Shown: positions 1 to 64,000 of the stretch, piece after piece
How positions within the stretch are numbered: the first letter of the stretch is position 1
Layout of the letters: every line of letters begins with the position of its first letter
Origin: Candidatus Doudnabacteria bacterium
GTDB lineage: Bacteria; Patescibacteriota; Doudnabacteria; UBA920
Length of the DNA stretch: 64,000 nucleotides
NCBI GenBank assembly: GCA_031291995.1
Contig: JARLHZ010000025.1
Coordinates: 25,174-89,173 of the forward strand
Reading direction: 5' to 3'
The notes under the pieces: generated by a model
What the model was told of the DNA's origin: nothing
The model's input: the letters and a program-made list of their open reading frames with translations, nothing else
Databases searched by the model: none
Translations under genes and position numbers: made by a program

Positions 1-2
1 GA

Positions 3-683
3 ATGGCCGATGTGTATCAACTGTTTAGCGCCAATGCCAAAACGGTCTGGTCACGCGCTTTTTTTCGAGCCAGAAAAAGAAAATCGGCAGTCCGGCTGGA
101 AGATGTTTTTTCCGCCCTACTTGACGAACCGTCCGTAGGTCAATTATTTTTACGATTGGGGGAAAACGCCAAAACCGCAAAGTTATTGCTAAAAAATTAT
201 CTCAAGCTGGAGGCCTTGGGACATGAAAATGACGTATTAAAAAAAATTCCCTTTGAAGCTTACGTCTTGGCCGTAAAACTCCACGACCACAGAGTGGGCA
301 GCCTCATGCTGCTGGGCGCGCTGCTCAAGCTGGCGCCCAAAGACAGCATTTTGCAATCCATCTTTACCAACATTGGACTAAACGCCGCCAAGCTGGAACT
401 GTTCGCCGTGTGGCTGTTAAATTTAAATTTTACCTTTCCCCCCAATTCCACCAGCGATAAATTCCTTTTTTGTTTAAAACAGGTTAATGGTTTGGAGGAG
501 CACTTTGGCTACTTTTTTGAACTTTCGGCCATAGAAACCGCGGTGGAATTCAGCCAGGATCAAACGTCACCCGACCTCCAGCATGCCGCGGCGTTGCGGC
601 TGCTGGTTAAGGCCGGACTGTTGGCTCGAAACAAAGACACTAAAATTATTTTCTCCGAATTGGTAAGCCACGCCTTCGTCTAA
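3..683 (+). CDS. Clp N-terminal-domain repeat protein (stand-alone double Clp_N-like)
   Basis: ORF 226 aa with two or three repeats resembling the ClpA/ClpB N-domain (VFSALLDEPSVGQLFLRLG..., GSLMLLGALLKLAPKDSIL...). ATG lies at the window edge and may be the true start. Confidence 0.45.
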   Translation: MADVYQLFSANAKTVWSRAFFRARKRKSAVRLEDVFSALLDEPSVGQLFLRLGENAKTAKLLLKNYLKLEALGHENDVLKKIPFEAYVLAVKLHDHRVGSLMLLGALLKLAPKDSILQSIFTNIGLNAAKLELFAVWLLNLNFTFPPNSTSDKFLFCLKQVNGLEEHFGYFFELSAIETAVEFSQDQTSPDLQHAAALRLLVKAGLLARNKDTKIIFSELVSHAFV

Positions 684-1723
684 GCGGAGGCTTTTTTAAT
701 TAATCGGTTCAGCTTGCGGCCAAAACCATAAAGCTTATACCATAAACTGTCGCAAACCAAATCGTAAGCCCCGGAATATTGCAAAGGCTGGCCCCCGAAA
801 CCAAGTTTGAATCGGACAAACCCGGGAATATTTCCGGAGCTGGTCTCGATGCCCCAAAAATCATATTCCGAAAATCCGGACGCTTTGGCATCAAGCATCG
901 CCTGCCAGTGCATTAAATATGGCGCCATAATATTTTTATGTTCCGCCGATGAGCCGCCGAATAAAAACGTCCTGGTGTTACCAAAATCCACCATGATCGC
1001 CGCGGCCAAAAGCTGGTTTTGGAATACCGCCTTATAAATATGAAGTTTAACTTCCCCCTGATTTTTTAAAGCGAAAAAGTCCACTAATTTTTGGTAATAC
1101 CGCGCCGAAAAAGTGGAGAACTGTTGGCGCTCGGAAGTTTGCAAAATTAATTTTAGCGCTTCGTCAAAAAATAACCCGTGCCCCACGGAAACCGCAAATT
1201 CATCCTTAATTTGGCAGCCGTGCTTTTGCGCCAGCTTAATATTATAGCGGGTTTTGTGATGCATTTCTGCCATTAACTGCTCAGCATTTTTGGACAAATC
1301 AATTATGAGCGTTTTAGCGGGCTGGATGTTTGTGCTCTTGGTTAAAGATAAAGGATTAATGATTAAAGATATGTCCCCCTTGGGCTCTGCGCGGATAAAT
1401 ACCGCTTGCGGCAGCTCCCGCCTTAACAATTCAAAAAACTGTCCGCTGTCCGCTTGCCGCTGTCCGCTTGCCGGCACCGGCCCGTACGGCGCGTACCAAT
1501 AATATTTTTTACCGAAGATCGGCATTTTTAACAGCTGGATTGTTTCCGTCCACTCCCCGCTTTCCGTTTTCAGCGCAAATCTTTTAATCTGCCGGCCCAA
1601 ACTTTCCTGCCATTGTCCCCATTCCCAAGACTGCAAAAAACTGCCGCTTGGGCTTTCGGCCACAAAGCGGTTATAGGAGTCTTTATCAGCGGAAGATAGT
1701 TCAATAAGATTCACAAATTCCAA
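680..1723 (-). CDS. FemAB-family peptidoglycan interpeptide-bridge aminoacyltransferase
   Basis: 347 aa. N-terminal LQSWEWGQW and C-terminal SAEHKNIMAPYLMHWQAMLDAKASGFSEYDFWGI match the FemX/FemA pattern (…HHMQYTMMKYAREHGATTYDFGG…). Confidence 0.7.
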   Translation of the reverse strand: MEFVNLIELSSADKDSYNRFVAESPSGSFLQSWEWGQWQESLGRQIKRFALKTESGEWTETIQLLKMPIFGKKYYWYAPYGPVPASGQRQADSGQFFELLRRELPQAVFIRAEPKGDISLIINPLSLTKSTNIQPAKTLIIDLSKNAEQLMAEMHHKTRYNIKLAQKHGCQIKDEFAVSVGHGLFFDEALKLILQTSERQQFSTFSARYYQKLVDFFALKNQGEVKLHIYKAVFQNQLLAAAIMVDFGNTRTFLFGGSSAEHKNIMAPYLMHWQAMLDAKASGFSEYDFWGIETSSGNIPGFVRFKLGFGGQPLQYSGAYDLVCDSLWYKLYGFGRKLNRLIKKASA

Positions 1724-1823
1724 ATATCAAATAAAAAATATCAAATCAAGTTCAAATGTCTAATTTTAAATTTCAAACTTTGACATTCATTTGAAATTTT
1801 TTATTTTAAATTTGAAATTAATT

Positions 1824-2381
1824 TTAGGCTTTGCCTAAAAATTTCAATGCCTGCTTTAGCTGCTCCTGCTGCGGTGCCGCGTGGTCAAGCTTGCCGACGG
1901 CTTCGCGCACTTCTCTTTGTCCATAGCCCAAAGCCAGCAAAGCATCAAAGACATCGGTACTGACTGCTGACTGCTGACTGCCAATTGCTCCCACTTTGCT
2001 CTTTAACTCCACAATAATTTTTTCCGCGGTCTTTAATCCGACTCCGGAAATTCGGGTAAACACTCCCGCGTCCTGGTTGGCAATAGCCTGCTTGACCGCG
2101 TCAACCTGAGCGGATGACAAAATTGCCAGCGCGACCTTCGGACCCACGCCGGACACGGTAATTAGCAATTCAAAAAACCGCAGCGTGATAAAATCCGGCA
2201 AGCCGAACAGGCTCTGTCCGTCATCGCTGACTTTCATGTAAGTATATAGGGCAACTGAATCCCCAACGCCCTGCTCCAAAATCTCCGGCGTGACAAATAC
2301 CTTATAGCCAATTCCCTGGTTTTCTAAGATTATATAAGTCAGGCCTTTTTCCAATATAGACCCTTTTAAATAAGCGATCAT
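1824..2381 (-). CDS. ruvA: Holliday junction DNA helicase RuvA
   Basis: 185 aa with the N-terminal OB-fold MIAYLKG...IGYKV, HhH repeats (GVGPKVALAILS) and a C-terminal domain III. Confidence 0.85.
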   Translation of the reverse strand: MIAYLKGSILEKGLTYIILENQGIGYKVFVTPEILEQGVGDSVALYTYMKVSDDGQSLFGLPDFITLRFFELLITVSGVGPKVALAILSSAQVDAVKQAIANQDAGVFTRISGVGLKTAEKIIVELKSKVGAIGSQQSAVSTDVFDALLALGYGQREVREAVGKLDHAAPQQEQLKQALKFLGKA

Positions 2382-2410
2382 AAGTTAATTCTAACATTAT
2401 CAAGAACCGT

Positions 2411-2439
2411 TGACAAAGGCGGACATGGGTAGTAGAATC
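2411..2439 (+). promoter_or_regulatory. Near-consensus sigma70-type promoter (TTGACA-17-TAGAAT) with no ORF downstream
   Basis: ttgacaaaggcggacatgggtagtagaat. It is followed by about 700 bp without a credible reading frame. Confidence 0.5.
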
Positions 2440-2456
2440 CCTTTACAACAATGGGA

Positions 2457-2950
2457 TGGGGGGTTCTCGATCACTCATGATCATAGGGAGTTTAGCGAAC
2501 TCACCCGTGACAGAGTTGGCTTCTGTGCCACTCATTCCATTTTTTGGCCCGAGCCCTTAGCTGGGTGGTTTGGTGCGAATGCCTGCAGCACGGCACGAAG
2601 GAATAGGCGCTACCGCGTCCTAAACCCACACCGACAAAAACCTTTGGCAATATTTGCCAATCTCGGGCCGCCAATTCTCATAATTTTGGGGGTCAGGCTT
2701 GGCAAGTCTTAATCTGAGGCTAGCCAGGTTTACGGCACCGCGATGCCACGACCCCCTCCAATTTTAAAAGATCCTGGACGCAGCGGCCTTCGCGTCAGGC
2801 CGTACGGGCCGCATTTGAGCGGTCATGCGCGTCCAGACCAGGGACAACGTTTACCCAGTGGCTTCGCTACGGGAATAACGTGTCCCGCCCGGGGGCCAAA
2901 CGGTTTTTGGATTAACTAGCCGTAATCCATTTACCATTGGCCCCCAACCA
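2457..2950 (+). ncRNA. Candidate structured non-coding RNA(s), identity unresolved (tmRNA-, RNase P RNA- or 6S-like candidates)
   Basis: The region starts GGGG just after the promoter and is GC-richer than its flanks. It has many local and long-range complementary segments (ctggacgc...gcgtccag, gggacaacg...cgtgtccc, ttggcaatatttgccaa, gggggccaa...ttggccccc-aacca). The only ORF (2410-2712) has no homology signal. Partial resemblance to the tmRNA 5' region (GGGAGTTTAGCGAACTC versus GGGATTTGCGAAACCC) and to RNase P CR-I/II-like strings, neither convincing. Confidence 0.3.
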
Positions 2951-3135
2951 AGTTTAAGGAGGATTCACAGCAATTATTTGCGGCCTTAAGATTCATTAGC
3001 CGCGCAGTTTTTTAAAGTTCTCCTCAAAAAAACGGCCGAGATCCATTCCCGACCTACCGAACTTCCGTCCCCCCGGCGGCAATTCGGTCTTTTTTTTGTT
3101 TGCCGACGATGTTATGATATAAGTCTAACTGGTTT

Positions 3136-5256
3136 TTGTGTCATCCCGCATTGAAAAATTGTATGTCCAAATTCAAACTTCAATCCAAATTCCAACCGGC
3201 GGGAGACCAGCCCGCGGCTATTGAGGGGTTATTAAAATCCCTCAAGGCCAAACGCCGCTACCAAACCCTGCTGGGTGTTACGGGAAGCGGTAAGACTTTT
3301 ACTATGGCCAATATTATAGAGAAAATCCAAAAACCAACGCTCATAATCAGCCATAATAAAACCCTGGCCGCGCAACTGGCCGCGGAATTCCAGGAGTTTT
3401 TTCCGGACAACGCGGTCCACTATTTTGTATCTTACTACGATTATTACCAGCCCGAAGCCTATATCCCCCGCTCCGACACATATATTGAAAAAGATACCCA
3501 AATTAACGAAGAAATAGACCGGTTAAGGAACGCGGCCACGCAATCGCTTTTGTCGCGAAAGGACGTGCTGATTGTGGCTTCGGTGTCCTGCATTTACGGT
3601 TTAGGCAATCCGGCCAATTATTTGGAGCTGTCGCTGGCCATAAAAAAAGGACAGAGCTTAAAACGCGACAAATTGCTCAGGCGGCTGACTGATTTGCAAT
3701 TCCACCGCAACGACATCGACCTGCAGCGCGGTACCTTCCGTGTCCACGGCGACGTGCTGGAAATTATTTTATCTTCAGAAGACACGATTATCCGCATGGA
3801 TTTCTTTGGCGACGTACTGGAAAAAATCGAACGGCTGGACGCGGTGTCCGGCCACAAAATTGAGGAGCTGGATGAATTTATGATTTTCCCGGCCAAGCAT
3901 TTTGTCACTCCCGAGGACAAACTAAAAGAAGCGGAAGAAAACATCCGTCTGGAACTTATAGACCGGCTCAAGGAGCTAAAGTCACAGGGCAAAGTTTTAG
4001 AGGCCGCCCGTTTGGAACAGCGCACCAATTTTGATTTGGAAATGTTGACCAATACCGGTTTTGTGGCCGGCATAGAAAACTATTCCCGGGTATTGGAAGG
4101 CCGCGAGCCGGGCAGTCCGCCTTCCACGCTTATTGATTACTTCCCCGATGATTTTTTGCTATTTTTGGACGAATCCCACCAAACGGTACCGCAAATTGGC
4201 GCCATGTACGAAGGCGACAAATCCCGCAAAACCACTTTGGTTGATTACGGTTTCCGTTTGCCCAGCGCGCTCGACAATCGCCCGTTAAAATTTAACGAAT
4301 TCGAAAAAAAGATCAATCAGGTAATTTTTGTTTCGGCCACGCCGGCGGAATTTGAAATAGAGCGAAGCTTGACGCAAAAAGACACCAAATTCGTGACCAA
4401 ATCCAAACGGACCGAAGCCGAGCAAAGCATTATAGACGCCCGGCCAAAATTAAAACAAATGGACCCGCCGTCCATTGTGGAGCAAATCATCCGCCCCACC
4501 GGACTTATTGACCCGACAATTGAAATAAAGCCGATTAAGAACCAGGTGGACGACTTAATAGAAAGAATTAAGGAACGGATTGCTAAACACCAGAGAGTAC
4601 TCGTAGCCACACTGACCAAACGCATGGCCGAAGAGCTGGCGGAATATTTGAAAGAGGACGGCATTAAAGTCCAGTACATGCATTCGGACGTGGATACTTT
4701 TGAACGTTTGGAAATTTTACGCGACCTCCGGCTGGGAGTTTACGATGTTTTGGTGGGCATTAACCTGCTGCGCGAAGGTTTGGATCTCCCGGAAGTCTCT
4801 CTGGTTGCGATTTTGGACGCGGATAAAGAAGGCTTCCTGCGCTCCGAAACCTTCTTTATGCAAATGATGGGCCGCGCCGCTCGCCATTTGGAAGGTCATG
4901 TTGTTATGTACGCCGACAGAATTACCGGCTCCATGCAACGCGCGATTGACGAAACCAACCGCCGGCGCAAGCTCCAGGAAACCTATAACAAAAAACACGG
5001 CATTACGCCGCAAAGCATCCAAAAAGCCATTGGCGATTCGCGAATGGCCGGCAGCAAAGTGGAATTTGAAACAGCCGACGACGAACAAAAACGCCGCGAC
5101 CCCGGCAAAATGGACAAACAGGAACTAAAATTTTATCTGGACGAATTAAACGAGCAAATGGACCTGGCCTCAAAAAACCTGGAATTCGAGATCGCGGCAA
5201 AAATACGCGACAGGATTGAAGAAATAAAAAAAATAAATAAACTAAAAAGTCGATAA
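3136..5256 (+). CDS. uvrB: Excinuclease ABC subunit B
   Basis: 706 aa with Walker A GVTGSGKT, helicase motifs and a C-terminal UvrB/UvrC interaction helix ([17 protein letters not shown]). Confidence 0.95.
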
Positions 5257-5266
5257 ACGACAAAAC

Positions 5267-5306
5267 AAAGAGCAGGATTCTAGCGGCCGCTAGAATCCTG
5301 CTCTTT
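5267..5306. terminator. Perfect 40-nt palindrome, bidirectional terminator between convergent uvrB and the trmB-like gene
   Basis: aaagagcaggattctagcggccgctagaatcctgctcttt, flanked by T and A runs. Confidence 0.7.
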
Positions 5307-5315
5307 GTTTTCAGG

Positions 5316-6056
5316 TTATGGCGTATCAATCGGCTCGCTGGCTTTCCAGGCAAACTCATACAGACTTGTTAAAGACCTGTAAATCCCCTGGCTTCTAATC
5401 TGGATTGCCGATATGTACGGTTGAAAAGAAAAAAATACCGCGTTGCCGTCATATAAACAATTATCGGTCATAAAATCCCCTTCCCCTTTTACAAAACGCT
5501 GAGAAAAATTCTCCCCGTGGCGCATAGTTTTAATATATTCCAAATCGGCCGGACTTTTTGTTAAAAGCTCTCGGACTTTTACCCGGCCCTTCATTGCTTC
5601 ATCATTCAACTTTTTTGGAAAGTCGGGATAAACGGAAATAATATCTCTGATGGTAGAAAACCAGGCAACTTCTTTGGCGTCTAAAATCCGCTCATAAACT
5701 TCCCTCACCGCGTCTTTCCCTTCAAACAGCAAAACCTGGGGCTTGTCGACTTTGGCATTATATAGAGCCAACAGCTGTGGCAGATACCGCTTCACAAGAT
5801 CTTGTTTACGGCCCAAATCGGAAACAATTTTTTCCGGACTTTCCGCCGTATACAAAACTTTCCTGGCCCTTGGCACCACACTTACCAGTCCCCTGGCCTG
5901 CAAATCTTCCAATATTAAATAAGTGGTAGGCCTTTTTACCTGGGCTTTAGTGGCAATGGGATGAACTGTTGCGGTTCCTAATTCCAAAAGCGCCATATAC
6001 ACTGCAGCCTGCTTTTCGTTAAGGCCGGCTTGTTTTAAAGTGTCCAAAATCTCCAT
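5316..6056 (-). CDS. TrmB-family transcriptional regulator (wHTH plus C-terminal effector domain)
   Basis: 246 aa. The N-terminal region LKQAGLNEKQAAVYMALLELGTATVHPIATKAQVKRPTTYLILEDLQARGLV is a TrmB-type winged helix. Confidence 0.65.
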   Translation of the reverse strand: MEILDTLKQAGLNEKQAAVYMALLELGTATVHPIATKAQVKRPTTYLILEDLQARGLVSVVPRARKVLYTAESPEKIVSDLGRKQDLVKRYLPQLLALYNAKVDKPQVLLFEGKDAVREVYERILDAKEVAWFSTIRDIISVYPDFPKKLNDEAMKGRVKVRELLTKSPADLEYIKTMRHGENFSQRFVKGEGDFMTDNCLYDGNAVFFSFQPYISAIQIRSQGIYRSLTSLYEFAWKASEPIDTP

Positions 6057-6280
6057 ATGTTGATTATACGCCGATTTATATTTTTTGTCAACTTTTCTGA
6101 CAACATATTAATAATCAATGAATTTGCCTATTTTATTGGATATTTCACATTTCTTATTAGTCAGCATTATTGACTATATGTTAAATTTATGACATAATGA
6201 TTGGTTACATTGTAACACCTCCCGACTCCGGAGCGGTCGGTCAAGGTAAATTAAGCTCTAACGACCCAGAGGAGGGCAAA

Positions 6281-6409
6281 ATGTCACCCAAAAAGATTTG
6301 GATTATTCAGTTGGCTCTGCTGGTACTGCTGGTTGCGGCTTTCTACGCAACACCCTGGCATGAATATGCCAAGGCCAGAGAAATCCAGGCAGTGTCGGCA
6401 TGCCACTGA
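6281..6409 (+). CDS. Small membrane protein (42 aa, one TM helix)
   Basis: Strong RBS GAGGAGGG 5 nt upstream of the ATG. Hydrophobic core IWIIQLALLVLLVAAFY. Followed by a hairpin gggcggc...gccgccc. Confidence 0.35.
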   Translation: MSPKKIWIIQLALLVLLVAAFYATPWHEYAKAREIQAVSACH

Positions 6410-6554
6410 CAGGCTACGGGGCGGCAATAATCTAGACTAGCCGCCCTACCTATAAATTTCAATTTCATATAAACAACATTACCGTAATGCGGTTTACCAA
6501 TAATCGAATTAATGCCACTTAGCCCCTTGAGGGCAAGAGCAACAAAGGAATCAA

Positions 6555-7562
6555 ATGAACAAGAAAATTTCATTATACATTGTAGTGTTAATTGTGGCAG
6601 GACTATTTAGTGTGCTTTACATCAACCACACTAAAAACCAAAAGTTTACAGATCAATTCCCTACGGTTCGGGTCGGCCTTAACCCTTGGATCGGCAACGG
6701 ACTTTACTACTATGCCCAGGACAAAGGAATTTATAAACAGAATGGTATTAATGTTAACCTGGTTGAGTATGACGATAATTCGGTTGGGAAACAGCTGTTA
6801 AATTCTAACCAAATTGACGTGCTGCCCTTTACGCCGGACGTATTGGTAGACCTCAAGGCAGCCGGGGCCGATGTTACGGCCGTAGCCATAACAGACAACA
6901 GCCAAGGCGCTGACGGTATTGTGGCCAGCGATAAGATTAAAACCATCGCCGACCTAAAAGGCCAAACTGTGGCATTTGAAACAGGATCAACTTCACAGTT
7001 ATTGCTCGCTCAAATTCTGGCCAAAGCAGGGTTAACATTAAACGATATCAAGCCGCTCAGTATGTCAGCCGGAGATGCCGGCGCGGCTTTTCTGGCCGGA
7101 AAAGTTGACGTAGCCGTCACTTGGGAACCCTGGCTTACCAAAGATTCTACCAGGCCAGGCGGGCACATATTGGCAAGTTCCAAAGACCTTGACGTATTGC
7201 CGGATATAATGATTTTTCGCACCGATTTTGTAACCAAGCACCCTGATGTGGTTAGCCGTTTTATGGCAAGTTTTTTTGATGCGGTTACTGTGTCCAAACA
7301 AAACCCCCAGGAAATCCAAGCCGAGCTCGCCAACCAATATGGTTTAAGTCCCTCCGAGGTTCAACAAATGATGCCAAAATTTTCCTGGTTTGATTTAGCC
7401 GGAAACATGGAAAAATTTGCGGGTAACGGTTCGCCTACAAAAAATTTAACCGAGTCCGCCAACCAAATTTGGACCACTCAGGGCATTATCAGTCAACAAG
7501 TTAACTTACAAGAAGTCTGGGATGATAGCTTTTTAAACACCCTAAACCATGCGAACAATTAA
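6555..7562 (+). CDS. ABC transporter substrate-binding protein, NMT1/SsuA/TauA family (sulfonate, nitrate or taurine type)
   Basis: 335 aa with a signal/TM N-terminus and an NMT1-like fold (VRVGLNPWIGNGLYYYAQDKG...). RBS AAAGGA. Confidence 0.7.
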   Translation: MNKKISLYIVVLIVAGLFSVLYINHTKNQKFTDQFPTVRVGLNPWIGNGLYYYAQDKGIYKQNGINVNLVEYDDNSVGKQLLNSNQIDVLPFTPDVLVDLKAAGADVTAVAITDNSQGADGIVASDKIKTIADLKGQTVAFETGSTSQLLLAQILAKAGLTLNDIKPLSMSAGDAGAAFLAGKVDVAVTWEPWLTKDSTRPGGHILASSKDLDVLPDIMIFRTDFVTKHPDVVSRFMASFFDAVTVSKQNPQEIQAELANQYGLSPSEVQQMMPKFSWFDLAGNMEKFAGNGSPTKNLTESANQIWTTQGIISQQVNLQEVWDDSFLNTLNHANN

Positions 7563-8328
7563 TAATTTAAAACTCAAACCTTTAGCCTTAGCCGGTTCAG
7601 GTTTCATTTTTCTTCTAATTATCTGGCTATGGCTAACCAACGGCGGGTATATTGCTCCTGTGTTATTGCCCAGTCCTCAAAACGTATTTAAGGCCGGGCA
7701 GATCATGTTCCAAAATGGCCAGCTTGGTTCGGCATTTTTAGCCAGCGGGGAAAGGATTATGGTTGGATTCCTCATCTCGGCCGCCATCTCCATACCGCTT
7801 GGGTTACTGATTGGGTCTTACCGCCCGGCCAGAACTTTGCTTGCTCCGATATTGGCATTCATTCGCTACATACCACCGTCAGCTTTTATTCCGCTAATGA
7901 TTGTCTGGCTCGGCATCTCCGAAGCCCAAAAAATTAGTGTAGTAATTTTGGCCATCGCCCCATACTTTTGCCTGATGGTCGCCGACGCGGCGGCGGCAAC
8001 AAAACCGGAGCTAATTAACAGCGCCTTAACGCTCGGGGCGTCAAAAAGCGATGTGTTTTGGCAAGTTATAGCGCCGCACTCCATGCCCGCGGCCTGGGAT
8101 TCCGGACGCATCATGCTAGGCGCCAGCTGGTCATTTGTAATCATTTCCGAAATTGTCGGTTCAAACAATGGCTTAGGCCATTTAATTACCGAGTCCCAAC
8201 GCTACCTGCAAACTGCCAATATTTTTGCCGCCATTATTATTATCGGACTAATTGGCTTAGTGAGTGATTTTATTCTTCACCATAGCTCCAAATTAATTTT
8301 CCCCTGGTTCCACCATGCTGCAAATTAA
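7549..8328 (+). CDS. ABC transporter permease (SsuC/TauC-type)
   Basis: 259 aa, multi-TM. Overlaps the upstream SBP gene and the downstream ATPase gene. Confidence 0.75.
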
Positions 8329-9079
8329 CCAAATCTCAAAAACTTTTCACCTTGGCGGCCGCGAACTAAAAGTTATAGACGGACTGTCTTTGAATTTGGC
8401 CGCCGGAGAATTTGTAGCAATTGTCGGACCCAGCGGCTGTGGCAAAAGTACGCTGGTTTCCATGGTCGCCGGCCTGGAACAACCAACCAGCGGAGAAATT
8501 TTACATTCGAATAAAACTGTAGAACGGCCGCATGTCAGTCGCGGAGTAGTATTCCAAAATTTTTCCCTGTTCCCATGGCTGAGTGTCAAAAAAAATATAG
8601 CATTTGCGTTAAAGCTTAAAAGGTTTCCGACATCGGAGATAAATTCCATCGTCAATAAATACCTTAATCTTGTTGGGCTAAAGGATTTTGGCGACTACCT
8701 TCCCAAGCACCTGTCCGGTGGGATGCAACAGCGCGTGGCAATAGCGCGCACTCTGGCGGCTGACCCGGAAATTATTCTTATGGATGAGCCTTTTGGGGCT
8801 CTGGACGCCCAAACCAAAATTTCACTGCAACAGACTCTGGCGGATATCTGTGTCCGCGAGAAAAAAACTGTTCTGTTTATTACCCACGACATTCACGAAG
8901 CCGTATTCCTCGCTGACCGCGTTTGCGTAATGAGCCCGAGGCCGGGAAAAATTATTGCCTCATTCAATATTAACTCTGTTAAACCAAGAACCCAAAATCT
9001 AAAAAGAACCCGAGAATTCTCCGATACCGTCTGGGAAATTCAAGAAGCTCTAAATAAAGGTTTCCAATCGGAAGTATAA
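8315..9079 (+). CDS. ABC transporter ATP-binding protein (SsuB/TauB/NrtD-type)
   Basis: Walker [10 protein letters not shown], signature [15 protein letters not shown], Walker [13 protein letters not shown]. Confidence 0.9.
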
Positions 9080-9212
9080 ATAAAGCCTTGCTTTTTTCAT
9101 CGAATTTTGGTAGACTCTTTATATCCTAATAAGGCTTGCTGCGCTTTGTTGGACCGTGTTAGATTATGCAGGCCACGGGCCTGCGCTACAGACCTATAAA
9201 TTAACAAATTCT

Positions 9213-9476
9213 ATGCCAAACACCAAATCGGCCGCTAAGGCCATGAGACAAGCTATTGTGCGCCGGGTCAGGAACGTGCACGCCAAAGACAAATTCAAGA
9301 ACGCGGTTAAGGACGTTAAAAAACTCATTGCCGCCGGCAAGAAAAGCGAAGCCATGGAAGCCATGAAAAAGGCCATGTCCGCGCTCGACAAAGCCGCCAA
9401 GAAAAATGTCATTAAAAAGGGCAAATCTTCCCGCTTAAAATCCCGCATGGCCAAAGCGCTGGCTAAAATAAAGTAA
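9213..9476 (+). CDS. rpsT: 30S ribosomal protein S20
   Basis: MPNTKSAAKAMRQAIVRRVRNVHAKDKFKNAVK... is the typical S20 pattern. The ORF-track start at 9156 is probably too long. Confidence 0.85.
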   Translation: MPNTKSAAKAMRQAIVRRVRNVHAKDKFKNAVKDVKKLIAAGKKSEAMEAMKKAMSALDKAAKKNVIKKGKSSRLKSRMAKALAKIK

Positions 9477-9560
9477 ATTTCGATTCTGAATTCCGGATAT
9501 TTTTTGCGCCCGCGAATTCCCGTCATCGCAAAAAATTTCGGAATGAAAAGCCTGCTATAT

Positions 9561-9596
9561 AAAATCCCGCCTCTCATAAAAGAGGCGGGATTTTTT
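9561..9596. terminator. Rho-independent terminator after rpsT, bidirectional
   Basis: aatcccgcctct-cataaa-agaggcgggatttttt. A second imperfect hairpin lies upstream (ttccggatattttttgcg...cgcaaaaaatttcggaa). Confidence 0.7.
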
Positions 9597-9614
9597 GGCA
9601 GCTCGCATACTTTG

Positions 9615-9851
9615 CTAAACGGACACTTTTTCCTGAGCCTCGTTTAAGGCCTTGAGAAATTCCTGTAAATCGTTCTGAAAAACAGTGACATTTCCGCGAT
9701 GACCCATGCCGTCTTTTATCCAGCTCTGGCCGATGCTCAAATATTTGTGGCCATTTTTGGCCGCTTTGACATCAAAGAAATACATTTGCCCTTTGGTCTT
9801 AAGATTTTGCGAATAGATAGGAGGAGTTTGTTGGGAAGAATTTTCCTGCAT
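9615..9851 (-). CDS. PUR-alpha-like / DUF3276-type small nucleic-acid-binding protein
   Basis: 78 aa. MYFFDVKAAKNGHKYLSIGQS resembles the PUR repeat (F.D...N..G.FL.I). Confidence 0.45.
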   Translation of the reverse strand: MQENSSQQTPPIYSQNLKTKGQMYFFDVKAAKNGHKYLSIGQSWIKDGMGHRGNVTVFQNDLQEFLKALNEAQEKVSV

Positions 9852-9914
9852 ATGTTTACGCTTGGTTTATTATAACGACCTTTTATCAATAACTCCCCGC
9901 AGCTGTTCGGGGAT

Positions 9915-10994
9915 TTATTTTTTATTAATTAAATTAACTACGAGTTTAACCATAACATCCTTCTGCACGGGATCGCTTTCGGCGACTAGTAAAGTTAAAG
10001 CGGCTAAGGTATTATCATTAATTTTGCGATCCCCTGTTTTGATGCTGTAAAGGGCGTTGTTCTGCACCAAATAGACCATAAACACCAACGCGCCAATCCT
10101 TTTATTGCCGTCGGTAAACGGATGGTCTTTGACCAAAAAATAGAGCAGATGCGCCGCTTTTTCTTCCATAGACGGATACAGCGGCTTGCCTTCGTAAGTC
10201 TGGTTAATATTGCCGAGTACAGCTTTAAACTTTTCGCCGACTTCCTGGCCAAACAACCCGCCCGCCTCCTGTTTTAACGACAAGCGTTTTTTAAATACCG
10301 TAATATATTTTTGTAAGTTCTGGTACTCGAGTGGCGCGGGAGAACGTCTAGAAACGCCGTCAATTTCCAGCTCGCCTTTATCGTATTTATTTAATAGCGC
10401 CCAAGTGTGCGCATAATCGGTAATTATCTTAAGCAAATCTTTTTCATACCCCTGCGCGCGCCGGTTTTCCAAAACATTCTGGAACAGCACCGTTGTCTGT
10501 GCCAGCTCCTTCATTTGCAAATCATGCTGTTCCTTTAGCCGATTCTGATTTACCGCGTAACCTTTAATTAAATAGTCCCGTAATCTCTGGGTGGCCCAAA
10601 TACGGAATTGGGTGCCGCGTTTGGATTTAATCCGATAGCCGACGGAAATTATTACATCAAGATTATAATAAATATTTGGCTTAAACAAGGCAATTCCAAT
10701 ATTATTGGAACTCCCTTGTTTAAGGGTAGTTTTGGTTTCGTCCAGCTCGTTTTCCTTATAAATTTGGCCAATATGAAAGGATATTGTCCTAAAATCTTTT
10801 TGGAACAATTCTCCCATCTGCTTTTGGGTAAGCCAGACCGTTTCACCATCCATTTGAACCTGTAATTCCGGCCCTTCTGGAGCTTTGTAAATAATAATCT
10901 CGCCTTTTTTTGCTTCTTCTGGCATAGAATCTCCCTTTTTTACCGTCGGAGGGGGAACCACCTCTGGCGGAAAGCTTTTATGTATTTTTTGCAT
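9915..10994 (-). CDS. RhuM-family N-terminal domain fused to a Doc/Fic-type (death-on-curing) toxin domain
   Basis: N-terminal GETVWLTQKQMGELF...NLDVIISVGYRIKSKRGTQFRIWATQRL is RhuM-like. The C-terminus carries HPFTDGNKRIG, the Doc variant of the Fic motif. Confidence 0.7.
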   Translation of the reverse strand: MQKIHKSFPPEVVPPPTVKKGDSMPEEAKKGEIIIYKAPEGPELQVQMDGETVWLTQKQMGELFQKDFRTISFHIGQIYKENELDETKTTLKQGSSNNIGIALFKPNIYYNLDVIISVGYRIKSKRGTQFRIWATQRLRDYLIKGYAVNQNRLKEQHDLQMKELAQTTVLFQNVLENRRAQGYEKDLLKIITDYAHTWALLNKYDKGELEIDGVSRRSPAPLEYQNLQKYITVFKKRLSLKQEAGGLFGQEVGEKFKAVLGNINQTYEGKPLYPSMEEKAAHLLYFLVKDHPFTDGNKRIGALVFMVYLVQNNALYSIKTGDRKINDNTLAALTLLVAESDPVQKDVMVKLVVNLINKK

Positions 10995-11187
10995 ATTGAC
11001 CTATTTATAAGCATCCCCAACCATTAAGGAATTCTTAACTTCTCATATGTGCAATTTTTGTACTTTCCTATTCTCTATTCCCTAAGCACTATTGACTTAC
11101 TATTATAGTAAACAATCGTTCACCTACTGTCAAATACCTTTATATAAAGGTAAAATAAATTTTCGCCATAGTTATCCACTGTTTAAA

Positions 11188-12354
11188 TTATGCGTCTGAA
11201 CTCAGCCGGACATTCCCAAAAGCCACAGCTGGAATTACTGCCAACAAAGCAAAACCCGCGGCCAACCAAAAGGCCCAATTAATACCCAATCGATCGGAAG
11301 TCAAACCGAGCAATATTGGTACAATCACGGCGGCCACAGTATCGCCGAACTGCGCCACGCCGTTGGCGCGCTCAAAATTTTGAGATTCGGCCATAGACTG
11401 GTAAACCATGGTTTGCGTCGCCGGCACCGTCCCCCGCGTGGCAATTCCCAAGACAACAGAAATAATTACAATCAGCCACAAAGCGCTAACAACGGTCAGC
11501 AGGACAATTAGCACAGCCATCAAAATTTCCGTTATAACAAAAACTTTGACGCTTCCCAGACGGTCAACCCATCTACCCAACACTGCCTTGCCCAATAAGG
11601 TTCCAACAATAAACGCGCCGGCAAACGAACTCAAAAAAGTCGGTTGGATATGTTTGCTTAGAAGCAAAAAAGGTAAAAATAAAAATAACCCGGAACTGGC
11701 CAGGTTATCCAGCGCGGTAACCGCGGCCGCGTAAATAAATTGGCGGTTTTGCAATAAATGTGTAAATTTGCCGAGTTGGAAATCTTCCCGCTTTTGGTCA
11801 TTTAACCGGTCTGTGCGAAAATGGAAAAAATATAGATACATAAAAACCGCCACACCGGCCACGCCGTAAAGCAGCGCCGAACTGCGCCAGCCCCAGGCGA
11901 CAATTATAAAAGTCACGCCGCCCGATATTGCTAAACGCCCCACGTCACCCCAGGCGGTAAAATTTCCAATGTGCCTGCCAATATTTTCACTTCCCGACAG
12001 GCGGGAAACCAAAGCAAACCCTATAGGGTGGAACAAACCAAAAGGTATGCCTATTAAAATAAATAAAAGCAGCAAAATACCAAAGCCGGTGGCCAGGCTC
12101 ATTAGCAAATAGGCAATCCCGCAAATAAGCAAGGCAAACAGCAACGTTTTAAAATGGCCGAACCGGTCGGCCAACAAGGCACTCGGCAGCGCCAAAGCAA
12201 TCGGCAATAAATTCATTCCCGAACCCAAAATGCCGACCTTGGTTAAATTCAAACCCATGTCTTTGGCAATAAACGGCAAAAACAGCAGCAGGCTCGCCGA
12301 AAACCCGTCATTAAAAAAATGCAACAGCGAGACGTAAAAAAATTTACTTTTCAT
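11188..12354 (-). CDS. MFS transporter
   Basis: 388 aa with about 12 TM segments. Abuts the upstream HD gene with a zero-nt gap. Confidence 0.7.
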   Translation of the reverse strand: MKSKFFYVSLLHFFNDGFSASLLLFLPFIAKDMGLNLTKVGILGSGMNLLPIALALPSALLADRFGHFKTLLFALLICGIAYLLMSLATGFGILLLLFILIGIPFGLFHPIGFALVSRLSGSENIGRHIGNFTAWGDVGRLAISGGVTFIIVAWGWRSSALLYGVAGVAVFMYLYFFHFRTDRLNDQKREDFQLGKFTHLLQNRQFIYAAAVTALDNLASSGLFLFLPFLLLSKHIQPTFLSSFAGAFIVGTLLGKAVLGRWVDRLGSVKVFVITEILMAVLIVLLTVVSALWLIVIISVVLGIATRGTVPATQTMVYQSMAESQNFERANGVAQFGDTVAAVIVPILLGLTSDRLGINWAFWLAAGFALLAVIPAVAFGNVRLSSDA

Positions 12355-13020
12355 TTATATGTCAAATTCCTTTAATCGCTCTCTGGTTTCCGTAATCGTC
12401 ATTTCGGTAATTTGCTCCGGCTTTATAGCGCAACAGGCAAAAATTTGTTGTTCAATGTGCCGCAGAGCGTTCTCAAATGCCAGCCTTTTTTGTTCACTGC
12501 CCCATTCCTGGTGCCGGTGGGCGTATCTGGCGCGCAAATCGTCAAATCTGCCTTCCAAACTTACCACCCCGCACGGACTGACGCGGCTGTCGCAATAAGC
12601 GCAAATTTTTTTGCCAAAATCATGGCCGGCGGAATTTTCAACCGCAGTTTCAAAACCAATTGCGTCTATCAGCTCAAGTTTTCTGGGGTTCACGCCTAAC
12701 TCACGCGCAATTTTTAAACTGGCCGCATGTTCATCCGCTCCATATTTTTTACCGTATTGATCTTTTACCTTCTGCCAAAAATTTACGTCAATGTCTTTAT
12801 TTATCACCAAATGGCTATTGCTTAAATCAAACTTCAAAATATTCCCCATATCATGCAGCAAGCACACGGCCACTATATCGTATCGGTTAAGGGTTAAGGA
12901 TGAAGGATTAGGGATATTATCAATTATCACATCCGCCACCGCCGCGACCCTCAGTTGGTGTTCCGCGAGCTGTGGCATTATCTGATATTTTTTATAAACC
13001 TGTAAAATTTTCATATTCAC
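12355..13020 (-). CDS. HD-domain phosphohydrolase (YfbR-like 5'-deoxynucleotidase family)
   Basis: H..RVA (AEHQLRVAAVADVI) and LLHDMGN motifs. Cys-rich C-terminal half. Confidence 0.55.
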   Translation of the reverse strand: MNMKILQVYKKYQIMPQLAEHQLRVAAVADVIIDNIPNPSSLTLNRYDIVAVCLLHDMGNILKFDLSNSHLVINKDIDVNFWQKVKDQYGKKYGADEHAASLKIARELGVNPRKLELIDAIGFETAVENSAGHDFGKKICAYCDSRVSPCGVVSLEGRFDDLRARYAHRHQEWGSEQKRLAFENALRHIEQQIFACCAIKPEQITEMTITETRERLKEFDI

Positions 13021-13379
13021 GGCTTTTCTAAAAGCAAAATTCTTTTTTCAAATCCGCCATTTTTTTCTCGTTTCCCTGTTTGCACGGCCTGAATGTCTTC
13101 CAAATTCCATCCCTTGAATTTAATTATGGATGTTATCAATTCCAAGATATCCGCCAGCTCTTCTTGCATATCGGAATCATCAACGGAACGCGACAGCTCC
13201 GTTGATTCTTCGACCATTTTCCTCAACAAATACTGCCAAAACTCCTTGTCGTCCAAAGTTCTGGTCTTGGCTGTTAACCCCCGGCTTTGGATAAACTCCG
13301 GGATGTTGTCCCGGACTAATTTTGGGTATTCATTATTACTTTCCTGATCGGTTCGCATAAATACTTTAAAGCAACTCAA
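13017..13379 (-). CDS. MazG-like nucleoside triphosphate pyrophosphohydrolase (small all-alpha NTP-PPase)
   Basis: YPKLVRDNIPEFI...EELADILELI pattern. 4-nt overlap with the HD gene. Confidence 0.6.
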   Translation of the reverse strand: MSCFKVFMRTDQESNNEYPKLVRDNIPEFIQSRGLTAKTRTLDDKEFWQYLLRKMVEESTELSRSVDDSDMQEELADILELITSIIKFKGWNLEDIQAVQTGKREKNGGFEKRILLLEKP

Positions 13380-13773
13380 TTTTTATTTCCTTAACCTTTT
13401 TCAGGCTTTTATCATTGGTAATAAATCTATCCGCGCCCGAGTCTATGGCCGTGGCGATATGTATGGCATCGGGGGTGAGCAAACCATATTCCGCGCGCAG
13501 GCTGGAAGCGATGTCTGCAATATCATCGGACAAATTTATTATCAGTAAATTAGGATAATTATAGAGCCTGTTTTTGTATTCGGCGGCCAATCCATAATTG
13601 CCGTCTATTTTGGGTCCGGTGAACAGTTCTATCATGCCAATCAGCGAAAACACCCCAACGCTTCGTCCGGTTTCAATTTCCTTGAGTATGGATACGGATG
13701 CATCTGCCACCGCCCCCAAATCTTCAAAGGCGTAAATAAAAATGCTTGTATCTAAACCTATTATTTGTCCCAT
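13366..13773 (-). CDS. vapC: PIN-domain toxin (VapC-like)
   Basis: MGQIIGLDTSIFIYAFE...TPDAIHIATAI...ITNDKSL carries the PIN acidic residues. Confidence 0.75.
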   Translation of the reverse strand: MGQIIGLDTSIFIYAFEDLGAVADASVSILKEIETGRSVGVFSLIGMIELFTGPKIDGNYGLAAEYKNRLYNYPNLLIINLSDDIADIASSLRAEYGLLTPDAIHIATAIDSGADRFITNDKSLKKVKEIKIELL

Positions 13774-14009
13774 GAGCGGCGCTCGCCTTTAATATACTTG
13801 TCGGCCCCTCCCAGCTTTTTCCAGACATCCTTACCCAGTCCCCTTAGTGATTCGGCATAACCACCAGGCGCCGGGTGCTTAAGCAGCAAGGCATGGCTGT
13901 CGTCTACAGCATATAACGTTAGCAAATCGCCCTTGCGCAATTTTAACCGCTCACGCACCATTGCCGGTATGACAATCTGATTCTTTGAGGACATTTTGAT
14001 CTTTTTCAT
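13761..14009 (-). CDS. vapB: AbrB/MazE/SpoVT-type antitoxin (VapB-like)
   Basis: SSKNQIVIPAMVRERLKLRKGDLL swapped-hairpin motif. Overlaps vapC. Confidence 0.7.
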   Translation of the reverse strand: MKKIKMSSKNQIVIPAMVRERLKLRKGDLLTLYAVDDSHALLLKHPAPGGYAESLRGLGKDVWKKLGGADKYIKGERRSWDK

Positions 14010-14065
14010 AAAATTTGCGATATTAATATAACCCTTTACATTTTATATAAAAGTAAAGGGGATTG

Positions 14066-16951
14066 TCAATTTTGCTCAATTGGCTTCATCTCCCCCCAAT
14101 TGTCCCCAACTTTGGCTTCCACCTTTACCGGAACTGATAATTTAATAGCATTTTCCATCAATGGAATGAGTTTCTTGACCCACGTCTCCACTTTGTCTTC
14201 GGACACCTCAAACACCAATTCGTCGTGCACTTGCAAAAGCATCCGTATTTCCGGCCTCTCCGAGGGCAACCCTCGGAAAACCCTATGGATATTGATCATT
14301 GCGACTTTTATTACGTCGGCGGCTAACGACTGGATGGGAAAATTCACGGCCGCGCGTTCGGCGGCGGCACGAATAAAGAATTGGGAAGATTTGATTTCCG
14401 GAAATTTGCGCATGCGGCCAAGCTCGTTTTTTACAAACCCTTCCTGGTTGACCTGGAGTTTTATCTGTTCTATATATTGTTCCACTGCGGGATACGCCGC
14501 GAAGTATTTGGCAATAAATTCCTTGGCTTCGGCGCGGGAGACTTCGCCAATCCTGGACGACAACCCAAAACTGGACAGCCCGTATAAAATTCCAAAATTT
14601 ATGGTCTTGGCGTCGCGGCGCATATCCGGGGTAATTTTATCCGCGGCCACCCCAAAAATTTCCATGGCTGTTTTGCTGTGAATGTCCTCGCCGTTCTTAA
14701 ACACCTCCAGCATCTTTTTGTCTTTGGCCAAATGCGCCACAATCCTCAGCTCAATTTGGCTATAATCAATCGATAAAAGTTTATACCCCTTTTCCGCCAC
14801 AAACGCCTGCCGAACTTTGCTGCCTAGCCCTTCCCCGCGCACCGGAATATTCTGCAAATTTGGATCAATCGATGATAATCTACCCGTTGCCGCAATCGTC
14901 TGATTGTAATTAGTATGTATTCGTCCGGTTTTTTTATTTACCAGTTCCGGCAATGTTAACAAATAAGTAGACTGCAGTTTGGAAAGTTCCCGGTATTCCA
15001 AAATTTTATCTATGACCGGATGCTGGCCCTTCATTTTTTCCAGTTCCCCTGCCGCGGTACTTAAGCCGGTTTTGGTTTTACGATTTGCTATCGGCTCCAG
15101 CTTCATCCGCTCAAATAAAACTTCCTTCATCTGCTTGGGAGAGTTTAAATTAAACTCCTCGCCCGTAAGTTTATAAATTTTGCTTTCCAGTTCCTTAATG
15201 TCTATTTCCGCCTCGGCCGATAATTTATTCAAAAACTTGCTGTCCAATTTAATGCCATTTAACTCCATAGCGGCCAAAACTTCCACCAGCGGCATTTCTA
15301 TATCGTAAAAAACTTTTTCCAGGCCTTCGGTTTTTAATTGCGGCTCAAAAATCTCCTTAAGCCTCAGCGTCATATCCACGTCTTCACAGCAATACCAGCT
15401 AACTTTTGCCGGCTCAACCTTATCCATAGTTATCTGGTTTTTCCCCTTGCCAATTAACTCCTCGATGGGCTGCATCTGATAGCCCAACTCATTAAAGGCC
15501 AAGGCGTCAAGCCCATGCTGGCGGGTAGCCGCGTTAAGAAGATAGGAGGCAATCATGGAGTCAAAAGAGATAGTGGACAGTGGATAGTGGCCAGTGGTCA
15601 GTATTTCCAGGTCGTACTTTATATTGTGGCCGATTTTTTTGATTTTTGGATCAGCTAAAATATTTTTTAATTCCGCTGACGATTCCAGAAGCGCCGCCAG
15701 CACATAATAAGCCTCGCCGGGTTTAACGCACAAACCCACGCCGACTAATTTGGCGTCCATGGTATCCAGACTCGTAGTTTCGGTATCTATAACCAGCTCT
15801 TTGACCGATGATAGTTTTTTTATGAGTGCTAATAGTTTGTCGTCAGTATCAACAAACTGATAATCTTGTTTGCCGATTGAAGACACAACCCCCTCCCCTC
15901 GCTTCGCCCCGTACCATCCGGTACCGGGCTTCGCAGGGTACTCCTCCTCGGACAAGGAGGAGAGACTCCGCCCTGGTCCGGAATTTAAGAGCACTCGCGG
16001 AGCTTCCCCTCCTTGCTGAGGAGGGGTGTCCGCGTTAGCGGACGGGGTGGTGCCCGTCTTCGGCAATTTGCTAATCAAGCTCCTAAACTCCAGCTCCTGA
16101 AAAAGTTTTACCACAACCGATAAATGTCCGGCGTCTAAATCGTATTTTGGAATATCAATTTCCAGCGGCACATTACAATCAATTACAGAAAGTTTATATG
16201 ACATCCTAGCCTGATCTTCCTGCGCCTTCAGCAACTCCAAAATCCGGGATTTTACCCTATTACCTGTTGTCTGTTCGCTAATCGCTTTATAAAGATTATC
16301 CAGCGATCCAAATTCCTTAATAAGTTCCCCTGCCGTCTTTTCGCCAATTCCTTTTACCCCCGGAATATTATCGGACGGATCACCTCGAAGAGACTTATAG
16401 TCCACCATCTGGTCAGGATTCAGCCCGTAACGCGCCCTAACTGCCTTGGCGTCGTAAATTACCACATCCGTAATTCCTTTGCGCATGGTATAAACTTTTA
16501 TTACGTGGTTAACCAGCTGTAAAGTATCCAAGTCGCCTGTGACAATAATGACTTCCGCTTCCGGATTTAACTTATGAAGCTTCATGGCCAAAGTTCCAAG
16601 GCAGTCGTCCGCCTCAAACCCCTGCTTTTCAAAAATCTGAATATTCAACGCGCGCACCACTTCCTTAACTCGCGGGATTTGGTCGTAAAGTTCCTGGTCG
16701 GCCTTGACCCGCGTCCCCTTATAGTCCTTATATTGTTCATGCCGAAACGTCGGGCCGGCCAAATCAAAAGTACAGGCAATGTGGGTGGGTTTGATGTCGG
16801 CAATGGCTTTAAGTAAAATCATGGTAAAACCATAAACCGCGTTAGTCTGCTCTCCGGATTTGGTATTTAGTACCGGAATAGCGTGATAGCCGCGGTGAAT
16901 TAGCGCGTTACCATCGACTAACATGTAGCGATTTTGAGTCGGTTTAACCAT
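14066..16951 (-). CDS. polA: DNA polymerase I (5'-3' exonuclease, 3'-5' exonuclease-like and polymerase domains)
   Basis: Polymerase motifs DYSQIELR, RRDAKTINFGILYG and QVHDELVFE, with the 5' nuclease N-terminus MVKPTQNRYMLVDGNALIHRGYHA. Start chosen at the internal Met; the ORF track extends to 17119. Contains a GC-rich low-complexity insert (see findings). Confidence 0.9.
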   Translation of the reverse strand: MVKPTQNRYMLVDGNALIHRGYHAIPVLNTKSGEQTNAVYGFTMILLKAIADIKPTHIACTFDLAGPTFRHEQYKDYKGTRVKADQELYDQIPRVKEVVRALNIQIFEKQGFEADDCLGTLAMKLHKLNPEAEVIIVTGDLDTLQLVNHVIKVYTMRKGITDVVIYDAKAVRARYGLNPDQMVDYKSLRGDPSDNIPGVKGIGEKTAGELIKEFGSLDNLYKAISEQTTGNRVKSRILELLKAQEDQARMSYKLSVIDCNVPLEIDIPKYDLDAGHLSVVVKLFQELEFRSLISKLPKTGTTPSANADTPPQQGGEAPRVLLNSGPGRSLSSLSEEEYPAKPGTGWYGAKRGEGVVSSIGKQDYQFVDTDDKLLALIKKLSSVKELVIDTETTSLDTMDAKLVGVGLCVKPGEAYYVLAALLESSAELKNILADPKIKKIGHNIKYDLEILTTGHYPLSTISFDSMIASYLLNAATRQHGLDALAFNELGYQMQPIEELIGKGKNQITMDKVEPAKVSWYCCEDVDMTLRLKEIFEPQLKTEGLEKVFYDIEMPLVEVLAAMELNGIKLDSKFLNKLSAEAEIDIKELESKIYKLTGEEFNLNSPKQMKEVLFERMKLEPIANRKTKTGLSTAAGELEKMKGQHPVIDKILEYRELSKLQSTYLLTLPELVNKKTGRIHTNYNQTIAATGRLSSIDPNLQNIPVRGEGLGSKVRQAFVAEKGYKLLSIDYSQIELRIVAHLAKDKKMLEVFKNGEDIHSKTAMEIFGVAADKITPDMRRDAKTINFGILYGLSSFGLSSRIGEVSRAEAKEFIAKYFAAYPAVEQYIEQIKLQVNQEGFVKNELGRMRKFPEIKSSQFFIRAAAERAAVNFPIQSLAADVIKVAMINIHRVFRGLPSERPEIRMLLQVHDELVFEVSEDKVETWVKKLIPLMENAIKLSVPVKVEAKVGDNWGEMKPIEQN

Positions 16952-17018
16952 ACCGGTATTATAATCTATTGCCGCCTCATTGGTCGAATTGTATTGAACA
17001 TAAGCCAAAGTACGTGTT

Positions 17019-19130
17019 ATGCTGTGGGCAATGAAATTAAGCAAAAAACAAAAATACTGGGCGGTTTCGGGTCTAATATTAATAGGCCTGTTTTGCGCCT
17101 GGCAAACACTGTCCACCAAATTGAACAGCCGGCTCCAAGCCGATTATATTATACTCAATTCCCGGGTTGTATACGACCGGACCGGCACAATTATCGAAGT
17201 CAATCCCAATAGCCGGGGGAACTACGACCAATTTACCGAGGCCATCCCGCCGCGCGTCGCGCAATTACTTCTCAAAAAAGAAGACCGGTTTTTTTACCTA
17301 CATCCCGGGTTTAACCCCTTGAGTCTGGCGCGGGATTTTTACAGTTACCTGATTACCGGCAGACGCGCCGGGTCTTCCACCATAACCCAGCAGCTGGTTA
17401 AAACGTTGCTGGCCAACGAAAACCAGCGCTCCTGGAAAAATAAAATCACGGAACTAATTTATACCGAGGCTCTGGAATGGAACAATTCGAAAAAAAGTAT
17501 TTTAACCATGTACTTAAACAGCGCCTATTTTGGCAGCCAGTCCGAAGGGCTCAAGCAGGCCAGCCTGGATAATTTTGGCTCGCCCCCGGAAACTCTAAAC
17601 GACGCGCAAATCCTGTCCCTTCTCGCCGCGCTAAACAGCCCGTCCCAAAACCAGCCGGGAACGGCAACTAATATAAAATACGCCAAAAATCTGGCTAATA
17701 AATTCCGGCTTTCCATAAACGACTCGGACTGGATGAATCTTTCGCCCGCCTTGGCCGAAAAATCTTCCCGCAGTTCCAACGCGGCTTTTGAAGTTAATTC
17801 CCTTAATTTAAATTGCCCGGTTAACTGCCAAACAACTTTGGATGCCGGCCTCACCCAAAACATCCGCGCCATTTTAAAACGCGATTTGACTTCGCAAGCC
17901 CTGGATACCGCGGAAAACGGCGCTGTGGTGGTTATTAAGCTGCCGGAAAATCAGATTTTAAGCATTGTCGGTTCGCCCGACCCATCATCGCCGGGAGAAG
18001 GCATGCAATTGGACATGGCCGTAAAACCCCGGCCCATCGGCTCCACCTCCAAACCGTTTATTTATATGAACGCCTTTGAAGAAGGCGCGCGCCCGTTCAG
18101 CCTGGTGGATGACACGGAAATGAAATATGAGCTGGCCTCGGGTTTTGATTTTTTTCCCAAAAATTTTGACGGCCAATACCGCGGCCTCGTCACGCTCCAC
18201 CAGGCGCTCGACAACAGCCTGAACATCCCAAGCGTCCAGGTACTGGAGTTTGTCGGCCTGGACCACTTTTATAAATTTATGTACGACCAAATGGGCTTTA
18301 CCCCGCTGCAGCCATTGGAAAGCTACGAATTGGGTATTGCACTGGGCGGTTTGGAGTCGGATTTACTAACGCTGTCCAACTATTTTACCATTTTCCCCAA
18401 TCAGGGCGTGTTAAAACCGTTAACGCTTTACCAGGAAACTTTAAGCCCCTATTATAAAGATCCGATGGCCAAACTCATTACCGAGCCAAAACAAGTCGGA
18501 CAGGAGCCGATGGTGGAGCTGGTCAACCGTGTTTTAAACGACCGTGACACGGGCGTGAACCAGTTCGGGATAGAAAGCAGCCTTAATCTGCCGTATACCA
18601 ATTACGGCGTGAAAACGGGCACGTCGCGCGATTACCACGACAGCTGGACCATGGGCTATACGCCGGACTTTTTGGTCGGCGTGTGGGTGGGCAACAGCAA
18701 TAACACAGCCATGCGGCAAATTACCGGCCTGGCCGGCGCGGCCAAAGTCTGGCATGAGGTCATGCAGGTTATGTACAACTCGGAATATAATAAAAACACG
18801 CCGTTTAACTTTAGTAAAATCCGGGAAATCCAAAGCGGCAATACCCTGGATTTCGGTTTGGACGGCGACGACTACAATACCATCCGCAATATTATGTTAA
18901 AAAATAATTTAATTCTCTCCCCGCATCAGGACGACAAATATTTGCTTCTGCCCGGCACCACCATTCCCCTTTCCGCCTCCCAGGAAGTAACTTGGTCCGT
19001 TAACGGCCAATTCTTCGCCAAATCCCAAAAATCTTTCTGGCCTCCCCCCTCCCCCGGCACCTACACCATTTCCGCCGAATCCTCGGACGGAAAAACGGAA
19101 CAGGTAACCATAAATATAAACAAAAAGTAA
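17019..19130 (+). CDS. Class A penicillin-binding protein, PBP1C-like (transglycosylase, transpeptidase and a PbpC-type C-terminal domain)
   Basis: GT51 motifs EDRFFYLHPGFNP and GSSTITQQLVK, transpeptidase STSKPF...KTGTS. The C-terminal 90 aa (TWSVNGQFF...PGTYTISAESSDGKTEQVTININ) resembles the PbpC C-terminal domain. Confidence 0.75.
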   Translation: MLWAMKLSKKQKYWAVSGLILIGLFCAWQTLSTKLNSRLQADYIILNSRVVYDRTGTIIEVNPNSRGNYDQFTEAIPPRVAQLLLKKEDRFFYLHPGFNPLSLARDFYSYLITGRRAGSSTITQQLVKTLLANENQRSWKNKITELIYTEALEWNNSKKSILTMYLNSAYFGSQSEGLKQASLDNFGSPPETLNDAQILSLLAALNSPSQNQPGTATNIKYAKNLANKFRLSINDSDWMNLSPALAEKSSRSSNAAFEVNSLNLNCPVNCQTTLDAGLTQNIRAILKRDLTSQALDTAENGAVVVIKLPENQILSIVGSPDPSSPGEGMQLDMAVKPRPIGSTSKPFIYMNAFEEGARPFSLVDDTEMKYELASGFDFFPKNFDGQYRGLVTLHQALDNSLNIPSVQVLEFVGLDHFYKFMYDQMGFTPLQPLESYELGIALGGLESDLLTLSNYFTIFPNQGVLKPLTLYQETLSPYYKDPMAKLITEPKQVGQEPMVELVNRVLNDRDTGVNQFGIESSLNLPYTNYGVKTGTSRDYHDSWTMGYTPDFLVGVWVGNSNNTAMRQITGLAGAAKVWHEVMQVMYNSEYNKNTPFNFSKIREIQSGNTLDFGLDGDDYNTIRNIMLKNNLILSPHQDDKYLLLPGTTIPLSASQEVTWSVNGQFFAKSQKSFWPPPSPGTYTISAESSDGKTEQVTININKK

Positions 19131-19206
19131 TTTTGACTTTTTAATTTGCAAGTTGCCTTTATGTTCAGGCGGGTAATTCATCGATATAACCTTCTGTCTT
19201 TTAACA

Positions 19207-19236
19207 AAACACTCGCCTGATTTACAGGCGAGTGTT
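19207..19236. terminator. Bidirectional hairpin terminator between the convergent PBP and alpha-2-macroglobulin genes
   Basis: aaacactcgcctg-attta-caggcgagtgttt. Confidence 0.65.
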
Positions 19237-19252
19237 TACAATTATCCGATGG

Positions 19253-22200
19253 TTATTGGGTAATCGTGAAATATTCTCCGCCGCTTCGGCCGAAGTTTTC
19301 GGGGGTGTAGAGTTCGCTGGCTATGGCGGGCTGGGCTTGGAATTTGCCGGGGATTAGGGCGCGGATAAAGTAATCATATTCATAGACGCCCGGGTCGAGA
19401 TGCTGGTTAAACAGCATCAGGCGGTCGTCGTGAAATTCCGTGGAATCGGGCCGCAACTTGTCCGTTTGGGTAATAAAGCCGGAGTAAATTTCGTCCGGCA
19501 AATCGCCCTGGGCGGAAGAGGCCGGCGACAGCGCGCTCTTACGCACAAACCAGCCTTTTATCCAAAGCCAGGTTCTGGTAAAAAATCCGGGCCGGTTCAC
19601 CACAACCGGTTTTGGCGCGGGGATGGGCGCCGCGGTTATCTGATTGTCGATATTCACCGGCGCGTTAGCCTGACCGGCCAGATTTTGGTCTTCCGTGGCC
19701 AAATTATAATTAACCAATTGCGTGCCGGCCGGAATGAAGCTTTCTACGGCCACAAAATTCCGCGGTTTCGTAATGGTAATGGTTAAATGCCCGCGCAGGA
19801 CATCACCAACTTTGGCTGAAGTCAGCGGCGTTTTACCGGCCGCGTCATCCAAAGCGTACATTTCCCTTTGCACGGTAAAGCCCTCGTCTTTGGGCGCCAC
19901 GCCGTCGATAGGCAGATAATATTTCAACACCATGTCGTAATAAAAACCGTTTGGCTGGTCATTGAGATTTTTTTTGACGAACTTCAGTTCGCTTAACTTA
20001 TTCGGCGTAAAACTGTCTATCGGGATGATGGCGCTAAGCGAGCCTAAAATATTCTGACTGTTAAAAGTCACGCCGCCTTTATTGTTGCCGTCCTGAAATA
20101 AATCCAAACTGAAATTGGAAAGATTTTCGCGGCTAAAATTCAGGTAATCCACCAGCGCGTCCAAAACCGTAGCTGTGTTGTTTGTTGTCCCCCACGACCC
20201 GTCCTGGGCGCGGGAATTTTGCAGCCAGCGGATAAGCTTGTCCGTCATGGCAAAACTTCGGCTGGCATCCGCCTCCGCTTTTAGCAGGAGCGCGGTATCC
20301 TTAACCGGCGTTTCGTAATACTGCCACAAATTCTCCTGCGTACTGCCGGTGGACAAATAAGCGCCGCGGCCATCCACCACCACGCGATTTTCCAAAACGG
20401 TGAAAACTTTCCGGCTAAACGCGCTGGATTGGTTTTGCGAAGTCAGCAGCGCCAAATAAACCAAAGACAAATTACTGATGTCTTCCTGAAAATATTTGCT
20501 GTTTTGGTCAAGCCTTAACACCCGGCTCATGAGCAGGGACAGCTCTCCGGCCTGGCTGTTTATGCCGCTTAAAGTATAGGCGGTCAAAATTAACGTGTCA
20601 TTATTGGAATTTAACCCTAAAGTGCCGTTAAACGTCTGGGCCACATAAGCCGCGGCTTTGTCTTCGGCCGTCTGGTTAATCTTGTAACCGGCCTGCTTTA
20701 ACTGCTGTAGGGCGTTAATCACATCCAGAGTCAAATAATAATCCGAACTCATTTGCGGATAATAAGCAAAACCACCGTCGGAATTCTGATTGGACATAAT
20801 TCTCTGCTGGCCGATTTGGATGACATCGTCCGCCGAATAACTCTGGCCGTCAAAAGTTACGTTCGGCAATTTAAATTTGTCGCCCAAATTTTTAATTTGC
20901 GTAAAACGTTTGGCCGTAGCCACGGCGGCCAGCTTGCTCATCATCTGTTCGGTACAGCCGTACGGATACTGGACCAGATAATTTAAGGCGTCCGGAATTA
21001 CCCCGGCCAGCGTGGCCGAACCTTTTACAGTTACCCCGCCTTTGCCCGGCACCACGTTTTGCGGCAGCCAGACATATTCGCTGGCAGTGGCATCCGTCGT
21101 ATAATTGGAAGTCGAGACCGCCTCATAAGTCCGGCTCGGCTCCACCGGAAAACTGGCGTCCACGCTGTCCTGGAAGTTGTTATTTTTGGCGGTCAGGTTT
21201 AAAGTATCCGTGCCGCTATCCATAGAGGTCGGAGCCGTGACTTTAAAATAGACGCTTTGAGTCTGCCCGGCATCCAGTGAAATATTTTGGCTTTTATTGT
21301 CGGTTATTTGCAAAGTCGAACTGTCCAAAGTTACCGCCAGCTGTTGTTTGGCACCGGTCTGGTTAAACACTTTGCCGCCCACCACAAACTGGTCGCCGGG
21401 AATAATAAACAACGGCACTAAAGGTGTAACCATCAGCTGTTTTTGGGCGGTAAACTGCCCGTAGCCCACACCCAGTTTGGTGTCCTGCGTGAGCCCGAGG
21501 CTTTCCACCTGCCAAGTGGTCAAATTGTCCGGTAACGTAAACTTAACCTGGGCGTGACCAGCGGCATCGGTTTCCACATCGCTGTTCCAGTATGCCGTAT
21601 CTTTAAACACGCCGCGTTTTTTGTTGGCCAAATCCCCGGGCTCGGCGCCGCTCCCGCCTTTGGTGCCGGTTGGAATTTGCGCCTGCTCCAGAATATTTTT
21701 TAAGTTGGATGATGTCGTCACCGCCAGAGGCCGTCCATCGTAAAAGAAACTGACCGGATCTTTTTTGGGGTTGCCCGCCAAAGCCAGTACGCTCAAATCT
21801 GCCACGGACAACGACACGTCGGCCGCCACCGGCTTCCCGCCCGCGTCTTTGGTGGTAATGTTAAGCGTTACCTCTTCGCCCGGTAAATAACTGCTCTTGT
21901 TGGGCGCAGCCTCCACGGTAATGGTTTTTTCTTTGGTATTAACAAAGAATTCCGCCTGGCCGAATTTAACCTGGGGATCGGGCGACAACAGCAAAACTGT
22001 GGCGTAAAAATTCGGGTAATACGAGTCTTTCACCTGGAAAGTATAGTTGTAAAAATTGCTGTTAATGTCCACAACCTGATAATCCATTATCCGGCCGCTT
22101 TCAATGGCAATAAGCGCCTTGGCTTTGGTAAAGGGCGATTTAATTACCATGCTCGCCGATTGTCCGGCCTCAACCTGGGAATTGGGCACCGCAATATCCA

Positions 22201-25200
22201 AAGAATCGTTATTCAATGGCTGAATATCCACAGTCCCGCTGCCATAAACATAAAAACTCTGGCTGGAGGTAACCGGGTTACCGCGGCTGTCCTTGCCTAA
22301 AACATCCAGTTCGTATTCGCCTTCATCTTTGACCGTAAAATCCTGGCTGAAATTTCCCTGGCCGTCGGTATTGGCGGTAATGGTCTGGACGGTATCCAGC
22401 TTTTTCTGGGAATTATAATAGTAACCGCCGTCGACTTCCTGGCGCTTATCGTACTGCCAGGTGACTTTGCTGACCGTGGCGGAAATATTGGAAACGGACA
22501 CCGGCTTTCCCTGGGTATCCACGGATTTGATTAAAATTTTATTCGGCTGGTTGGCGGCAAAATAATTATTCTGCAAATTCACCCCGAGATAAAACAATCC
22601 GCGGTGTACAATAAACGACTGTTCGCCCGAAACCGACTGGCCGGTACTGTTTTTGACCGTGACGCGCACGTCAAAAATTTTACTCTGCTTGCGGTCGTCG
22701 CTATTGGAAAATAGTTTATCAAAATCGAGGTCCTGCGTAATCGTCGCTTTTCCCTGATTGTCCAAATTCGCTTTGCCCCGCAAAATAAAATTATCTCCAT
22801 AAATCGGGCTGGGCGAATAATACCAACCGGCGCCGAACTGGAAGTTTTGGTCCTGATAGCGGTCAAAGTAATAGTTCTGCGCCAGCACGGAATACTCCAC
22901 GCTACCTCCTTCCACCGGCACGCCAAAATAGTAGTTGGCGTTAACATTGAGGTTAAAATTATCGCCGGCAATGTATTCCGGTTTGTCCGTGGATAAATCC
23001 AGTTTAAAAGCGGACGGCACGTATTCTTCCACGTCAAAAGTATAAATACCGCCCAAGGCTTCCACTCGGTACGTTCCCAGCGGGGCATCGGCCGGTAAAT
23101 CAAACTCGGTATTAAACGTTCCTTGAGCGGTAATATTCAAATCCTGAGTTTGAACCGCGTTGTTATTACTGTCAAAAATCTGCATATGCGCCGGCTTGCC
23201 CTGGAAAACCTGGTAAACGCCGTCGTAACCGATGCGATACAAACCCTTAATGAAAACCTGTTGGCCGGGACGGTAAATTGGCCGGTCGGAATAAATATAG
23301 GTTTTATCGCCGCCCGGGTTAGCCCCCGACCACTGGAATTTGTCCGTAGCCGAAGAAACCAGCGTGCTGTCCTGTCCGTTAGTCACAATAGCCGCCCCAT
23401 AACCGCTATAAGCTTTGGTTCTCGCGATGCCGTCACTGCCGGTTTGAGCGTTATCAAACAAAGTATAGCCGCCTTTGTTCCCCTGCTGGTAAACCGCGAC
23501 TTGGGCGCCGGCTACGGCATCCATACTGCCGATTTGCGTTACCCAATATAAATTCCCCTGGGCATCATTTATAACTTGATTTTCCACCGACCGCTCGGGA
23601 GTTGCGCCATCCGCCACCTCCACCTTTTTTTCCTGCGCCGCCAAATTGGTCACGTTCAAAAAAGTCCGCTCGAACAACATTGGGCCCGGATTGGTTTGGC
23701 CGGTTTTATAATCATAAACCTGCTGGCGCAAATTGGGATTGGAAAAAGTTAAGATATAATAACCCAACGGGTCGGGCACGAGATCCCGCAAGTCAAACTG
23801 GAAATAATTCAAATCCCAATATTTGGGCGGCCAGGTAATATTCTTTTGCCAGGTCTGCTGGCAATTTAAACTCTGCCCCGGCGTCGAATCGGATGGCCGG
23901 TTGGCCAAATACTGGAGCATGGCCTGTGCCGTAACCTGGCAAACCTGCAAATCAACATTGTCCAAATTTTCCGTGGCGTAAGTCAGCTTGGTTTGGCCGG
24001 GAGAAGTTACATTGTAATCTTTTTGCAAAGAATTAAATCCGGTGTGCAGGCTGTCAATTTTTCCCGAGGTAAAACTTAAATTTTGGCTGACGTTCTGGCC
24101 GAACTGGTCGGTTAAATTTAACTGTAACTGATAATCGGTCTGGGGATGCAGGCCGTAAAGCAAGTGGCTGTCATATTGTCCCGCGTCGCATTTTTCATTA
24201 TCGCCGGGTTGCCTGGAAGATACTTTATACGGCGGTTGCCACGTCCACTTACCCACCGTAACATTAGACTTCAGTATTTGGTAAAAAGTTTCGGGCTGGG
24301 CGTCGACAATCGGCGTGTTGCTGCAAATGACCAGGTCGGTAACGCTCGCGGAATTTTCTCCCTGGGCCGGGGAAGTGCTCAGAATCTTTGGCTGAGGATA
24401 AACCGTCACCGACTCATGGATGCTTTGGGAATTTAACTGCAGACCCTTGGTATTTACGATTTTTACCAATTCCACGTCAAAATTTTGGGCGGGCGCAAAG
24501 CTATCCGGATTGAAACTTAACAGGAGCTGCTTTTTATTGTCTTGTTTTTGGCAATCCGAACCGTTCATTATTTTGTTGCCGTCGGCATCATACTGGCAAA
24601 CCTGGCCATATGACACGCCGGTAAAATTGGGGGCTTTAAACTGGGAACTGTCTTTGTCGATATCTTCATAAAAATTCAGAACCAGATGCCCTTTTGGGTC
24701 AAACAAACCCGGATCAACCAATTCCGAACGCGGGGAATCGGCCGCCACCGACGCAATAATGTCCGGCACCTGGATCTGGACCGTCCTCGCCTCATCCAAT
24801 TTAATATCACCTTCAAGCGGTACCGCGCCTTTAATAGTTACCGAATAATTGGAATTACTGTCCCAAAATTTGGCCCGCCCGAATTTGTCTTTTTGCTGAT
24901 ATATATAGAGCAGGGACTTGTCGACATAATCGGCTTGTTTTCCGTTGCTGCCCAGGCTGACCGCGCGCGTCCCATATTCCGCGACAAAAGGCACGTTGCC
25001 GTTGTTGCCGGTATTTTTTACATCAATTAACCCCTGGGTCTTATTTAAGTCCACAGGCTGGTTAAACTGGATACTGACCGGTTCGTCATACAGCGTCGGC
25101 CCATCGTGATGAATGGTGTTGGAGTTATAGCGTAGCGGCCGGGTAGTAAAATGACTTTCCATAGGCGCCACCGGCAAACCATCCATCGACACAAAACCGC

Positions 25201-25918
25201 TACCCACGCTAACGGTGTAGTTACTGGACCTGGCAAGTCGCGTGTCGGGAATAAACTGTAAGTTCCGCGTGCTAATCCATTTAAACTTTCCGGCGGTTTG
25301 AGGGGTTATAGTCACGGGAATTTTCACGCTCAGCTGTTGGTCTAAAGTTGTCAGCGGGATCATGGGCCGGTTAAAAGCGATGGTAACGCTCGAAGTCTCA
25401 GGCGCTTCGCTGCCGTCTTTGGGTAAAATGATGTCGATTTTTGGGTCGTCTACAACCTGAAAATCCTTGGCCAGATTCACTCCGTCCGCCGCCAAGGTAA
25501 TATGATAATATGTGTTCAACTTTAGCTGTTGTTCGGGTTTAAATACCAATTGTTTGACGGTCGAACCTGCCGACCAACTGCCCAATACTTCGGGGTCAAA
25601 GCTGATGCTGTTTTTTGCCTCATCGGGAGTTAAGTTTATGCTGTCCGGCAAATTTACCAGCACGGCGGCGCTTTGGGAAATTTTATCCGCCACCAGCCCC
25701 TGCGGCTGGTCCTGCCACTTAGGACCGTAATTTTTTTGATAAAAATAATGATAACCAAAAAAACCTACTCCGGCAAAAATTAAAACCGCCGCCAGAATAC
25801 CCAAAACCAGTCGGGATTTTTTCCAAACAGGAATTTTGGCTTTCGGCGGGATTAAATTACCCATGGGCATTTGGCCCGGTTCCGGAGGAATTTCGTCCAT
25901 ATAATTTAATTTCCTCAA
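19253..25918 (-). CDS. Alpha-2-macroglobulin family protein (bacterial A2M, MG domains plus thioester)
   Basis: 2221 aa with an N-terminal TM anchor. Thioester-type motif YPYGCTEQ followed by the A2M receptor-binding-like C-terminus. Confidence 0.8.
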   Translation of the reverse strand: MRKLNYMDEIPPEPGQMPMGNLIPPKAKIPVWKKSRLVLGILAAVLIFAGVGFFGYHYFYQKNYGPKWQDQPQGLVADKISQSAAVLVNLPDSINLTPDEAKNSISFDPEVLGSWSAGSTVKQLVFKPEQQLKLNTYYHITLAADGVNLAKDFQVVDDPKIDIILPKDGSEAPETSSVTIAFNRPMIPLTTLDQQLSVKIPVTITPQTAGKFKWISTRNLQFIPDTRLARSSNYTVSVGSGFVSMDGLPVAPMESHFTTRPLRYNSNTIHHDGPTLYDEPVSIQFNQPVDLNKTQGLIDVKNTGNNGNVPFVAEYGTRAVSLGSNGKQADYVDKSLLYIYQQKDKFGRAKFWDSNSNYSVTIKGAVPLEGDIKLDEARTVQIQVPDIIASVAADSPRSELVDPGLFDPKGHLVLNFYEDIDKDSSQFKAPNFTGVSYGQVCQYDADGNKIMNGSDCQKQDNKKQLLLSFNPDSFAPAQNFDVELVKIVNTKGLQLNSQSIHESVTVYPQPKILSTSPAQGENSASVTDLVICSNTPIVDAQPETFYQILKSNVTVGKWTWQPPYKVSSRQPGDNEKCDAGQYDSHLLYGLHPQTDYQLQLNLTDQFGQNVSQNLSFTSGKIDSLHTGFNSLQKDYNVTSPGQTKLTYATENLDNVDLQVCQVTAQAMLQYLANRPSDSTPGQSLNCQQTWQKNITWPPKYWDLNYFQFDLRDLVPDPLGYYILTFSNPNLRQQVYDYKTGQTNPGPMLFERTFLNVTNLAAQEKKVEVADGATPERSVENQVINDAQGNLYWVTQIGSMDAVAGAQVAVYQQGNKGGYTLFDNAQTGSDGIARTKAYSGYGAAIVTNGQDSTLVSSATDKFQWSGANPGGDKTYIYSDRPIYRPGQQVFIKGLYRIGYDGVYQVFQGKPAHMQIFDSNNNAVQTQDLNITAQGTFNTEFDLPADAPLGTYRVEALGGIYTFDVEEYVPSAFKLDLSTDKPEYIAGDNFNLNVNANYYFGVPVEGGSVEYSVLAQNYYFDRYQDQNFQFGAGWYYSPSPIYGDNFILRGKANLDNQGKATITQDLDFDKLFSNSDDRKQSKIFDVRVTVKNSTGQSVSGEQSFIVHRGLFYLGVNLQNNYFAANQPNKILIKSVDTQGKPVSVSNISATVSKVTWQYDKRQEVDGGYYYNSQKKLDTVQTITANTDGQGNFSQDFTVKDEGEYELDVLGKDSRGNPVTSSQSFYVYGSGTVDIQPLNNDSLDIAVPNSQVEAGQSASMVIKSPFTKAKALIAIESGRIMDYQVVDINSNFYNYTFQVKDSYYPNFYATVLLLSPDPQVKFGQAEFFVNTKEKTITVEAAPNKSSYLPGEEVTLNITTKDAGGKPVAADVSLSVADLSVLALAGNPKKDPVSFFYDGRPLAVTTSSNLKNILEQAQIPTGTKGGSGAEPGDLANKKRGVFKDTAYWNSDVETDAAGHAQVKFTLPDNLTTWQVESLGLTQDTKLGVGYGQFTAQKQLMVTPLVPLFIIPGDQFVVGGKVFNQTGAKQQLAVTLDSSTLQITDNKSQNISLDAGQTQSVYFKVTAPTSMDSGTDTLNLTAKNNNFQDSVDASFPVEPSRTYEAVSTSNYTTDATASEYVWLPQNVVPGKGGVTVKGSATLAGVIPDALNYLVQYPYGCTEQMMSKLAAVATAKRFTQIKNLGDKFKLPNVTFDGQSYSADDVIQIGQQRIMSNQNSDGGFAYYPQMSSDYYLTLDVINALQQLKQAGYKINQTAEDKAAAYVAQTFNGTLGLNSNNDTLILTAYTLSGINSQAGELSLLMSRVLRLDQNSKYFQEDISNLSLVYLALLTSQNQSSAFSRKVFTVLENRVVVDGRGAYLSTGSTQENLWQYYETPVKDTALLLKAEADASRSFAMTDKLIRWLQNSRAQDGSWGTTNNTATVLDALVDYLNFSRENLSNFSLDLFQDGNNKGGVTFNSQNILGSLSAIIPIDSFTPNKLSELKFVKKNLNDQPNGFYYDMVLKYYLPIDGVAPKDEGFTVQREMYALDDAAGKTPLTSAKVGDVLRGHLTITITKPRNFVAVESFIPAGTQLVNYNLATEDQNLAGQANAPVNIDNQITAAPIPAPKPVVVNRPGFFTRTWLWIKGWFVRKSALSPASSAQGDLPDEIYSGFITQTDKLRPDSTEFHDDRLMLFNQHLDPGVYEYDYFIRALIPGKFQAQPAIASELYTPENFGRSGGEYFTITQ

Positions 25919-25974
25919 AATTAAGATTAAATTTTTGTTTATAAGCTTATTATAGATGAAAGACGCTCAATGTC

Positions 25975-26013
25975 AAAAAATCCGCCCCAGCTCATTTGAG
26001 GGGCGGATTTTTT
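25975..26013. terminator. Hairpin terminator downstream of the surface-protein gene
   Basis: aaaaatccgcccc-agctcatttga-ggggcggatttttt. Confidence 0.65.
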
Positions 26014-26038
26014 ATTGATTATTTAACAGATAATCGAA

Positions 26039-29000
26039 TTATTGTCCGGAAGTTCCAGCCGTAAAAGTTACGGGTATAGATATCGCCACGTTAGGGATAC
26101 TGGAATTAATGTTGTTAATTATTACGTGCCCGTTAAAAATGGTTCCCGGGGGAGTTCCGGCAGGAATTACCACCGAAACATAAAAAGTGGAGTTACCGGC
26201 TACTGTAATTAATCCGGTTCCTGATCCTTGGCTGGAATTCGATACCCCAAGCCAAGACAGACTATTTGAATCTACTTGAACTATTAAGGGGTTAACGGTT
26301 GTGGCCGAAGAAAAATTTCCTCCGCTCACAGCAATAGCCTGCGCCGTGGTGCTAGCTGTAGAAACAAAGTTTAAAGATGTCGGAGCAACCGTAACGCCGC
26401 TTTGCGTGCCACAAATCCCGTTAACCTGGTCCAGCGGGCTGTTGCAACCGGCCTGTCTCATTGGCACGACGCCGATTTGGCTTAGCGCTTGTTCGGCGCT
26501 GTTGGCCGGCACCACATTCGTAAAACTAAAATTCCAGGAGTTAAATGTAAGAAGATCGGGAAACCCATACAGGCCGTTTGGCCCGACCAAATAAACCGTG
26601 CCGTTGTTGTTAATAATTGCTCCTACCCGAATACCGGTCGAACCCGAAACTGTAAAGTTTAAAGAGTTGCTTATACTTGAGCCGTTGCTGACATAAACCG
26701 AGTAAACGCCGGCGGCAACCGCAATCGAAGGCGCATTGCACGGACCGAGTTCGCCGGTTGAAATAGCGCAGGATGGCAAGTACGATGCCGGAACAATAAA
26801 AGTTAAAGTACTGCCGTCGGACGAAGCGCTCCCAGCCGTGCTAACTATACCCTGGCCAAAGTGGACAATATACTGGGTGCCGGGTGCAAACCCGCTACCG
26901 CTCATTGTCACCGTGGTACCGACCGGTCCGCTAGGGGGACTTAAACTATTAATGAAAGGGCCAGTGGAAGTTCCGCTGGTAACAGTAAACGGTTGAGTAT
27001 TGCTTGTCCCATTGGCGTTGACCACCGAGACCTGATAATTACCCGGGCCGACATTCAAATAATACTGTGGGCAGGCCGTACCGGCTGGACAATATGCGCC
27101 CATACCGCTCGGGATGTTAAATTGTAAAGTTTTCCCGTCGCTGGAACTGACATTACCTGCTGCCAAATTATTTGCCATTAAGATATTATTACCCGTTGAG
27201 GTAAACCCGCTGCCGGATATTGTCACCTGTGCGCCGACCGGACCGGAAGTCGGGTTTATTGTACTAATGGTCGGTATAGAACTAATTTTAACCAGATGTG
27301 CGCCGCACACCGGGTAAGGCTGTCCGCCCACATATTGGTAACCAGCCGGAGGCGCGGGATATTCACACTGCTGTGCGACAGTCGAGCTAACGATATTAAA
27401 TGGCGCGGGGCTGGAGCCGCTGGCGACAATGCCCGAGGCATCGGAAACCGTAATTACATATTGACCCGAAGTTAAACTCGCGCTGCCGCCGGACAGGTTA
27501 TTTACTTGGCCAACCGTCCAGCTATAGGAACCTGTATTGGCTACGTGATTGGCTATAACAAACGGCGCGAGAGTGGCTATCATCGGGCAAGGACCACTGG
27601 TGCAAGGGACTACATAATGGGAAATAGTAATATTTACATTGGATAACGGCGCCGAATTATTCCACTTTATAGTTTGCGTGTTACCCATTGTCCATTGCTC
27701 GCCGCCCGTAGGTGAAGTAATAACTATCGCCGATTGTGAACCGGTACATGTTCCGTTTATCTGACTAATCGGATCATTACAATTCGGATTGCGCGAAGGT
27801 ACAATGCCAATTTGGCTTAAGGCCTGTTCGGCGCTGCTCGCCTGGAGGACTTGCCTGAAGTTCCATCCCCAGGAATAAAATACCGCCAGGCTGGGAATAC
27901 CATACAACCCATTCTGCCCGACTAAATATACTGTACCGCCGTTGGTAAAGATAAGTTTGCCAACGCGGATATTGGAATTAGATTGTGCCGGATTAACAAC
28001 TAAAGTAAATTGCTTGCCTATTCCAGCCGAACCCGTACCCGCGTAAGATGGATCATTAATGGACAGGTTAAATGTATAGGTCCCGGCAGTTGTTGGCGTC
28101 CCATTAATATAAACTGTCCCGGTTCCTCCGCTTAAAGCTGGGGTCATGCCGTTGTTATTTAAACTCGGCGAGCCGGCTATCCCGGTATACAATCCGGGGG
28201 GCAAGCTGGAAAAACTGGAGTTTAAGGCATCCTGACCGCTGTAGGTGTAATAAATACCGCTGGCATAAGCTTGTCCGACAGTGGCGTTCGGTAAGCTAGT
28301 GGTAGTAATTTTCAAAGACTGGGAATTGCTGTTTGCGGCATTAACCACCATCACAAATTGTTTGGTCTGGGTCAAACCGCTTTGGTTGCTGACAGTCAAA
28401 GTAACATTATAATTTCCGGCTTGTGTTGGCGTGCCAACTAAAGTAATAACATTGGATTGCTCGTATTGGGAAAATAATTCGGTATTAAATACCTGTCCCG
28501 GGCTCATGGTTTCCGGCATCCCAATCCCCGCGGGCAGTCCGCTAAATGTCACCGACACCGGATTGACACTCCCCGTTTGGCTGAAGGTAATAGCGCTATT
28601 GGAATAGCTCTGGCCTACTGTAGCCGGCAATACTGAAAACTGATTAATAACCAGTGTGGGGGCAGGCAAACTGGCCGGAGCCGGATTTATTGTTAAGGTT
28701 ACCGGGACGATTATGGGTGCTCCCGGGAAGCTGCCGTTAATTTTAATATTAGTAGTATAAGTCCCTGTTGCAAGACCCGAAGGATTTATACCGGCGCCAA
28801 AACCATTGAGGACTTGCGGGTCGGCCGACAGGGTGCTGGTGTTATAACTCTCATTAAACCAAGCCGGCTGGTTGTCGACGCTGAATGAATACGGAACCGA
28901 AGTATTGGTAACGTTTACTAAAACCGCCGACTGCTGCTGGTAGATAACGTCTCCCTGGTTGGCCGTAAAATTAAAGGAAGTTTGAGATAACTTTAGGGTC

Positions 29001-30100
29001 TGCAGGGCGCTGGGCAATTCCGGACTTACAGTCACAGTAAAAGTATTGTTAGCCGTATTTCCCGCCGCATCAGTTACAGTGGCGGTGATTGTGTAGTTAC
29101 CCGCGGATTGCCAAATGTGGTATTGGGTATCAACCAAGCCCGAATATAAATTGGAACCCAATGAGAGAGCGGAATTATCGCCCCAATTAATAGAGTAACC
29201 TAATGAGCCAAACGGACTGGCGGAAACAAAATTATAAGTTGCAACGTTTCCAGCCATAACGGATGCCGGACCGGTGATAACCGGTTTGATTAAAGCCGCG
29301 GTTTGCGCGCAAGTATTATTAATTTGATCAAAGGGGTTGGCACAGCCGGAAAGTTTGGAAGGTACCATGCCGATTTGCGATAAAGCCAGTTCCGCGGCGT
29401 TGGCCGGGATAATCTGATTAAACGTAAAATTCCAGGAATAAAAAACCGCGGCGCTAGGAAAACCGTACAGGCCGTTTGACGCGACCAAATATACCGTTTT
29501 ATCGGTTGGGGTATAAATTAATTGACCAACCCGGATGGAAGCCGCAGTCGTGGTGGCTGAATGGTTATTAGAAGAGCCGCAAGTCCCGGCCAGCTGGGAC
29601 AGTGGATCACCGCATCCCGTCAAACGCGTCGGGACGTTGCTCAAAACGCTTAAATTCTGTTCGGCGGCATTTTCGGGTACAATCTGATTAAACTTAAAAT
29701 TCCAGGCGTAAAAAGTCGCGGCATTGGTAAAACCGTATAAGCCGTGCTGCCCGACTAAATATACCGTCTTACTTGTCGGATTATAAACCAGCTGCCCCAC
29801 TCGAATGGATGTTGTATCGCCAAGCACCCGGCCGCTAAACCCAAGCAGGTTTGGTTTGGCATGGGACATGGCTACCCGGGGGCTTGGGTCAACCGCCGTG
29901 GCAATTTCGGGAGAAGCCAAAGCCGCCAGCCCCGCTACCGAACTTGCGGCAAACAGCACAAATAATAAAGCCGCCAACGAATTCATGGGCGAATTAAAAA
30001 TCGCGTTAGTCCATGAGCTGATGGCGGATACCTTGCCGGTCCGTTTAACCGGTTTACGCGCGGAGCCGACTCTGCGCTTGCCGTAGGTGTAGGGGTTCAT
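26039..30100 (-). CDS. Large secreted/surface protein with four ~80-aa internal repeats and two IPT/TIG-like domains
   Basis: 1353 aa with an N-terminal TM/signal. Repeat consensus IRVGQLVYxPTxKTVYLVGxNGLYGFPxAAVFYSWNFxFNQ(I/V)xPAxxAExALSQIGxVPxxxxGCxxPxxQ(I/V)NGTC occurs four times. TIG-like PTISTINPTSGPVGAQVTISGSGF. AGGAGG RBS. Confidence 0.7.
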   Translation of the reverse strand: MNPYTYGKRRVGSARKPVKRTGKVSAISSWTNAIFNSPMNSLAALLFVLFAASSVAGLAALASPEIATAVDPSPRVAMSHAKPNLLGFSGRVLGDTTSIRVGQLVYNPTSKTVYLVGQHGLYGFTNAATFYAWNFKFNQIVPENAAEQNLSVLSNVPTRLTGCGDPLSQLAGTCGSSNNHSATTTAASIRVGQLIYTPTDKTVYLVASNGLYGFPSAAVFYSWNFTFNQIIPANAAELALSQIGMVPSKLSGCANPFDQINNTCAQTAALIKPVITGPASVMAGNVATYNFVSASPFGSLGYSINWGDNSALSLGSNLYSGLVDTQYHIWQSAGNYTITATVTDAAGNTANNTFTVTVSPELPSALQTLKLSQTSFNFTANQGDVIYQQQSAVLVNVTNTSVPYSFSVDNQPAWFNESYNTSTLSADPQVLNGFGAGINPSGLATGTYTTNIKINGSFPGAPIIVPVTLTINPAPASLPAPTLVINQFSVLPATVGQSYSNSAITFSQTGSVNPVSVTFSGLPAGIGMPETMSPGQVFNTELFSQYEQSNVITLVGTPTQAGNYNVTLTVSNQSGLTQTKQFVMVVNAANSNSQSLKITTTSLPNATVGQAYASGIYYTYSGQDALNSSFSSLPPGLYTGIAGSPSLNNNGMTPALSGGTGTVYINGTPTTAGTYTFNLSINDPSYAGTGSAGIGKQFTLVVNPAQSNSNIRVGKLIFTNGGTVYLVGQNGLYGIPSLAVFYSWGWNFRQVLQASSAEQALSQIGIVPSRNPNCNDPISQINGTCTGSQSAIVITSPTGGEQWTMGNTQTIKWNNSAPLSNVNITISHYVVPCTSGPCPMIATLAPFVIANHVANTGSYSWTVGQVNNLSGGSASLTSGQYVITVSDASGIVASGSSPAPFNIVSSTVAQQCEYPAPPAGYQYVGGQPYPVCGAHLVKISSIPTISTINPTSGPVGAQVTISGSGFTSTGNNILMANNLAAGNVSSSDGKTLQFNIPSGMGAYCPAGTACPQYYLNVGPGNYQVSVVNANGTSNTQPFTVTSGTSTGPFINSLSPPSGPVGTTVTMSGSGFAPGTQYIVHFGQGIVSTAGSASSDGSTLTFIVPASYLPSCAISTGELGPCNAPSIAVAAGVYSVYVSNGSSISNSLNFTVSGSTGIRVGAIINNNGTVYLVGPNGLYGFPDLLTFNSWNFSFTNVVPANSAEQALSQIGVVPMRQAGCNSPLDQVNGICGTQSGVTVAPTSLNFVSTASTTAQAIAVSGGNFSSATTVNPLIVQVDSNSLSWLGVSNSSQGSGTGLITVAGNSTFYVSVVIPAGTPPGTIFNGHVIINNINSSIPNVAISIPVTFTAGTSGQ

Positions 30101-30320
30101 TTGCTTGGCCTGTTAATTCCTCCTAAAGGACGTTTAACAGATATTTTTCCCGCAAAAAACCTAAACTCGGCTGATTTTGGCCGGCAAGGAATTTGCGATA
30201 TTAATTTTTATTTTTGTTTCAAAGGTGAACGGCTAATTTTGGCCAGACACCAAATTTAAAACTTGTACAATTATTATAGCATAAAATCATAAATTCCGCA
30301 AGAGCCCCGTATTATAACTA

Positions 30321-30345
30321 AAAAACCGCATATTTTTGCGGTTTT
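30321..30345. terminator. Hairpin terminator downstream of the pilB-like gene
   Basis: aaaaaccgca-tattttt-gcggtttt. Confidence 0.55.
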
Positions 30346-30371
30346 ACATAGTCAAAAACACATGTTTATCC

Positions 30372-32027
30372 CTATCCTTCCCCAGCCACTCGAAAAACCT
30401 CTTCCACATCGGTAATCCCCTGCAGAGCCTTTAGCAATCCGTCCTGGACCATGGTAATCATACCCTGGGACACGGCAACTTTTTTGAATTCGGCCATGGA
30501 GGAATTATCTTTTAAAATTAATGCCTGGATGGCTTCGGTATTTTCCAAAACCTCATAAATGCCAATGCGCCCCTGGTAGCCCAGATTGTGGCACTGCTCG
30601 CATCCGGTAGAGTGAAAAAATTGCAGCTCTTTGGGCAAAGCGGCAGCGGAACTTTTTGGCAGTTGTTTTAAAAGATAGGTAATTTTTTCCATGACCGTGG
30701 GTGAAAGCGCTGCCGGCTTTTTGCAATTTTGGCACAAACGCCGGACCAACCGTTGGGCCAAAACAGCAGATAGCGCCGGGGCGGCAACAAAAGGCTTAAT
30801 ACCCATATTTAACAAACGCGGGATGGCACCGGCCGCGTCGTTGGTGTGCAAGGTGGAAAAAACCAAGTGCCCCGTTAACGCGGCCTGCATGGCCACTTCG
30901 GCGGTTTCCTGGTCGCGGATTTCACCGACCATAACTATGTCCGGGTCTTGCCGCAAAATGGCCCGCAACCCTTTGGCAAAATCAAAATCCACATTGTGGT
31001 CTATGGGAGTTTGCACAATCCCCGGCAGTTTATATTCCACCGGATCTTCCAGAGTAATAATTTTTACCTTAGAGTCGTTTATTTCATTCAAAAAAGCGTA
31101 AAGCGAAGTTGTCTTGCCGCTGCCGGTCGGCCCGGTGGTAATAACCATCCCGTTGGGTTTTTGCAGCTGCCGCTCAACAACTTCCATAGCTTGGGCGGAA
31201 AAACCCAAATCTTTTAATTTTAAAGTCGTGGCGCCGGTACCCAAAAGCCGCATAACCACCTCTTCGCCGTACGCCGAAGGCAAAGAGGAGACGCGCACGT
31301 CAATGGGTTTTCCCAAATAATAAAAAGTAATGCGACCGTCCTGCGGCACGTTGTCCACATTTAGTTTAAGTTTGGATAAAATTTTTATTCTGGTAACAAT
31401 ACCGCGCTGGAGATCTTTGCTCAAATGAAGCATGTCCTGCAATACGCCGTCTACCCGGAAACGCAGTTTAAAAAAATGCTCCTCCGGTTCCAGGTGAATA
31501 TCGGAAGACTTATAATACATGGCGGCGCCAAAAATATAACCCAACAAAACGCTGGCATTGTGTTTTTTCTGCTCTTCTTCAGCGGACAAAGCCCTGAATA
31601 ATTCCGTATAATTTTCATCCCGTTCTATTTTCACGGTTTCTTCCGTGGCAAGCTTTGGCCTCAGCACCTTGCTGAAAAATTTTAACGTCTGCGCCAAACT
31701 TTTCGGGGAAACCAAATACAGGGTAACTTTATTTTTTTTGGACAATTCGGCAATTTTTTCCTGAAGCAAAGGATGACGGGGATCTACGGCCCCAAGCCGC
31801 AAATCGTTCATTTCCTTATAAAACGGCACTGCGCCCATTTCCGCCGCTTCTTCTTCGGTAAAAATCCCCAGTACGCTCAAATCTATGGGGAAATTATGCA
31901 GGTCTACATAAGGCAGCCCCAAAGTAGCCGCCTTGGCCTGGATTTCCTGCTCCTGCATTTTACGGTTTAGGTCTTCCAGGCTTTGCTGAAGTTCGTGAGT
32001 CGATGACGCTAAAAACTTATTGGACAT
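30372..32027 (-). CDS. pilB: Type II/IV secretion-system ATPase (GspE/PilB family)
   Basis: Walker A GPTGSGKTT, Asp box and His box (TGHLVFSTLHTND), and the C-terminal tetracysteine motif CQNC...CEQC. Confidence 0.85.
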   Translation of the reverse strand: MSNKFLASSTHELQQSLEDLNRKMQEQEIQAKAATLGLPYVDLHNFPIDLSVLGIFTEEEAAEMGAVPFYKEMNDLRLGAVDPRHPLLQEKIAELSKKNKVTLYLVSPKSLAQTLKFFSKVLRPKLATEETVKIERDENYTELFRALSAEEEQKKHNASVLLGYIFGAAMYYKSSDIHLEPEEHFFKLRFRVDGVLQDMLHLSKDLQRGIVTRIKILSKLKLNVDNVPQDGRITFYYLGKPIDVRVSSLPSAYGEEVVMRLLGTGATTLKLKDLGFSAQAMEVVERQLQKPNGMVITTGPTGSGKTTSLYAFLNEINDSKVKIITLEDPVEYKLPGIVQTPIDHNVDFDFAKGLRAILRQDPDIVMVGEIRDQETAEVAMQAALTGHLVFSTLHTNDAAGAIPRLLNMGIKPFVAAPALSAVLAQRLVRRLCQNCKKPAALSPTVMEKITYLLKQLPKSSAAALPKELQFFHSTGCEQCHNLGYQGRIGIYEVLENTEAIQALILKDNSSMAEFKKVAVSQGMITMVQDGLLKALQGITDVEEVFRVAGEG

Positions 32028-32099
32028 TTTTTATTTCTGAGGATAAATTAACTGATATTTAGTATATCAGAGAAATGTGCTAAAATATTGGTAAATAGA

Positions 32100-33062
32100 C
32101 CAATAACTTAAGACTAAAGGGTTCCAAAACTTGAGCACTTTTCTCTGAAACCAAAACAAAAATGAAAAAGAACAAAAAGGATTACAATCCGCTTGTTAAG
32201 CGGGTTAGTCAGAAGGAATTTAATCAGTATATTCTGCCTCAGCTTAAAAAGCCTTTAATGGGGCCAAAGCCTAAACTTTCCCTCTACAAAATCTTTAACT
32301 ACGTTTTGTATGTGCTATCCACCGGCTGCCAGTGGGAACAGCTGCCGATATACCGAAACGAAATTCACTGGAGCAATGTCTACAAGTGGCATAACCGCTG
32401 GAGCAAGAACGGCAGCTACCAGAATTTGTTTGAGTCTACTGTAGACCTACTAAACCAGAAAGGCAAACTCGATACTTCCATTCTCCATGGCGACGGTTCT
32501 AATACTGTCGCTAAAAAGGGGGAGAAAAAATCGGTTACAGCGGACACAAGCACCAGAAGGGCGAAAAAGCTCTTGCCATAGCGGATAATCGGGGAAATAT
32601 TATTTCATCGCTATTAGCTAAACCGGTAAACGAAACCGACATGGCGTTACTTGACCAAGCTTTTTATCAGTTGCTGGAAATTGCAGATGTTATTCACTTG
32701 GATTTAAAAGGAACCAAACTAACTTTAGACTCAGGGTTTGACTCTGAGCGGAACCATACCATCATCGAAGATGCTGAAATGATTCCGGTCATCAAGCCCA
32801 ATCGCAGAGGAACAAAGAACGAGGACAAACTACATGTGATGTTTGAAAAGGAAGACGATCAGGAAAAAGTTTACAAACAACGCTACAAGATTGAACGGAC
32901 TTTTGCCTGGGAGGATACTTACCGAAAGACTGTTATTCGCTATGAGAAGCGCTCCGATACCCATATGGGATTTAAGTACCTTGCTTACTCGCTGATTAAT
33001 CTTCGTTGGTTTTTAAAGAGAAAATGATTACTACTCGCTATGAGTTCAATCTTAAGTTTATT
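32100..33062 (+). mobile_element. IS5-family insertion sequence (about 0.96 kb), transposase split at an A6 tract
   Basis: Two consecutive ORFs (32162-32581 and 32641-33027) together encode an IS5-type DDE transposase (GCQWEQLP...LHGDGSNTVAKKG / ...LDSGFDS...RYKIERTFAWED). Candidate imperfect terminal inverted repeats ATAACTTAAGAC (around 32103) and ATCTTAAGTTTAT (around 33051). Boundaries are approximate. Confidence 0.6.
32162..33027 (+). pseudogene. IS5-family transposase interrupted by a -1 frameshift at GAG-AAA-AAA-T (A-run 32525-32530); either a programmed frameshift or an inactivated gene
   Basis: Reading in the -1 frame from the A6 run gives GEKIGYSGHKHQKGEKALAIADNRGNIISSLLAKPVNETDMALLDQ..., which joins ORF1 seamlessly to ORF2. 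Confidence 0.55.
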
Positions 33063-33167
33063 ATAACATTTGGCGGACGAATTCCAAAGTCCGCGCTTAA
33101 ATTTCCAAAAACCGGATTATTTATGGTAAAATATTGTAAAGCAATATTAATTGAGGAGCAAACATAT

Positions 33168-33383
33168 ATGAAGCAAATGACCTGCGCCCAAATGGGCGGT
33201 CCGGCCACCTGCGCGACCGTAATCACCGGCGACACCGCCGAGGAAATGGTCAAAAATGGCATGGAACATATTACCCAGGAACACCCCGACCTGGCCGCGC
33301 AAATTTCAAAAATGACTCCCGAAGAAACATCAAAGTGGATGACCGAGTTCCAAATAAAGTTTGACGCGCTGCCCGTAATGTAA
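33168..33383 (+). CDS. DUF1059-family small protein
   Basis: MKQMTCAQMGGPATCATVITGDTAEEMVKNGMEHITQEHP... matches the DUF1059 pattern (M.Q..C.D.G..C.....G.T.EE....A.EH....H). RBS GAGGAG. The 33006 start in the ORF track is probably too long. Confidence 0.55.
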   Translation: MKQMTCAQMGGPATCATVITGDTAEEMVKNGMEHITQEHPDLAAQISKMTPEETSKWMTEFQIKFDALPVM

Positions 33384-33458
33384 CAATTACCAATGGCATT
33401 GCGTTAGTATCCGCTAAAAAAAATCGCCGCCCGGGATTGGGCGGCGATTTTGAAATTA

Positions 33459-34631
33459 CTAAGCCGGTTTTTGGCTGTTGTCCAAATTTTTTACGGCCTG
33501 GGAAAAACGTTCTTCCAGAGTTTCCAATAAAATATCGCTAAAAGCCATTTCAATGACCGCGAAATTATTTATCCCCGCGTCGACAATTTGACCAGAGCCG
33601 TCTATGGACGAAAGCAGTTTTTTTGCCGAGAACTGTTGGTGAACCGCGGCCAGTAAACGCGGACGGCCTTTAGCCGGCTCGGCAATAATGGCGATTACCG
33701 AATAGTCGCCAAGGTTGTCTGACATTTCCTTTAAGGCCGGCAACAAATACTTCACACCGGCTTCGGCGCGGACGAAATCTTCGGCGGTCAATAAAGAAAT
33801 TACCGTTTTTTGCCGCTCATCGATTTTCATCCGGGCCAGGGCACGGCCCCATAATTTCAGCAGGCTCAACGGTTTGGTTTTAAAAATATTTTTTATAACT
33901 TCCTGCTGGCGACCGCCCAAAGCCACTAGCTCGCTGGCTTTAATAAATGCTTTGGGGGTAGTTTGAGCGCGCTGAAAACTTCCGGTCTGCTCAATAATCC
34001 CCGCCAAAAGACAGGTGGCAATGTCCTGGTCTATCAGCTGTTCTTCATATTTTTGCATCAAGTCGGCCAGCAATTCCGCGATCGAGGTGGCGGTAACATC
34101 TACCAAATTGACGCTTCCGAAATATTCGTTGGCCGCTGAAACATCCAAGTTGATTTTTGGCGTCTCATAAAACAAATCGGCGTTTTGTTCATGCAGCCGG
34201 CCCAAATTTTCCAGGGACTTGGCACCGACGGTAATAATCAAATCCAGCGGGAATTTTTCCTGGGCAAAGCTCAAATCTTCGGGAGTAAATTCCCCATCCT
34301 TGGATTTTAAAAAGACCTGGGCCTTTAGTTCGCCGGTCTGATAACTGATTTCCGCCAGTTTTTTTTGGCTGGTATCCACGGTAATTACCAAACTCTTACC
34401 ACCCTCTAAAACCGATTTGACGGCTGAAACATCGGGCAGGAACTGGAGGCTCTCTCCGGCCTGTTTCCCGCTGCCCGCCACTACCACATCTTTTTGCAAT
34501 TTAAGCAAAAACAGGCGCAAAGCCAAAGCCGAGGCCAGCGCGTCGGTTGTGGCCGGGTCCGGCAGGGCGATGAGCACTTTTTGGCTTTTCTTGATGAGGG
34601 AAAAAATTTGTTGGTCCGGACTAAGCTCCAT
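33459..34631 (-). CDS. DHH/DHHA1-family phosphoesterase-like protein (NrnA/RecJ-like fold), catalytic motifs apparently degenerate
   Basis: 390 aa with NrnA-like architecture (KVLIALPDPATTDALASALAL...VITVDTSQ...). The canonical H-x-x-PDGD and DHH motifs are not intact. Confidence 0.4.
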   Translation of the reverse strand: MELSPDQQIFSLIKKSQKVLIALPDPATTDALASALALRLFLLKLQKDVVVAGSGKQAGESLQFLPDVSAVKSVLEGGKSLVITVDTSQKKLAEISYQTGELKAQVFLKSKDGEFTPEDLSFAQEKFPLDLIITVGAKSLENLGRLHEQNADLFYETPKINLDVSAANEYFGSVNLVDVTATSIAELLADLMQKYEEQLIDQDIATCLLAGIIEQTGSFQRAQTTPKAFIKASELVALGGRQQEVIKNIFKTKPLSLLKLWGRALARMKIDERQKTVISLLTAEDFVRAEAGVKYLLPALKEMSDNLGDYSVIAIIAEPAKGRPRLLAAVHQQFSAKKLLSSIDGSGQIVDAGINNFAVIEMAFSDILLETLEERFSQAVKNLDNSQKPA

Positions 34632-34640
34632 TAGATTACG

Positions 34641-34710
34641 ATAATTGATAATTTATAGTTGATAACAACCGTTCGCGTCCACAGAGTTATAAGTTATCAA
34701 TTATAAATTA
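34641..34710. repeat. Family-B palindromic element, empty hairpin (arms AATTTATAGTTGATAAC / GTTATCAATTATAAATT, about 27-nt loop)
   Basis: Read directly from the sequence. It shares the arm AATTTATAATTGATAAC with the copies at 38690, 39080 and 49613. Confidence 0.7.
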
Positions 34711-34861
34711 TGAGTTATTTCCACGATTTATTATTATAATCCATTTTACTTCCAGCGTCAATCGGGTTAAAATAGAATTATTGCAGACATTAATTGATTT
34801 TTGGATATTGGGGTATTTGCAAAACGGCGTTCAATCGATCAATATCCCAATCCAGCCGCCA

Positions 34862-35269
34862 ATGAAACAAACCTCGCTCGTAACTTTAAATGATATACCA
34901 AAATTTGCCAAACAGCTTGCCAATACGCTTAAAGGCGGGGAAATTTTGGCGCTTATCGGGCCGCTTGGAGCCGGGAAAACGACTTTTGCCAAAGCTCTTG
35001 GCAAAGAATTAAACATCAAGCATAAGATAACCAGTCCGACTTTTACGCTAATGCACTCTTTTGCGGCAAAGTTAAAGCAGGGCAAGCCGGCAACGCTTTA
35101 CCATCTGGACTTGTACCGCACAAAAAATTTCCGAGAAGCCAAGGCTTTGGGTTTAAACGAATTTTGGGGACAGCCCCGAACCGTCACTTTAATTGAATGG
35201 GCGGACAAGATCGGCCGGCACTTGCCCAAAAAAACCAAAAAAATAATATTTACCGGTCATGAAAAATAA
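34862..35269 (+). CDS. tsaE: tRNA threonylcarbamoyladenosine biosynthesis protein TsaE
   Basis: P-loop GPLGAGKTTFAKAL, then SPTFTLMHSF, then LYHLDLYR, the typical YjeE/TsaE order. Internal Met start chosen; the ORF track begins at 34781. Confidence 0.75.
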   Translation: MKQTSLVTLNDIPKFAKQLANTLKGGEILALIGPLGAGKTTFAKALGKELNIKHKITSPTFTLMHSFAAKLKQGKPATLYHLDLYRTKNFREAKALGLNEFWGQPRTVTLIEWADKIGRHLPKKTKKIIFTGHEK

Positions 35270-36512
35270 ACCCCTGTTAATGTTATCGGCGCTGGCGGCC
35301 TGTCTGATTTTCTTCCCGAAATTAGCTTGGGCCGACACCGGTTCGGCTGCCGTTTCTTATCCTCCCCAGCAGCAAAGCGCGCCGAACGGCGCGAGGCTGA
35401 ATTTGACTTTGGACGGGCAAAACTTTCCCATTTCCCAAGCCCAAGCCGATGACTGGTTCGGTCAACAAACCGTCACCCCCAGCCTCATGTTCAACCGGCC
35501 GCCACTGCCTCTCCGGGACATGCTAAAACAATCCCTGGGCATAGCGCCTCAAACGACGCAGGTGCTGCCCATTTACCACTACCGGCTCAGCGATATTTAT
35601 AATTTTTTGCGGGCGCTGTCCGACAAGGTTAACCGCCCTGCCGTTGAGCCCGTGTTCCAAATGGCGGACAACCGCGTTGCCACCTTTACACCTGCCCAAA
35701 CCGGCCTGGCGCTGGACATCTATCAGAACTCTCTCAACACCCTGACCGCGCTGGAACTCGGACAGCACAATTTAAACCTGGTTTCGTACCGGCAGGAGCC
35801 CAAAACCGCGCTGGCGCAAACTAACAACCTCGGCATTAGCGAACTTATCGGGGAGGGCGTTTCAAATTTTAAAGGCAGCCCCAATAACCGGCGCCACAAT
35901 ATTGCCGTAGGTTTGGAAAAATTTAAAGGACTTATAATTCCGCAGGGCGCGACTTTCAGCTTTGACGACAACCTCGGGCCGGTTACGGCCGATGCCGGAT
36001 TTTTACCGGAGCTGGTCATTGACAACGGCACTACCCTGCCGGAACTTGGCGGCGGCCTTTGCCAGGTTTCCACCACGACTTTCCGCGCCGCCATGGCGGC
36101 GGGATTGCCGATTACGGCGCGCCGGAACCACGCTTACGCCGTGACTTATTATTCCCCACAGGGAACCGATGCAACCATCTATCCCGGCTCGGCCGATTTA
36201 AAATTTGTAAATGATACGCCCGGAGCCATTCTAATCTGGCCTTACGAAAAAGACAGCAATACTTTGGTATTTGATTTTTACGGCACCAGCGACAACCGAA
36301 CGGTAATTTTACAGCAGCCGGTGGTGTACGATAAAAAAGCCGATCAAAGCATGAAGGCCACCTGGACGCGGATAGTCACCGCGGCCGACGGGAACCAAAG
36401 AACCGACGTATTCAAATCCACATACCAATCACCGGCGCTTTTCCATAAAACCGAAACTTTTGTTAGCGCCACGGGAAGCCAGTCTTCCGGACTAAAAATG
36501 CCAAAAACCTAA
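35259..36512 (+). CDS. VanW-family protein (secreted)
   Basis: 417 aa with an N-terminal signal/TM. VanW core GGGLCQVSTTTFRAAMAAGLPITARRNHAY. Confidence 0.75.
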   Translation: MKNKPLLMLSALAACLIFFPKLAWADTGSAAVSYPPQQQSAPNGARLNLTLDGQNFPISQAQADDWFGQQTVTPSLMFNRPPLPLRDMLKQSLGIAPQTTQVLPIYHYRLSDIYNFLRALSDKVNRPAVEPVFQMADNRVATFTPAQTGLALDIYQNSLNTLTALELGQHNLNLVSYRQEPKTALAQTNNLGISELIGEGVSNFKGSPNNRRHNIAVGLEKFKGLIIPQGATFSFDDNLGPVTADAGFLPELVIDNGTTLPELGGGLCQVSTTTFRAAMAAGLPITARRNHAYAVTYYSPQGTDATIYPGSADLKFVNDTPGAILIWPYEKDSNTLVFDFYGTSDNRTVILQQPVVYDKKADQSMKATWTRIVTAADGNQRTDVFKSTYQSPALFHKTETFVSATGSQSSGLKMPKT

Positions 36513-36530
36513 AGTACCGTTACGGCATCA

Positions 36531-36646
36531 AATATAGTAGAATATTAGTATTGCATGATGTTAATTGATAATGATGGATATTAGTTGATATTTGGGGATA
36601 TAAAACGAAACATTCAATATCCTAATATCTATTAATATCAACCCCT
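36531..36646. repeat. Family-C intergenic repeat (GGATATTAGTTGATATTTGGGGATAT...CCTAATATCTATTAATATCAACC)
   Basis: Strong similarity to the reverse complement of 51405-51500. Confidence 0.7.
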
Positions 36647-37696
36647 ATGATCCAATCCAACCAGGACAACGAGGCAGCCTCGGCCTTAAATGACGCTATG
36701 GCCGACGAAGAAGAAATAATCATAGAACAGACCCTGCGGCCGCAGGCGCTTTCGGAGTACGTGGGTCAGGACGGGATAAAAAATAATTTAAATATAATTA
36801 TCCAGGCCGCCAAACAGCGGGGCGAAATTTTGGAACACCTGATGTTTTACGGTCCGCCGGGCTTGGGCAAAACCACTTTGGCGTTTATTGTCGCCAAAGA
36901 AATGGGCGGTAATATTAAAGTTACCTCGGGTCCGGCCATTGAGCGGGCCGGCGATTTGGCCAGTCTGCTCACCAACCTCAGCGAAGGCGATGTTTTATTT
37001 ATAGACGAGATTCACCGTTTGAATAAAGCCGTGGAGGAAGTTTTATATCCGGCCATGGAAGACCACGTGCTGGATATTGTTTTGGGCAAAGGCCCGGGCG
37101 CGCGTTCCATACGCATGGAACTGCCAAAGTTTACCTTAATTGGCGCCACCACCAGGATCGGCCTGATTTCCTCTCCCCTGCGCGACCGCTTTGGCGCCAC
37201 TTATCGCCTGGAATATTACCCCGAAGAAGATTTGGAAAAAATTATCCGCCGCAGCAGCAAAATTTTAAACGCGCCTATCGACCGGGAAGCCGCGGCAGAG
37301 CTTTCCAAACGATCGCGCTTTACCCCGCGTATTGCCAACCGGCTGCTCAAGCGCGTGCGGGATTTTGCCCAAGTCCGCGGCCATGCTACAATAAATCAAA
37401 ATACGGCCGCGGAGGCTTTGAAACTGCTGGAAATAGACAGCCAGGGACTTGATAAAAACGACCGGAGGATATTGGAAACCCTCATCCATAAATTTTCCGG
37501 AAATCCCGTCGGTCTGTCCACACTGGCCGCGGCGACCGGGGAAGAAGAAGACACGATTACCGATCTTTACGAACCGTTTCTCATTCGCCTGGGTCTGATT
37601 GCCAAAACGCCCAAGGGCAGGCAGGCAACCGAAGCCGCGTACAGGCATTTGGATGTTACGCCGCCAATAAATAACCAACAAAAAACCTTATTGTAG
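36647..37696 (+). CDS. ruvB: Holliday junction branch-migration ATPase RuvB
   Basis: AAA+ Walker [10 protein letters not shown], Walker [10 protein letters not shown], sensor motifs and a C-terminal winged helix. Confidence 0.95.
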
Positions 37697-37783
37697 TTTA
37701 CGAAGTACGAACGAGAACGAACTTACGAAGAGTAAGTACCCGTTCGTTCGTAAGTTCGTAAAATTTCGTACTTAGTAAAATTA
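37694..37783. repeat. Family-A palindromic element (terminal arms TTACGAAGTACGAA / TTCGTACTT(A)GTAA), copy 1, immediately after the ruvB stop codon
   Basis: gtagtttacgaagtacgaacgagaacgaacttacgaag...cgttcgttcgtaagttcgtaaaatttcgtacttagtaaaatt. A second copy lies at 58542-58617. Confidence 0.75.
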
Positions 37784-37995
37784 TGAATCTTTCCAACCCC
37801 GCCAATCTCTTAATCGCCGGTATTTACTACGTATTAGTCGGCCTGGTCAGTTTGTTTTCACTGTTTGGCGTTTACATTCTCATTCGCTACGGGCGCTCGC
37901 TACCGCTGGCTTTTTCCATTGCCGTAGTTTACGCGCTGTTCTTTTTAAAAATTTTAATGGAAACTTCACAGACGCTGCACGCGCTGCTTAGTTAG
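37783..37995 (+). CDS. Small membrane protein (70 aa, two TM helices)
   Basis: Hydrophobic segments LLIAGIYYVLVGLVSLFSLFGVYILI and LAFSIAVVYALFFLKIL. No homology recognised. Confidence 0.3.
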   Translation: MNLSNPANLLIAGIYYVLVGLVSLFSLFGVYILIRYGRSLPLAFSIAVVYALFFLKILMETSQTLHALLS

Positions 37996-38139
37996 AGGGT
38001 TATGGTTGTAGGTTATAGAATGTGGTAGGGAAAATGGTTGTTGGGCTTAGGGCTATGAGCGCTAACGGCCTACTTTCCAAGGCCTATGACCAATCTACTT
38101 TCCATAACTTACAACTAATAACTAACTCCCCACCCAACT

Positions 38140-38688
38140 ATGTCCAAAAAACTTTTCCCCAGCCAGCTGGATGACGAACAAATTTTTCTTGTCGTACGCG
38201 AACACTGGGTCCACCTGACGCTAAAACTCATTGTCTGGGGATTCTTTGCTTTTTTGTTGGTGCTGTTTGAACAGGCGGGCCAAGCCAATATCCCCCAGCT
38301 GTTTTTGGGCACTTGGGGCGAAGTAACCCTGTTGTTTATTCAAATCTACACCTTAATGCTGATTATGGCGCTATTTTTGATTGTGGTTATATATTATTTA
38401 AACATTCAAATTATTACCAACCTCCGGGTTGTGGATGTCAGCCAGGAAGGACTGTTTTCCCACACGATTTCGGAACTTCATATAGATAAAATTGAAGACG
38501 CCACGAGCAAAACCAGCGGGCTGCTCGGCACAATTTTTAATTACGGCGATGTGTTCGTGCAAACCGCCGGCACGGTGGAACGGTTCGATTTTCACAACGT
38601 CCCCAACCCGGCGGCTATTGAAAAAATGGTATTGGATCTATACGAAAAAAATTCCAATTTCGCTAAAGACGCCGGGGAGAATAACTGA
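38140..38688 (+). CDS. Membrane protein with a bacterial PH (bPH_2/DUF304, YdbS/YdbT-like) domain
   Basis: Two N-terminal TM helices followed by a roughly 90-aa domain (VVDVSQEGLFSHTISELHIDKIEDATSKTSGLLGTIFNYGDVFVQTAG). Confidence 0.5.
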   Translation: MSKKLFPSQLDDEQIFLVVREHWVHLTLKLIVWGFFAFLLVLFEQAGQANIPQLFLGTWGEVTLLFIQIYTLMLIMALFLIVVIYYLNIQIITNLRVVDVSQEGLFSHTISELHIDKIEDATSKTSGLLGTIFNYGDVFVQTAGTVERFDFHNVPNPAAIEKMVLDLYEKNSNFAKDAGENN

Positions 38689-38723
38689 TAATTTATAATT
38701 GATAACTAATAACTAACCCCCTT

Positions 38724-39087
38724 ATGGCGTTTAGATTCCAATCTTGGCAAGTTTATAAGGATGCACGGACGTTCAGGAAAGAAATTAATGCCATACTCAA
38801 AACATATCCGCCAGCGGAACGATATGTACTTATAGACCAAATAAAGCGGGCGATGTTGTCGGTAATGCTACAAATTGCCGAAGGATCCGAACGAAAGACC
38901 GAAAAAGATAAAAATCTTTTCATAAACCGATCGTTAACCTCCCTTTTTCGAGATAGTCGCCTGTTTAGATTGTGCGGTTGATGACAAATACATCACCGAA
39001 GATCAATATAAAGACCTGACGCAAAAAGCCGAAAATATAGCCAAACAACTTAGAGGTTTTGAGAAGTATATCCGCAAAAGTTATTGA
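38724..39087 (+). pseudogene. Four-helix-bundle protein (23S rRNA intervening-sequence protein family, TIGR02436-like), frameshifted at the T5 run 38944-38948
   Basis: N-terminal MAFRFQSWQVYKDARTFRKEI...LQIAEGSERKTEKDKNLFINRSLTSL parallels the intact paralogue at 56650-57027. Removing one T restores ...EIVACLDCAVDDKYITEDQYKDLTQKAENIAKQLRGFEKYIRKSY*. It could be a homopolymer sequencing error. Confidence 0.6.
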
Positions 39088-39113
39088 TTATAAATTATTA
39101 ATTATAAGTTATC

Positions 39114-39551
39114 ATGACTACCATAGCAATCTCCGGAGGTTTTGACCCCATTCACATCGGCCATGTGGAAATGATGAAGGAAGCCAAACAGCTCGGTGAC
39201 AGGCTGGTGGTGATAGTGAATAACGACAACTGGCTGAAAAAGAAAAAAGGCTTTGCCTTTATGAGCGAAGCCGAGCGTAGATATATAGTCGAGGCCATCC
39301 GCTATGTTGATGAAGTTATTTTGACCGGCCACCCCCAAAACCCGACCGACATGTCAGTATGCGCGGAACTGGAAAAACTCAAACCCGATATTTTTGCCAA
39401 CGGCGGCGACCGCCACCCCGAAGGCGACCCGGTTCCCGAAGTCGAACTCTGCAAAAAACTCGGCATTCAAATGCTCTACAACATCGGCAAAAGCGGCAAA
39501 ATCCAAAGTTCCAGCGAACTGGTCAAGCGTGTCAGGGAAATAAAGAAATAA
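39114..39551 (+). CDS. Cytidylyl/adenylyl-transferase-like nucleotidyltransferase (TagD / RfaE-domain-II family)
   Basis: ISGGFDPIHIGHVEMM carries the H-x-G-H motif. 145 aa. Confidence 0.65.
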   Translation: MTTIAISGGFDPIHIGHVEMMKEAKQLGDRLVVIVNNDNWLKKKKGFAFMSEAERRYIVEAIRYVDEVILTGHPQNPTDMSVCAELEKLKPDIFANGGDRHPEGDPVPEVELCKKLGIQMLYNIGKSGKIQSSSELVKRVREIKK

Positions 39552-39556
39552 AGGTT

Positions 39557-39576
39557 CCCCGCCGCAAGCAGCGGGG
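39557..39576 (+). terminator. GC hairpin after the nucleotidyltransferase gene
   Basis: ccccgccgcaagcagcgggg. A second hairpin plus T-run lies at 39754-39790 (ccggtatggataagtgcgaatccataccg-acttttttg). Confidence 0.45.
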
Positions 39577-40087
39577 TATTACTGCAAGGAACAGCTGCAT
39601 CTTCGCGGCAAGCCGCTAGGTATTGAACCTTTCTTTCCGCCAAAGGCGGATCCGCCTCCGGCGGAAGTTCCCTGCCTGGCGGCAGGCAGGCCTCGGCTCG
39701 CTTGTCCATTGAAAGACAAAGGACAGACTCGCCTACGTCGCGAATAAATAGCGCCGGTATGGATAAGTGCGAATCCATACCGACTTTTTTGATGGCGTTC
39801 ATTTTAGGATCCAGCGAACGCCAATGACGGGGCGGAACGTTTGGCGGTCAACGAGCGGAGCAAACCACAGCTTAAATGCAGTACGCGGGATAGAAAGCTC
39901 CACTTTCGGTCCGTTGCACTTAAAGCGCTCGGAAAAGCTGCCTAGCCCTAAAGTTTTGCTCATCCGGTAATTAGTTTCCACCTTGTACCAAAAGCCGCTG
40001 CCACCGTCCTCAAACACCGCGAGGCCAGAAAGTTTGGCCTTGCCCACCCAAATAAGGACGAATTAAGCTATTGACATACAATATAAT

Positions 40088-40384
40088 ATGTCATATCATA
40101 TTAACATGAAGTCTTTTAATTGGAGTAATGATAAAAATCTTTGGCTGCAAGATATAAGAAAAGTGTGCTTTGAAGATGCTGTTAGAGAGATTACTGAACA
40201 TAGAGTACTCGATAACTTTAAACACCCAAACCAAAAAACATATCCTAATCAAAAAATTTTTATTATTGCGATAAACGGATATGCCTGCAGGGTTCCCTAC
40301 ATAGAAAGTGAAGAGACTATATTTTTCAAAACAATAATTCCAAGCAGACAAGCCACTAAAAAATATCTTGTCAATAAACCTTAA
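40088..40384 (+). CDS. brnT: BrnT-family (DUF497) ribonuclease toxin
   Basis: FNWSNDKNLWLQDIRKVCFEDAVREI...IFIIAINGYACRVPYIESEETIFFKTIIPSRQATKKY follows the BrnT pattern. Upstream TTGACA-17-TATCAT. Confidence 0.65.
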   Translation: MSYHINMKSFNWSNDKNLWLQDIRKVCFEDAVREITEHRVLDNFKHPNQKTYPNQKIFIIAINGYACRVPYIESEETIFFKTIIPSRQATKKYLVNKP

Positions 40385-40388
40385 AAAT

Positions 40389-40745
40389 ATGAACAATATA
40401 GATTTTGATAACCTACAATTAGACAAGGAAGAGAGGGAGATAGAAGAAGCCTTCGAAAAGGGCAGTGTTGAACGTGTTCTAAATTATGAGGAAGAAAAAG
40501 TAAAACTTGAAGCCGCGGCCCGCGCCACCTTGGAAAAAACCAAAAATATCAACATTCGTATTTCCCAAGGCGACTTATACAACATTAAGACTAAAGCTGC
40601 TGAGCAGGGCGTCCCCTACCAAACCCTTATTTCATCACTTATCCACCAATTCTCCAACAACCGGATTAACTATAACATTCTGCGCGAGCCCGGGAAGCCC
40701 TATCGCACATTTAATTCCAAGCCAACCAAAAAGAGCGGCGCCTAA
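40389..40745 (+). CDS. brnA: BrnA-type antitoxin
   Basis: C-terminal ISQGDLYNIKTKAAEQGVPYQTLISSLIHQF is the BrnA/COG3514 signature. Start chosen just after the brnT stop; the ORF track begins at 40368. Confidence 0.6.
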   Translation: MNNIDFDNLQLDKEEREIEEAFEKGSVERVLNYEEEKVKLEAAARATLEKTKNINIRISQGDLYNIKTKAAEQGVPYQTLISSLIHQFSNNRINYNILREPGKPYRTFNSKPTKKSGA

Positions 40746-40760
40746 ACGCCGCTCTTTTTT
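40732..40760 (+). terminator. Rho-independent terminator overlapping the brnA stop
   Basis: agagcggcg-cctaaa-cgccgctcttttttg. Confidence 0.7.
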
Positions 40761-40932
40761 GTTATAGTTCAACCAATCCCAAACTTTCAACACAGCCAAA
40801 TCATAATTTAAAATACTATTTAGCTTAGATTAGGTCAATTTACGAAACAATACTTAATACTAATAAATTAGACACGAGAGTTATTAATCAAATTTTTTTT
40901 AAATGTACCCGCTAGCATGGTTCGTTTATACC

Positions 40933-41370
40933 CTAGGATTTTGTGGACTTGCTTTTCCATAGTCTAAACCCTAACACAAAGCAACCAAGTCCTAAAATTA
41001 TAAACAACCATTTTGCAAGATCCTCGGTCAAAATATTATATTTGCTTCCATTTATGTTGTATACTATAAAATTTGTCGGATCGCTTGGATCATATATTAC
41101 TTTTACCGGTCCAGTATTAAACCCAGATGTGTTGTTCATATCCTCAAGCTGATGACTATGCCCCGATAAATCAATAAACTCAACAGTATAAGAAGTTTTT
41201 GGCCCTCTATCAACACCACCATAAGACCAAGACGTTTTCTCATTTATAATGTTTCCATCAACCTCTTTTCCGCTCCATAGTAAGTTAACTCCGCTGAACA
41301 GAAACGAAAAGATAAATATGATTCCTGCCAGGAAAGCAAAAATCGATACTACCTTCATGTTTTTATCCAA
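40933..41370 (-). CDS. DUF3592-like membrane protein (TM, beta-rich domain, TM)
   Basis: 145 aa with N- and C-terminal TM helices flanking the domain DGNIINEKTSWSYGG...YTVEFIDLSGHSHQL...VKVIYDPSDP. Confidence 0.45.
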   Translation of the reverse strand: MDKNMKVVSIFAFLAGIIFIFSFLFSGVNLLWSGKEVDGNIINEKTSWSYGGVDRGPKTSYTVEFIDLSGHSHQLEDMNNTSGFNTGPVKVIYDPSDPTNFIVYNINGSKYNILTEDLAKWLFIILGLGCFVLGFRLWKSKSTKS

Positions 41371-41518
41371 GGTTTACTTACATCCATAAGTTTATTTTTA
41401 ATTTGCCCGAAATTCTCCAATAGATAACCTAAGGGGTAGGAACACCACGCTTCCACTTTACACTAAGCGGAATAATTTTAAATGGCCTCCCAAGAGTATC
41501 AAACTGATGATTGTTGAA

Positions 41519-42247
41519 TTATCTTATTACCTTCCACTCCTTGCTGTGTGAACGGTCGAAAACGGTCACGTGGAGGGAGTTGCGGACCCATTGCCAGATA
41601 AGCCTGGGCCAGCCGATTTTGTGTGGGCGTCGGCCGGTGTGGTAAACCAGCAGCTTGGGATCGGTTTTGGTGCGTCCTAATTTGGATATCCGATAAAATA
41701 AATCTATATCCTCGCCAATGGTCAGGTCTTCCCGGTATCCGCCCAGTTCCCGATAAACTTCCGCGGTCATCATTTGAAATTCCCCGCAAGTACTGCCGCT
41801 GTGGAACCAATTATTTTTAATATAAAACTGCCAATCCGATAAAATCACATAACCCAAATAGTCGGCCCAAGTTTCAGTCTCAGGAAAAACCCTGACCCAG
41901 CCGCTCAAACCTTTTAGCCGCGGGTTAAGTTTAAATTTGTCCAAAGCTCTGGCAAAAAACTTGTCCGGTTCCGGAATGTAAACGTCCGCGTCCAAAAAAA
42001 CCAAATACTCACCCGTGGCCAAAGCCGCGCCGCGGTTCCGGCCTTCGCCAATAGTCTGCCGGCGGCCGCTGGCATTCCCCGCGATCTTTACTCCATACCT
42101 TCCGGCAATCTCCAGAGTTTTATCTGTGCTTTTCCCGTCGCTGACAATAATTTCGCAGTCGACAGCCGTAACAGACTTAAGGTTTTTTAGCAGCTTTTCC
42201 AGCACCGACTCTTCGTTTAAGGTGGGGATTATAAACGAAATGGTCAT
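41519..42247 (-). CDS. Family 2 glycosyltransferase
   Basis: ISFIIPTLNEE...EIIVSDGKSTDKT...VFLDADV matches the GT-A DxD fold. Confidence 0.75.
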   Translation of the reverse strand: MTISFIIPTLNEESVLEKLLKNLKSVTAVDCEIIVSDGKSTDKTLEIAGRYGVKIAGNASGRRQTIGEGRNRGAALATGEYLVFLDADVYIPEPDKFFARALDKFKLNPRLKGLSGWVRVFPETETWADYLGYVILSDWQFYIKNNWFHSGSTCGEFQMMTAEVYRELGGYREDLTIGEDIDLFYRISKLGRTKTDPKLLVYHTGRRPHKIGWPRLIWQWVRNSLHVTVFDRSHSKEWKVIR

Positions 42248-42849
42248 AGTTTGTTTTTTAGCAACAATTGTTTAAAATACTTACCGCCGCCGTAGAGAAG
42301 GCCAACCATAAACACGGACAGGGCGATGATAAAAACCACTTTAAAGCCCCTGTTTAACACGGCATACAGATTGCCAAAAAAATAACCCGCCGCCAGAAGG
42401 ACTCCCGTCCAGATAAACCCGCCGAAAAAATTAAACAGCGCGTACTTTTTAAAATTTACCTTTACCAGCCCGGCAGTAAAAAGCGTGGCTACGGCAAACC
42501 CAAAACCCATAGTCAGTTTGGAGATAACCAAAATCTTGTCCTGATGCTTATGGAAAAAGTCCTCGATTTTTTCCACCACATCGGGAGTCAGGCTGAAATA
42601 TTTGCCGAACCGGTCCACAAACGGACGTCCGCCGTAATAGCCGACCCAATACCACGCCAGGTCGGCGACAAAATCCCCAAGCATTAACGAAAAATAAACC
42701 GGCAAAAAATAAAAAAACCCCAATCGCAGAAGTATGCCACTGGCTACCATGACCATTGGGCCTTCAAAAATCGCCAGGACAAAAGTCAGCACGTAGCGAT
42801 AATAAGCCAATCCCGATAACAAATTTTCCAACAACGCCTGAAAAGGCAT
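42244..42849 (-). CDS. DedA/VTT-domain membrane protein
   Basis: 201 aa, multi-TM, with the VTT core FEGPMVMVASGIL...GRPFVDRFGKYF. 4-nt overlap with the GT2 gene. Confidence 0.7.
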   Translation of the reverse strand: MPFQALLENLLSGLAYYRYVLTFVLAIFEGPMVMVASGILLRLGFFYFLPVYFSLMLGDFVADLAWYWVGYYGGRPFVDRFGKYFSLTPDVVEKIEDFFHKHQDKILVISKLTMGFGFAVATLFTAGLVKVNFKKYALFNFFGGFIWTGVLLAAGYFFGNLYAVLNRGFKVVFIIALSVFMVGLLYGGGKYFKQLLLKNKL

Positions 42850-42853
42850 AAAT

Positions 42854-43579
42854 TTATTTGGTTAACAACCGTACCGTCGATAACGCGGACAGACTGGCGG
42901 TATCCGCCCTGAGTAAAATCGGACCCAGGCTGACCGTTTCCGCGCGGGACGGGCTTCGGAACAGCGCGATTTCCCCGCCTGTCAGCCCGCCTTCCGGGCC
43001 GATAATCAAGGCCAATGATTTGATATTCCGATAACCTTCCGGACGGCTAAAACCGCGGCCGGTAATATCAAATAAGATAATTTTATCATATTCAGCCAAT
43101 TTATGCCCGACTTCGCGAATTGAAGGAAAAAACTCTATTTGCGGCCAAACCGCGCGATCGCTTTGCTTGGCGGCTTCCTTTACTATCTTCTCCCAACGCG
43201 GCAGCTTTTTTTTAAAGTTATCCGCCGAAAGCCGCGTGCCGGTATTTTCGGAGTTAAACAAGATTAATCTTCCCAAACCCAGCTCCGTCCCTTTTTGTAA
43301 AACAAAATCCAGAGCCGCTTCGGAAACAACGGCCAAAAACAGGGTTAAAAATACAGGCGACTCATCGGGAACGGGCAAAACTTTTAAGACTTTTACCTTA
43401 ACCGATTTTTTATCGGAAACCATAACCTCGGCCGCAAATCTTTGCCGCCTGGGATCCTGAAGATTAATTTGCTCTCCGGGTTTGGTACGGCGGGACAATA
43501 AAATATGCCGGGCTTCCTCGCCAGAAAGACCGGCAACTTGTCCAACAGATAAATTTTCCGCGCAAAAAAAATAAGACAT
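42854..43579 (-). CDS. rsmE: 16S rRNA (uracil1498-N3)-methyltransferase RsmE
   Basis: PUA-like N-terminus and a SPOUT C-terminus with LIIGPEGGLTGGEI. Confidence 0.75.
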   Translation of the reverse strand: MSYFFCAENLSVGQVAGLSGEEARHILLSRRTKPGEQINLQDPRRQRFAAEVMVSDKKSVKVKVLKVLPVPDESPVFLTLFLAVVSEAALDFVLQKGTELGLGRLILFNSENTGTRLSADNFKKKLPRWEKIVKEAAKQSDRAVWPQIEFFPSIREVGHKLAEYDKIILFDITGRGFSRPEGYRNIKSLALIIGPEGGLTGGEIALFRSPSRAETVSLGPILLRADTASLSALSTVRLLTK

Positions 43580-43603
43580 AAGCTCAATTAAATGGCATTT
43601 AGC

Positions 43604-43918
43604 TCAAGATTCAATCGCAATCGCGTAAACGACAGGGCGTCCAACCAGGCGATTTATTATTTCGATAATCCTGGGCACAAATAATTTCAACCGCACAGCC
43701 AGCTCGCGGGACAAACAAGCAACTTTCAGCACGCCTTTTTGAAAATCAACCGCCTTGGTTAAATTGGCAGCTTCGTCAAAAAACTGGGAAACAGCGTTTT
43801 GCCAATTTTTAATAACCTTATAACGGCTCATGGCCTGCTCCAGGTGGTACTGTTTTGCGGTTTTATTCAATACTTTATCAATCCGCGAAAAACCGCGGCT
43901 GTCTTTTTTATTGCTCAT
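43604..43918 (-). CDS. DUF721 (DciA-like) protein
   Basis: 104 aa. Located downstream of dnaA-dnaN-recF, which is the typical DUF721 genomic context. Confidence 0.5.
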   Translation of the reverse strand: MSNKKDSRGFSRIDKVLNKTAKQYHLEQAMSRYKVIKNWQNAVSQFFDEAANLTKAVDFQKGVLKVACLSRELAVRLKLFVPRIIEIINRLVGRPVVYAIAIES

Positions 43919-43946
43919 TTTGTTTCGTGTTTACTGATAGTTTTTC

Positions 43947-45056
43947 CTATGCCTGTGTTTCACTTTCTTCTTCCACCACGGCCGGGGTCAAAGTTATATG
44001 CTGGGCCGGCATCTCCAAAGGATGGGTGGTGGTAATAAAAGTTTGAAATTTATTTTGCAGATATTTGAGCAGGAACGACCGGCGTGTTTCGTCCAGCTCC
44101 GATAAAACATCGTCAAGCAATAAAATCGGCTTTTCGTCTCCACGGCTTAAATGCTCCATTTCCAACACTTTTAAAGCCAAAACCTGGCCGCGCAGTTCGC
44201 CCCGGGAAGAAAAAGGCGGTAAAAAAAGACCATCACTTTTCAGGGAAAAATCATCGCGGTGCGGACCCACCAAAGAGGTCCCCACCAGAACTTCTTTTCC
44301 GGCCTTAGCCGCCAGCTGTAATCGAAAGTTTTCCATGACTTCTTCCAAAGAATTACCAGGCAGACTTTCCAGAACAACTTCTATCGGCCGGTGGAATCCC
44401 GAAATGGTCGTATAGACGTCGGCAATCCCGGTATTGAGAAAATTTACAAACTTTTTGCGCTCCTGGGTTATCAGGCTTCCCAACTCCACCAACTGTTCGT
44501 TCCAGGCGGGCAAGTCCTCTCCCTGGCTTTGACCGGTTTTTATTGCCTGGAGCAGCCGGTTTTTTTGGTATAAAACTTTCTTGTACCCAGCCAAAGCATC
44601 CAAATATTCAGGATTTTTTTGCGACAAAACCATGTTTAAATACTTTCTCCTGGCCTCCGGAGATTTTGTAAACATATCAACATCAGTCGGGTCAAAAATC
44701 ACCACACTCAGAAAACCTTGCGCCTCGCGGCGCTTCTTTTTTACGCCGTCAATTAAAAAATTGGCATAAATTTTGTCGCGCTTTTCCAAAAACACCGACA
44801 ATTCATGGTCCTGGCCCTCTTTCTCCACAACCATTTTCAGTTCCAGGCTGGAAGAATCTTTTAAAAAAATAAACTCGGTATCATCGCGAAATGATTTGAA
44901 CAATGAGGCAAAATACACCGATTCCAGCAAGTTGGTCTTTCCCACGGCGTTTGGGCCGGTTAACACCACAACATCGCTGTTTATCTCAATATTCAGGCTT
45001 GGATAATTACGAAAGTTTTTTATCTCCAGATTTTTTATTCTCATAGTTTTCCACAA
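43947..45056 (-). CDS. recF: DNA replication and repair protein RecF
   Basis: N-terminal Walker A GPNAVGKTNLLE and C-terminal signature/Walker B (ILLLDDVLSELD). Confidence 0.9.
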   Translation of the reverse strand: MWKTMRIKNLEIKNFRNYPSLNIEINSDVVVLTGPNAVGKTNLLESVYFASLFKSFRDDTEFIFLKDSSSLELKMVVEKEGQDHELSVFLEKRDKIYANFLIDGVKKKRREAQGFLSVVIFDPTDVDMFTKSPEARRKYLNMVLSQKNPEYLDALAGYKKVLYQKNRLLQAIKTGQSQGEDLPAWNEQLVELGSLITQERKKFVNFLNTGIADVYTTISGFHRPIEVVLESLPGNSLEEVMENFRLQLAAKAGKEVLVGTSLVGPHRDDFSLKSDGLFLPPFSSRGELRGQVLALKVLEMEHLSRGDEKPILLLDDVLSELDETRRSFLLKYLQNKFQTFITTTHPLEMPAQHITLTPAVVEEESETQA

Positions 45057-45123
45057 ATCACCAATACTGCAAATACGTACAAATTAATTTACAAAATTTG
45101 TTTTATTTGCGATTAATGAATAA

Positions 45124-46224
45124 TTAGCTTTTAATCGGCATAACCAAATACAAATAGTCCGCCTGTCCCTCGGGTAAAATTAAGCATGGTGAATTGTCAT
45201 CCACAATTTTAATTACCAAATTATCAGTATCAAGATTATTCAGGCAGTCAAGGACGTAACGATGATTAAAAATAATTTCCGCGCCTTCGCCATCCACAGA
45301 TGCCGCCAAACCTACCTCGCTTTTTCCCATTTCCGACGACTCCGCGGTTATTATTAATTTCTGATTTTTCCCGTCCAGGTTAAATTTAATGCTATTATTG
45401 CTCTGACAAAACACCGCGGCGGCCTTTAAAGCGGAAACCAGCGGCTGCTTGGGCAAAATTAGGGTTGTGGAAAATTTTTCGGGAATAATTTGTTTATAAT
45501 CCGGATACTGGCCGTCCACCAGACGACTGATAATTTGGGTATCGTTAAAATCTACGCCAACCTGATTACTATTTACCACAACAGCCACTTCCCCGGCATG
45601 AGCGCCGATAATCCGGGATATTTCCGCGGCGGTTTTTTGGGGAATAATCATGGATACATTACCAGAAAACCCGTTTTTTAAAACCAAACTTTTTTCCGCG
45701 AGCCGATACCGGTCAGTTGCGGCAATTTTCAATTTTTCATTCTCCAAGTTTACATATACCCCGCACAATTCGGGCTGGGTTTGGTTTGTGGAAGCCGCAA
45801 AAAATACCACGTCCAGGGAATTTTTAAATTCCTGGGAATCGATAGAAAACGGGGTTTTATTATCTAATTTTGGTATTAAAGGAAAGTCTTCCGGCGGCAG
45901 CGTTTTCAGATTTGTGTGGTAGTTCTCGTTATCAATAACAAGTTCCCCGCCTTCGGTTTTTATTGTTATATTTTGGTTCGGCATGTTATTTATAAGTTCA
46001 CCAAATGTCTTGGCCACGACCGTTGCTTCCCCATCCTCTTCCACCCTGCACCTTATTTGCGTGATAATCGCGACTTCCAGGTTGGTGGAATAAATTTTTA
46101 ACACCCCGTTTTCTGTTTTCATTAATATATTACTCAGGATCGGAAGGGTGTTTGATGAAGAAACAATCCTTCCCACAATTGCCAGTCCTGATTTTAGATT
46201 TTCTTGGGTGCAAACGATTCGCAT
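45124..46224 (-). CDS. dnaN: DNA polymerase III beta sliding clamp
   Basis: 366 aa, three-domain clamp (MRIVCTQENLKSGLAIVGRIV...). Position between dnaA and recF. Confidence 0.9.
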   Translation of the reverse strand: MRIVCTQENLKSGLAIVGRIVSSSNTLPILSNILMKTENGVLKIYSTNLEVAIITQIRCRVEEDGEATVVAKTFGELINNMPNQNITIKTEGGELVIDNENYHTNLKTLPPEDFPLIPKLDNKTPFSIDSQEFKNSLDVVFFAASTNQTQPELCGVYVNLENEKLKIAATDRYRLAEKSLVLKNGFSGNVSMIIPQKTAAEISRIIGAHAGEVAVVVNSNQVGVDFNDTQIISRLVDGQYPDYKQIIPEKFSTTLILPKQPLVSALKAAAVFCQSNNSIKFNLDGKNQKLIITAESSEMGKSEVGLAASVDGEGAEIIFNHRYVLDCLNNLDTDNLVIKIVDDNSPCLILPEGQADYLYLVMPIKS

Positions 46225-46401
46225 AAAGTGTTTATTAATTTTAAAACTTAATATGTAATTGTATTAATAAGGGCTGTGGTTTTGTGGATAGCTGTCTTTT
46301 TCCAGTAAAAGATATTGATTTAGCTGTTTTTTGTTGTTGATAATTCGGTGGAGTTTTGTGTGTAAGTATTTGTTTGTTACCGGTTGGAGATTGAAGTTGA
46401 T
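46225..46401. promoter_or_regulatory. dnaA-dnaN intergenic DnaA-box cluster (part of a bipartite oriC?)
   Basis: TTGTGGATAG at about 46281-46290 (8/9 to TGTGGATAA), TGTTGATAA at about 46333-46341, and CTGTGGTTT. AT-rich. Confidence 0.5.
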
Positions 46402-47754
46402 TTAAACGAACAGTTTATCCATAATTAAATCCACTTCTTGTTTAAAATTTTCCTTCTCTTTAATCAGGTTATCCACTTTTTCCACAGCGTGCATGACAGT
46501 GGTGTGGTCGCGGCCTCCAAAAAAGTCGCCTATAGATGGAAATGAATTTTCCAATTCTTTCCTGATTAGATACATGGCAACCTGCCGCGGTTTAACAAAC
46601 TCTTTTTTTCTGGATTGCTTTATAAGGTCTTCCATATTGACGTTATAAAATTCCGCAACCATCTCGGCGATTTTTTTTGCCGAAGTTATCCGTTTTTTAC
46701 TGCTAATTATGCTGGATAAGATAGTCTTGGCCTGGTCCAGGACAAGACCGCGGTTTTCCATTTGCTGGTAAACCGCCAGGCGGTTTAAAGCTCCCTCAAG
46801 TTCTCTGATGTTGGTGACAACATTTTCGGCAATATAAAACAGAATATCTTCGGTAAGATTAACACCTTTTTTTTCCATTTTCGTACGGAGAATTGCCATG
46901 CGTGTTTCCAAATCCGGCGCCTGAATGTCGGCAACCATACCCCACTCAAAGCGAGAGATTAGACGCTGCTCGATGGCCGGAATCTCTTTTGGCGGCCGGT
47001 CGGAGGTTATGATTATTTGTTTGCCTCTTTCCCGTAATTCGTTAAATGTGTGGAAAAATTCCTCTTGGAAGCCTTCTTTGCCTGCCATAAACTGGATGTC
47101 GTCAATCAGTAACGCATCGGTTCCCCGATATTCTTTTTTGAATTCTTCCACCCGTTTTTGCGCGATGGCGTTGACGTAGTCGTTGGCGAACTTTTCGCTG
47201 GTAACGTATAAAAGTTTGGTTTTGGGGTTATTTTGAACTAAGCGGTGCCCGGCGGCTTGCATGAGGTGGGTTTTGCCCAGACCGACACCGCCGTAAATAA
47301 ACAGCGGGTTGTATTGCGTACCGGGATTTTTTGCAATGCTCTGGCTGGCGGCGTGGGCCAATTCGTTATTTTTTCCGATAATGAACGTTTCAAAAGTGTA
47401 TTTGGGGTTTAAGCTCGTCTGGCTGGCAGCCGGTCCGGATTCTTTGTGGGAATGTCCCGGGAAGTCGGAGGAGATTTTTTGAACCGGTTTTTGGGCGGAG
47501 GGAGCTGACGAACTTCCTAATTGGTATTTAATCTCTTTAATTTCAGGCGCCAGGCTTTTCAGAGCCTTGAGTATTTCCTGGTGATATTTGGCGGCAATCC
47601 AATCGCGGTTAAAAGTGCTGGGAACCCCGACAATAATGTAATCACTTCCTCGTTCGAGAATGTGGGTATTTTTAAACCAAGTATTGAAATTAGCGCGACT
47701 TAAAGATACTTCCATGCTACCCAAGATGGCTTGCCAGAGTTGTTGGTTATTCAT
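46402..47754 (-). CDS. dnaA: Chromosomal replication initiator DnaA
   Basis: AAA+ Walker [14 protein letters not shown], Walker B LLIDDIQF, and the C-terminal DNA-binding helix-turn-helix ([34 protein letters not shown]). Internal Met start chosen; the ORF track goes to 47808. Confidence 0.95.
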
Positions 47755-48038
47755 AAGTACCGAAATGAGAGTAACTTCACGCGGATAAACGCGGTAAGAC
47801 AACCTCATAAATTTTGTTTCTGCGAAGTCCCGCGTGAGGTTCCGCGCTCTTCAGCGATAGTGGATTTATTCTAACAGGGGGTTATCAACATGTAAACACT
47901 TGTAAACAGCGCATGTTTGACACTTAAAGCGCTAAGGCTGTTTATATCCTGTGGACAGGTTGTGTTTTTTTAAAAATTCAAATTATTTCCGGATTTGCCG
48001 TTGACTAATGGGCCGCTTTTCTTTATAATTACCGTTGT
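47755..48038. promoter_or_regulatory. Putative oriC and divergent promoter region between dnaA and rpmH
   Basis: DnaA-box-like TTATCAACA (47882-47890), AGTGGATTT (47859-47867) and the palindrome CCTGTGGACAGG containing TGTGGACAG. Direct repeats TGTAAACA x2. AT-rich stretch tttttttaaaaattcaaattatttcc (candidate DUE). Consensus promoter TTGACT-17-TATAAT (48001-48029) for rpmH. Confidence 0.6.
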
Positions 48039-48173
48039 ATGAAAAGAACTTATCAGCCAAAAGTAAAACGCCGCAAAGTCCGACATGGATTTTTAAAGCG
48101 TATGCAAACCAGGACCGGCAGGGCAGTTTTGGCGCGCCGACGCGCAAAAGGCCGCAAAAAACTCAGCGTATAG
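48039..48173 (+). CDS. rpmH: 50S ribosomal protein L34
   Basis: [44 protein letters not shown], read directly. Missed by the ORF track because it is shorter than the track's cut-off. Confidence 0.95.
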
Positions 48174-48193
48174 GCTTTTGGCTCAGCCACCTT

Positions 48194-48520
48194 ATGCTAA
48201 AAAAAGTTAACCGTCTGGCCAAAGCTAAGGATATTTTCGCAACCCTTGGCAGAGGGCGGACTTTTTTTAACCCTTATTTTAGCGTCAAATTTTTGCGGCG
48301 CTCCGGAGCCAGCCGTTTTACGGTTGTTGTTTCGACGAAGGTTTACAAAAGCGCGGTTAAGCGGAATCGGCTAAAGCGAGTTGCTCGCGAATTTTTGCGC
48401 CGCCGGCTTACAGAGCTTCCCGCGGGCGACTATTTAATTTCGGCCAAGCCGAAAATAAGAGGCCTGCCGGAAAACCAAAGACTGGGGTGGTTTTCAGATT
48501 TAATATCTAAAATCCGATGA
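48194..48520 (+). CDS. rnpA: Ribonuclease P protein component
   Basis: FSVKFLRRSGASRFTVVVSTKVYKSAVKRNRLKRVAREFLR is the RnpA signature. Located directly after rpmH. Confidence 0.85.
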   Translation: MLKKVNRLAKAKDIFATLGRGRTFFNPYFSVKFLRRSGASRFTVVVSTKVYKSAVKRNRLKRVAREFLRRRLTELPAGDYLISAKPKIRGLPENQRLGWFSDLISKIR

Positions 48521-48780
48521 TTAAATTTATTTCTGAATTGCCGAAAAAAATAGTGTTAAGCCTGATAGGCTTGTATCAGGTAACTCTTTCGCCTGACCAT
48601 GGTTTTTTCCGCGCGCGGTTTCCCCATGGTTACTGTCGTTTTTATCCGTCTTGCAGCGACTATGCCAGGCAATCAATTATTAATTTTGGTTTAATTAAAG
48701 GCGGTTATTTGGGAGCCAAAAGAGTTTTACGTTGTCACCCCTGGGCCGAACCCAAGTTTGACCCGGTTCCCCGAACATAG
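48517..48780 (+). CDS. yidD: Membrane protein insertion efficiency factor YidD
   Basis: LIGLYQVTLSP...CRFYPSCSDYA...HPW(G)EP is the YidD signature. Overlaps the rnpA stop. Confidence 0.9.
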   Translation: MIKFISELPKKIVLSLIGLYQVTLSPDHGFFRARFPHGYCRFYPSCSDYARQSIINFGLIKGGYLGAKRVLRCHPWAEPKFDPVPRT

Positions 48781-48893
48781 TTCTTGGCTACAGAAAATAA
48801 GATAGGAATATGTTTTAGGGCTTAGGCAGCCCAAGACCTAAAACCATTTTCCCTGCTACCTTCTATAATTTACAATCATAGCCTCTCCAACCC

Positions 48894-49613
48894 ATGACGT
48901 TCATTTCCGTTTACAACGCAATAATCTATCACCCCCTTCTGAACCTGTTGGTGTTTTTTTACAATATCGTTCCAGGCCACGACATTGGCGTGGTTATTAT
49001 TTTAATTACCATTTTTATCCGGCTGTTATTGGCTCCGAGTTTTGGCAAATCCATCCGGAGCCAAAAAGCCATGAATGATTTACAGCCCAAATTGAATGCC
49101 GTGCGGGAAAAATATAAGGACGATAAAGAAGGCCAGGCCAAAGCCATGATGGAACTGTATAAAGAAAATAAAATAAACCCTTTTTCTTCCTGCTTGCCCC
49201 TGTTAATCCAGTTGCCGATTTTGATCGGCCTGTACCAGGCATTCCGCGTGGCGTTAAATCCCGCCATTGGCATGGCCGAGCGGTTGAGCGGGCTTTACCC
49301 GTTTGTCTATCGTCCTGAATCCATTAGTCCTTTTTTCTTTAAGGTTATCAATTTATCCCAACCGAGCGCGGTGTTGGCAATTATGGCCGGCTTGGCCCAG
49401 TTTTGGCAGTCTAAAATCATGATGCCCCAGGGACCGGGACAGGATACCACCATGAAAGCCATGAGCATGCAAACTACTTATGTATTGCCTGTAATCAGCA
49501 TGTTTATCGCCTGGCGTCTGCCTGCCGGATTGCCGCTTTATTGGGTGGTTACCACTTTATTCGCCGTGGGCCAACAGTATTATGTTATGAGAAAACCGAA
49601 AGTTAATCAATAA
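48894..49613 (+). CDS. yidC: YidC/Oxa1-family membrane protein insertase (short form)
   Basis: 239 aa with five TM helices. The PLLIQLPILIGLYQA and GLPLYWVV motifs are typical of the YidC core. Confidence 0.85.
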   Translation: MTFISVYNAIIYHPLLNLLVFFYNIVPGHDIGVVIILITIFIRLLLAPSFGKSIRSQKAMNDLQPKLNAVREKYKDDKEGQAKAMMELYKENKINPFSSCLPLLIQLPILIGLYQAFRVALNPAIGMAERLSGLYPFVYRPESISPFFFKVINLSQPSAVLAIMAGLAQFWQSKIMMPQGPGQDTTMKAMSMQTTYVLPVISMFIAWRLPAGLPLYWVVTTLFAVGQQYYVMRKPKVNQ

Positions 49614-49666
49614 TTTATAATTGATAACTTATAACACCGCTAGGTTACTTGTTATCAATTATAAAG
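49613..49666. repeat. Family-B palindromic element, empty hairpin (arms AATTTATAATTGATAAC / GTTATCAATTATAAAG, 21-nt loop containing GCTAGG), immediately after the yidC stop
   Basis: Read directly. The arm is identical to the one at 38690-38706. Confidence 0.75.
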
Positions 49667-49682
49667 TATAAATTCCAAATCC

Positions 49683-50153
49683 ATGACCGACTACAACAAG
49701 ATTGAAATTGCCAAAAACGTTATTGCCGAACTGCTGGAAAAATGCGGCGTGCCGGCCTCCGTGGAATTTGAAGAAAGCATCACAAAAGGGTTGGTGTTTA
49801 ACATTGCAACCACGGAATCGTATTTGCTGATTGGCCGCCAGGGCATCACTTTGCATTCCCTTCAAATTTTGTCCCAGGCGCTGGTCGCGAAAAAACTGAA
49901 TTCGCAGGAGCCGTTTTGGTTTACTTTGGATGTTGATGATTATAAAAGAAAACGCGAATGGCTGCTTAAGGAAACGGCCAAAGCCGCGGCAGACAAAGCC
50001 AAACTTACCGGCCGCGCCCAAGCCTTAGAGCCCATGCCCAACTACGAACGCCGCCTCATTCACGCCTACCTCCAGGAACACTGCCCCGAAGTTTACAGCG
50101 ACAGCATAGGCAATGAGCCTTACCGGAAAGTGGTTATAAGATTGAAGAGATAA
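49683..50153 (+). CDS. jag: Jag/KhpB-type RNA-binding protein (KH plus R3H domains)
   Basis: The C-terminal R3H motif LEPMPNYERRLIHAYLQEH. Position after yidC. Confidence 0.8.
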   Translation: MTDYNKIEIAKNVIAELLEKCGVPASVEFEESITKGLVFNIATTESYLLIGRQGITLHSLQILSQALVAKKLNSQEPFWFTLDVDDYKRKREWLLKETAKAAADKAKLTGRAQALEPMPNYERRLIHAYLQEHCPEVYSDSIGNEPYRKVVIRLKR

Positions 50154-50156
50154 ATA

Positions 50157-50190
50157 AATCCTCAGATCATTACGATCTGAGGATTTTAAA
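50157..50190. terminator. Bidirectional hairpin terminator (aatcctcagatc-attac-gatctgaggatt + T)
   Basis: Read directly. Lies between the convergent jag and O-antigen-ligase-like genes. Confidence 0.7.
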
Positions 50191-50213
50191 TTCAACGGAA
50201 GTGATCTGTATAT

Positions 50214-51401
50214 TTAGAACATGGCCAGAATTGTCCAAAAGACCAGTGCCAAATCATTTTTGAAATAAGGGTTGTCGACCAAGCCTTGGAAGACCATGGC
50301 GATTAAGAACAGGCTGACACCGAGAGCAAATAGGTTGCCGCGATTTTTGAGGCCTCGGTAAATATAGAGCCAGGTTAAGTAAATAAAACTGATTAATCCT
50401 AAAAGTCCGGTTTCTACCCAGAAGTTTAAAAAGATGTTGTGGGGGAAGTTGTGTGTGTCCAGGGTCGGGTCGGAATTTAATGCCTCATATTTATAGGCAA
50501 ATCCGTTTAATCCCAGGCCGAATATTGGCGATTCTTTTATGGCTGTAAAACCGTCACCCCAAAGTTCGACGCGTGAGGTTGCGGACTTTTCCCCGTAAAA
50601 AGGAAGAATAAAGCGCCAGCGGAGATTGGGAACGGCTATGATGACAATAGCGATAACAATAATCCCGCCTAAAATCATACGGCGGATTTTTTTATCGGCA
50701 ACCACCAGGGTATAAATTCCGATTGCCGCGGCCAGCCCGAGCCATCCGGCGCGGGACAGCGAAAATAACAGCCCGGCCGCGCCCAGCAGCCAGGCAACCG
50801 GATAAATACGGTCTCTGATTTTTGAGTCCTCATTTTTAATTTTCGGAAAAATATCCGGTATTAAGAATGCCAGAAGCGGGGCGCACCACAGGGCGTAAAA
50901 ATTTGGGTGGGCAAAAAAACTTAAGGCGCGTTTGGGTTCTATGGAATTTCCCCACCAGGCGGCAGGCAGGCCCCAGAGAGTGAAGTACTGGATAAGCGCG
51001 TAGATTCCGGCCAAAGCGAGCAGGAAGTATATCGTATTTATTATATAGTATTTAGTATTTTGGTTTTGCTTGATTATAAAACCGGCTATAAAAAAAGTCA
51101 GAATCGGTTGCAGGAAAATGACGATGAATTGTCCAAGTTTGGCCCGGTCTATGCCCCCAGTAAAGAGACTAATTACGCCGGAAAGAAAAAATAGCCCAGT
51201 CAGCCGCAAAATTTTTCTATCCGCATTTTTAACGGCAGTTAAAAATGTGGATAATTTCTTTTTGGCCAACAGCCAAACCGCAAAACTCAGCCAAAACAAA
51301 AATACCCAAATCATCAATAAATTGGCGGGAAAACTTAAAAATTTAAACCTAATCGCATAGGTCGGCGCCAGAATTAAAGTCAGGATCAAAAAGTATTGCA
51401 T
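50214..51401 (-). CDS. O-antigen ligase / Wzy_C-family polysaccharide polymerase-like membrane protein
   Basis: 395 aa with at least 10 TM helices. Has the Wzy_C-like loop RAGWLGLAAAIGIY preceded by SLSRAG. Confidence 0.55.
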   Translation of the reverse strand: MQYFLILTLILAPTYAIRFKFLSFPANLLMIWVFLFWLSFAVWLLAKKKLSTFLTAVKNADRKILRLTGLFFLSGVISLFTGGIDRAKLGQFIVIFLQPILTFFIAGFIIKQNQNTKYYIINTIYFLLALAGIYALIQYFTLWGLPAAWWGNSIEPKRALSFFAHPNFYALWCAPLLAFLIPDIFPKIKNEDSKIRDRIYPVAWLLGAAGLLFSLSRAGWLGLAAAIGIYTLVVADKKIRRMILGGIIVIAIVIIAVPNLRWRFILPFYGEKSATSRVELWGDGFTAIKESPIFGLGLNGFAYKYEALNSDPTLDTHNFPHNIFLNFWVETGLLGLISFIYLTWLYIYRGLKNRGNLFALGVSLFLIAMVFQGLVDNPYFKNDLALVFWTILAMF

Positions 51402-51404
51402 AAA

Positions 51405-51500
51405 AGATATTAATAGATATTGGTTGATATTAATAGATATTGGTTGATATTAGGCATTACAAATAATATCCTAATATCCCAACATCAACTAATATCCATA
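51405..51500. repeat. Family-C intergenic repeat with an internal 20-bp tandem duplication (ATATTAATAGATATTGGTTG x2)
   Basis: Its reverse complement aligns with 36560-36646 (tatggatattagttgatgttgggatatt... / cctaatatcaaccaatatctattaatatcaacc). Confidence 0.7.
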
Positions 51501-51504
51501 TTAA

Positions 51505-54363
51505 CTAAGGAACCGTGACGCTGATTTTTTTGCTGGTTACCCCGGAGTCGGTTTTGGCGTAAATTAAATAAGATCCGCTGTCGGGAGGCGTCTGCCAAGA
51601 AAAACTGTAGTCGTAAGCGCTGCCGGTATGGCTGACATTGCCGGCAGGTCCGATGAGCGTGCTTTGGCCGGAAGAGGTCTGGTAATAAAAATTTACCGTG
51701 TTATAGAGTTTGTTGGTCTCGGCATTTACGGTCGCGGGAAACTGCAACAAGCTTTGATTGGGGGGCTGGGTTACGGTTAAAGGAGATGAAATATCCAAAA
51801 TAATATTTACACTGGTATCCGCGGTTAGTCCCTGGGTATCGACGGCGTGCGCGGCAAGCACATGGGGTCCGTCCGTCAGGTTTTTATTGACGGTAAAAAT
51901 AAACGGCTGGCTGGTCAGGCTTTGGAAATATTGTCCGTCAATGGACAGGTCGATGCGGGCGATGGGGCTACTGGATACGGCATTGACGGAAACGGTAAAT
52001 GGCAGTTGGTTGATGGTTTGGCTGTCCTGCGGATCTAAAATATTTACGGTCGGCCCCTGGCCGCTGGCGGTGAGCGGGGTAATTGTGGCGTTGGACCCCG
52101 GCGGATAGACATAGCCGTTTTGCAGCGCCCAGGCCACAACCGGATTTTCCCAGTTGGGGTTGCTCGGCATTTCGCTATGAAAGACCGTGTAGGTTTTATA
52201 TATAATATTGCCGGGAGGGGTCAGGCTGGTTGCCGGTTGTCCGGTGGTGGAATCAAAGGCCACTTTTTGGTGGACGTTGTCGTAGGCCGTAGGTACGCTG
52301 TAGCTGGCAAAAGTTTCGGTTTTGGTTTGCGGCGTGGCGTCGGTGGGTAAAAGTCCGGATACGGAATCCACCGTAACCTGGGTAATTCCCGGAGGCACGG
52401 TAAAAGTTTCCGGTGTCGATGTGGCCAGCGCCTGAACCATAAAATCATGCCAAATTGGCGCGGCAACTACCACTCCGTCCGAGCCTTTTTTTAACAGCGT
52501 GCCGTCGTTATTTCCCGCCCATACTCCCGCCGCCAACGACGGCGTAAAGCCCAAGGTCCAGCCGTCGCGGAAGTTTTGGGTTGTACCTGTTTTGGCCGCC
52601 ACGGTGCGGCCAGGGAGGGTTAACGGCGAATTTGCTCCGAAAACAAAAGCCCGGGCGTTATTATCGGTCATTATGCTGATTAATTCATAGGCGGCCTGCG
52701 GATCTAAAACTGTTTGCGGGTTTGGCTTGTATTGTTCCAGGACATTGCCGTTTTTGTCCAAAATTTTTAATATCGGGGTCTCGGGATTTTTTACGCCTTC
52801 GTTGGCAATGACCGAATAGGCCGCCACGTGGTCGAGCAGTCTGACCTCGCAGCCTCCCAAAACCAAAGACAAACCGCAGTCGGCCAGTGGACTGGTAATA
52901 CCCAGGTCATGCGCCGTTTGGACGGCATTGTTTACCCCCACTAAAGCCAGGGTTTTTACCGCCGGAACATTTAAGCTTCCGGCCATAGCCTGGCGCATCG
53001 ATACCGGTCCGTAGCTCTGGTCGTTGTAATTATGGGGAATATAATCTTTGCCGTTATAGGAACCGAAATCGGTGACAACATCCATCAGCATGGAGGCCGG
53101 CGCGTAATTATTGCCTTTTTTAAAGGCCGTACCGTAAACATATGGCTTAAACGAAGATCCCGGCTGGCGCTGGGACAGGGAGACGTTTACATTTGGTTCA
53201 AATGTGCAATTTTTGCCCGGCGTGCAGCCCGCGGGGGTGGAGGTGCCAAAATAGTCTTTGCTTCCGACCATGGCGAGGACTTGGCCCGTTTTTGGGTCGA
53301 TGGCCACTAAGGCCGCGTTGTTGGCGTTATATTTTACGCTTTCTTTGGCAACATCATTTTTTACCACCGTTTCGGCGATTTGCTGCATTCTTGGGTCAAG
53401 CGTGGTATAGACTTGAAGCCCTCCCTCTTCCAGGGTGACCTCGCCGTACTTATTAGCCAGATAATCCTCAACCCACAAAACAAAATGAGGTGCTTTGATG
53501 CCGTTGGTTATTGGAGAAAAATTTACGGGTTCGGTTTTGGCTTGCTGTTCCTGGTCGCTCGTAATATATCCTTGTTGCCGCATAAGTGTCAGGACGGTAT
53601 TTTTGCGGGCGTCCAGATCTGCCCGATGCGCTCCCATTGGATTGTAATAAGTCGGAGCCTGGACCATGGCGGCCAAATAGGCGCTTTGCGCCAGATCCAG
53701 ATTTTTTGCCGAAACGTTAAAGTAAGCTTCGGCGGCGGCTTCTATGCCGTAGGCATTGCGCCCATACGGAATTTCGTTAAGGTAAAGCTGCAAAATTTGG
53801 TCTTTGGAAAATTTCGCGTCTATGGTAACGGCCAAAATTGCCTCACGGATTTTTCTGTCCCAGGATTTGTTGTCGGTTAGAATGGCATTTTTTACGAATT
53901 GCTGGGTAATGGTGCTGGCGCCCTGGCTTTTGCGCAGGCTTAAAATATCGGCCAAGCCGGCGCGGGCGATTCCGGTTAGGGAAATCCCCCCCTCGTTATA
54001 AAAATTTTTGTCTTCAATGGCAATAGTCGCGTCCTTGGCGCTTGCGGGGACTTGGTCAAGCGTGACCAGAGTGCGCTTGTACTCGCCGTGAATTTCATAG
54101 AGCAGACTGCCGTCTCGGGCGTAAATTTTTGTCGATTCCGGAACGTCGCGGCTGAGCAATTGGTTGGGATTGGGCAGGTTGCGCGTGTAGTATAAAAATA
54201 AAATTGCCACAAACAACACGCCCAAAGCGCAAAGCCTGAACATCCACGTAAAAAACTTTTTCCAGTTGAATTTTCTACTCCTTCTTGGCTTTTTCGCCGG
54301 TTTTACCGCGACGGGTTTGCCGTTGGAGCTGATTTGGGGGGTTTTATAGCTATAAACTCGCAT
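51505..54363 (-). CDS. Class A penicillin-binding protein (PBP1A-type), transglycosylase and transpeptidase with a C-terminal Ig-like/Big extension
   Basis: EDKNFYNEGGIS and GASTITQQFVKN (GT51); SSFKPYVY, SLN and KTGTTQNF (transpeptidase). About 300 aa of beta-rich C-terminal repeats. Confidence 0.85.
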   Translation of the reverse strand: MRVYSYKTPQISSNGKPVAVKPAKKPRRSRKFNWKKFFTWMFRLCALGVLFVAILFLYYTRNLPNPNQLLSRDVPESTKIYARDGSLLYEIHGEYKRTLVTLDQVPASAKDATIAIEDKNFYNEGGISLTGIARAGLADILSLRKSQGASTITQQFVKNAILTDNKSWDRKIREAILAVTIDAKFSKDQILQLYLNEIPYGRNAYGIEAAAEAYFNVSAKNLDLAQSAYLAAMVQAPTYYNPMGAHRADLDARKNTVLTLMRQQGYITSDQEQQAKTEPVNFSPITNGIKAPHFVLWVEDYLANKYGEVTLEEGGLQVYTTLDPRMQQIAETVVKNDVAKESVKYNANNAALVAIDPKTGQVLAMVGSKDYFGTSTPAGCTPGKNCTFEPNVNVSLSQRQPGSSFKPYVYGTAFKKGNNYAPASMLMDVVTDFGSYNGKDYIPHNYNDQSYGPVSMRQAMAGSLNVPAVKTLALVGVNNAVQTAHDLGITSPLADCGLSLVLGGCEVRLLDHVAAYSVIANEGVKNPETPILKILDKNGNVLEQYKPNPQTVLDPQAAYELISIMTDNNARAFVFGANSPLTLPGRTVAAKTGTTQNFRDGWTLGFTPSLAAGVWAGNNDGTLLKKGSDGVVVAAPIWHDFMVQALATSTPETFTVPPGITQVTVDSVSGLLPTDATPQTKTETFASYSVPTAYDNVHQKVAFDSTTGQPATSLTPPGNIIYKTYTVFHSEMPSNPNWENPVVAWALQNGYVYPPGSNATITPLTASGQGPTVNILDPQDSQTINQLPFTVSVNAVSSSPIARIDLSIDGQYFQSLTSQPFIFTVNKNLTDGPHVLAAHAVDTQGLTADTSVNIILDISSPLTVTQPPNQSLLQFPATVNAETNKLYNTVNFYYQTSSGQSTLIGPAGNVSHTGSAYDYSFSWQTPPDSGSYLIYAKTDSGVTSKKISVTVP

Positions 54364-54509
54364 AATTCGCTTAAGTAAAAAGTTTTTGGGTGTGGAAACC
54401 GGAACGGTTTTTAGTTATAAGGGTAAGGGTATTTGCCTTATATTGTTAGACTTAAAACCATACTGGTATCTATACCTAATAACACATAACTAATAAATTA
54501 TAGCTGTTT

Positions 54510-55760
54510 TTGGCTTTTAAGAAAAATGCTATAATAACATATGAAATTAAGCGTATATACATGAAAATCATAACGGACAAGAAAAGAATTGATGAAATCC
54601 TTAACCGGGGGGTAGTGGTGGATGTTTTACCGTCGAAAGATGAGTTTGTAAAAAAACTGCTATCAGGGGAGCGCCTGAAAATTTACTTTGGGGCGGATGC
54701 CACTTCCGATTCTTTGCATCTTAGCCATGCTAAAAATTATATGTTGCTGGAAGATCTGCGGCAATTGGGGCACGAGATTACGATTTTATTTGGCGACTTT
54801 ACCGCGCAAATTGGGGACCCGACGGGAAAAAATACGGCGCGGCCGATGTTATCCGAAGCGCAAATAAAAAACAACGTTAAAAGCTGGTTGTCGCAAATCC
54901 GTCCGATAATGGATTTTAAGGCTAACGTTAATCCGCCGAAAATCGCGTACAATGGCAAATGGCTGTCCAAGTTGTCTTTAAAAGATGTTATCAGGCTCGC
55001 ATCTAATTTTACAGTCCAACAAATGATTGAGCGTGATATGTTTGAAAAGCGCTGGAACAGTAATGTGCCGATTTATCTGCACGAATTTTTATACCCGCTC
55101 ATGCAGGGCTACGACAGCGTGGCTTTGGATACCGATGTGGAAATGTGCGGCACGGACCAAACGTTTAACGCGCTGGCTGGCCGGACGTTGCTCAAAAGGA
55201 TAAAAGATAAAGAAAAATTTATACTGATTGTCAATTTAATGGCCAACCCCAAAACGGGCGCGCTAATGTCCAAAAGCCAGGGTACCGGAGTATTTTTATC
55301 ATCCCCGCCAAATGAAATGTATGGCGCGGTTATGGCCCAGCCGGACGAGATGATAGAAATTTTATTTATTAACTGTACAAGAATTCCCCTTTCGGAAAAA
55401 GACGAGTTGATGGCTAAGGGTCCCCGGGAGGCCAAAGGTAAAATTGCTTTTGAAATTGTCAGAAAGTTTTATGGCGAAAAAAAAGCCGCGGAAGCCGAAG
55501 CCGCGTTTGTATCCCAGTTCAGCAAAGGTGAGTTGCCGGGCGATATTCCGAGCAAAAAAATCGCGGCTGGATCATATGATATTGTGGATCTGATGTTGGA
55601 AGCGGCTCTGGTGTCGAGCAAGTCGGAAGCCAGGCGGATGATAGAACAAAATGGCGTGAAAGTAGATCAACAATTGTTTAAAGAAAAAAATTTGGAAAAA
55701 ATTGCTGGACAAGAAATTATTCTCCAAGTTGGGAAAAGAAAGTTTGTTAAATTAGTATAA
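54510..55760 (+). CDS. tyrS: Tyrosyl-tRNA synthetase
   Basis: Class I HIGH-type motif HLSH, GDPTGK, KMSKS-type LMSKS and a C-terminal S4-like domain (SYDIVDLMLEAALVSSKSEARRMIEQNGVKVD). The true start may be Met 18 (54561). Confidence 0.75.
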   Translation: MAFKKNAIITYEIKRIYMKIITDKKRIDEILNRGVVVDVLPSKDEFVKKLLSGERLKIYFGADATSDSLHLSHAKNYMLLEDLRQLGHEITILFGDFTAQIGDPTGKNTARPMLSEAQIKNNVKSWLSQIRPIMDFKANVNPPKIAYNGKWLSKLSLKDVIRLASNFTVQQMIERDMFEKRWNSNVPIYLHEFLYPLMQGYDSVALDTDVEMCGTDQTFNALAGRTLLKRIKDKEKFILIVNLMANPKTGALMSKSQGTGVFLSSPPNEMYGAVMAQPDEMIEILFINCTRIPLSEKDELMAKGPREAKGKIAFEIVRKFYGEKKAAEAEAAFVSQFSKGELPGDIPSKKIAAGSYDIVDLMLEAALVSSKSEARRMIEQNGVKVDQQLFKEKNLEKIAGQEIILQVGKRKFVKLV

Positions 55761-55828
55761 ATTGAAAATTTAAGGGATTCCTCGGCTCGGTGGCACTCGC
55801 TCGGGATGACAACTAGATAAACTTAAAA

Positions 55829-55850
55829 CCCCTCCTCGCGGAGGGGCTTT
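55829..55850 (+). terminator. Rho-independent terminator after tyrS
   Basis: cccctcctcgcggagggg-ctttat. Confidence 0.7.
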
Positions 55851-55897
55851 ATATTCAGCGTGAAATCCGCGTAGCTATCCGCGTTTAAATCCGCGGT

Positions 55898-55993
55898 TTA
55901 GACCTTGCCTTCATCGTCATCATCTTCGTCTTCTTCCGTGCTTTCCGGCACACCGCCGTCCGGCATTGTTGTGTCGTCATCGTCTGGTAGCAT
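55898..55993 (-). CDS. Candidate small acidic protein (31 aa: MLPDDDDTTMPDGGVPESTEEDEDDDDEGKV)
   Basis: GGAG lies 7 nt upstream of the ATG. Not in the ORF track because it is short. Compositionally extreme and could be spurious. Confidence 0.2.
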   Translation of the reverse strand: MLPDDDDTTMPDGGVPESTEEDEDDDDEGKV

Positions 55994-56093
55994 TGTAATC
56001 TCCTTTTGGTCTTAATTTTTAACCCTGTTTGCAGGGTATGCAAATTATATCAGGGCTTTTTTGGGGAGTCCAGAAAACATATCCACCGCCCAC

Positions 56094-56615
56094 TTATGCC
56101 TTTAACCGGAGGTCTTTTTGATATTTATGGCCGGCGCACATTGCAATGGCTACCGCGTCCGCCGCGTCGTCCGGCTTGGGTGGGTTTTTGAGTTTAAAAG
56201 TTTTTTGAACAATGTACTGAACCTGTTTTTTTTCCGCTTTGCCGTAACCGCAAATAAAGCTCTTGACCTGAAGCGGGGTAAATTCCAGAATCGGAACTTT
56301 ATGCTGTTGGCAAACCAGCAGGACGGCTCCCCTGGCCTGGGAAACGGTCATAACCGTTTTTTGGTTGGTGGTAAAAAACAATTTTTCAATCCCCACGGCA
56401 TCCGGCCTGAATTTTTTTAGGAGTTGGATTATGTCATCGGCCAAAATGTTTAAGCGTTCCGCGTCTGTCAGATTTTTGTCCGTCGTAATTACGCCAAAAT
56501 CCACCAGCTCGGGCTGGTTTTTTCCGCCGGAGGCGGACCCGCCTCCGGCGGGAGTCATTTCTATTACTCCGAATCCGGTAGTTGCCGTACCCGGGTCGAT
56601 GCCTAGTATAATCAT
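56094..56615 (-). CDS. ruvC: Crossover junction endodeoxyribonuclease RuvC
   Basis: MIILGIDPGTATTGFGVIE plus the RNase H-like catalytic residues (DPG..., ...E..., ...HAD-type motif AADAVAIAMC). Confidence 0.9.
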   Translation of the reverse strand: MIILGIDPGTATTGFGVIEMTPAGGGSASGGKNQPELVDFGVITTDKNLTDAERLNILADDIIQLLKKFRPDAVGIEKLFFTTNQKTVMTVSQARGAVLLVCQQHKVPILEFTPLQVKSFICGYGKAEKKQVQYIVQKTFKLKNPPKPDDAADAVAIAMCAGHKYQKDLRLKA

Positions 56616-56634
56616 AAGTTAACAATAACTATTA

Positions 56635-57052
56635 CTATAACGATAACTGCTAGGATTCGGGGTGTTCAATAGCATTCTTGAGATGGTTTTCTAAACCCCG
56701 GAGTTGCTTAGCTAAATTTTCGATTTGGTTGTAGAAGTATTTATATTTATCTTCATCAATATAAACATCATCAAGCGCGCAGTCAAAGCAGGCCATAACT
56801 TCATCGAGCGAGGTTAGGGCCCGATTTATAAAAACAATCTTGTTATTTTCTGTCCTGCGGTTAGAACCTTCGGCAATCGCTAACACAACTGAGAGAGCCG
56901 CCCTATCGGTTTGACTTATAAGAATATATTTTTCGTCCGATGGCCAGGTTTTGGTTGTTTGTTTAACCTCTTTTCTAAAAGTTCTCGCGTCTTTATAAAC
57001 CTGCCAACCATGGAATTTAAAAGACATAGGGAAGTTATGGTTATCGTTATAG
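56635..57052. repeat. Perfect 13-bp inverted repeats (CTATAACGATAAC / GTTATCGTTATAG) bracketing the four-helix-bundle gene, an IVS-like cassette
   Basis: Arms at 56635-56647 and 57040-57052, each 2-12 nt from the ORF ends. Confidence 0.75.
56650..57027 (-). CDS. Four-helix-bundle protein (23S rRNA intervening-sequence protein family)
   Basis: 125 aa (MSFKFHGWQVYKDARTFRKEV...LAIAEGSNRRTENNKIVFINRALTSLDEVMACFDCALDDVYIDEDKY...). Paralogue of 38724-39087. Confidence 0.7.
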   Translation of the reverse strand: MSFKFHGWQVYKDARTFRKEVKQTTKTWPSDEKYILISQTDRAALSVVLAIAEGSNRRTENNKIVFINRALTSLDEVMACFDCALDDVYIDEDKYKYFYNQIENLAKQLRGLENHLKNAIEHPES

Positions 57053-57056
57053 TCAG

Positions 57057-57773
57057 CTAAAGGTTTGCAGAAGTGTGTACCGCTATAACGTCCTCGTCAT
57101 TTTCCAGGGCCGCGAATAGAGTGTCAACTTTAGGCTTCTGGTCTTCGGTTAAGTCCGTTCCCTGCGACGATTCCTTAATAATTTCCGCCTGGGCGATTTT
57201 GGCTCCGGCTTTTTCCAGAGCAGTTTTAATTTTGTGCAAATCCTGGGGCAGTGTGTAAACCTCCAAACCTTCTTCGGACTCCCGGACATCGTCCGCTCCG
57301 GCGTCTATGGCGGCCATTTCGATATCCGAAATATTTTTATCGCGCTCGACTAAAATTTGTCCCTTGGTGCTAAATTGCCACGCTACGCTCCCCTGGGCTC
57401 CTATACTGCCGCCGTGTTCGGAAAAAATTTTGCGGACGTTGTTAAAAGTGCGGTTGCTGTTGTCCGTGGCCGCTTCCACCAAAAATGCCGTGCCGAACGG
57501 CCCGTAGCCTTCGTAGGCGACTTCTTTGACCGCGGCCGCCCCCGCTCCCAGCGCGTTTTTTATGGCCCGTTCCACGTTTTCGTTGGGCATGCCCTGGGCT
57601 TTGGCGCTGTCGATTATCGTTTTTAATTTAAAATTGGCCGACGGGTCGCCGCTGCTTCCTTCTTTTACGGCTATGGAGATTTTTTTGGAGTACTTGGAAA
57701 ACAGCAGTCCCTTTTTTTGGTCAAGGACGCCTTTGGTTCGTTTAATTTGCGACCACTTGGAATGTCCGGACAT
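57057..57773 (-). CDS. yebC: YebC/PmpR-family transcriptional regulator
   Basis: MSGHSKWSQIKRTKG... is the near-universal YebC N-terminus. Confidence 0.9.
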   Translation of the reverse strand: MSGHSKWSQIKRTKGVLDQKKGLLFSKYSKKISIAVKEGSSGDPSANFKLKTIIDSAKAQGMPNENVERAIKNALGAGAAAVKEVAYEGYGPFGTAFLVEAATDNSNRTFNNVRKIFSEHGGSIGAQGSVAWQFSTKGQILVERDKNISDIEMAAIDAGADDVRESEEGLEVYTLPQDLHKIKTALEKAGAKIAQAEIIKESSQGTDLTEDQKPKVDTLFAALENDEDVIAVHTSANL

Positions 57774-57818
57774 AGGTTCATTGACAAAATTAAATAAAAT
57801 TGACCAGAATTGACATAA

Positions 57819-58538
57819 TTATTTAAATGAGATCATTACTGTAAATTCCCCTTTTATGGAGGGTTTGTCTTTGAGTGCGTCAGATACTTGGGTTGGGGTA
57901 CCACGGATGAATTCTTCATGCATTTTAGTCAGCTCGCGGGCAATAACGACCTGTGAAGAAGGGAACGCGTTGCTTATGTAGCTGAGCGTCTTAAGAATTC
58001 TTTCGGGGGACTCATAAAAAATCGCGGTGGCTTCGGCATTGGCCGCAAACTGTAAGGCCTCGACCGTTTTGCTGACGGTTTTTTGTAAAAAACCCAAAAA
58101 CAAAAACTTGTCAGTAGGCAGGCCGGAGGCAGACAGGGCGGCAATGGCGGCATTCGGCCCCGGGAATGGGATGACTTGCACGTTTTCTTTTACGCATTCG
58201 CGAACCAATCTAAATCCGGGATCGCTAATCCCGGGAGTTCCGGCGTCGGTAATCAGCGCGCCGTCTTGTTTGCTTAAGCGGCGGGCGAGTTCTTTGACAA
58301 TCTGCTGTTCGTTATGTTCCGCGAATTGGACGACTTCTTTTTTTGCTGTCATCCCAACTGAGTCATTAGATGCAATTACCGAAGCGGTTCGCACGGAAAG
58401 TCCGTCTATATATTGCAGCAGCCGCCGCGAATAGCCCGGATTTTCCGCAATTACAAAATCGCACCGCTTGAGCGTCTCAATCGCCCGCAGTGTAATATCC
58501 CCCATGTTTCCGATTGGTGTTGCGACTATGTAAAGCAT
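57819..58538 (-). CDS. rsmI: 16S rRNA (cytidine1402-2'-O)-methyltransferase RsmI
   Basis: MLYIVATPIGNMGDITLRAIETLKRCDFVIAE is the tetrapyrrole-methylase-fold RsmI N-terminus. Confidence 0.85.
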   Translation of the reverse strand: MLYIVATPIGNMGDITLRAIETLKRCDFVIAENPGYSRRLLQYIDGLSVRTASVIASNDSVGMTAKKEVVQFAEHNEQQIVKELARRLSKQDGALITDAGTPGISDPGFRLVRECVKENVQVIPFPGPNAAIAALSASGLPTDKFLFLGFLQKTVSKTVEALQFAANAEATAIFYESPERILKTLSYISNAFPSSQVVIARELTKMHEEFIRGTPTQVSDALKDKPSIKGEFTVMISFK

Positions 58539-58541
58539 ATC

Positions 58542-58617
58542 GTAGTTTACGAAGTACGAATTTTTACGAACATACGAAGGGTTCGTAAGTTCGTAACCGT
58601 TCGTACTTCGTAAAATT
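58542..58617. repeat. Family-A palindromic element, copy 2 (perfect 14-bp arms TTACGAAGTACGAA / TTCGTACTTCGTAA)
   Basis: gtagtttacgaagtacgaatttttacgaacatacgaagggttcgtaagttcgtaaccgttcgtacttcgtaaaattt. It lies 4 nt upstream of the rsmI start on the opposite strand. Confidence 0.75.
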
Positions 58618-58928
58618 TACCAGTTCTTATCCGGTGCCTCCAGGCCAAACGCTTCTTCCAAAAAATCGTATTCGGCTTTGAGCCTGTCGCGGACTTCTTC
58701 CATTTCGTCTTTTTCCGACCCTTCGGCCTCGTACCACTGGTCGTAGCCGGCTTTTAACTCGTCGTCAATCTCCTGCAGGCGCGCGTAAGCCTCGGCCTCG
58801 CTTTGCGGGCCGGCGCTTTGCCATTCATCAAAGGGAATTCCCATGCGCTTCTTGTATTTTTCTTGATAGAGATCCTTAATATCATCCTGGTCCATAAAAT
58901 TAAAATTAATTGATTTTTTTGTTTGCAT
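58617..58928 (-). CDS. Hypothetical acidic protein (103 aa)
   Basis: ORF with a charged, helical composition and no recognisable family. Confidence 0.35.
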   Translation of the reverse strand: MQTKKSINFNFMDQDDIKDLYQEKYKKRMGIPFDEWQSAGPQSEAEAYARLQEIDDELKAGYDQWYEAEGSEKDEMEEVRDRLKAEYDFLEEAFGLEAPDKNW

Positions 58929-59275
58929 TTACTAGATTAGCACAAGATTAGAATTTTTGCATCTTTTCCAAATGAAAAACCCTCTATGGTTTGCCAAGGC
59001 CGTCGGGCCGTAAAGGCAAATAGAGGGTTTCCCCGAAAAGTCAAAAGAAGTGTATAGTTATAAGCATAACCTTATAACCAATCGCCTGAAAAATCAGGGC
59101 GATTAAGTCATCACCGTCAGGTGACGTGGTTGCTAAACTATTAGATTGTTTTTGATTTTTGTTTCTTCGAATGAAGAACTAACTTTTCTATACTTAGTAT
59201 AGCAGATTTTTCGGAAGTTGTCTAGAGCATAAAAAAATCAAGATTATCGTCTCACTTAGACTTGCGAATTGAAAT

Positions 59276-59710
59276 TTAGAGCAGCTCAATGGTTTCTATA
59301 TCCGGGATTTTTTTATGAGCGCGCGCGTCGGCGCTTAATAATGGAATATTCAGAATTTTTGACAATGCGGCATACGAAGCGTCGTAAAAAGTTAAATTAT
59401 GACGAGTCATTATTTCTACAGCAGTGGAAGTTAACAGCGTATCAGGCGGGAAGATTTGTATTCGGGAATTGTATAAATCCTCTATGGCCTCGGTAATTTC
59501 ACCAGCCGAAAATTTTTTACCTTTTCCAAGCGCGTTGACCACTTCGTAAATCAGCAAGTCCGGCGCGAATAGCTCTGCGCTCCCCGCAAAGCACCTGGCT
59601 AATAAATTTTCTGCTTGGGTGGTTCCAGCCTCCTCGCTAAATAATTTTACCGCTATCGAGGCGTCTATAACTACCCGCTTGATGTGTTCAGTGGTTATTT
59701 CTGTCGGCAT
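59276..59710 (-). CDS. vapC: PIN-domain toxin (VapC-like)
   Basis: VVIDASIAVKLF...DLLIYEVVNAL...LTFYDASYAALS is the PIN acidic-residue pattern. Confidence 0.7.
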   Translation of the reverse strand: MPTEITTEHIKRVVIDASIAVKLFSEEAGTTQAENLLARCFAGSAELFAPDLLIYEVVNALGKGKKFSAGEITEAIEDLYNSRIQIFPPDTLLTSTAVEIMTRHNLTFYDASYAALSKILNIPLLSADARAHKKIPDIETIELL

Positions 59711-59963
59711 AAATGAATTTGCTAAGATTTTGTTTTTTGCCGCTTTTGCGCAATTTGGCGAGGCTTTCTTTTATTTCTCCCCAAACAGGCCCGCTATACG
59801 AGGCTTTAGCCTTTAATTTTTCGTAACTTTCGGCGTCTATTAACACGGCTTCTTTTTTTAAACGCGCGCCCAAATACACAGGCCTCCCGGTTTTTTTGGC
59901 CTGATTTATGAGTTGTCTGTAATTCCGCTGTATTTGGCGTATTGATATAATTTGTTCGTCCAT
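59688..59963 (-). CDS. Phd/YefM-type antitoxin
   Basis: MDEQIISIRQIQRNYRQLINQAKKTGRPVYL...AVLIDAESYEKL is the Phd/YefM N-terminal pattern. Overlaps the PIN gene. Confidence 0.65.
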   Translation of the reverse strand: MDEQIISIRQIQRNYRQLINQAKKTGRPVYLGARLKKEAVLIDAESYEKLKAKASYSGPVWGEIKESLAKLRKSGKKQNLSKFIYADRNNH

Positions 59964-60010
59964 GATTGTATTATATTTGACATACAATTGTATGTCAAAT
60001 ATTAAATATT

Positions 60011-61585
60011 TTAAAAAAGCTTTCCCTCGGCCTTTTTACCTTGTTCCGCCCAAGAAGCCAGGAAGCGGTTTATAAATTCCTGCGGACTTTTTTGCATTTC
60101 CAAAAATTCGGAGAGTATAACAGCCACCGTCAGAAGGATATGGTATTCCTGAAAACCGGAGGTCTTGGCTTTTTGCCAGGCAGGGTGCTTAATGTTTATG
60201 GTTAGGGTGTCGTCTATAATCCGGCCCAGGGCTTGGCTTGGTGTATCGTTAATTTCTCCTAAGACTATTTGGATTCCCGTTTGCCTGGCTTTAACCAAAT
60301 TTTTTGCTTCCGATTTTCCAGTTCCTTTTGGCAGCACCTCGTTTTTTTCATTTTTGCCGCTCTCTGGGCCGTTGTCCGGATTGGTTTGGTCCTGACGATT
60401 CTCACCACTACGCAATTCCAACTCGGATTTTTTTCTGTCCGATTTGCCGAGAACGCGTTTGGCCCGCGAACCCATCAGGCTTTCCAGCTCCGGGAAATCA
60501 TCCACCAGATTATTCAGAGCTTGATCGATAGTTTTATTCAGGGGTTTGATAATTTTTTCCGGCGCGACTTCGGATTTTTCGCGGCTTTCCCCCAGGCTTT
60601 CCAAAATGGGGAGGACGGCTTCTTGAATCGCTTTCCGGTACTTATAGTATTTTTTTAAAGATGTTGCGTCGCTTAAAAAGTCGTTTTTATTGGTAGTTAA
60701 AATTTCCGCCAAAGCGGGGATTTCCACTATGCCTGCCAGCGTTTCATTATTTTTTGGCAGAATACCCAGCCATTCCCAGCCGCCCTTTATGACTTTACCG
60801 AAGGTGGAAATATACAGGCCGGGCCTAAGCGAAGTCAAACGGTCGTTCTTGCCCAGCACTTTTTCAAGCCAGTTTAACGGATTTTGGGTTTTAGTTAAAT
60901 ATCCCACGCCAATGGGCGCGCGGGCTTTGCCCTGGCGGATGGAAAACCAGTGGAGCAATTCGTCCTGGCTATTTTCCGGAACCGCGATGGGTTGCCCGTT
61001 AACATAAAACTCAATCGGTTTTTTATAAAAATACTTAAGCAAGTCCCGCATTATTTTTTGGTTTAACAGCGGATAAAAATGCTTTAAGATAGATTCACGG
61101 ACAAAATCAATTTTTAATAAATGGGATTGGCTGTCTGCAAAATGTATGGCCACCGACGTGCCTCGCGGGCTATTAATTTTATCACTAAAAGTAATAAATT
61201 TCCACGGCGCTCGGTAAGGCCCGGTCAATTGCCAAGTAGTGGCGCAATGGCTGCCGTAGCCGCCTTTGCTCTCGGTTATTACCTGACTGGCAATCAGTAG
61301 CGAGAGCTTTGCCCCCACGCCGGCAAAACCGATGCCGCTGCCGCGGGTTTTGGTAGAAGCGGCTATGTTATGGTAATTTTTTATAGCTCCCCTTTTCATA
61401 CCGTTGCCGTTGTCGGTACAGCGAATAAATTTATTTACAACGTCCACGTCAAAATCCACTCTCGTAGCCTTGCTGTCCAGGGCATTGGCCACCAGTTCCG
61501 TCAAAATAATTTCTTCCAAAGGCGAGGTATAAGAGTCCCTTATGTCCTCCAAAAGATGCTGTAAGTTAACGCGGGTTTCGTTCAT
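60011..61585 (-). CDS. GHKL-superfamily ATPase (HATPase_c_3 / MORC-like Bergerat fold) with a roughly 350-aa uncharacterised C-terminal region
   Basis: Motif I ELVANALDS, motif II DNGNGM, G-rich motif III GSGIGFAGVG. Start chosen at MNETRV..., which overlaps the upstream gene's stop as ATGA. Confidence 0.65.
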   Translation of the reverse strand: MNETRVNLQHLLEDIRDSYTSPLEEIILTELVANALDSKATRVDFDVDVVNKFIRCTDNGNGMKRGAIKNYHNIAASTKTRGSGIGFAGVGAKLSLLIASQVITESKGGYGSHCATTWQLTGPYRAPWKFITFSDKINSPRGTSVAIHFADSQSHLLKIDFVRESILKHFYPLLNQKIMRDLLKYFYKKPIEFYVNGQPIAVPENSQDELLHWFSIRQGKARAPIGVGYLTKTQNPLNWLEKVLGKNDRLTSLRPGLYISTFGKVIKGGWEWLGILPKNNETLAGIVEIPALAEILTTNKNDFLSDATSLKKYYKYRKAIQEAVLPILESLGESREKSEVAPEKIIKPLNKTIDQALNNLVDDFPELESLMGSRAKRVLGKSDRKKSELELRSGENRQDQTNPDNGPESGKNEKNEVLPKGTGKSEAKNLVKARQTGIQIVLGEINDTPSQALGRIIDDTLTINIKHPAWQKAKTSGFQEYHILLTVAVILSEFLEMQKSPQEFINRFLASWAEQGKKAEGKLF

Positions 61586-61881
61586 ATTAAGTAAGCGAAT
61601 TGGGTAAAGTATTCTTCCAGCAGACTGGGGGAATATTCTATATCTTTGCTGTTTGCATGCCAACCACTAACAAGTTCTTTTGTTTTATTCAGTTCTTTTT
61701 TAGCGGACATGGGAATATTGCCTTCCAACGTGGCATCAAGCATCTCTAAAATCCGGTGCAAGGACATATTCCTGGCTAAAATATCCTTCTTGTCGTCCCA
61801 CAACCTGGCACGCGCGACTTCACTGCCAATGTTGCCGAGTTTTTGGTGAAGAGTGAATTTGTTCCAGCGTTCTATGTTCAT
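61582..61881 (-). CDS. Small hypothetical protein (99 aa), translationally coupled on both sides. Contains an R-x4-H motif (RNMSLHRI), possibly HEPN-like; that is speculative.
   Basis: ATGA overlaps with both neighbours. Predicted all-alpha. Confidence 0.4.
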   Translation of the reverse strand: MNIERWNKFTLHQKLGNIGSEVARARLWDDKKDILARNMSLHRILEMLDATLEGNIPMSAKKELNKTKELVSGWHANSKDIEYSPSLLEEYFTQFAYLI

Positions 61882-62228
61882 ATGGAAATAAGTTTATTTA
61901 CAATTGCCGTAATCTTATTTTTTATGAAGGGGTCTTGAATTTCCATGCCGCGATTATTTTGCCTGGGGCGGATGTTAATCAACGAAACAAACGCTATCAT
62001 GCCATCTGGAGACTTGTCAGGATAAATGTTAATTCCCCAAAGGTTTGTTTGAGTCGAGCCGTTTTCCAAGAGCGCGCTTTCCGCATCGGCGTGCCATTCA
62101 CCGCCAATAGCAATAATACCGCGTTCAATATCAACCACAGCCTTAACCATGTCGCCGTAGCTATCGGCAGCTATTTGTTTAACTTCGGCAAGCGTGATTC
62201 TGTTTGTGATAATCTTTATTTCCATCAT
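61878..62228 (-). CDS. Conserved small protein (116 aa, DUF5674-like from memory). Function unknown.
   Basis: MMEIKIITNRITLAEVKQIAADSYGDMVKAVVDIERGIIAIGGEWHADAESALLENGSTQTNLWGINIYPD. The family assignment is from recollection and not verified. Confidence 0.4.
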   Translation of the reverse strand: MMEIKIITNRITLAEVKQIAADSYGDMVKAVVDIERGIIAIGGEWHADAESALLENGSTQTNLWGINIYPDKSPDGMIAFVSLINIRPRQNNRGMEIQDPFIKNKITAIVNKLISI

Positions 62229-62262
62229 AGCCGTTGTATTTTATCCCCATTCAAAGTTTTTT

Positions 62263-63060
62263 TCAAGTTGTAGTATTTTTCTGCGAAGCCGCGTTGTGTA
62301 GTCTTTTTGCTTCTTCCCACGCAAGATCGTAAAGTGTTTTTACTGAATCGGCAATTTCCTGGCTCTCTATTATTATTCCCAGTCTTTCCCGCCAGGAGGC
62401 AATCATTACTTTATTGTCGTAAACGTCTATTTCCGGAATGAATTTATATTTATCGGCCGGGATGAATGCGGTATCGCGCAGCTCTTCTTTGTCGTTTGCG
62501 GAAATTTTTCTCCCCTCTTCATTGGCGGAAAGAATGGCCTTAATATTTAGCCCCCTTTGCGCACGGCGCTTATAATATTTTGGAAAATACTTTGGCAAGC
62601 CAGCATGCATTTCATTTACGTTGGCAATCCCGCGAATGGGCTCGTGCGATGTAAGCGTATCATCGTATACATGCTCCAGACCCGCACTACCCTCATAAAA
62701 AGTTATTTTTGGGCGATTGCTGACATTGTGCATGGATTTAAGCTGTGGCACTAAATTTTGCGCTTCTAATAATATGCCTTGCTTTTCCGCAAGCTCGTCT
62801 CTTAACATGTTTAAAATATTATCCGGAGACTCTGCCACATACTCTTGTAGCGGCTCTTTGCCAGAGATGCTGACAAGCCTTTTTGAAATTAGTGATTCCA
62901 AAATATCGTAAACAGTTGTTCTATTTATTCCCGCTTTTCGGGCTATTGCGGAAACAGTTCTTTTGCCAAGTTCAAGCAGAGCCAAATATATCACAATCTC
63001 TTTGTCGGAAAACCCAATTCTTATAAGGCTCTTATATATTGGCAATTCGTGGTTTAACAT
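62263..63060 (-). CDS. TrmB-family-like winged-helix transcriptional regulator
   Basis: N-terminal LIRIGFSDKEIVIYLALLELGKRTVSAIARKAGINRTTVYDILESLISKRLV wHTH, plus a roughly 170-aa C-terminal domain. Confidence 0.55.
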   Translation of the reverse strand: MLNHELPIYKSLIRIGFSDKEIVIYLALLELGKRTVSAIARKAGINRTTVYDILESLISKRLVSISGKEPLQEYVAESPDNILNMLRDELAEKQGILLEAQNLVPQLKSMHNVSNRPKITFYEGSAGLEHVYDDTLTSHEPIRGIANVNEMHAGLPKYFPKYYKRRAQRGLNIKAILSANEEGRKISANDKEELRDTAFIPADKYKFIPEIDVYDNKVMIASWRERLGIIIESQEIADSVKTLYDLAWEEAKRLHNAASQKNTTT

Positions 63061-63184
63061 AGGTTTTTGTTTAATATCTATATATTAATAGTATAGCAAA
63101 AAAAAGGTAATTGTGTCAATACTATTCCACAAAACATGTAAATTTATAGATTTAGTCTTAAATAAAGGATAATTAGGATATATA

Positions 63185-63219
63185 TTTGACGTTTATTATT
63201 GACAATATATAATAAATAT
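63185..63219 (+). promoter_or_regulatory. Candidate sigma70-type promoter (TTGACG-16-TATAAT, also TTGACA-17-TATTCT) for the radical-SAM-like gene
   Basis: ttgacgtttattattgacaatatataataaatatgctattct. A hairpin taaggc-aatactagta-gcctta and RBS AAGGAGG follow. Confidence 0.45.
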
Positions 63220-63317
63220 GCTATTCTAGCAGGTAAAATAAATATGAAAGCATCCTGTAAGTGGGTTTTGGTAAGGCAATACTAGTAGCCTTATGAAAAC
63301 CTAAAGGAGGCTTTCAA

Positions 63318-64000
63318 ATGAGCACATTAACGATTTTGCAACAAACTACGAGTTCCAAGAAGGTGGCGTTGGTGGAACAGCAGTACCCTTACGGGAAAAG
63401 CTCTGTCTACATGCCCACCGCGTTGGTCGTGGTCGCGGCTCAGTTGATGGCCGCGGGGCATGAGGCGCACATTGTGGACTTGAACATTGACCCAGTAGTG
63501 GAAGGTGGCCCGGTTAAGTTATTTTTTGAAGCTGTGGACGTTATTGGGGTTGCCGTAATTGGAGCGCCATACATTCCGCAGACTATTGAGCTTTGTCGGC
63601 GCTTTGCAGTAGAGTACCCAAACAAGCCGGTGATTGTCGGTGGCCAGATTATTAGCAGGCTCAGCCAACTTCAGTTTTCTCGGCTGTTTGCCTTCACTAA
63701 TGCCATCCAGATTGCCTCAGCGGAGGATCTTCATCCGTTGTTTGGGCAGGTGCCCTCGCCCTACGAAGTGTCCTTGGTTCCGGTATATGAGCACTTGGGT
63801 ATGGGGCGGCTGTGTGAGTATCTTAAGCATGAATTCCCTCTTTGGGTTTCCCAAGGGTGTGCTTTCAATTGCAAAGAGTATTGCACGGCCGAACGGAACC
63901 AGCTGGAACAGCACCACCATTTGGAACACTTCAAGGACGGCATTGAGTATTTGATTCTGTTCGCGAAGAAATGGGCATTGCAGGACCTCGGCTGTTATGC
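63318..64000 (+). CDS. B12-binding-domain / radical-SAM-like protein, 3'-truncated by the window end
   Basis: Open frame with no stop from 63318 to the window end. Strong RBS AAGGAGG. The N-terminus (KVALVEQQYPYGKSSVYMPTALVVVAAQLMAAGHEAHIVDLNID) resembles the B12-binding-like domain of class B radical SAM enzymes. It is followed by the Cys motif GCAFNCKEYC (CX3CX3C). Confidence 0.5.
   Translation, partial: MSTLTILQQTTSSKKVALVEQQYPYGKSSVYMPTALVVVAAQLMAAGHEAHIVDLNIDPVVEGGPVKLFFEAVDVIGVAVIGAPYIPQTIELCRRFAVEYPNKPVIVGGQIISRLSQLQFSRLFAFTNAIQIASAEDLHPLFGQVPSPYEVSLVPVYEHLGMGRLCEYLKHEFPLWVSQGCAFNCKEYCTAERNQLEQHHHLEHFKDGIEYLILFAKKWALQDLGCY

Follow-up and report, generated by a model that had tools for sequence, protein, structure and literature searches.

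The spacer between ruvA and uvrB of Candidatus Doudnabacteria (CPR) contains a non-coding unit with a promoter and a terminator of its own. Coordinates refer to the window, that is, the whole 64-kb stretch of DNA that was analyzed. The order of the neighborhood is femAB-ruvA-unit-uvrB, with the gene of a FemAB-type peptidoglycan transferase adjacent, and both this order and the position of the unit between the DNA-repair genes ruvA and uvrB are conserved among relatives. Beyond its promoter, the unit runs for about 650 nt without a credible ORF, folds into 7–8 separate GC-rich modules and closes with an intrinsic terminator at 3056–3097, just ahead of the extended −10 promoter of uvrB. A preliminary description of this DNA had called the region GC-richer than its surroundings. 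The difference exists but is only modest in extent, with a GC content of 0.525–0.605 over 2401–3000 compared with 0.39–0.44 in the immediate flanks and 0.45–0.51 in the neighboring genes. The features of the locus are as follows.

2388–2416, minus strand: ruvA promoter TTGTCA-17-TAGAAT (−35 box 2416–2411, −10 box 2393–2388; 10 of 12 matches)
2410–2438, plus strand: unit promoter TTGACA-17-TAGAAT (−35 box 2410–2415, −10 box 2433–2438; 11 of 12 matches)
2450–2541, plus strand: H1, long irregular hairpin (−35.2 kcal/mol, z −3.2)
2546–2673, plus strand: M2, cloverleaf-shaped four-way junction (−50.4 kcal/mol, z −2.8, stability reached by 0 of 200 shuffles)
2688–2760, plus strand: H3, branched hairpin (−37.7 kcal/mol, z −4.4)
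2774–2840, plus strand: M4, three-way junction (−36.5 kcal/mol, z −4.4, MFE frequency 0.51)
2841–2886, plus strand: H5, hairpin GGGACAACG.../...CGUGUCCC, then GCCC (−24.1 kcal/mol, z −4.1)
2891–2950, plus strand: H6, hairpin (−30.6 kcal/mol, z −5.2)
2951–2965, plus strand: AU-rich linker with the Shine-Dalgarno-like motif AAGGAGGA (2956–2963), no ORF behind it
2957–3024, plus strand: H7, hairpin in which GGAGGAUUC pairs with AGUUCUCCU (−18.6 kcal/mol, z −2.8)
3034–3054, minus strand: pre-terminator hairpin, a terminator-like site that aligns to a hairpin of the related locus L168 (posterior ~0.9)
3056–3097, plus strand: intrinsic terminator, hairpin 3056–3088 and U8 run 3090–3097 (−13.6 kcal/mol), in a conserved block
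3110–3118, plus strand: extended −10 promoter of uvrB, TGTTATGAT, within the conserved block 3076–3125

The unit promoter is the top-scoring site within 1700–3300; the transcript is predicted to start near A2445, and a G-run begins at 2453. The form TTGACA-N16-18-TAnn(A/T)T was found in 19 of 31 related spacers, compared with 0.11 expected from shuffles, and the −35 box and the plus-strand −10 box are both conserved in relatives. The orphan consensus promoter of the preliminary description is thus confirmed. On the opposite strand, the −10 box of the ruvA promoter is preceded by TG, and this block is likewise conserved. Because the ruvA ATG at 2381 lies only 7 nt past the −10 box, the ruvA mRNA is probably leaderless. 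The −35 boxes of the two promoters overlap within the palindrome GTTGACAA. At the other end of the unit, a hairpin followed by a T-run is present at the equivalent place in most relatives, with a run of T6 or longer in 25 of 31 spacers. Sequence and conservation together support the assignment of both the promoter and the terminator. The neighboring hairpin at 3034–3054 pairs better on the minus strand (two G-U pairs), where it is followed by U7, and looks like a terminator of that strand.

Downstream of the terminator, the −10 box of uvrB, TATGAT (3113–3118), carries a TG extension and is conserved in relatives. The preliminary description had proposed a second promoter before uvrB with TTGCCG (3100–3105) as its upstream element; the extended −10 box stands, but TTGCCG is not correctly spaced as a −35 box because only 7 nt separate the two. 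The uvrB gene starts at ATG 3163 and not at TTG 3136, and the alignment of the UvrB N-terminus begins at MSKFKLQ. These positions bear on the possibility that the unit is a long regulatory leader of uvrB, in which transcription would read through or stop at 3056–3097 in a signal-dependent manner (attenuation). The unit is directed at uvrB, its terminator lies 65 nt 5′ of the uvrB start codon, and the location between two DNA-repair genes is conserved. However, uvrB owns a conserved promoter 3′ of the terminator, the MFE and centroid folds contain no alternative anti-terminator pairing, and Rfam gave no riboswitch or T-box family match; such a leader would also be hypervariable and tRNA-bearing in relatives, unlike regulatory leaders. 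We consider attenuation very improbable.

The region contains ORFs of 100, 58, 57 and 34 aa. None matched Pfam, and their codon-usage log-odds were −0.13 to −0.42, compared with 0.405±0.128 (minimum 0.15) when real genes were cut into in-frame pieces. The start of the 100-aa ORF falls within the −35 hexamer, 5′ of the predicted transcript start. These results agree with the earlier statement that the ORF in the region has no protein-like features. The hypothesis that the region encodes one or more small proteins, such as the 100-aa ORF or a product translated behind AAGGAGGA, could appeal to the presence of the 100- and 58-aa ORFs, to the perfect Shine-Dalgarno sequence at 2956–2963 and to the ORFs that the spacers of relatives L008 and L009 do hold. 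On the other hand, we found no start codon with an ORF 3′ of the motif in the window, and what lies behind the motif in relatives is either a tRNA or non-homologous sequence. Together with the non-coding codon usage, the negative Pfam search and the start of the 100-aa ORF before the predicted transcript, this leaves a coding function with hardly any probability.

In RNA folding, the region is structured on either strand, with MFE z-scores of −5.8 for the plus strand and −4.9 for the minus strand. When the whole window was tiled in 660-nt steps, the region ranked fourth of 96 tiles at z −4.6 (background mean −1.24, sd 1.65); it is structured, yet it is no extreme outlier, its z-score being within about 2 sd of the window background. 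Since both strands fold about equally well and G-U pairs make up just 19 of 207, the fold cannot tell which strand is transcribed. Folded singly, the modules gave z-scores of −2.8 to −5.2, with 0–1 of 200 shuffles equally stable. Folding shows the predicted transcript as a chain of 7–8 independently folding GC-rich modules joined by short U- or AU-rich linkers, not as one large RNA. The unit has what characterizes an independent sRNA or stable-RNA gene, namely its own promoter, its own intrinsic terminator and no ORF, and the earlier proposal of an independent, structured non-coding unit is borne out by sequence and folding.

The interior of the spacer (about 2470–3030) did not align to the same spacer in ~35 related Doudnabacteria, whose RuvA and UvrB are 71–83% and 75–97% identical, respectively. 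In blastn and nhmmer comparisons with 38 related spacers, only the two ends aligned, and a single-sequence covariance model of M2 searched against the relatives recovered no homologue besides M2 itself. The one near-identical contig, L080, carries an identical copy and hence provides no covariation signal. Within alignable subsets of relatives, modules are shared, and 5 of the 21 predicted pairs show compensatory changes; between species, modules are reshuffled. What the relatives keep is the layout and not the sequence: the promoter, stable modules strung together in a chain, an AU-rich linker that bears a single AAGGAGGA motif, and the terminator. Most related spacers are strongly structured (MFE z −4 to −13). 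The shortest spacer has 121 bp and the longest 942 bp, and the spacer is nearly empty in L007, L011 and L085.

True tRNA genes lie within the unit of several relatives: Gln and Lys in L013, Arg and Asn in L087, Trp in L099 and Thr in L168. The L015 unit gave two weak tRNA matches, and L020, L094 and L098 have tRNA-like genes with abnormal anticodon loops. All tRNAs and tRNA-like genes in these units have the orientation of uvrB. A Phe-like cloverleaf was also read by eye in L101.

Relatives contain two further conserved structured modules, M_A and M_B, which match no Rfam family and are worth description in their own right. We considered whether the two together could be an RNase P RNA or a tmRNA in divergent form and rejected this, as no model matched and neither CR-I/CR-V nor a T-arm was seen by eye. 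L082p, L022 and L096 have a start that looks “5S-like”, which was also rejected; the Rfam 5S search was negative and the arms differ. A 19-mer of M_B had five matches in viral contigs, all inside coding DNA and attributable to chance.

The preliminary description had also suggested that the region might be a housekeeping RNA in divergent form (tmRNA, RNase P RNA or 6S RNA), pointing to weak similarity to tmRNA and RNase P strings, among them GGGAGUUUAGCGAACUC, which lies at the tip of H1. Rfam at gathering thresholds found no family in the whole window, and at E≤10 only chance-level matches were obtained over 2300–3250, with no tmRNA, RNase P, 6S or SRP RNA. ARAGORN called no tRNA or tmRNA in the region at default settings, and allowing introns gave nothing credible either. 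Relaxed to 60–80% thresholds, it made scattered calls on both strands, none coinciding with a module; at 80% the only tmRNA reported was a permuted one, which lay on the opposite strand and had an implausible tag. None of the models reproduced the string similarity. By RF00005 and ARAGORN, no module scored as a tRNA, which is defined by a cloverleaf with conserved D-/T-loop nucleotides and a 7-nt anticodon loop, even at relaxed settings. RNase P RNA (RF00010, RF00011; P4, CR-I, CR-V) was not detected either, although CPR RNase P RNAs can score very low. No tmRNA was found, and no T-arm was seen by eye. In place of the ~180-nt rod with a large central bubble of 6S RNA, for which Rfam was negative, there is a chain of separate modules. 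No group I or group II intron was found in the window, and the same Rfam search does detect the group II intron of L083.

Like RNase P RNA, tmRNA and 6S RNA, the unit has its own promoter and terminator, strong structure and no ORF, and its putative transcript would be long and driven by a strong promoter. A housekeeping RNA (RNase P RNA, tmRNA, 6S or SRP RNA) might have been missed by standard models, given that CPR RNase P RNAs often score too low for the Rfam thresholds and have to be refolded by hand (Lui et al. 2021, PMC8172020); divergent RNase P RNAs were the sole relevant report in the literature on ncRNAs of Doudnabacteria and CPR (PMC8172020). Yet the related L095 spacer, also searched at E≤10, contained no RNase P RNA, tmRNA, 6S or SRP RNA any more than the window region did, and in 36 related loci Rfam at gathering thresholds found tRNAs and one group II intron only. 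At this position relatives have tRNAs, IS fragments or next to nothing. In contrast to the housekeeping RNAs, the unit is modular, with no single global fold, no model match and no interspecies conservation. Because such RNAs keep conserved cores at this evolutionary distance, the housekeeping assignment is unsupported, and we regard it as exceedingly unlikely.

The plasticity of the locus might instead suggest a mobile or repeat remnant, such as MITE-type hairpin repeats, an ORF-less intron or the scars of integrated elements. The L009 spacer holds a transposase-like (IS-like) ORF and that of L083 a group II intron, the hairpin repeat TTCGCTAAAGCTWCGG adjoins uvrB in L004, L022 and L098, and modules are reshuffled among species. 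Nevertheless, no repeats of any part of the region were found within it or elsewhere in the 64-kb window, phage and plasmid collections gave no match to the region, and viral contigs gave none to a 21-nt piece of M4. There is no intron family match in Rfam, and the region is not flanked by terminal inverted repeats or target duplications. A mobile origin accordingly carries little probability.

The ends of many non-tRNA modules in these spacers, three or four of them in the window, resemble tRNA acceptor ends. As an N-CCA end we counted a GC-rich closing stem, at least ~7 bp long, that has a single discriminator base and then CCA directly behind it. Three consecutive modules, each delimited by the MFE fold, match strictly: M2, with an 8-bp closing stem (GGCCCGAG/CUCGGGCC) preceded by U6 and followed by G-CCA (2670–2673); H3, with the closing stem GGGGGUC/GACCCCC preceded by U4 and followed by U-CCA (2757–2760); and M4, whose closing stem (CUGGACGC/GCGUCCAG) is followed by A-CCA (2837–2840). 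H6, with a 9-bp closing stem (GGGGGCCAA/UUGGCCCCC), ends in AA-CCA (2946–2950), one base out of register. In M2 and H3 the initial G comes immediately after the U-run. A closing stem with N-CCA (M2, H3 and M4, and H6 with one extra base) and a G after a U-run (M2 and H3) are hallmarks of tRNA precursors. Across 35 spacers, 28 of 326 CCA sites (8.6%) lie one nucleotide past the 3′ strand of a GC-rich stem that has 7 bp or more, which places CCA first among all 64 trinucleotides for this position (mean 3.6%); the N-CCA rate was 4.2% on the minus strand of the spacers and 2.0–2.2% over the whole window. Three N-CCA matches per 650 nt is about 10 times background, although similar chance clusters occur in genes, for example at 36858–37199.

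The Shine-Dalgarno-like motif is a second recurrent element. The form (A/U)(A/G/U)(A/G)GAGG(A/G) occurs 30 times on the plus strand of 31 spacers, in 24 of the 31, compared with 6.1±2.4 in shuffled sequences, a five-fold enrichment. It lies from a few to ~20 nt 3′ of the end of a stem or tRNA, including the true tRNAs of L013 and L087. In the window, the predicted partner of AAGGAGGA is UCUCCU, 60 nt farther 3′; predictions of a conserved pairing partner across species were inconsistent. STAB-SD elements are 5′ stabilizers of Gram-positive mRNAs, for example of cryIIIA in Bacillus thuringiensis. As in STAB-SD, the motif of the unit is a Shine-Dalgarno sequence at a conserved position without a downstream ORF, unused for translation start and near the 5′ end of the RNA part that it would protect. 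It differs from STAB-SD in sitting inside a non-coding precursor and, in the window, in its predicted pairing with UCUCCU.

We propose that the locus is an autonomous non-coding unit for stable RNAs, organized like a tRNA operon, and that its modules are either tRNA-like RNAs specific to the lineage or tRNAs that have decayed; we give this reading about an even chance. The strong sigma-70 promoter at 2410–2438 would start a primary transcript of ~650 nt near 2445, which the intrinsic terminator would stop at ~3097, just 5′ of the promoter owned by uvrB. The modules would be excised by the tRNA-maturation machinery, with RNase P acting at the 5′ side and 3′ trimming back to the encoded CCA, and may be tRNA-like RNAs or derive, at a late stage, from former tRNA genes. 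In the last linker, the single AAGGAGGA could bind the 3′ end of 16S rRNA and shield the last module from 5′ exonuclease in a STAB-SD-like manner. The N-CCA ends, the G after the U-run and the true tRNAs in the unit of sister species point to such processing, tRNA-like nature and shielding. Module sequences turn over completely between species while the architecture of folds and ends persists. The earlier suggestion of a new structured RNA remains viable in altered form: relatives show interchangeable tRNA-like modules in a unit of the tRNA-operon type and not one large RNA.

The unit resembles bacterial tRNA operons and arrays, including those with pseudo-tRNAs, in its strong promoter, compact GC-rich units, short U/AU-rich spacers and intrinsic terminator, in the acceptor-like stem, discriminator and encoded CCA at which its units end, and in the real tRNA genes held by the unit of sister species. 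It differs from them in that the modules of the window are 46–128 nt long, lack D-/T-loop signatures and are negative in ARAGORN and Rfam, in that its content is wholly replaced between closely related species, and in that a Shine-Dalgarno-like motif belongs to it as a constant component. Small tRNA-like RNAs or minihelices processed by tRNA enzymes include mascRNA-type ends, bacterial YrlA and viral tRNA-like structures. By analogy, the modules may take no part in decoding and may imitate tRNA at its acceptor end only (stem and NCCA), borrowing RNase P and the CCA machinery in this way. Unlike those RNAs, they show no sequence or family kinship, a single operon combines several different modules in tandem, and there is no adjacent gene for a partner protein such as Ro/Rsr.

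Alternatively, the unit could be functionless wreckage: an ancestral tRNA array between ruvA and uvrB would have decayed differently in each lineage, leaving in the window pseudo-tRNA remnants that are still transcribed by way of the −35 palindrome shared with the ruvA promoter. Surviving tRNA identities differ by species, degenerate tRNA-like genes are present in L015, L020, L094 and L098, with the by-eye Phe-like cloverleaf in L101, and the interior is unalignable across species. The locus also gathers a transposase-like ORF (L009) and a group II intron (L083), its length varies from 121 to 942 bp with almost nothing left in L007, L011 and L085, and one −35 palindrome is common to both promoters. 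However, neutral decay should ruin stems, whereas the modules keep intact 7–9-bp GC closing stems at z −3 to −5, and most related spacers are even more structured (z down to −13). Furthermore, the plus-strand −10 box is conserved though useless to ruvA, the Shine-Dalgarno-like motif and the terminator are retained in species without a tRNA in the unit, and a streamlined genome would be expected to lose 650 useless bases. We judge decay without function to be unlikely, though it retains a substantial share of the probability. An improbable, more specific version of the tRNA-operon reading is that the unit is no junk but an operon of fast-diversifying acceptor-end mimics working outside translation, either as aminoacyl carriers for FemAB or as decoys or spare substrates for tRNA nucleases. 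A decoy role would explain the fast turnover and the altered anticodon loops of the tRNA-like genes in relatives.

CPR bacteria have tiny genomes whose ncRNA content is almost unexplored, and the present locus is a warning that a promoter combined with structure is not enough to identify a housekeeping RNA. Throughout the lineage, a unit with a strong promoter and a terminator at its end is kept at the same location, and its tRNA or tRNA-like contents are exchanged or rewritten from one species to the next. Functional modules would represent a new class of rapidly evolving tRNA mimics; modules without a function would make the locus a clear record of the loss and relocation of tRNA genes in streamlined genomes.

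The ruvA-uvrB spacer studied here belongs to a Candidatus Doudnabacteria (CPR/Patescibacteria) contig, and its nearest RuvA relatives are all MAGs of the same group. A FemAB-family gene lies on the far side of ruvA, and the order femAB-ruvA-spacer-uvrB is maintained in relatives. The start assigned to uvrB by the ORF finder, TTG 3136, is upstream of the conserved UvrB N-terminus; the gene starts at ATG 3163. As the preliminary description had stated, the region is richer in GC (0.53-0.60) than its flanks (0.39-0.44). Its features, with the modules and the terminator predicted by folding, are as follows.

1824-2381, - strand: ruvA
2382-3162: ruvA-uvrB spacer, 781 bp, the region under study
about 2386-2471: promoter block, alignable to relatives
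2450-2541: module H1, long irregular hairpin
2546-2669: M2, four-way junction, the largest module; 3' end G-CCA at 2670-2673
2688-2756: H3, branched hairpin; 3' end U-CCA at 2757-2760
2774-2836: M4, three-way junction; 3' end A-CCA at 2837-2840
2841-2886: H5, hairpin
2891-2945: H6, hairpin; 3' end AA-CCA at 2946-2950
2957-3024: H7, hairpin
about 3030-3135: terminator and uvrB promoter block, alignable to relatives
3056-3088, followed by U8: intrinsic terminator hairpin
3163, + strand: start ATG of uvrB

The near-perfect promoter described previously, TTGACA-17-TAGAAT (2410-2438, + strand), matches 11 of the 12 consensus positions and is the top site within 1700-3300. On the opposite strand we found TTGTCA-17-TAGAAT (2416-2388), and the ruvA mRNA is probably leaderless because the -10 box TAGAAT (2393-2388) ends 7 nt before the ruvA ATG at 2381. 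The two divergent promoters overlap in one -35 palindrome, GTTGACAA, an arrangement that is kept in relatives. Of 31 related spacers, 19 have the + strand promoter, TTGACAAA-N-TAnAAT, compared with 0.11 in shuffles; its conserved -10 box has no role for ruvA. A second promoter had been proposed directly before uvrB; a conserved extended -10 box, TGTTATGAT, is indeed present at 3110-3118, but the TTGCCG lies only 7 nt upstream, which is the wrong spacing for a -35 box. In relatives, a strong hairpin and T-run stand immediately 5' of this conserved uvrB promoter. A neighboring hairpin (3034-3054) resembles a - strand terminator, in that its pairing is better on this strand (two G-U pairs), where U7 comes next. 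Yet we detected no promoter on the - strand downstream of the hairpin. The differences in its counterpart in the related locus L168 retain - strand pairing.

The minimum free energy of the region gave z values of -5.8 (+ strand) and -4.9 (- strand) against shuffles, which bears out the earlier claim of structured sequence. For calibration, the whole window was cut into 660-nt tiles (mean z -1.24, sd 1.65), among which the region's tile (z -4.6) ranked 4 of 96. The region is thus predicted to be clearly structured, yet it is no unique outlier. Folded alone, the transcript resolved into discrete modules with well-defined ensembles, each with z between -2.8 and -5.2. Strand asymmetry was absent: 19 of 207 pairs are G-U, and the energy is equal on the + and - strands. 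The most structured tile of the window (660 nt, z -7.2) contains a near-perfect palindrome at 58546-58614 with 33-nt arms of TACGAA-type repeats. Between two - strand genes, 51218-51500 (z -9.7 for a 400-nt tile) carries tandem GATATTAATAGATATTGGTT copies and inverted AATATCC-type repeats, and its inverted repeat at 51218-51253 holds TGTGGATAA, a perfect DnaA-box complement; this stretch may be origin-like or serve as an operator. A third stretch, 39552-40040, is ORF-poor, GC-rich and hairpin-rich (z about -5 for 39552-40367), with a palindrome at 39635-39666, a terminator-like hairpin and T-run at 39760-39791, and no match in Rfam.

A small protein encoded in the region is not supported. The ORFs of 100, 58, 57 and 34 aa had no Pfam match, and their codon usage (-0.13 to -0.42) fell below that of every in-frame piece of real genes (0.405 ± 0.128, minimum 0.15); moreover, the start of the 100-aa ORF falls within the -35 box. 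The region therefore holds no credible gene and is non-coding, as the lack of protein-like features in its sole reported ORF had indicated. It does contain one Shine-Dalgarno-like motif, (A/U)(A/G/U)(A/G)GAGG(A/G), within an AU-rich linker, and no start codon with an ORF was found after it. In the related spacers this motif has 30 + strand occurrences versus 6.1 ± 2.4 in shuffles and is carried by 24 of 31, with no conserved ORF following it; in L099, L094, L087 and L168 a tRNA lies directly 3' of it. In the L008 spacer, an AAGGAGG motif precedes a 66-aa ORF. The window has few strong Shine-Dalgarno sequences, with only a handful of AGGAGG-type sites ahead of real ORFs, so most of its genes seem to lack one or to be leaderless.

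To compare the spacer across the lineage, we searched GTDB species genomes and JGI metagenomes with protein anchors and looked up RuvA homologues, which gave about 35 Doudnabacteria loci where ruvA and uvrB diverge as they do in the window (RuvA 71-83% and UvrB 75-97% identical to those of the window). The Logan contig L080 is identical over the whole region and offers no variation. The related spacers are 121-942 bp long, with a few species nearly empty, and most are strongly structured (z -4 to -13). In blastn and nhmmer comparisons the window aligned to relatives at its two ends only, and no alignment was obtained for the interior. Relatives conserve the unit's layout, not its sequence.

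This result decides against the divergent housekeeping RNA (tmRNA, RNase P RNA or 6S RNA) that the preliminary description had given as one of two options, the other being a new structured RNA. Rfam release 15 at gathering thresholds matched no family in the entire 64 kb, and at E≤10 the interval 2300-3250 returned, in place of tmRNA, RNase P, 6S or SRP RNA, three chance-level matches only (a CRISPR repeat, tfoR on the terminator, and RT-6). ARAGORN found neither tRNA nor tmRNA in the window, and with thresholds cut to 60-80% it gave scattered calls on both strands, none coinciding with the modules. CPR RNase P RNAs are divergent and often score under Rfam thresholds (PMC8172020), so a missing Rfam match alone is not decisive, and conservation is the better test. 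A covariance model of M2 searched against 295 kb of related loci matched only itself. Because RNase P, tmRNA, SRP and 6S RNAs would align at this distance and the interior aligns to no relative, we reject them with high confidence. The original observation was correct and its housekeeping interpretation wrong.

Many related units hold tRNA genes, all oriented towards uvrB and differing in identity by species: Gln and Lys in L013, Arg and Asn in L087, Trp in L099, Thr in L168, and two weak matches in L015. The 64-kb window has no tRNA gene. tRNA-like genes whose anticodon loops are oversized or have 6 nt (ARAGORN "anticodons" of 4 or 2 nt) occur in the units of L020 (3851-3930), L094 (422-496) and L098 (2164-2236); by eye, L020 also appears to carry a tRNA whose D-loop has an insertion of ~55 nt. 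The region is unlikely to be a leader or attenuator of uvrB, since leaders carry no tRNA genes and the conserved uvrB promoter sits after the terminator.

Four of the window's modules end in tRNA-like CCA, and M2 and H3 start with G right after U-runs. We examined such ends independently of any global fold by scoring CCA exactly one nucleotide past the 3' strand of a GC-rich stem that is 7 bp or longer and closes 27-150 nt. On the + strand of 35 spacers, 28 of 326 CCA sites matched (8.6%), ranking first among 64 trinucleotides, compared with a mean of 3.6% for all trinucleotides of these spacers, 4.2% of CCA sites on their - strand and 2.0-2.2% in the whole window. About 5 of the 28 are true tRNAs, and the excess persists when they are removed. 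N-CCA hairpins also match true tRNAs of other species in position and in the trailer GCAAUAUUAAAGAGGAUU (L010 versus L013). The window has three strict matches in 650 nt, ~10x the background rate, although genes elsewhere in it also contain clusters of three by chance, and the evidence from the window alone is weaker than that from all spacers.

Subsets of species have alignable modules in common, in differing recombined orders; L082p, for example, combines the 5' module of L022 with the 3' module of L107. In one common three-way junction, 5 of the 21 predicted pairs show compensatory changes, and no common module matched an Rfam family. Module M_A (spacers upstream of ruvA in L095, L107, L099, L093 and L088) starts with GGGGUYGCGGUCCCAUAAGGGAUGAGG and has a closing stem followed by C-CCA. 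Module M_B (L095, L107, L082, L084, L001, L004 and L081, likewise upstream of ruvA) starts with GGAGGAAUUUGGGC and forms a three-way junction with the hairpin AAAAUCCGCGG...CCGCGGAUUUU, some pairs showing compensatory changes.

The locus is plastic in relatives, as remnants of mobile elements would predict. L009 has a 128-aa ORF inside a spacer of z about 0 (3435-3821, - strand in the locus, the uvrB orientation), by eye apparently an HTH or transposase N-terminal fragment, and L083 has a group II intron (583-821, D1-D4, 108 bits) upstream of ruvA, with uvrB no longer adjacent. Such an origin is not supported for the window, which has neither internal repeats nor flanking inverted repeats and gave no match in phage and plasmid collections, or in viral contigs for one 21-mer. 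Within the final 100-150 bp ahead of uvrB, L004, L022, L096 and L098 have a short additional copy of the gene's 5' end (in L096 encoding 16 aa, then a stop), followed by a hairpin element with TTCGCTAAAGCTWCGG (a close variant in L096) and the real uvrB start. Exact copies of the element are present in L004, L022, L098/L100 and, at another place, in L024; the window lacks it. It resembles a small insertion element that generates a target duplication.

The region is best read as a stable-RNA unit of tRNA-operon type; its promoter, terminator, modular fold and lack of coding sequence, and the tRNA context across the family, are all shown by the results above. We infer that it is transcribed, the strong promoter yielding a precursor of about 650 nt that would end at the intrinsic terminator. 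This precursor would comprise tandem, independently folding modules, several mimicking a tRNA acceptor end; RNase P and 3' trimming may release these modules, while the orphan Shine-Dalgarno motif may act as a 16S-binding stabiliser of the last module. The modules could be functional tRNA mimics or late-stage pseudo-tRNAs. Function is suggested by the intact closing stems, the retention of a + strand -10 box that ruvA does not need, the persistence of the layout in species without a tRNA in the unit, and the expectation that a streamlined genome would lose 650 useless bases; the complete sequence turnover, the wide range of spacer sizes down to nearly empty ones, the equivalence of the two strands and the lack of covariation in the window argue against it. 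In this reading, Doudnabacteria have a tRNA-type RNA operon that is conserved yet hypervariable, and the region is its lineage-specific copy.

Follow-up and report, generated by a model that had tools for sequence, protein, structure and literature searches.

Genes for alpha-2-macroglobulins (A2M) and for PBP1C are commonly linked in free-living and enteric Gram-negative bacteria (PMC5764988), and the locus described here raises the question of whether this partnership depends on an outer membrane. The window, i.e., the whole stretch of 64,000 nucleotides that was analysed, comes from a Candidatus Doudnabacteria (Patescibacteria/CPR) MAG. The phylum is described as monoderm (PMC11665869), which is the basis for calling the present organism monoderm, as the sequence-only reading had supposed. 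We read the pair as a patescibacterial (CPR) form of the bacterial Type I A2M/PBP1C pair, fitted to a cell without an outer membrane, and give this a probability of roughly 0.6.

Both ORFs reported by the sequence-only reading, 17019..19130 (+, 703 aa) and 19253..25918 (-, 2221 aa), are present exactly as claimed. Both genes are real, as chance ORFs would not have full-length homologs by the hundreds. Their starts were corrected: GenBank places that of the PBP at 17031, which gives 699 aa and not the 703 aa of the longest ORF from 17019, while ATG 25900, with GAGGA 11 nt upstream, is the most likely start of the A2M.

17031..19130, + strand: PBP1C-like class A PBP gene, 699 aa from ATG (ORF, Pfam; 100% identical to MDR3642769.1)
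19253..25900, - strand: thioester A2M gene, long patescibacterial type, starting at ATG 25900 (2215 aa), ORF to TTG 25918 (identical to MDR3642770.1, 'MG2 domain-containing protein')
25912..25916, - strand: GAGGA upstream of the A2M start

The PBP1C-like enzyme

The PBP consists of an N-terminal TM helix, a glycosyltransferase, a transpeptidase and a C-terminal beta-sandwich.

17235..17678, + strand: glycosyltransferase domain (Transgly, PF00912; Pfam, 129.6 bits)
17280..17294, + strand: EDRFF motif of the glycosyltransferase
17376..17393, + strand: STITQQ motif of the glycosyltransferase
17919..18701, + strand: transpeptidase domain (PF00905; Pfam, 52.8 bits)
18042..18053, + strand: STSK motif of the transpeptidase
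18216..18224, + strand: SLN motif of the transpeptidase
18612..18620, + strand: KTG motif of the transpeptidase
18912..19112, + strand: PbpC-type C-terminal domain (BiPBP_C, PF06832; 32.5 bits)

The AF2 model (pLDDT 86.3, pTM 0.77) places a helix at residues 5-40 and a beta domain at 597-697, and its best Foldseek matches are PBP1b and PBP2. Across 58 patescibacterial partner sequences, E88, D89, S120, T121, Q125, K128 and E145 of the glycosyltransferase are invariant, as are S342/K345, S400/N402 and K532/T533/G534 of the transpeptidase; with these motifs intact, the enzyme is predicted to be catalytically complete for glycan polymerisation and DD-transpeptidation.

The PbpC-type C-terminus proposed from the sequence was recovered by its HMM, as PF06832 scores above its gathering score of 26.8. 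This region is all-beta in the AF2 model and alignable in all 58 relatives, with the profile itself detectable at E <= 1e-3 in 25. The PBP scores 382 bits with the TIGR02073 PBP_1c model and 275 bits with the PBP1A model; because 382 lies below the curated TIGR02073 cut-off of 494, we name it 'PBP1C-like' and not a certified equivalog. A second class A PBP, 32 kb away in the window, prefers the PBP1A model over PBP_1c and passes the PBP1A cut-off. The PBP1C-like enzyme is a dedicated second, non-housekeeping PBP beside this separate PBP1A-family enzyme.

The long macroglobulin

Pfam finds MG2, bMG5, bMG6, A2M_BRD, A2M, TED_complement and bMG10 in the A2M, which is 21% identical to E. coli ECAM over about 1400 residues and matches PDB entries 4u48 and 4ziq with E of about 1e-20 to 1e-18. 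Its domains and motifs identify it as a predicted Type I bacterial A2M, bearing both a thioester and a bait region.

25742..25810, - strand: N-terminal TM anchor LVLGILAAVLIFAGVGFFGYHYF, residues 31-53
23351..25684, - strand: N-terminal stalk of about seven beta-sandwich (Ig/MG-like) domains including Big_5, residues about 73-850 (AF2 model)
21779..22201, - strand: bait-region domain (A2M_BRD, PF07703; 73.1 bits, profile positions 1-140 of 140)
21596..21733, - strand: bait loop RPLAVTTSSNLKNILEQAQIPTGTKGGSGAEPGDLANKKRGVFKDT, residues 1390-1435 (alignment to the ECAM/SaA2M bait segment, …GRLAALRFGGDGDELKRGGK…)
20144..20998, - strand: thioester domain (TED_complement, PF07678; Pfam) with YPYGCTEQ
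20945..20959, - strand: GCTEQ thioester motif
19298..19678, - strand: C-terminal MG10 (CTMG) region, with bMG10 matched in two stretches
19451..19678, - strand: variable, partly amphipathic insertion in MG10, 28-117 aa across the family
19421..19432, - strand: HDDR activation motif
19307..19318, - strand: SELY activation motif

The GCTEQ thioester, already recognised in the sequence-only reading, was found together with the bait region by Pfam and by alignment to Salmonella SaA2M and ECAM. CxEQ is present in 34 of 35 aligned A2M proteins and in 75 of 78 loci (96%), and the first Tyr of YPYGCTEQ aligns with the Tyr1175 'lock' of SaA2M (4u48, YPYGCLEQ; Y1175G mutant, 4u4j). In the bait loop, which corresponds to the ECAM bait Arg923-Leu942 (PMC4498604), K1414, G1415, G1416, G1418, L1424, K1428, R1429 and G1430 are invariant among 35 family members. 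Such conservation is unusual for a broad-spectrum bait; the loop could be the target of a specific protease, or have a structural and not a decoy role. D2158, D2159, R2160, E2196 and Y2198 of MG10 are likewise invariant across the aligned family. The RDDR and ExMY motifs of ECAM and its activation mechanism have been described (PMC4498604), and the HDDR/ExY motifs and bait-loop invariance seen here fit that mechanism.

At the N-terminus, a basic, Pro-rich cytoplasmic tail of 30 residues precedes the TM helix, and no lipobox cysteine was found there. One N-terminal hydrophobic helix occurs in 35/35 aligned family members (Kyte-Doolittle 19-residue maxima 1.7-3.4), and in the present protein it is probably an uncleaved signal anchor. 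The stalk that follows is all-beta in the AF2 model (mean pLDDT 86.7) and holds six family-invariant cysteines (C435, C450, C526, C571, C654 and C680); about 480 of its residues are absent from both ECAM and SaA2M, as query residue 844 corresponds to SaA2M 360. Its top compact structural match is ECAM MG0-NIE-MG1 (4zjg, TMt 0.56), and the module recurs in 106 clusters at E <= 1e-30, N-terminal in proteins of 2000-2370 aa. The A2M had been called unusually long, which holds against ECAM (1653 aa) but not within its own clade, where the 120 homologs among the matches listed all measure 2079-2268 aa.

A surface-anchored protein on a stalk of about seven domains, with a thioester that is almost universally kept, might also act as a covalent adhesin or opsonin-like tag: activated by proteolysis at the contact zone, it would link the epibiont to host surface molecules, like complement C3/TEP and the Gram-positive thioester-domain adhesins, with the PBP reshaping the wall where the cells attach. 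Patescibacteria live largely as episymbionts and have elaborate surface proteins (PMC11665869; PMC8080830), a lifestyle that suits this idea, a giant PKD/Ig protein and the ATPase of a type IV pilus are encoded directly upstream, and the bait loop, conserved and not hypervariable, is easier to reconcile with activation by a single specific protease than with a broad decoy. However, the whole A2M apparatus (BRD, Tyr lock, RDDR/ExMY-like CTMG motifs) matches the protease-trapping ECAM and SaA2M and not adhesin TEDs, a Pfam search of the A2M gave no match to an adhesin-type thioester-domain family, and the PBP1C linkage also occurs in free-living and enteric Gram-negatives, for which attachment to a bacterial host plays no part (PMC5764988). 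We therefore consider an adhesive function unlikely.

Conservation of the pair

The recurrence of the pairing in related genomes is clear, with a PBP1C-like gene adjoining the A2M gene in 67 of 70 informative species-representative loci, which are related by descent, so that the pair counts are non-independent events. The tail-to-tail arrangement described for the window is also the prevalent one, since 62 of the 67 adjacent pairs are convergent, four are co-directional and one is divergent; the remaining three loci have no partner nearby. The lineages named in the pair records include Doudna-, Sung-, Ryan-, Lloyd-, Taylor-, Kaiser-, Adler-, Nomura-, Falkow-, Lipton- and Woesebacteria. The other window neighbours (PolA, the PKD protein, PilB and the rest) recur in only 0-4 of 80 loci. 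Half of the convergent pairs have stop codons that overlap or lie within 25 bp of each other; a spacing of <=25 bp is seen in 29/55 A2M-PBP pairs vs 19/91 other convergent pairs of the same loci (Fisher p = 1e-4, phylogeny-uncorrected). Like the domain architecture, the conserved motifs and the type of anchoring, this lineage-wide, selectively maintained adjacency is an established property of the pair. Operon logic for coupling does not apply, because convergent genes cannot be co-transcribed.

In the window, 122 bp separate the two stop codons and contain a strong hairpin, as well as which the A2M gene has an upstream promoter of its own.

19207..19237, no strand assigned: intergenic hairpin, perfect 13-bp stem and 5-nt loop (dG -22 and -22.7 kcal/mol; z = -6.5 and -6.8)
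25949..25976, - strand: predicted sigma-70 promoter of the A2M gene, perfect consensus (TTGACA, 16 nt, TATAAT)
25985..26001: terminator-like hairpin of the gene upstream of the A2M, directly ahead of the promoter

None of 200 shuffles folded as well as the intergenic hairpin, and of the two transcripts, that of the A2M (-) has a better U-tract (UUUUGUU) than that of the PBP (+). A bidirectional intrinsic terminator, shared by the two genes as first proposed, is plausible here; however, the hairpin is not conserved in related convergent pairs, half of which have no room for a shared terminator because of the close or overlapping stop codons. The perfect promoter is likewise specific to the window, with no enrichment upstream of relatives.

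Adjacency that outlasts reorientation (the partners can be convergent, co-directional or divergent), and in at least one locus (L057) the loss of the thioester Cys, would also be expected if the main task of the A2M were to support the PBP1C-like synthase structurally or to regulate it, as LpoA/LpoB do for PBP1a/1b. The pair would then form a core wall-synthesis module, with the thioester and bait sensing damage and turning synthesis on, and not inhibiting proteases to any real extent. Reduced genomes of many lineages have kept the pair, direct contact of E. coli PBP1c with the A2M C-terminal region has been suggested (PMC3328433), and the lineage-variable amphipathic insertion in MG10 would be in keeping with such a role. 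This is nevertheless doubtful, since a separate PBP1A-family enzyme covers housekeeping synthesis, the partner is missing from three loci, and thioester retention in 96% of loci argues that the covalent chemistry matters. That the adjacency is merely inherited gene order between independent genes, as shared descent and the lack of co-transcription might suggest, is very improbable and disfavoured, given that the partner was kept while other neighbours were shuffled away, that adjacency persists through at least three relative orientations, that the convergent ends are tighter than those of other convergent pairs, and that the pair recurs, contiguous and co-directional, in E. coli at 21-27% protein identity to the window's pair.

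Mechanism and comparison with known systems

For the preferred Type I defence pair, we infer the surface topology, the protease trapping, the repair role and the physical or regulatory coupling of PBP and A2M as follows. The single N-terminal TM helix would hold the A2M in the cytoplasmic membrane, and the stalk would push the macroglobulin ring, bait region, CUB/TED and MG10 out through or along the cell wall. Cleavage of the bait loop by a foreign protease would free the MG10-TED lock (Tyr lock, HDDR/SE[LM]Y motifs) and expose the Cys-Gln thioester, which would then bond covalently to the protease. The 699-aa PBP, likewise anchored via its N-terminal helix, may lay down or repair peptidoglycan at sites of enzymatic attack on the envelope. 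The two genes would be transcribed separately, toward each other, the A2M here from its own consensus promoter and to the hairpin terminator. In the CPR predator Vampirococcus, surface proteins with A2M domains have been proposed to be defensive (PMC8080830), and the defence-and-repair idea is hypothetical even for the E. coli pair, for whose PBP1c no role is known in laboratory-grown cells (PMC7554673).

Type II A2M (P. aeruginosa MagD/E. coli YfaS) share the macroglobulin fold with bait region and the membrane association (PMC5764988), but they lack CxEQ and sit in a six-gene magABCDEF operon, whereas the present A2M has the thioester and no mag-type neighbours beside it in the window. Several A2M relatives carry the label 'YfaS family' in JGI auto-annotation.

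Giant A2M-domain surface proteins are reported from Vampirococcus lugosii and from Paceibacteria and Gracilibacteria MAGs (PMC8080830, PMC9793634). They belong to the same phylum-level group as the present A2M, are large (2368 and 1895 aa in Vampirococcus), inferred to be membrane-localised and proposed to act against host proteases; a 2368-aa representative, not necessarily the Vampirococcus protein, shares the stalk module at 29% identity. The available parts of these reports describe the A2M alone, with no mention of thioester, bait, anchoring mode or PBP1C link.

With E. coli PBP1c (PbpC; TIGR02073, PF06832) the present PBP shares the class A bifunctional layout with BiPBP_C; PBP_1c is its best NCBIfam model, and both are non-housekeeping paralogues beside a Type I A2M. 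The two differ in that identity is 27%, with BLAST and HH alignments ending before the C-terminal domain, that the present PBP falls below the equivalog cut-off and has 699 aa vs 770 aa, and that its gene is transcribed toward the A2M gene, while the E. coli gene follows it.

The Type I A2M of E. coli (ECAM/YfhM; 4ziq, 4rtd, 5a42) and Salmonella (SaA2M; 4u48) have in common with the present protein (i) CxEQ in a complement-type TED with an aligned Tyr lock, (ii) the bait-region domain and a bait loop with GG…(K)KRG, (iii) the MG2, bMG5, bMG6 and A2M domains and a C-terminal MG10 with RDDR/ExMY-like motifs, and (iv) N-terminal membrane anchoring and a PBP1C-type gene neighbour. In contrast to ECAM, to which identity is only about 21%, the patescibacterial A2M has 2215 aa vs 1653 aa, an N-terminal extension of about 480 residues that forms added beta-sandwich domains with six invariant cysteines, a TM helix in place of a lipoprotein lipobox, and an MG10 insertion whose length varies (28-117 aa); its gene converges with the PBP gene, while that of ECAM lies upstream of the PBP gene in an operon. 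As the host is monoderm, the A2M would face the cell exterior or wall, and not a periplasm bounded by an outer membrane as ECAM does. A pair that stands tail-to-tail in a single-membrane, ultrasmall bacterium and is kept lineage-wide suggests, therefore, that the macroglobulin-PBP1C partnership is independent of the outer membrane.

The A2M and PBP proteins of the window

The two open reading frames that the sequence-only reading had described are present. They are listed here with the features inside and around them and with a second class A PBP (window positions):

17019..19130 (+): open reading frame of the PBP1C-like class A PBP, 699 aa from the GenBank start at 17031, 100% identical to MDR3642769.1
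19207..19237: spacer hairpin with a perfect 13-bp stem (dG -22 kcal/mol, z about -6.5, both strands)
19253..25918 (-): longest open reading frame of A2M, beginning at TTG
19451..19678 (-): MG10 insertion, A2M residues about 2075-2150; 28-117 aa across the family
20945..20959 (-): A2M thioester motif GCTEQ, residues 1648-1652, inside TED_complement (48.7 bits)
25949..25976: A2M promoter, 12/12 consensus (TTGACA, 16 nt, TATAAT), directly after the hairpin of the preceding gene
25985..26001: terminator-like hairpin of the gene preceding A2M
51505..54363 (-): second class A PBP, 952 aa, with Transgly, Transpeptidase and a Big_7 Ig domain

A GAGGA box lies 11 nt ahead of the ATG at 25900, from which a protein of 2215 aa is read; this product is identical to GenBank MDR3642770.1 ("MG2 domain-containing protein"), and GenBank already carries generic annotations on both A2M and PBP genes. 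Pfam assigned the domains Big_5, MG2, bMG5, bMG6, A2M_BRD, A2M, TED_complement and bMG10. The protein matches the Salmonella and E. coli structures 4u48, 4ziq, 4rtd and 5a42 with E values of about 1e-20 to 1e-18, and is 21% identical to the E. coli Type I A2M (ECAM) over ~1400 residues, from query residue 808 and ECAM residue 325. When aligned with the Salmonella protein (SaA2M), YPYGCTEQ falls opposite YPYGCLEQ, and a Tyr is aligned with the Tyr1175 "lock", the residue mutated (Y1175G) in 4u4j. The bait-region domain PF07703 is matched over its full profile at 73.1 bits, and residues 1390-1435, the bait loop, pair with the bait segment of ECAM and SaA2M; K1414, G1415, G1416, G1418, L1424, K1428, R1429 and G1430 of this loop are invariant among 35 family members. 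In native ECAM, the motifs RDDR and ExMY bind the TED; once ECAM is activated, they bind the cleaved bait (PMC4498604). HDDR (2157-2160) and SELY (2195-2198; family consensus SEMY) in the CTMG domain correspond to these motifs; their D, D, R, E and Y are invariant in the family, while H here replaces the first R of RDDR.

Several elements of a Type I A2M were found: a CxEQ motif in a complement-type TED, a bait domain with its loop, and the Tyr lock, RDDR and ExMY elements. Since thioester, bait, lock and CTMG motifs are retained under proper alignment, the earlier identification of a thioester-containing A2M holds. CxEQ is kept in 34 of the 35 aligned proteins and in 75/78 of the loci that cover the TED. 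The motif is altered in three related loci, namely L057 (AGSEQ), L034 (GSTEE) and L066 (GCTDQ, i.e. CxDQ); a convergent PBP partner is still present in L057 and L066 despite this alteration.

Proteins of the ECAM/SaA2M type trap proteases covalently once the bait is cut and react with methylamine; they measure ~1650 aa and have 13 domains (MG0/NIE or MG1-2, MG ring, BRD, CUB, TED, CTMG); the core of this layout is present in the window A2M, yet at 2215 aa the protein departs from the type in size and layout. Because SaA2M residue 360 pairs with query residue 844, ~480 extra residues are assigned to the N-terminus. For residues 60-870, AF2 with an alignment of 38 sequences gave a confident all-beta model (mean pLDDT 86.7) that places about seven sandwich domains before the MG2-Pfam domain. 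Foldseek returned one compact match for this stalk, ECAM MG0-NIE-MG1 (4zjg, TMt 0.56), which corresponds to just part of the N-terminal region; the remaining matches are generic tandem-Ig arrays. The length that had been called unusual is so only against the ~1650-aa ECAM type, and it is typical within the clade: the best 120 homologs listed have 2079-2268 aa, the named ones being from Parcubacteria or Patescibacteria, and the N-terminal module, searched exhaustively, gave 106 clusters at E <= 1e-30, in which it is always N-terminal and full-length members have 2000-2370 aa.

[quoted passage not shown] All 35 aligned members begin with a variable charged tail followed by a single hydrophobic helix, of 23 residues in the window protein, and none has a lipobox; from this arrangement we infer that A2M is anchored by a transmembrane segment. 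Six Cys of the stalk (residues 435, 450, 526, 571, 654 and 680; 23351..25684 (-)) are invariant (n=35) and are grouped as three close pairs within clade-specific N-terminal domains, a pattern that suggests three disulfides in an extracytoplasmic stalk. The MG10 insertion is poorly conserved in sequence and often holds an amphipathic aromatic stretch (window version GFFTRTWLWIKGWFVRK); it might contact the membrane or a partner.

The PBP has a Transgly (129.6 bits) and a Transpeptidase (52.8 bits) domain. Its catalytic motifs are invariant across 58 patescibacterial partners, both in the glycosyltransferase (EDxxF with E88/D89, STITQQ/STxxQQxxK and K..E145) and in the transpeptidase (S342xxK345, S400xN402 and K532TG). 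The PbpC-type C-terminal domain attributed to it earlier is matched above the gathering score (BiPBP_C/PF06832, 32.5 bits vs 26.8, residues 632-698), but PF06832 is found at E <= 1e-3 in only 25/58 relatives. In the AF2 model (pLDDT 86.3, pTM 0.77), a long helix at the N-terminus precedes the two catalytic domains, and residues 597-697 form an all-beta domain at the C-terminus. Alignments to E. coli PbpC (27% identity), by BLASTP and by HHalign with the single PbpC sequence, both end near residue 590, short of the C-terminal domain, and the C-terminal assignment is therefore based on Pfam and the AF2 fold. A fold search against the PDB returned PBP1a, PBP1b and PBP2, because the PDB has no PBP1c structure. 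Among NCBIfam models, TIGR02073 PBP_1c fits best; its score of 382 bits (275.5 bits for PBP_1a_fam) lies below the curated cut-off of 494.2 and short of an equivalog assignment. The second PBP scores 517 bits on PBP_1a_fam, passing the cut-off of 508.75, and 405 on PBP_1c; it is 27% identical to the A2M-linked PBP, a value equal to that between the latter and PbpC. The second protein is probably the housekeeping synthase, and we call the A2M-linked PBP a PBP1C-like accessory paralogue, not the housekeeping synthase.

Neighbourhood and transcription signals

The surroundings of the pair include the following genes:

9915..10994 (-): RhuM/Fic-domain protein
26039..30100 (-): PKD/Ig-domain surface protein, 1353 aa, directly upstream of A2M on the same strand
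30372..32027 (-): PilB-type type IV pilus ATPase, next after the PKD/Ig protein gene
35259..36512 (+): VanW-like protein
43947..47808 (-) and about 47.8-48.0 kb: dnaA, dnaN, recF-like cluster
50214..51401 (-): Wzy_C (O-antigen ligase-like) membrane protein

A2M, the PKD/Ig protein and PilB form a small group of cell-surface genes. Cumulative GC skew reaches its minimum in the window at 44-46 kb, and the stretch 44.8-47.9 kb holds 11 of the 27 DnaA-box-like sites (matching TTATCCACA with up to 1 mismatch); a replication origin probably lies at the dnaA/dnaN cluster, some 22-29 kb away from the genes of A2M and its PBP. Searches for tRNA genes and for Rfam families at gathering thresholds found none in the whole 64 kb (window 1..64000).

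The gene of the PKD/Ig protein is separated from A2M by a terminator and a promoter, and with this preceding hairpin and the consensus promoter, A2M forms a transcription unit of its own in this genome. The promoter is specific to the window: in 65 relatives, the best -35/-10 scores upstream of A2M are nearly the same as those of intragenic controls, and a conserved strong A2M promoter was rejected. On the other side of the gene, the A2M and PBP stop codons are 122 bp apart, and the spacer hairpin is followed by a U-tract on the A2M transcript and by a weaker one on the PBP transcript. The single bidirectional terminator that the sequence-only reading had placed here has a plausible hairpin in the window. 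As a feature of the family it does not stand, because in 31/62 convergent pairs the stops are <=25 bp apart or overlap; the hairpin is local to the window's genome, half of the relatives having no room for it.

Recurrence and orientation of the pair

The recurrence of the pairing was followed across GTDB species, each represented by one genome, and 231 relatives were returned; 80 loci were kept, nearly all of them labelled as Patescibacteria lineages. Partners were searched by tblastn with the window's PBP, the matches being extended to stop codons, and a locus was taken as informative when a partner match was present or when at least 2.3 kb of sequence was available downstream of A2M (n=70). 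The pairing, for which a check in related genomes had been proposed, recurs: a PBP partner, 40-65% identical to the window's PBP, adjoins A2M in 67/70 informative loci.

Position and orientation of the PBP partner in the 70 informative loci
Convergent, immediately downstream of A2M on the opposite strand: 62/70
Co-directional, downstream of A2M: 3/70
Co-directional, upstream of A2M: 1/70
Divergent: 1/70
No partner nearby: 3/70

The adjacency survives inversions. In L037 (16423..18513) and L038 (16371..18482), whose MAGs carry the recorded label Coprothermobacterota, the co-directional downstream PBP and the A2M stop overlap, by 4 or 26 bp, in an operon-like manner; in L015 the co-directional PBP begins 24 bp past the A2M stop, and L024 and L071 are also among the loci with a non-convergent orientation. 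The loci with no PBP1C-like gene nearby, although 2.5 kb or more of downstream sequence is available in each, come from a Sungbacteria MAG (L007), a MAG labelled "Saccharibacteria" (L013) and a Peregrinibacteria MAG (L052).

As a control, other neighbours of the window, including PolA, the PKD protein and PilB, were found in 0-4 of the 80 loci. The A2M-PBP pair is therefore preserved against thorough rearrangement and through changes of orientation, and general synteny is rejected as the cause of the pairing.

Stop-to-stop gaps of the 62 convergent pairs (median 31.5 bp)
Overlap of 4-26 bp: 12/62
Gap of 0-25 bp: 19/62
Gap of 26-125 bp: 11/62
Gap of 126-300 bp: 6/62
Gap of >300 bp, with unrelated inserts: 14/62

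No recurrent third gene was found between the partners, the ORFs that separate them in the 14 loci with wide gaps having no mutual similarity. Gaps of <=25 bp occur in 29/55 A2M-PBP pairs vs 19/91 other convergent pairs of the same loci, by crude ORF calls (Fisher p = 1e-4, a value that ignores shared ancestry).

Possible roles and comparison with known systems

The link between A2M and PBP1c has been explained as defence of the periplasm and repair after a breach of the outer membrane (PMC5764988, PMC4498604), a "defence and repair" hypothesis for Type I A2M/PBP1c that is also summarised in PMC3328433; PBP1c itself has no known function (PMC7554673). Patescibacteria (CPR), to which the window's Doudnabacteria MAG belongs, are described as monoderm (PMC11665869), and as late as 2026 a review assigned bacterial A2Ms to Gram-negative bacteria (PMC12939704). 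In portions of the two sources that treat CPR A2Ms, a defensive role is proposed for A2M-domain surface proteins of the CPR predator Vampirococcus (PMC8080830) and A2M homologs are reported in Paceibacteria (PMC8080830, PMC9793634); those portions draw no link to PBP1C. A limited literature search found no published link between A2M and a PBP1C gene in CPR or monoderms.

The best-supported reading is that A2M is a putative protease trap exposed at the surface and its PBP a dedicated peptidoglycan synthase. The domains, the motifs, the PF06832 match and the recurrent pairing support the initial reading of these genes as a bacterial A2M linked to a PbpC-type PBP. The partnership of the Type I A2M/PBP1c "defence and repair" hypothesis would then have been carried over into a cell without an outer membrane, where a transmembrane anchor and a longer stalk could plausibly extend the trap across the wall. 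The pair is likely a self-protection system on the exposed CPR cell surface.

The lineage consists of ultrasmall, mostly host-attached bacteria, very distant from E. coli, in which the A2M-PBP1c pair is conserved. Two other roles remain as alternatives to a protease trap: A2M may be a covalent adhesin or an opsonin-like factor in episymbiosis, or it may serve the PBP as a cofactor or as a sensor of damage. Adjacency without function is disfavoured; the pair is kept despite local gene shuffling across a huge monoderm lineage, and therefore the partnership itself is what selection preserves.

A further reading, to which we give a small chance, would make A2M and the PBP1C-like synthase an ancient, obligately coupled, periplasm-independent envelope module, coupled in Patescibacteria via the conserved tail-to-tail arrangement. 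Possible means of coupling are: (i) a balance of the A2M and PBP products set by mutual antisense transcription or by colliding RNA polymerases, the 3' ends often overlapping; (ii) co-insertion of the two membrane proteins made from adjacent loci; (iii) a direct complex in which cleavage of the A2M bait turns on local peptidoglycan synthesis. If such obligate coupling were true, a general damage-sensing wall-repair system would replace the textbook view, in which bacterial A2Ms back up Gram-negative cells after a breach of the outer membrane.

Among known thioester and A2M systems, Type II A2Ms (MagD/YfaS) have no thioester, and their genes share the six-gene mag operon with those of MagA, B, C, E and F; this identity is ruled out by the thioester and by the neighbours PolA, PBP, PKD protein and PilB, with no mag genes. 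Gram-positive TED adhesins carry a stand-alone thioester domain on a pilus or surface stalk, without MG ring or bait, and they are likewise ruled out, the sole TED match by Pfam being of the A2M/complement type and lying inside a full MG/BRD/CUB/MG10 architecture. The question of A2M and PBP1c hereby gains a second set of natural pairs, very distant from the first, on which interfaces can be predicted, co-evolution analysed and biochemistry carried out. A Type I A2M gene is characteristically juxtaposed to pbpC and co-expressed with it as an operon. The E. coli K-12 genes yfhM and pbpC adjoin in one direction with 0 bp between them, whereas 62/67 pairs of the scan are convergent; the juxtaposition with pbpC holds in the window and in 67/70 loci, but the operon arrangement does not. 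Since anchor, stalk length and orientation all differ from those of E. coli, the partnership needs neither an outer membrane nor co-transcription.

Follow-up and report, generated by a model that had tools for sequence, protein, structure and literature searches.

Which kind of element fills so many of the short gaps between genes at this locus? A preliminary description of the window, i.e., the whole 64-kb stretch of DNA that was analysed, had reported three families of intergenic palindromes (A, B, and C) with REP/MITE-like behaviour. In our analysis these families, along with three others (D, E, and F), look like gene-less copies of a little-understood insertion cassette, because they are built like the shells around the small genes for four-helix-bundle proteins that were first found inside ribosomal RNA. 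Such a cassette would consist of a pair of inverted arrays with a short loop or, in some copies, a small gene between them. We consider it probable that families A-F are insertion cassettes of one kind, prone to gain and loss and similar to the intervening sequences (IVS) of 23S rRNA, most of them without a gene.

The search for further copies in the source genome, which covered the window and about 9 kb extra, confirmed A, B, and C in their places with counts far above chance, as well as their strictly intergenic, dispersed and multi-copy nature. The number of three families was an undercount, since D, E, and F had been missed; at least six families with about 12 copies are present in the window (Table 1), and no further copies were found in the extra 9 kb. 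The family A sequence TTACGAAGTACGAA (up to two mismatches) has 4 matches in the window vs 0.43 in shuffles, arranged as two inverted pairs (37698-37711/37765-37778 and 58547-58560/58600-58613). For the 17-mer of family B (up to three mismatches) 16 matches were obtained vs 0.56 expected, clustered at B1, B2, and the two arms of cassette 1, and for family C 4 vs 0.38. The elements of the window are hairpins of 70-140 bp, and in each of their arms (25-50 nt) a word of 7, 8 or 10 nt is repeated in tandem in degenerate form. Tandem Repeats Finder returned a period of 7 for B, D, and E, of 8 for A, and of 10 or 20 for C, and the word differs completely among the families of this one genome (TACGAA, ATAACT, GATATT, TCAAAT). 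Folding of each copy, as the preliminary description had proposed, gave z values between -3 and -8 for most hairpins. The loops are not conserved between copies in families A and B.

Table 1. Positions of word-array hairpins and PF05635 cassettes in the window.
Feature	Position	Strand	Properties
Family E hairpin	1716-1819	.	104 nt; TCAAAT(N) heptamer words; z -5.1
B1 hairpin	34641-34719	.	ATAAYTN heptamer words, period 7; z -7.0
C1 hairpin	36560-36646	+	GATATTNNNN decamer words, period 10; z -2.0
A1 hairpin	37697-37779	.	arms 37697-37729 and 37747-37779; MFE -32.1, z -5.4
D1 hairpin	37998-38131	+	134 nt; MFE -48.4, z -3.0
Cassette 1, upstream A-rich arm	38680-38716	+	5.3 tandem AATAACT words
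PF05635 gene, copy 1	38724-39087	+	23S rRNA intervening-sequence protein, four-helix-bundle; E 9.6e-17
Cassette 1, downstream T-rich arm	39078-39112	+	ATTATAA/GTTAT words
D2 partial copy	48830-48883	-	yidD-yidC gap
B2	49605-49674	.	family B copy 2; z -5.5
C2	51402-51500	-	reverse complement of C1; z -4.5
Family F hairpin	54374-54491	.	118 nt, ~44 bp; MFE -41, z -3.8
PF05635 cassette 2	56616-57056	-	between yebC and ruvC
A2 hairpin	58546-58614	.	arms 58546-58578 and 58582-58614; MFE -38.2, z -7.7

The cassettes occupy tiny gaps of compact operons. Frequently the stop codon of the preceding gene is provided by the cassette itself, and often no more than about 10 nt separate its end from the following start. 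A1 (arm words TACGAA(N)/GTTCGTAA, period 8) fills the gap from the ruvB stop to the start of a gene for a 70-aa membrane protein, and A2, with arms 88% complementary, lies between the stop of the gene 58617-58928 (-) and the rsmI-like TP_methylase gene 57819-58538 (-), which starts 7 nt from its end. B1 separates a DHH-family gene (-) from the divergently oriented tsaE (+). B2, which shares a 26/26 complementary stretch with B1, overlaps the yidC stop codon with its left arm and stops, on the right, 8 nt short of the jag (KH/R3H) start. C1 lies between vanW and ruvB and ends about 5 nt before the ruvB ATG, while C2 is found between an O-antigen-ligase-like gene and a PBP1-type gene; the copy previously placed at 51405-51500 is indeed inverted and carries the 20-nt tandem duplication ascribed to it (51406-51452, period 20, 2.3 copies, 100% match). 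D1 has the 5' arm GGTTATGGTTGTAGGTTATAG and the 3' arm CCATAACTTACAACTAATAACTAAC, and assemblies break inside it, Logan contig L001 terminating at 38051. D2 matches positions 37998-38051 in inverse orientation with 80% identity and forms a poor hairpin alone (z -0.8). Family F, with ATAAC-type words at its 3' end, occupies the space from which the PBP1-type gene and tyrS diverge.

Two copies in the window carry a gene as cargo. The arms of the split family B copy noted before at 38690-38706 and 39080-39096 are real, but the gene between them had been overlooked: the arms of cassette 1 bracket a PF05635 gene with a frameshift near a T5 run (~38945), at whose position the nearest relative has an intact gene of 120 aa. 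The TGA stop of bPH_2 falls within the upstream arm, and the downstream arm, which overlaps the last PF05635 codons, leaves 1 nt to the ATG of the cytidylyltransferase gene. Cassette 2 has an upstream arm at 57056-57028 (CTGACTATAACGATAACCATAACTTCCCT), a downstream arm at 56649-56616 (CAGTTATCGTTATAGTAATAGTTATTGTTAACTT) and an intact gene of 125 aa (57027-56650, -; TIGR02436 match, 77.8 bits). Inverted ATAAC-word arms flank both genes, which are 59% identical after repair of copy 1. A 19-nt repeat, with 2 matches in the window vs 0.13 expected, is likewise real, but the shared leader suggested for it is not a separate feature; its copies belong to the A-rich arms of two elements, the 3' arm of D1 (at 38112, starting with CAACTAA instead of TAACTAA) and the 5' arm of cassette 1. 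Cargo-bearing counterparts of families A, C, and E were not found in the window. Since the loops of the gene-less hairpins examined contain no recognisable remnant of a PF05635 gene, it is only the shared words that suggest a derivation from cargo-bearing copies.

The architecture of inverted word arrays around PF05635 genes is general. In metagenome contigs, sampled by similarity to the window protein and therefore not at random for the family, the inverted-repeat score of the flanks had a median of 33 for 70 PF05635 genes vs 14 for 287 neighbouring genes, and 80% of the PF05635 genes exceeded the 95th percentile of the controls (p = 2e-32). With stricter controls, which have intergenic DNA on both sides, the scores were 30 vs 13, with 78% above that percentile (p = 3e-17), and the top outliers among these controls were GxxExxY (PD-(D/E)XK-like) genes, which likewise lie between inverted word arrays, and one further PF05635 gene. 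Both neighbours are co-oriented for 45 of 55 PF05635 genes, with gaps of about 50 nt. Seven PF05635 genes were also examined on cyanobacterial plasmids; each has tandem word arrays on at least one flank, and at least five have clearly complementary arrays on both sides, such as GGGAGTA/TACTCCC or GGGAACA/TGTTCCC. One cyanobacterial plasmid gene of this family is inserted between cas10 and cmr3. The cargo of the shell is a PF05635 gene twice in the window and a PF05635 or GxxExxY gene elsewhere, and the encoded proteins are candidates for acting in trans on the word arrays.

Comparison with related genomes showed that the cassettes are gained and lost between related species. The gene order DHH-tsaE-vanW-ruvB-TM-bPH-cytidylyltransferase is kept in 29 species; most of its gaps measure about 0-40 nt in deep relatives, and in the clade nearest the window they hold hairpins of 70-150 nt with a different word per species. 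The closest relative (RuvB 93% identical), compared by gap length, lacks both copies of family D, its gaps measuring 32 vs 144 nt in the window at D1 and 28 vs 113 nt at D2. The preliminary proposal to look for the same loci empty in relatives led to a pattern of presence and absence at syntenic gaps across the 29 relatives; no target-site duplication was visible and no exact empty-site junction definable at the elements. Within one genome as well as from species to species the cassettes also spread in sequence families: other species contain members of B, C, and E, partly at non-orthologous sites, and family E (90% over 42 nt vs L009) fills the gap downstream of ruvB in the relatives L005 and L009.

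How such insertions might be tolerated can be proposed by analogy. During transcription of the operon the two arrays would zip into an A/U-rich duplex of 25-50 bp, which RNase III would probably cut, in reasonable analogy with the rRNA intervening sequences. The cut would take out the insert and part the flanking cistrons, so that insertion might be nearly harmless. Arms built of words could pair in several registers and would therefore tolerate slippage by whole words. On the sense strand, mismatches of the arms showed no excess of G.T over A.C (67 vs 68 in cassettes, 15 vs 9 in gene-less hairpins); thus nothing indicates selection for pairing in RNA. No recombinase or transposase linked to the elements was found.

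The missing G.T bias also bears on the idea that the hairpins are regulatory RNA selected by the host, which would determine processing and stability or couple translation to the benefit of the flanking genes without spreading. In co-directional gaps the hairpins abut stop and start codons (median distance 9 nt on either side), and Shine-Dalgarno-like motifs were found at only 5 of the 59 starts in the window, so that leader structure could matter for initiation. Moreover, an ATAAC-word hairpin similar to B1 occupies the equivalent DHH/tsaE gap of L002 (7288-7373), and L002 and L010 share a nearly identical 3' half of the hairpin between TM and bPH. Against this, equivalent gaps are empty in many relatives with the same genes, the word at a single site changes from species to species, and one sequence family adjoins unrelated genes, which makes host-selected RNA an unlikely explanation. 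It is rather improbable, too, that the tandem word itself is the functional unit, a multivalent binding site for a protein such as the pentameric four-helix-bundle protein, ribosomal protein S1 or a Csp, with the inverted arrangement being secondary. The strict period of 7 or 8 nt in the metagenome PF05635 arms would fit such a site, as would the intrinsic polarity of the arms (A-rich upstream of 86% and T-rich downstream of 70% of PF05635 genes). ATAACTN is a rotation and variant of TAACTGA, one exact copy of which lies in the upstream arm of cassette 1 (38683-38689), and direct TAACTGA arrays were reported elsewhere near starts lacking a ribosome-binding site (MacGregor, 2015, PMC4679880). 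However, nearly every array in the window and around PF05635 genes has a complementary partner, which a simple binding-site model does not require, and the completely different words of the families in one genome make a single host factor unlikely.

That a RAYT moves the elements as classical REP sequences, or that they arose as MITEs from a resident insertion sequence, is very unlikely. In a loose sense the REP/MITE-like behaviour described before holds, for the elements are intergenic, palindromic, multi-copy, dispersed and polymorphic in presence, and GTAG, directly 5' of the palindrome (+ strand) in both family A copies, recalls the GTAG head given for REP elements in PMC3733652. Membership in either class is not supported: elements of 70-140 bp with tandem-word arms of 25-50 nt contrast with palindromes of 20-40 bp, a GTAG or CGTC head is absent from B, C, and D, the loops of A and B differ between copies, and the window genes scanned and the gene calls of L001 and L166 contained no Y1/RAYT gene. 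The IS5-like element (32162-33383) shows neither terminal inverted repeats of its own nor any repeat resembling families A-D, which speaks against an origin as MITEs of the resident IS. Least probable of all are intrinsic terminators or attenuators of an unusual A+T-rich type, a function suggested earlier for these stable hairpins directly after stop codons, since none was detected as a G+C-rich stem with a T-run, a form found in the ordinary terminators of the window, most of which occupy convergent gaps (5257-5315, 33384-33458, 50154-50213), and since the word hairpins of the window are confined to spaces between co-directional or divergent genes, within conserved operons like yebC-ruvC and yidD-yidC-jag.

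The IVS-like cassettes can finally be compared with known systems. REP/BIME elements and bacterial MITEs such as Correia, RUP, and Nezha are short, palindromic, intergenic and multi-copy, and share with the cassettes insertion polymorphism between relatives, the supply of stop codons and positions inside operons; for the cassettes, in contrast, no RAYT or parent IS and no target duplication was seen, it is their word arrays that are conserved and not a defined head or an internal stretch, and they can enclose a non-transposase gene. Integron cassettes are small promoterless genes bracketed by imperfect palindromes of 60-140 bp, and, like them, the elements described here can stand in a row (several in contig L116). 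Whereas each integron cassette bears on one side its attC, a hairpin complete in itself, the two flanks of a window-type cassette pair with each other across the gene, and no IntI was seen adjoining the window cassettes. Heptamer repeats named STRR were reportedly described in cyanobacteria by Mazel et al. in 1990, and typical heptamer arrays flank the cyanobacterial PF05635 genes. Direct TAACTGA arrays lie a few nucleotides from start codons without a ribosome-binding site in Beggiatoaceae, Cyanobacteria, and Bacteroidetes, and a protein-binding role was proposed for those upstream of starts lacking a Shine-Dalgarno site (MacGregor, 2015, PMC4679880). Both kinds resemble our arrays as intergenic tandem heptamers, often a few nucleotides upstream of such starts, with stop codons within the forward word, and the words of families B and D (ATAACTN) are close to TAACTGA. 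Those repeats are described as direct arrays, with only 1 inverted set among 170 TAACTGA repeat sets in a Beggiatoaceae genome (PMC4679880), whereas the window arrays are paired with their complement and form hairpins or bracket a gene; a link of heptamer repeats to PF05635 or GxxExxY genes was not found in the literature searched.

The case of the architecture that had been described before is the 23S rRNA intervening sequence, with its long terminal stem and optional PF05635 ORF. It is known in Leptospira, Coxiella, and Xanthomonas with an S23p/PF05635 ORF (Warrier et al., 2016, PMC4990558). Inverted repeats at its ends pair into a long stem (28 bp in Coxiella) around a loop in which the four-helix-bundle ORF may lie, its sporadic distribution suggests horizontal spread, and the insertion is tolerated since excision removes it from the transcript (PMC4990558). 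The IVS interrupts helix 25 or 45 of 23S rRNA, whereas the cassettes lie in gaps of mRNA operons, have arms made of tandem 7-10 nt words, mostly lack an ORF in the window, and would be excised by RNase III by analogy only. What both share is an inverted-repeat stem around a loop, a PF05635 ORF that is optional, and a sporadic distribution.

We were able to show that the intergenic palindromic repeats claimed as Families A, B and C in the preliminary description are real, since their match counts far exceed those expected and most copies fold better than shuffled sequence. The Family A arm TTACGAAGTACGAA has 4 matches at up to 2 mismatches, compared with 0.43 in dinucleotide shuffles, and these form two inverted pairs (37698/37765 and 58547/58600). 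The Family B 17-mer, expected 0.56 times at up to 3 mismatches, has 16 matches, which fall into clusters at 34.6, 38.7, 39.1 and 49.6 kb, and the Family C core has 4 against 0.38. Relative to C1, C2 is reverse-complemented and carries a 20-nt stretch duplicated exactly. The gene context reported for these copies agrees with ours, while the scan of every intergenic gap revealed families beyond the three first described (D, E and F). The 19-nt repeat regarded as a shared leader (2 matches against 0.13 expected) does not stand as an element of its own, one copy forming the 3' arm of hairpin D1 and the other the 5' arm of a split Family B copy. In every family the arms, 25-50 nt long in elements of 70-140 bp, are degenerate head-to-tail repeats of one short word. 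The census covered the 64 kb window and 9 kb of added sequence from the source, a Candidatus Doudnabacteria genome, the latter without further copies. No tRNA or tmRNA was found within the window and no Rfam family reached its gathering score there, relaxed thresholds giving chance-level hairpin matches only.

Positions of the hairpin elements, cassettes and accompanying features in the window (z, single-strand folding against shuffles)
Feature	Position	Word (period)	z	Remarks
A1	37697-37779	GTTCGTAA (8)	-5.4	begins at ruvB stop codon
A2	58546-58614	GTTCGTAA (8)	-7.7	abuts start of TP_methylase (rsmI-like) gene
B1	34641-34719	ATAAYTN (7)	-7.0
B2	49605-49674	ATAAYTN (7)	-5.5	overlaps yidC stop codon
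Split B copy (cassette 1), arms	38680-38716 and 39078-39112	ATAAYTN (7)		encloses PF05635 gene
PF05635 gene of cassette 1	38724-39087			frameshift near T5 run at 38940-38950
C1	36560-36646	GATATTNNNN (10 or 20)	-2.0	ends ~5 nt 5' of ruvB
C2	51402-51500	GATATTNNNN (10 or 20)	-4.5
D1	37998-38131	GGTTRTN/ATAACYN (7)		intergenic-gap scan
D2	48830-48883	GGTTRTN/ATAACYN (7)		partial inverted copy; intergenic-gap scan
E	1716-1819	TCAAATN (7)		intergenic-gap scan
F	54374-54491			intergenic-gap scan
PF05635 gene of cassette 2	56650-57027			minus strand, intact; between yebC and ruvC
IS5-like insertion sequence	32162-33383			DUF4096 + DDE_Tnp_1
G+C-rich palindrome CCGCCnGAGGCGGAnCCGCCTCnGGCGG	39631-39668; 56518-56555; 10937-10974			second copy in ruvC; third copy weaker
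Structured G+C-rich stretch	2713-3135			423 nt, GC 0.52, MFE -150
Structured G+C-rich stretch	39552-39798			247 nt, GC 0.57, MFE -106
Replication-origin neighbourhood	43947-50153			recF, dnaN, dnaA minus strand, then rnpA, yidD, yidC, jag plus strand
Two giant genes	19253-30100			2221 aa and 1353 aa
Internal nucleotide repeats (~270 nt)	29381-29809			giant-gene region
Toxin-antitoxin genes	59276-59987; 40368-40745			PhdYeFM antitoxin + PIN toxin; CopG-type antitoxin
Promoter-like palindrome TTGACATACAAT...TATGTCA	40071-40108; 59961-59998			upstream of both toxin-antitoxin regions

The hairpins are gained and lost between species. The gene order DHH-tsaE-vanW-ruvB-TM-bPH-cytidylyltransferase is conserved in 29 related species, and the spacers at its four co-directional sites with hairpins (vanW/ruvB, ruvB/TM, TM/bPH and bPH/cytidylyltransferase) are mostly ~0-40 nt in deep relatives, a few of these gaps holding inserted genes or a terminator. 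In the clade closest to the window, hairpins of 70-150 nt are often found at these sites, and the word at one and the same site varies by species: 3' of ruvB, the window has TACGAA, the compared locus L002 CGAAAxx, L005 and L009 TCAAAT, L006 ATAAYT, L010 TAATTAG, and L011 and L012 ATGACAAAA. Families B, C and E of the window were found again in other species, partly at non-orthologous sites. The gaps with D1 and D2 measure 144 and 113 nt in the window; their counterparts in the nearest relative on record, whose RuvB is 93% identical, measure 32 and 28 nt, a comparison made from gene coordinates rather than DNA sequence, in which the flanking proteins are of equal lengths in both organisms. Short-read assemblies of the same organism break off within D1. 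The larger vanW/ruvB inserts of other species are not PF05635 genes but others without relation to them (for lipoproteins, toxin-antitoxin systems and an unidentified protein of 324-326 aa). Avoidance of convergent gaps holds within the window, not clearly across 30 loci. The rnpA-jag operon, which contains hairpins D2 and B2, belongs to the replication-origin neighbourhood, and the cumulative GC skew has its minimum at ~44-46 kb.

Two of the roughly 12 elements of the window enclose an open reading frame of the S23p/PF05635 family (23S rRNA intervening-sequence protein, annotated as 'four helix bundle protein'). The gene within the split Family B copy has one frameshift, and an intact PF05635 gene of 120 aa takes its place in the nearest relative. 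The break in the window copy is due to recent pseudogenisation or else to an assembly error. The second gene, which shares 59% identity with the repaired first one, encodes 125 aa and lies between ATAAC-word arms in inverted orientation (CTATAACGATAAC ... GTTATCGTTATAG). Its product matches TIGR02436 (77.8 bits), the closest solved structure being 2GSC. An assignment to Avd, the accessory protein of diversity-generating retroelements (DGR), was rejected: the score was 23.9 bits against an NCBIfam Avd equivalog cut-off of 80, TIGR02436 matched instead and the neighbours are yebC and ruvC rather than a reverse transcriptase and template repeat. Defence-system libraries gave no meaningful PADLOC match, PHROGs yielded a weak Avd-like match only, and neither the Family A and B patterns nor the PF05635 profile found anything in viral contigs. 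The loops of the gene-less hairpins are not recognisable as PF05635 coding remnants, since permissive tblastn yielded noise only.

The same architecture surrounds PF05635 genes elsewhere. In 80 metagenome-contig loci encoding relatives of the window protein, a sample biased toward the query's relatives, we scored each gene for local complementarity of its two 80-nt flanks. The median was 33 for 70 PF05635 genes against 14 for 287 other genes of the same loci (p = 2e-32), and 80% of the PF05635 genes lay above the control 95th percentile, with an arm period of 7 or 8. With controls restricted to genes having intergenic DNA on both sides, the values were 30 against 13 and 78% (p = 3e-17). The words vary with lineage (ATAACTN, GAAGAACN, TTGACAAT, GAGCTNA, ACTGACA, AAAAACN), an A-rich upstream arm was seen in 86% of the PF05635 cases, and both neighbours are co-oriented for 45 of 55 genes, with gaps of ~50 nt. 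Moreover, the top control outliers proved to be cassettes too, among them further PF05635 genes and genes of GxxExxY proteins (TIGR04256, PF13366, PD-(D/E)XK-like), the latter bracketed by TACGAAT, TACGGAT or TACAGAT words and in three cases located within Doudnabacteria-like loci. Positions 1900-5900 of contig L116 (Ga0078972_1001453) contain several such cassettes in succession, with genes for GxxExxY, PF05635, GxxExxY and other small proteins, each between word arrays of its own (TTGACAAT, AATCCGCGT, GCGGATCT), and contig L115 likewise. Their layout is integron-like, with no obvious integrase within the examined stretch.

On plasmids of Nostoc, Calothrix, Aulosira and Picosynechococcus, all seven PF05635 genes examined have a tandem word array on at least one flank and at least five have clearly complementary arrays on both, built from GGGAGTA/TACTCCC, GGGTGTA/TACACCC, GGGAACA/TGTTCCC or GGGGAAA/TTTCCCC. 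In a type III-B CRISPR operon on a plasmid of Picosynechococcus sp. PCC 7003 (NZ_CP016476.1, 126179-127269), one of these four-helix-bundle genes separates cas10 from cmr3 and is flanked by inverted arrays of the GAGGAGATAA type. Brackets of another kind than word arrays were seen in locus L120 (4887-5387), where a YerC/TrpR-family gene lies between 40-nt inverted repeats that are themselves palindromic (ACTATGATACATCAATGTTATGTAACATTGATGTATCATAGT). In full-text searches, with subscription-only literature outside their scope, we found no report that associates word arrays in the flanks with PF05635 or GxxExxY genes.

The reading of the elements as REP/MITE-like was supported in part, by their turnover between related species; membership in either class was not supported. 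The elements of 70-140 bp exceed the 20-40 bp of REP palindromes, and although GTAG stands 5' of both Family A copies, in A1 including the ruvB stop codon, no GTAG/CGTC head was found in B, C or D. No RAYT (Y1 transposase) gene was present among the scanned window genes (26 kb onward) or the gene calls of contigs L001 and L166. The IS5-like element, the sole insertion sequence of the window and split into 2-3 ORFs, has neither terminal inverted repeats of its own nor any repeat resembling the arms of Families A-D, which argues against MITEs derived from it. No target-site duplication is visible at the A, B and C copies. The suggested terminator function found no support, as no element appeared in a scan for intrinsic terminators (short G+C-rich stem plus T-run); ordinary terminators of this type, clearly distinct objects, exist elsewhere in the window, most of them between convergent genes. 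Promoter-like hexamers within some arms are weak. Integron attC sites were rejected on membership, and TIGR arrays (TIGR-Tas, ~36-nt units) on the 7-10 nt words, the dispersed single copies and the lack of a Nop-domain gene among the scanned neighbours.

Other features of the window were recorded alongside. The separate G+C-rich palindrome family CCGCCnGAGGCGGAnCCGCCTCnGGCGG is also present in the bPH/cytidylyltransferase gap of locus L009. Its ruvC copy is in frame and adds a ...PAGGGSASGG... segment, reminiscent of the Rickettsia palindromic elements inserted in genes; the Logan contig L166 ends there. The two strongly structured and unusually G+C-rich intergenic stretches may represent unrecognised RNAs. 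The first gave chance-level Rfam matches only, at a relaxed threshold, and for the second nothing was found at the gathering score or in a relaxed-threshold scan of 34500-39900. The second of the two giant genes has PKD/TIG domains.

The simplest account of these observations is one cassette class, in which two inverted word arrays surround a loop or a small gene. Its architecture, cargo families, placement in operon gaps, turnover between species and family structure are established. Transcribed arms would pair and might then be cut by RNase III; through such cutting, insertion into an operon would do no harm. The arm mismatches (67 G.T against 68 A.C) show no asymmetry indicative of RNA-level selection, which fits arms whose making or homogenisation took place in the DNA, with neutral decay afterwards. 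No recombinase was linked to the elements, and candidate agents of spread may be the pentamer-forming four-helix bundle related to Avd and the PD-(D/E)XK-like protein. More tentatively, and with odds that we would place against it, PF05635 and GxxExxY (PF13366) genes in inverted arrays of 7-8 nt words might form one widespread and undescribed class of mobile cassettes in Patescibacteria, Cyanobacteria and probably other phyla, of which rRNA intervening sequences (IVS), cyanobacterial STRR heptamers, TAACTGA repeats and the gene-less word hairpins of the window would be facets, the multimeric cargo recognising its own word array and promoting copying or processing.

The function and origin of rRNA IVS, of their S23p/four-helix-bundle ORFs and of the STRR and TAACTGA heptamers have been puzzling for decades, as have the large paralogous 'four helix bundle' and 'GxxExxY' protein families. 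If one cassette architecture is common to all of them, direct tests become possible through cargo-array binding, RNase III excision and copy movement. For the Candidate Phyla Radiation it would imply that tiny streamlined genomes tolerate actively turning-over selfish hairpins inside essential operons, with consequences for assembly (contig breaks in hairpins), gene calling (stop codons supplied by hairpins) and operon models.

Among known systems, 23S rRNA IVS are the described precedent: they are sporadic in distribution, have a terminal stem of 28 bp, may contain an S23p ORF and are excised by RNase III (PMC4990558). The window elements resemble them in that complementary termini form a long stem around the insert, with an optional PF05635 ORF in the loop. 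They are not IVS in the strict sense of insertions in helix 25 or 45, since the window holds no rRNA and every copy sits between protein-coding genes. TAACTGA and STRR-type repeats likewise consist of head-to-tail 7-nt units in intergenic DNA, as do Families B, D and E, the period being 8 in A and 10 or 20 in C. The TAACTGA repeats further resemble the window elements in having tandem heptamers close to start codons that lack a Shine-Dalgarno sequence (PMC4679880); in the window, a Shine-Dalgarno-like motif lies within 20 nt of only 5 of 59 start codons, and several starts are preceded by a short C-run (CCCCT/CCCTT) instead. Unlike these direct arrays, most of which point toward a nearby start codon, each array of the window is paired with a complementary one, and the elements are best filed as a variant, newly described here, of the IVS/heptamer-repeat kind.
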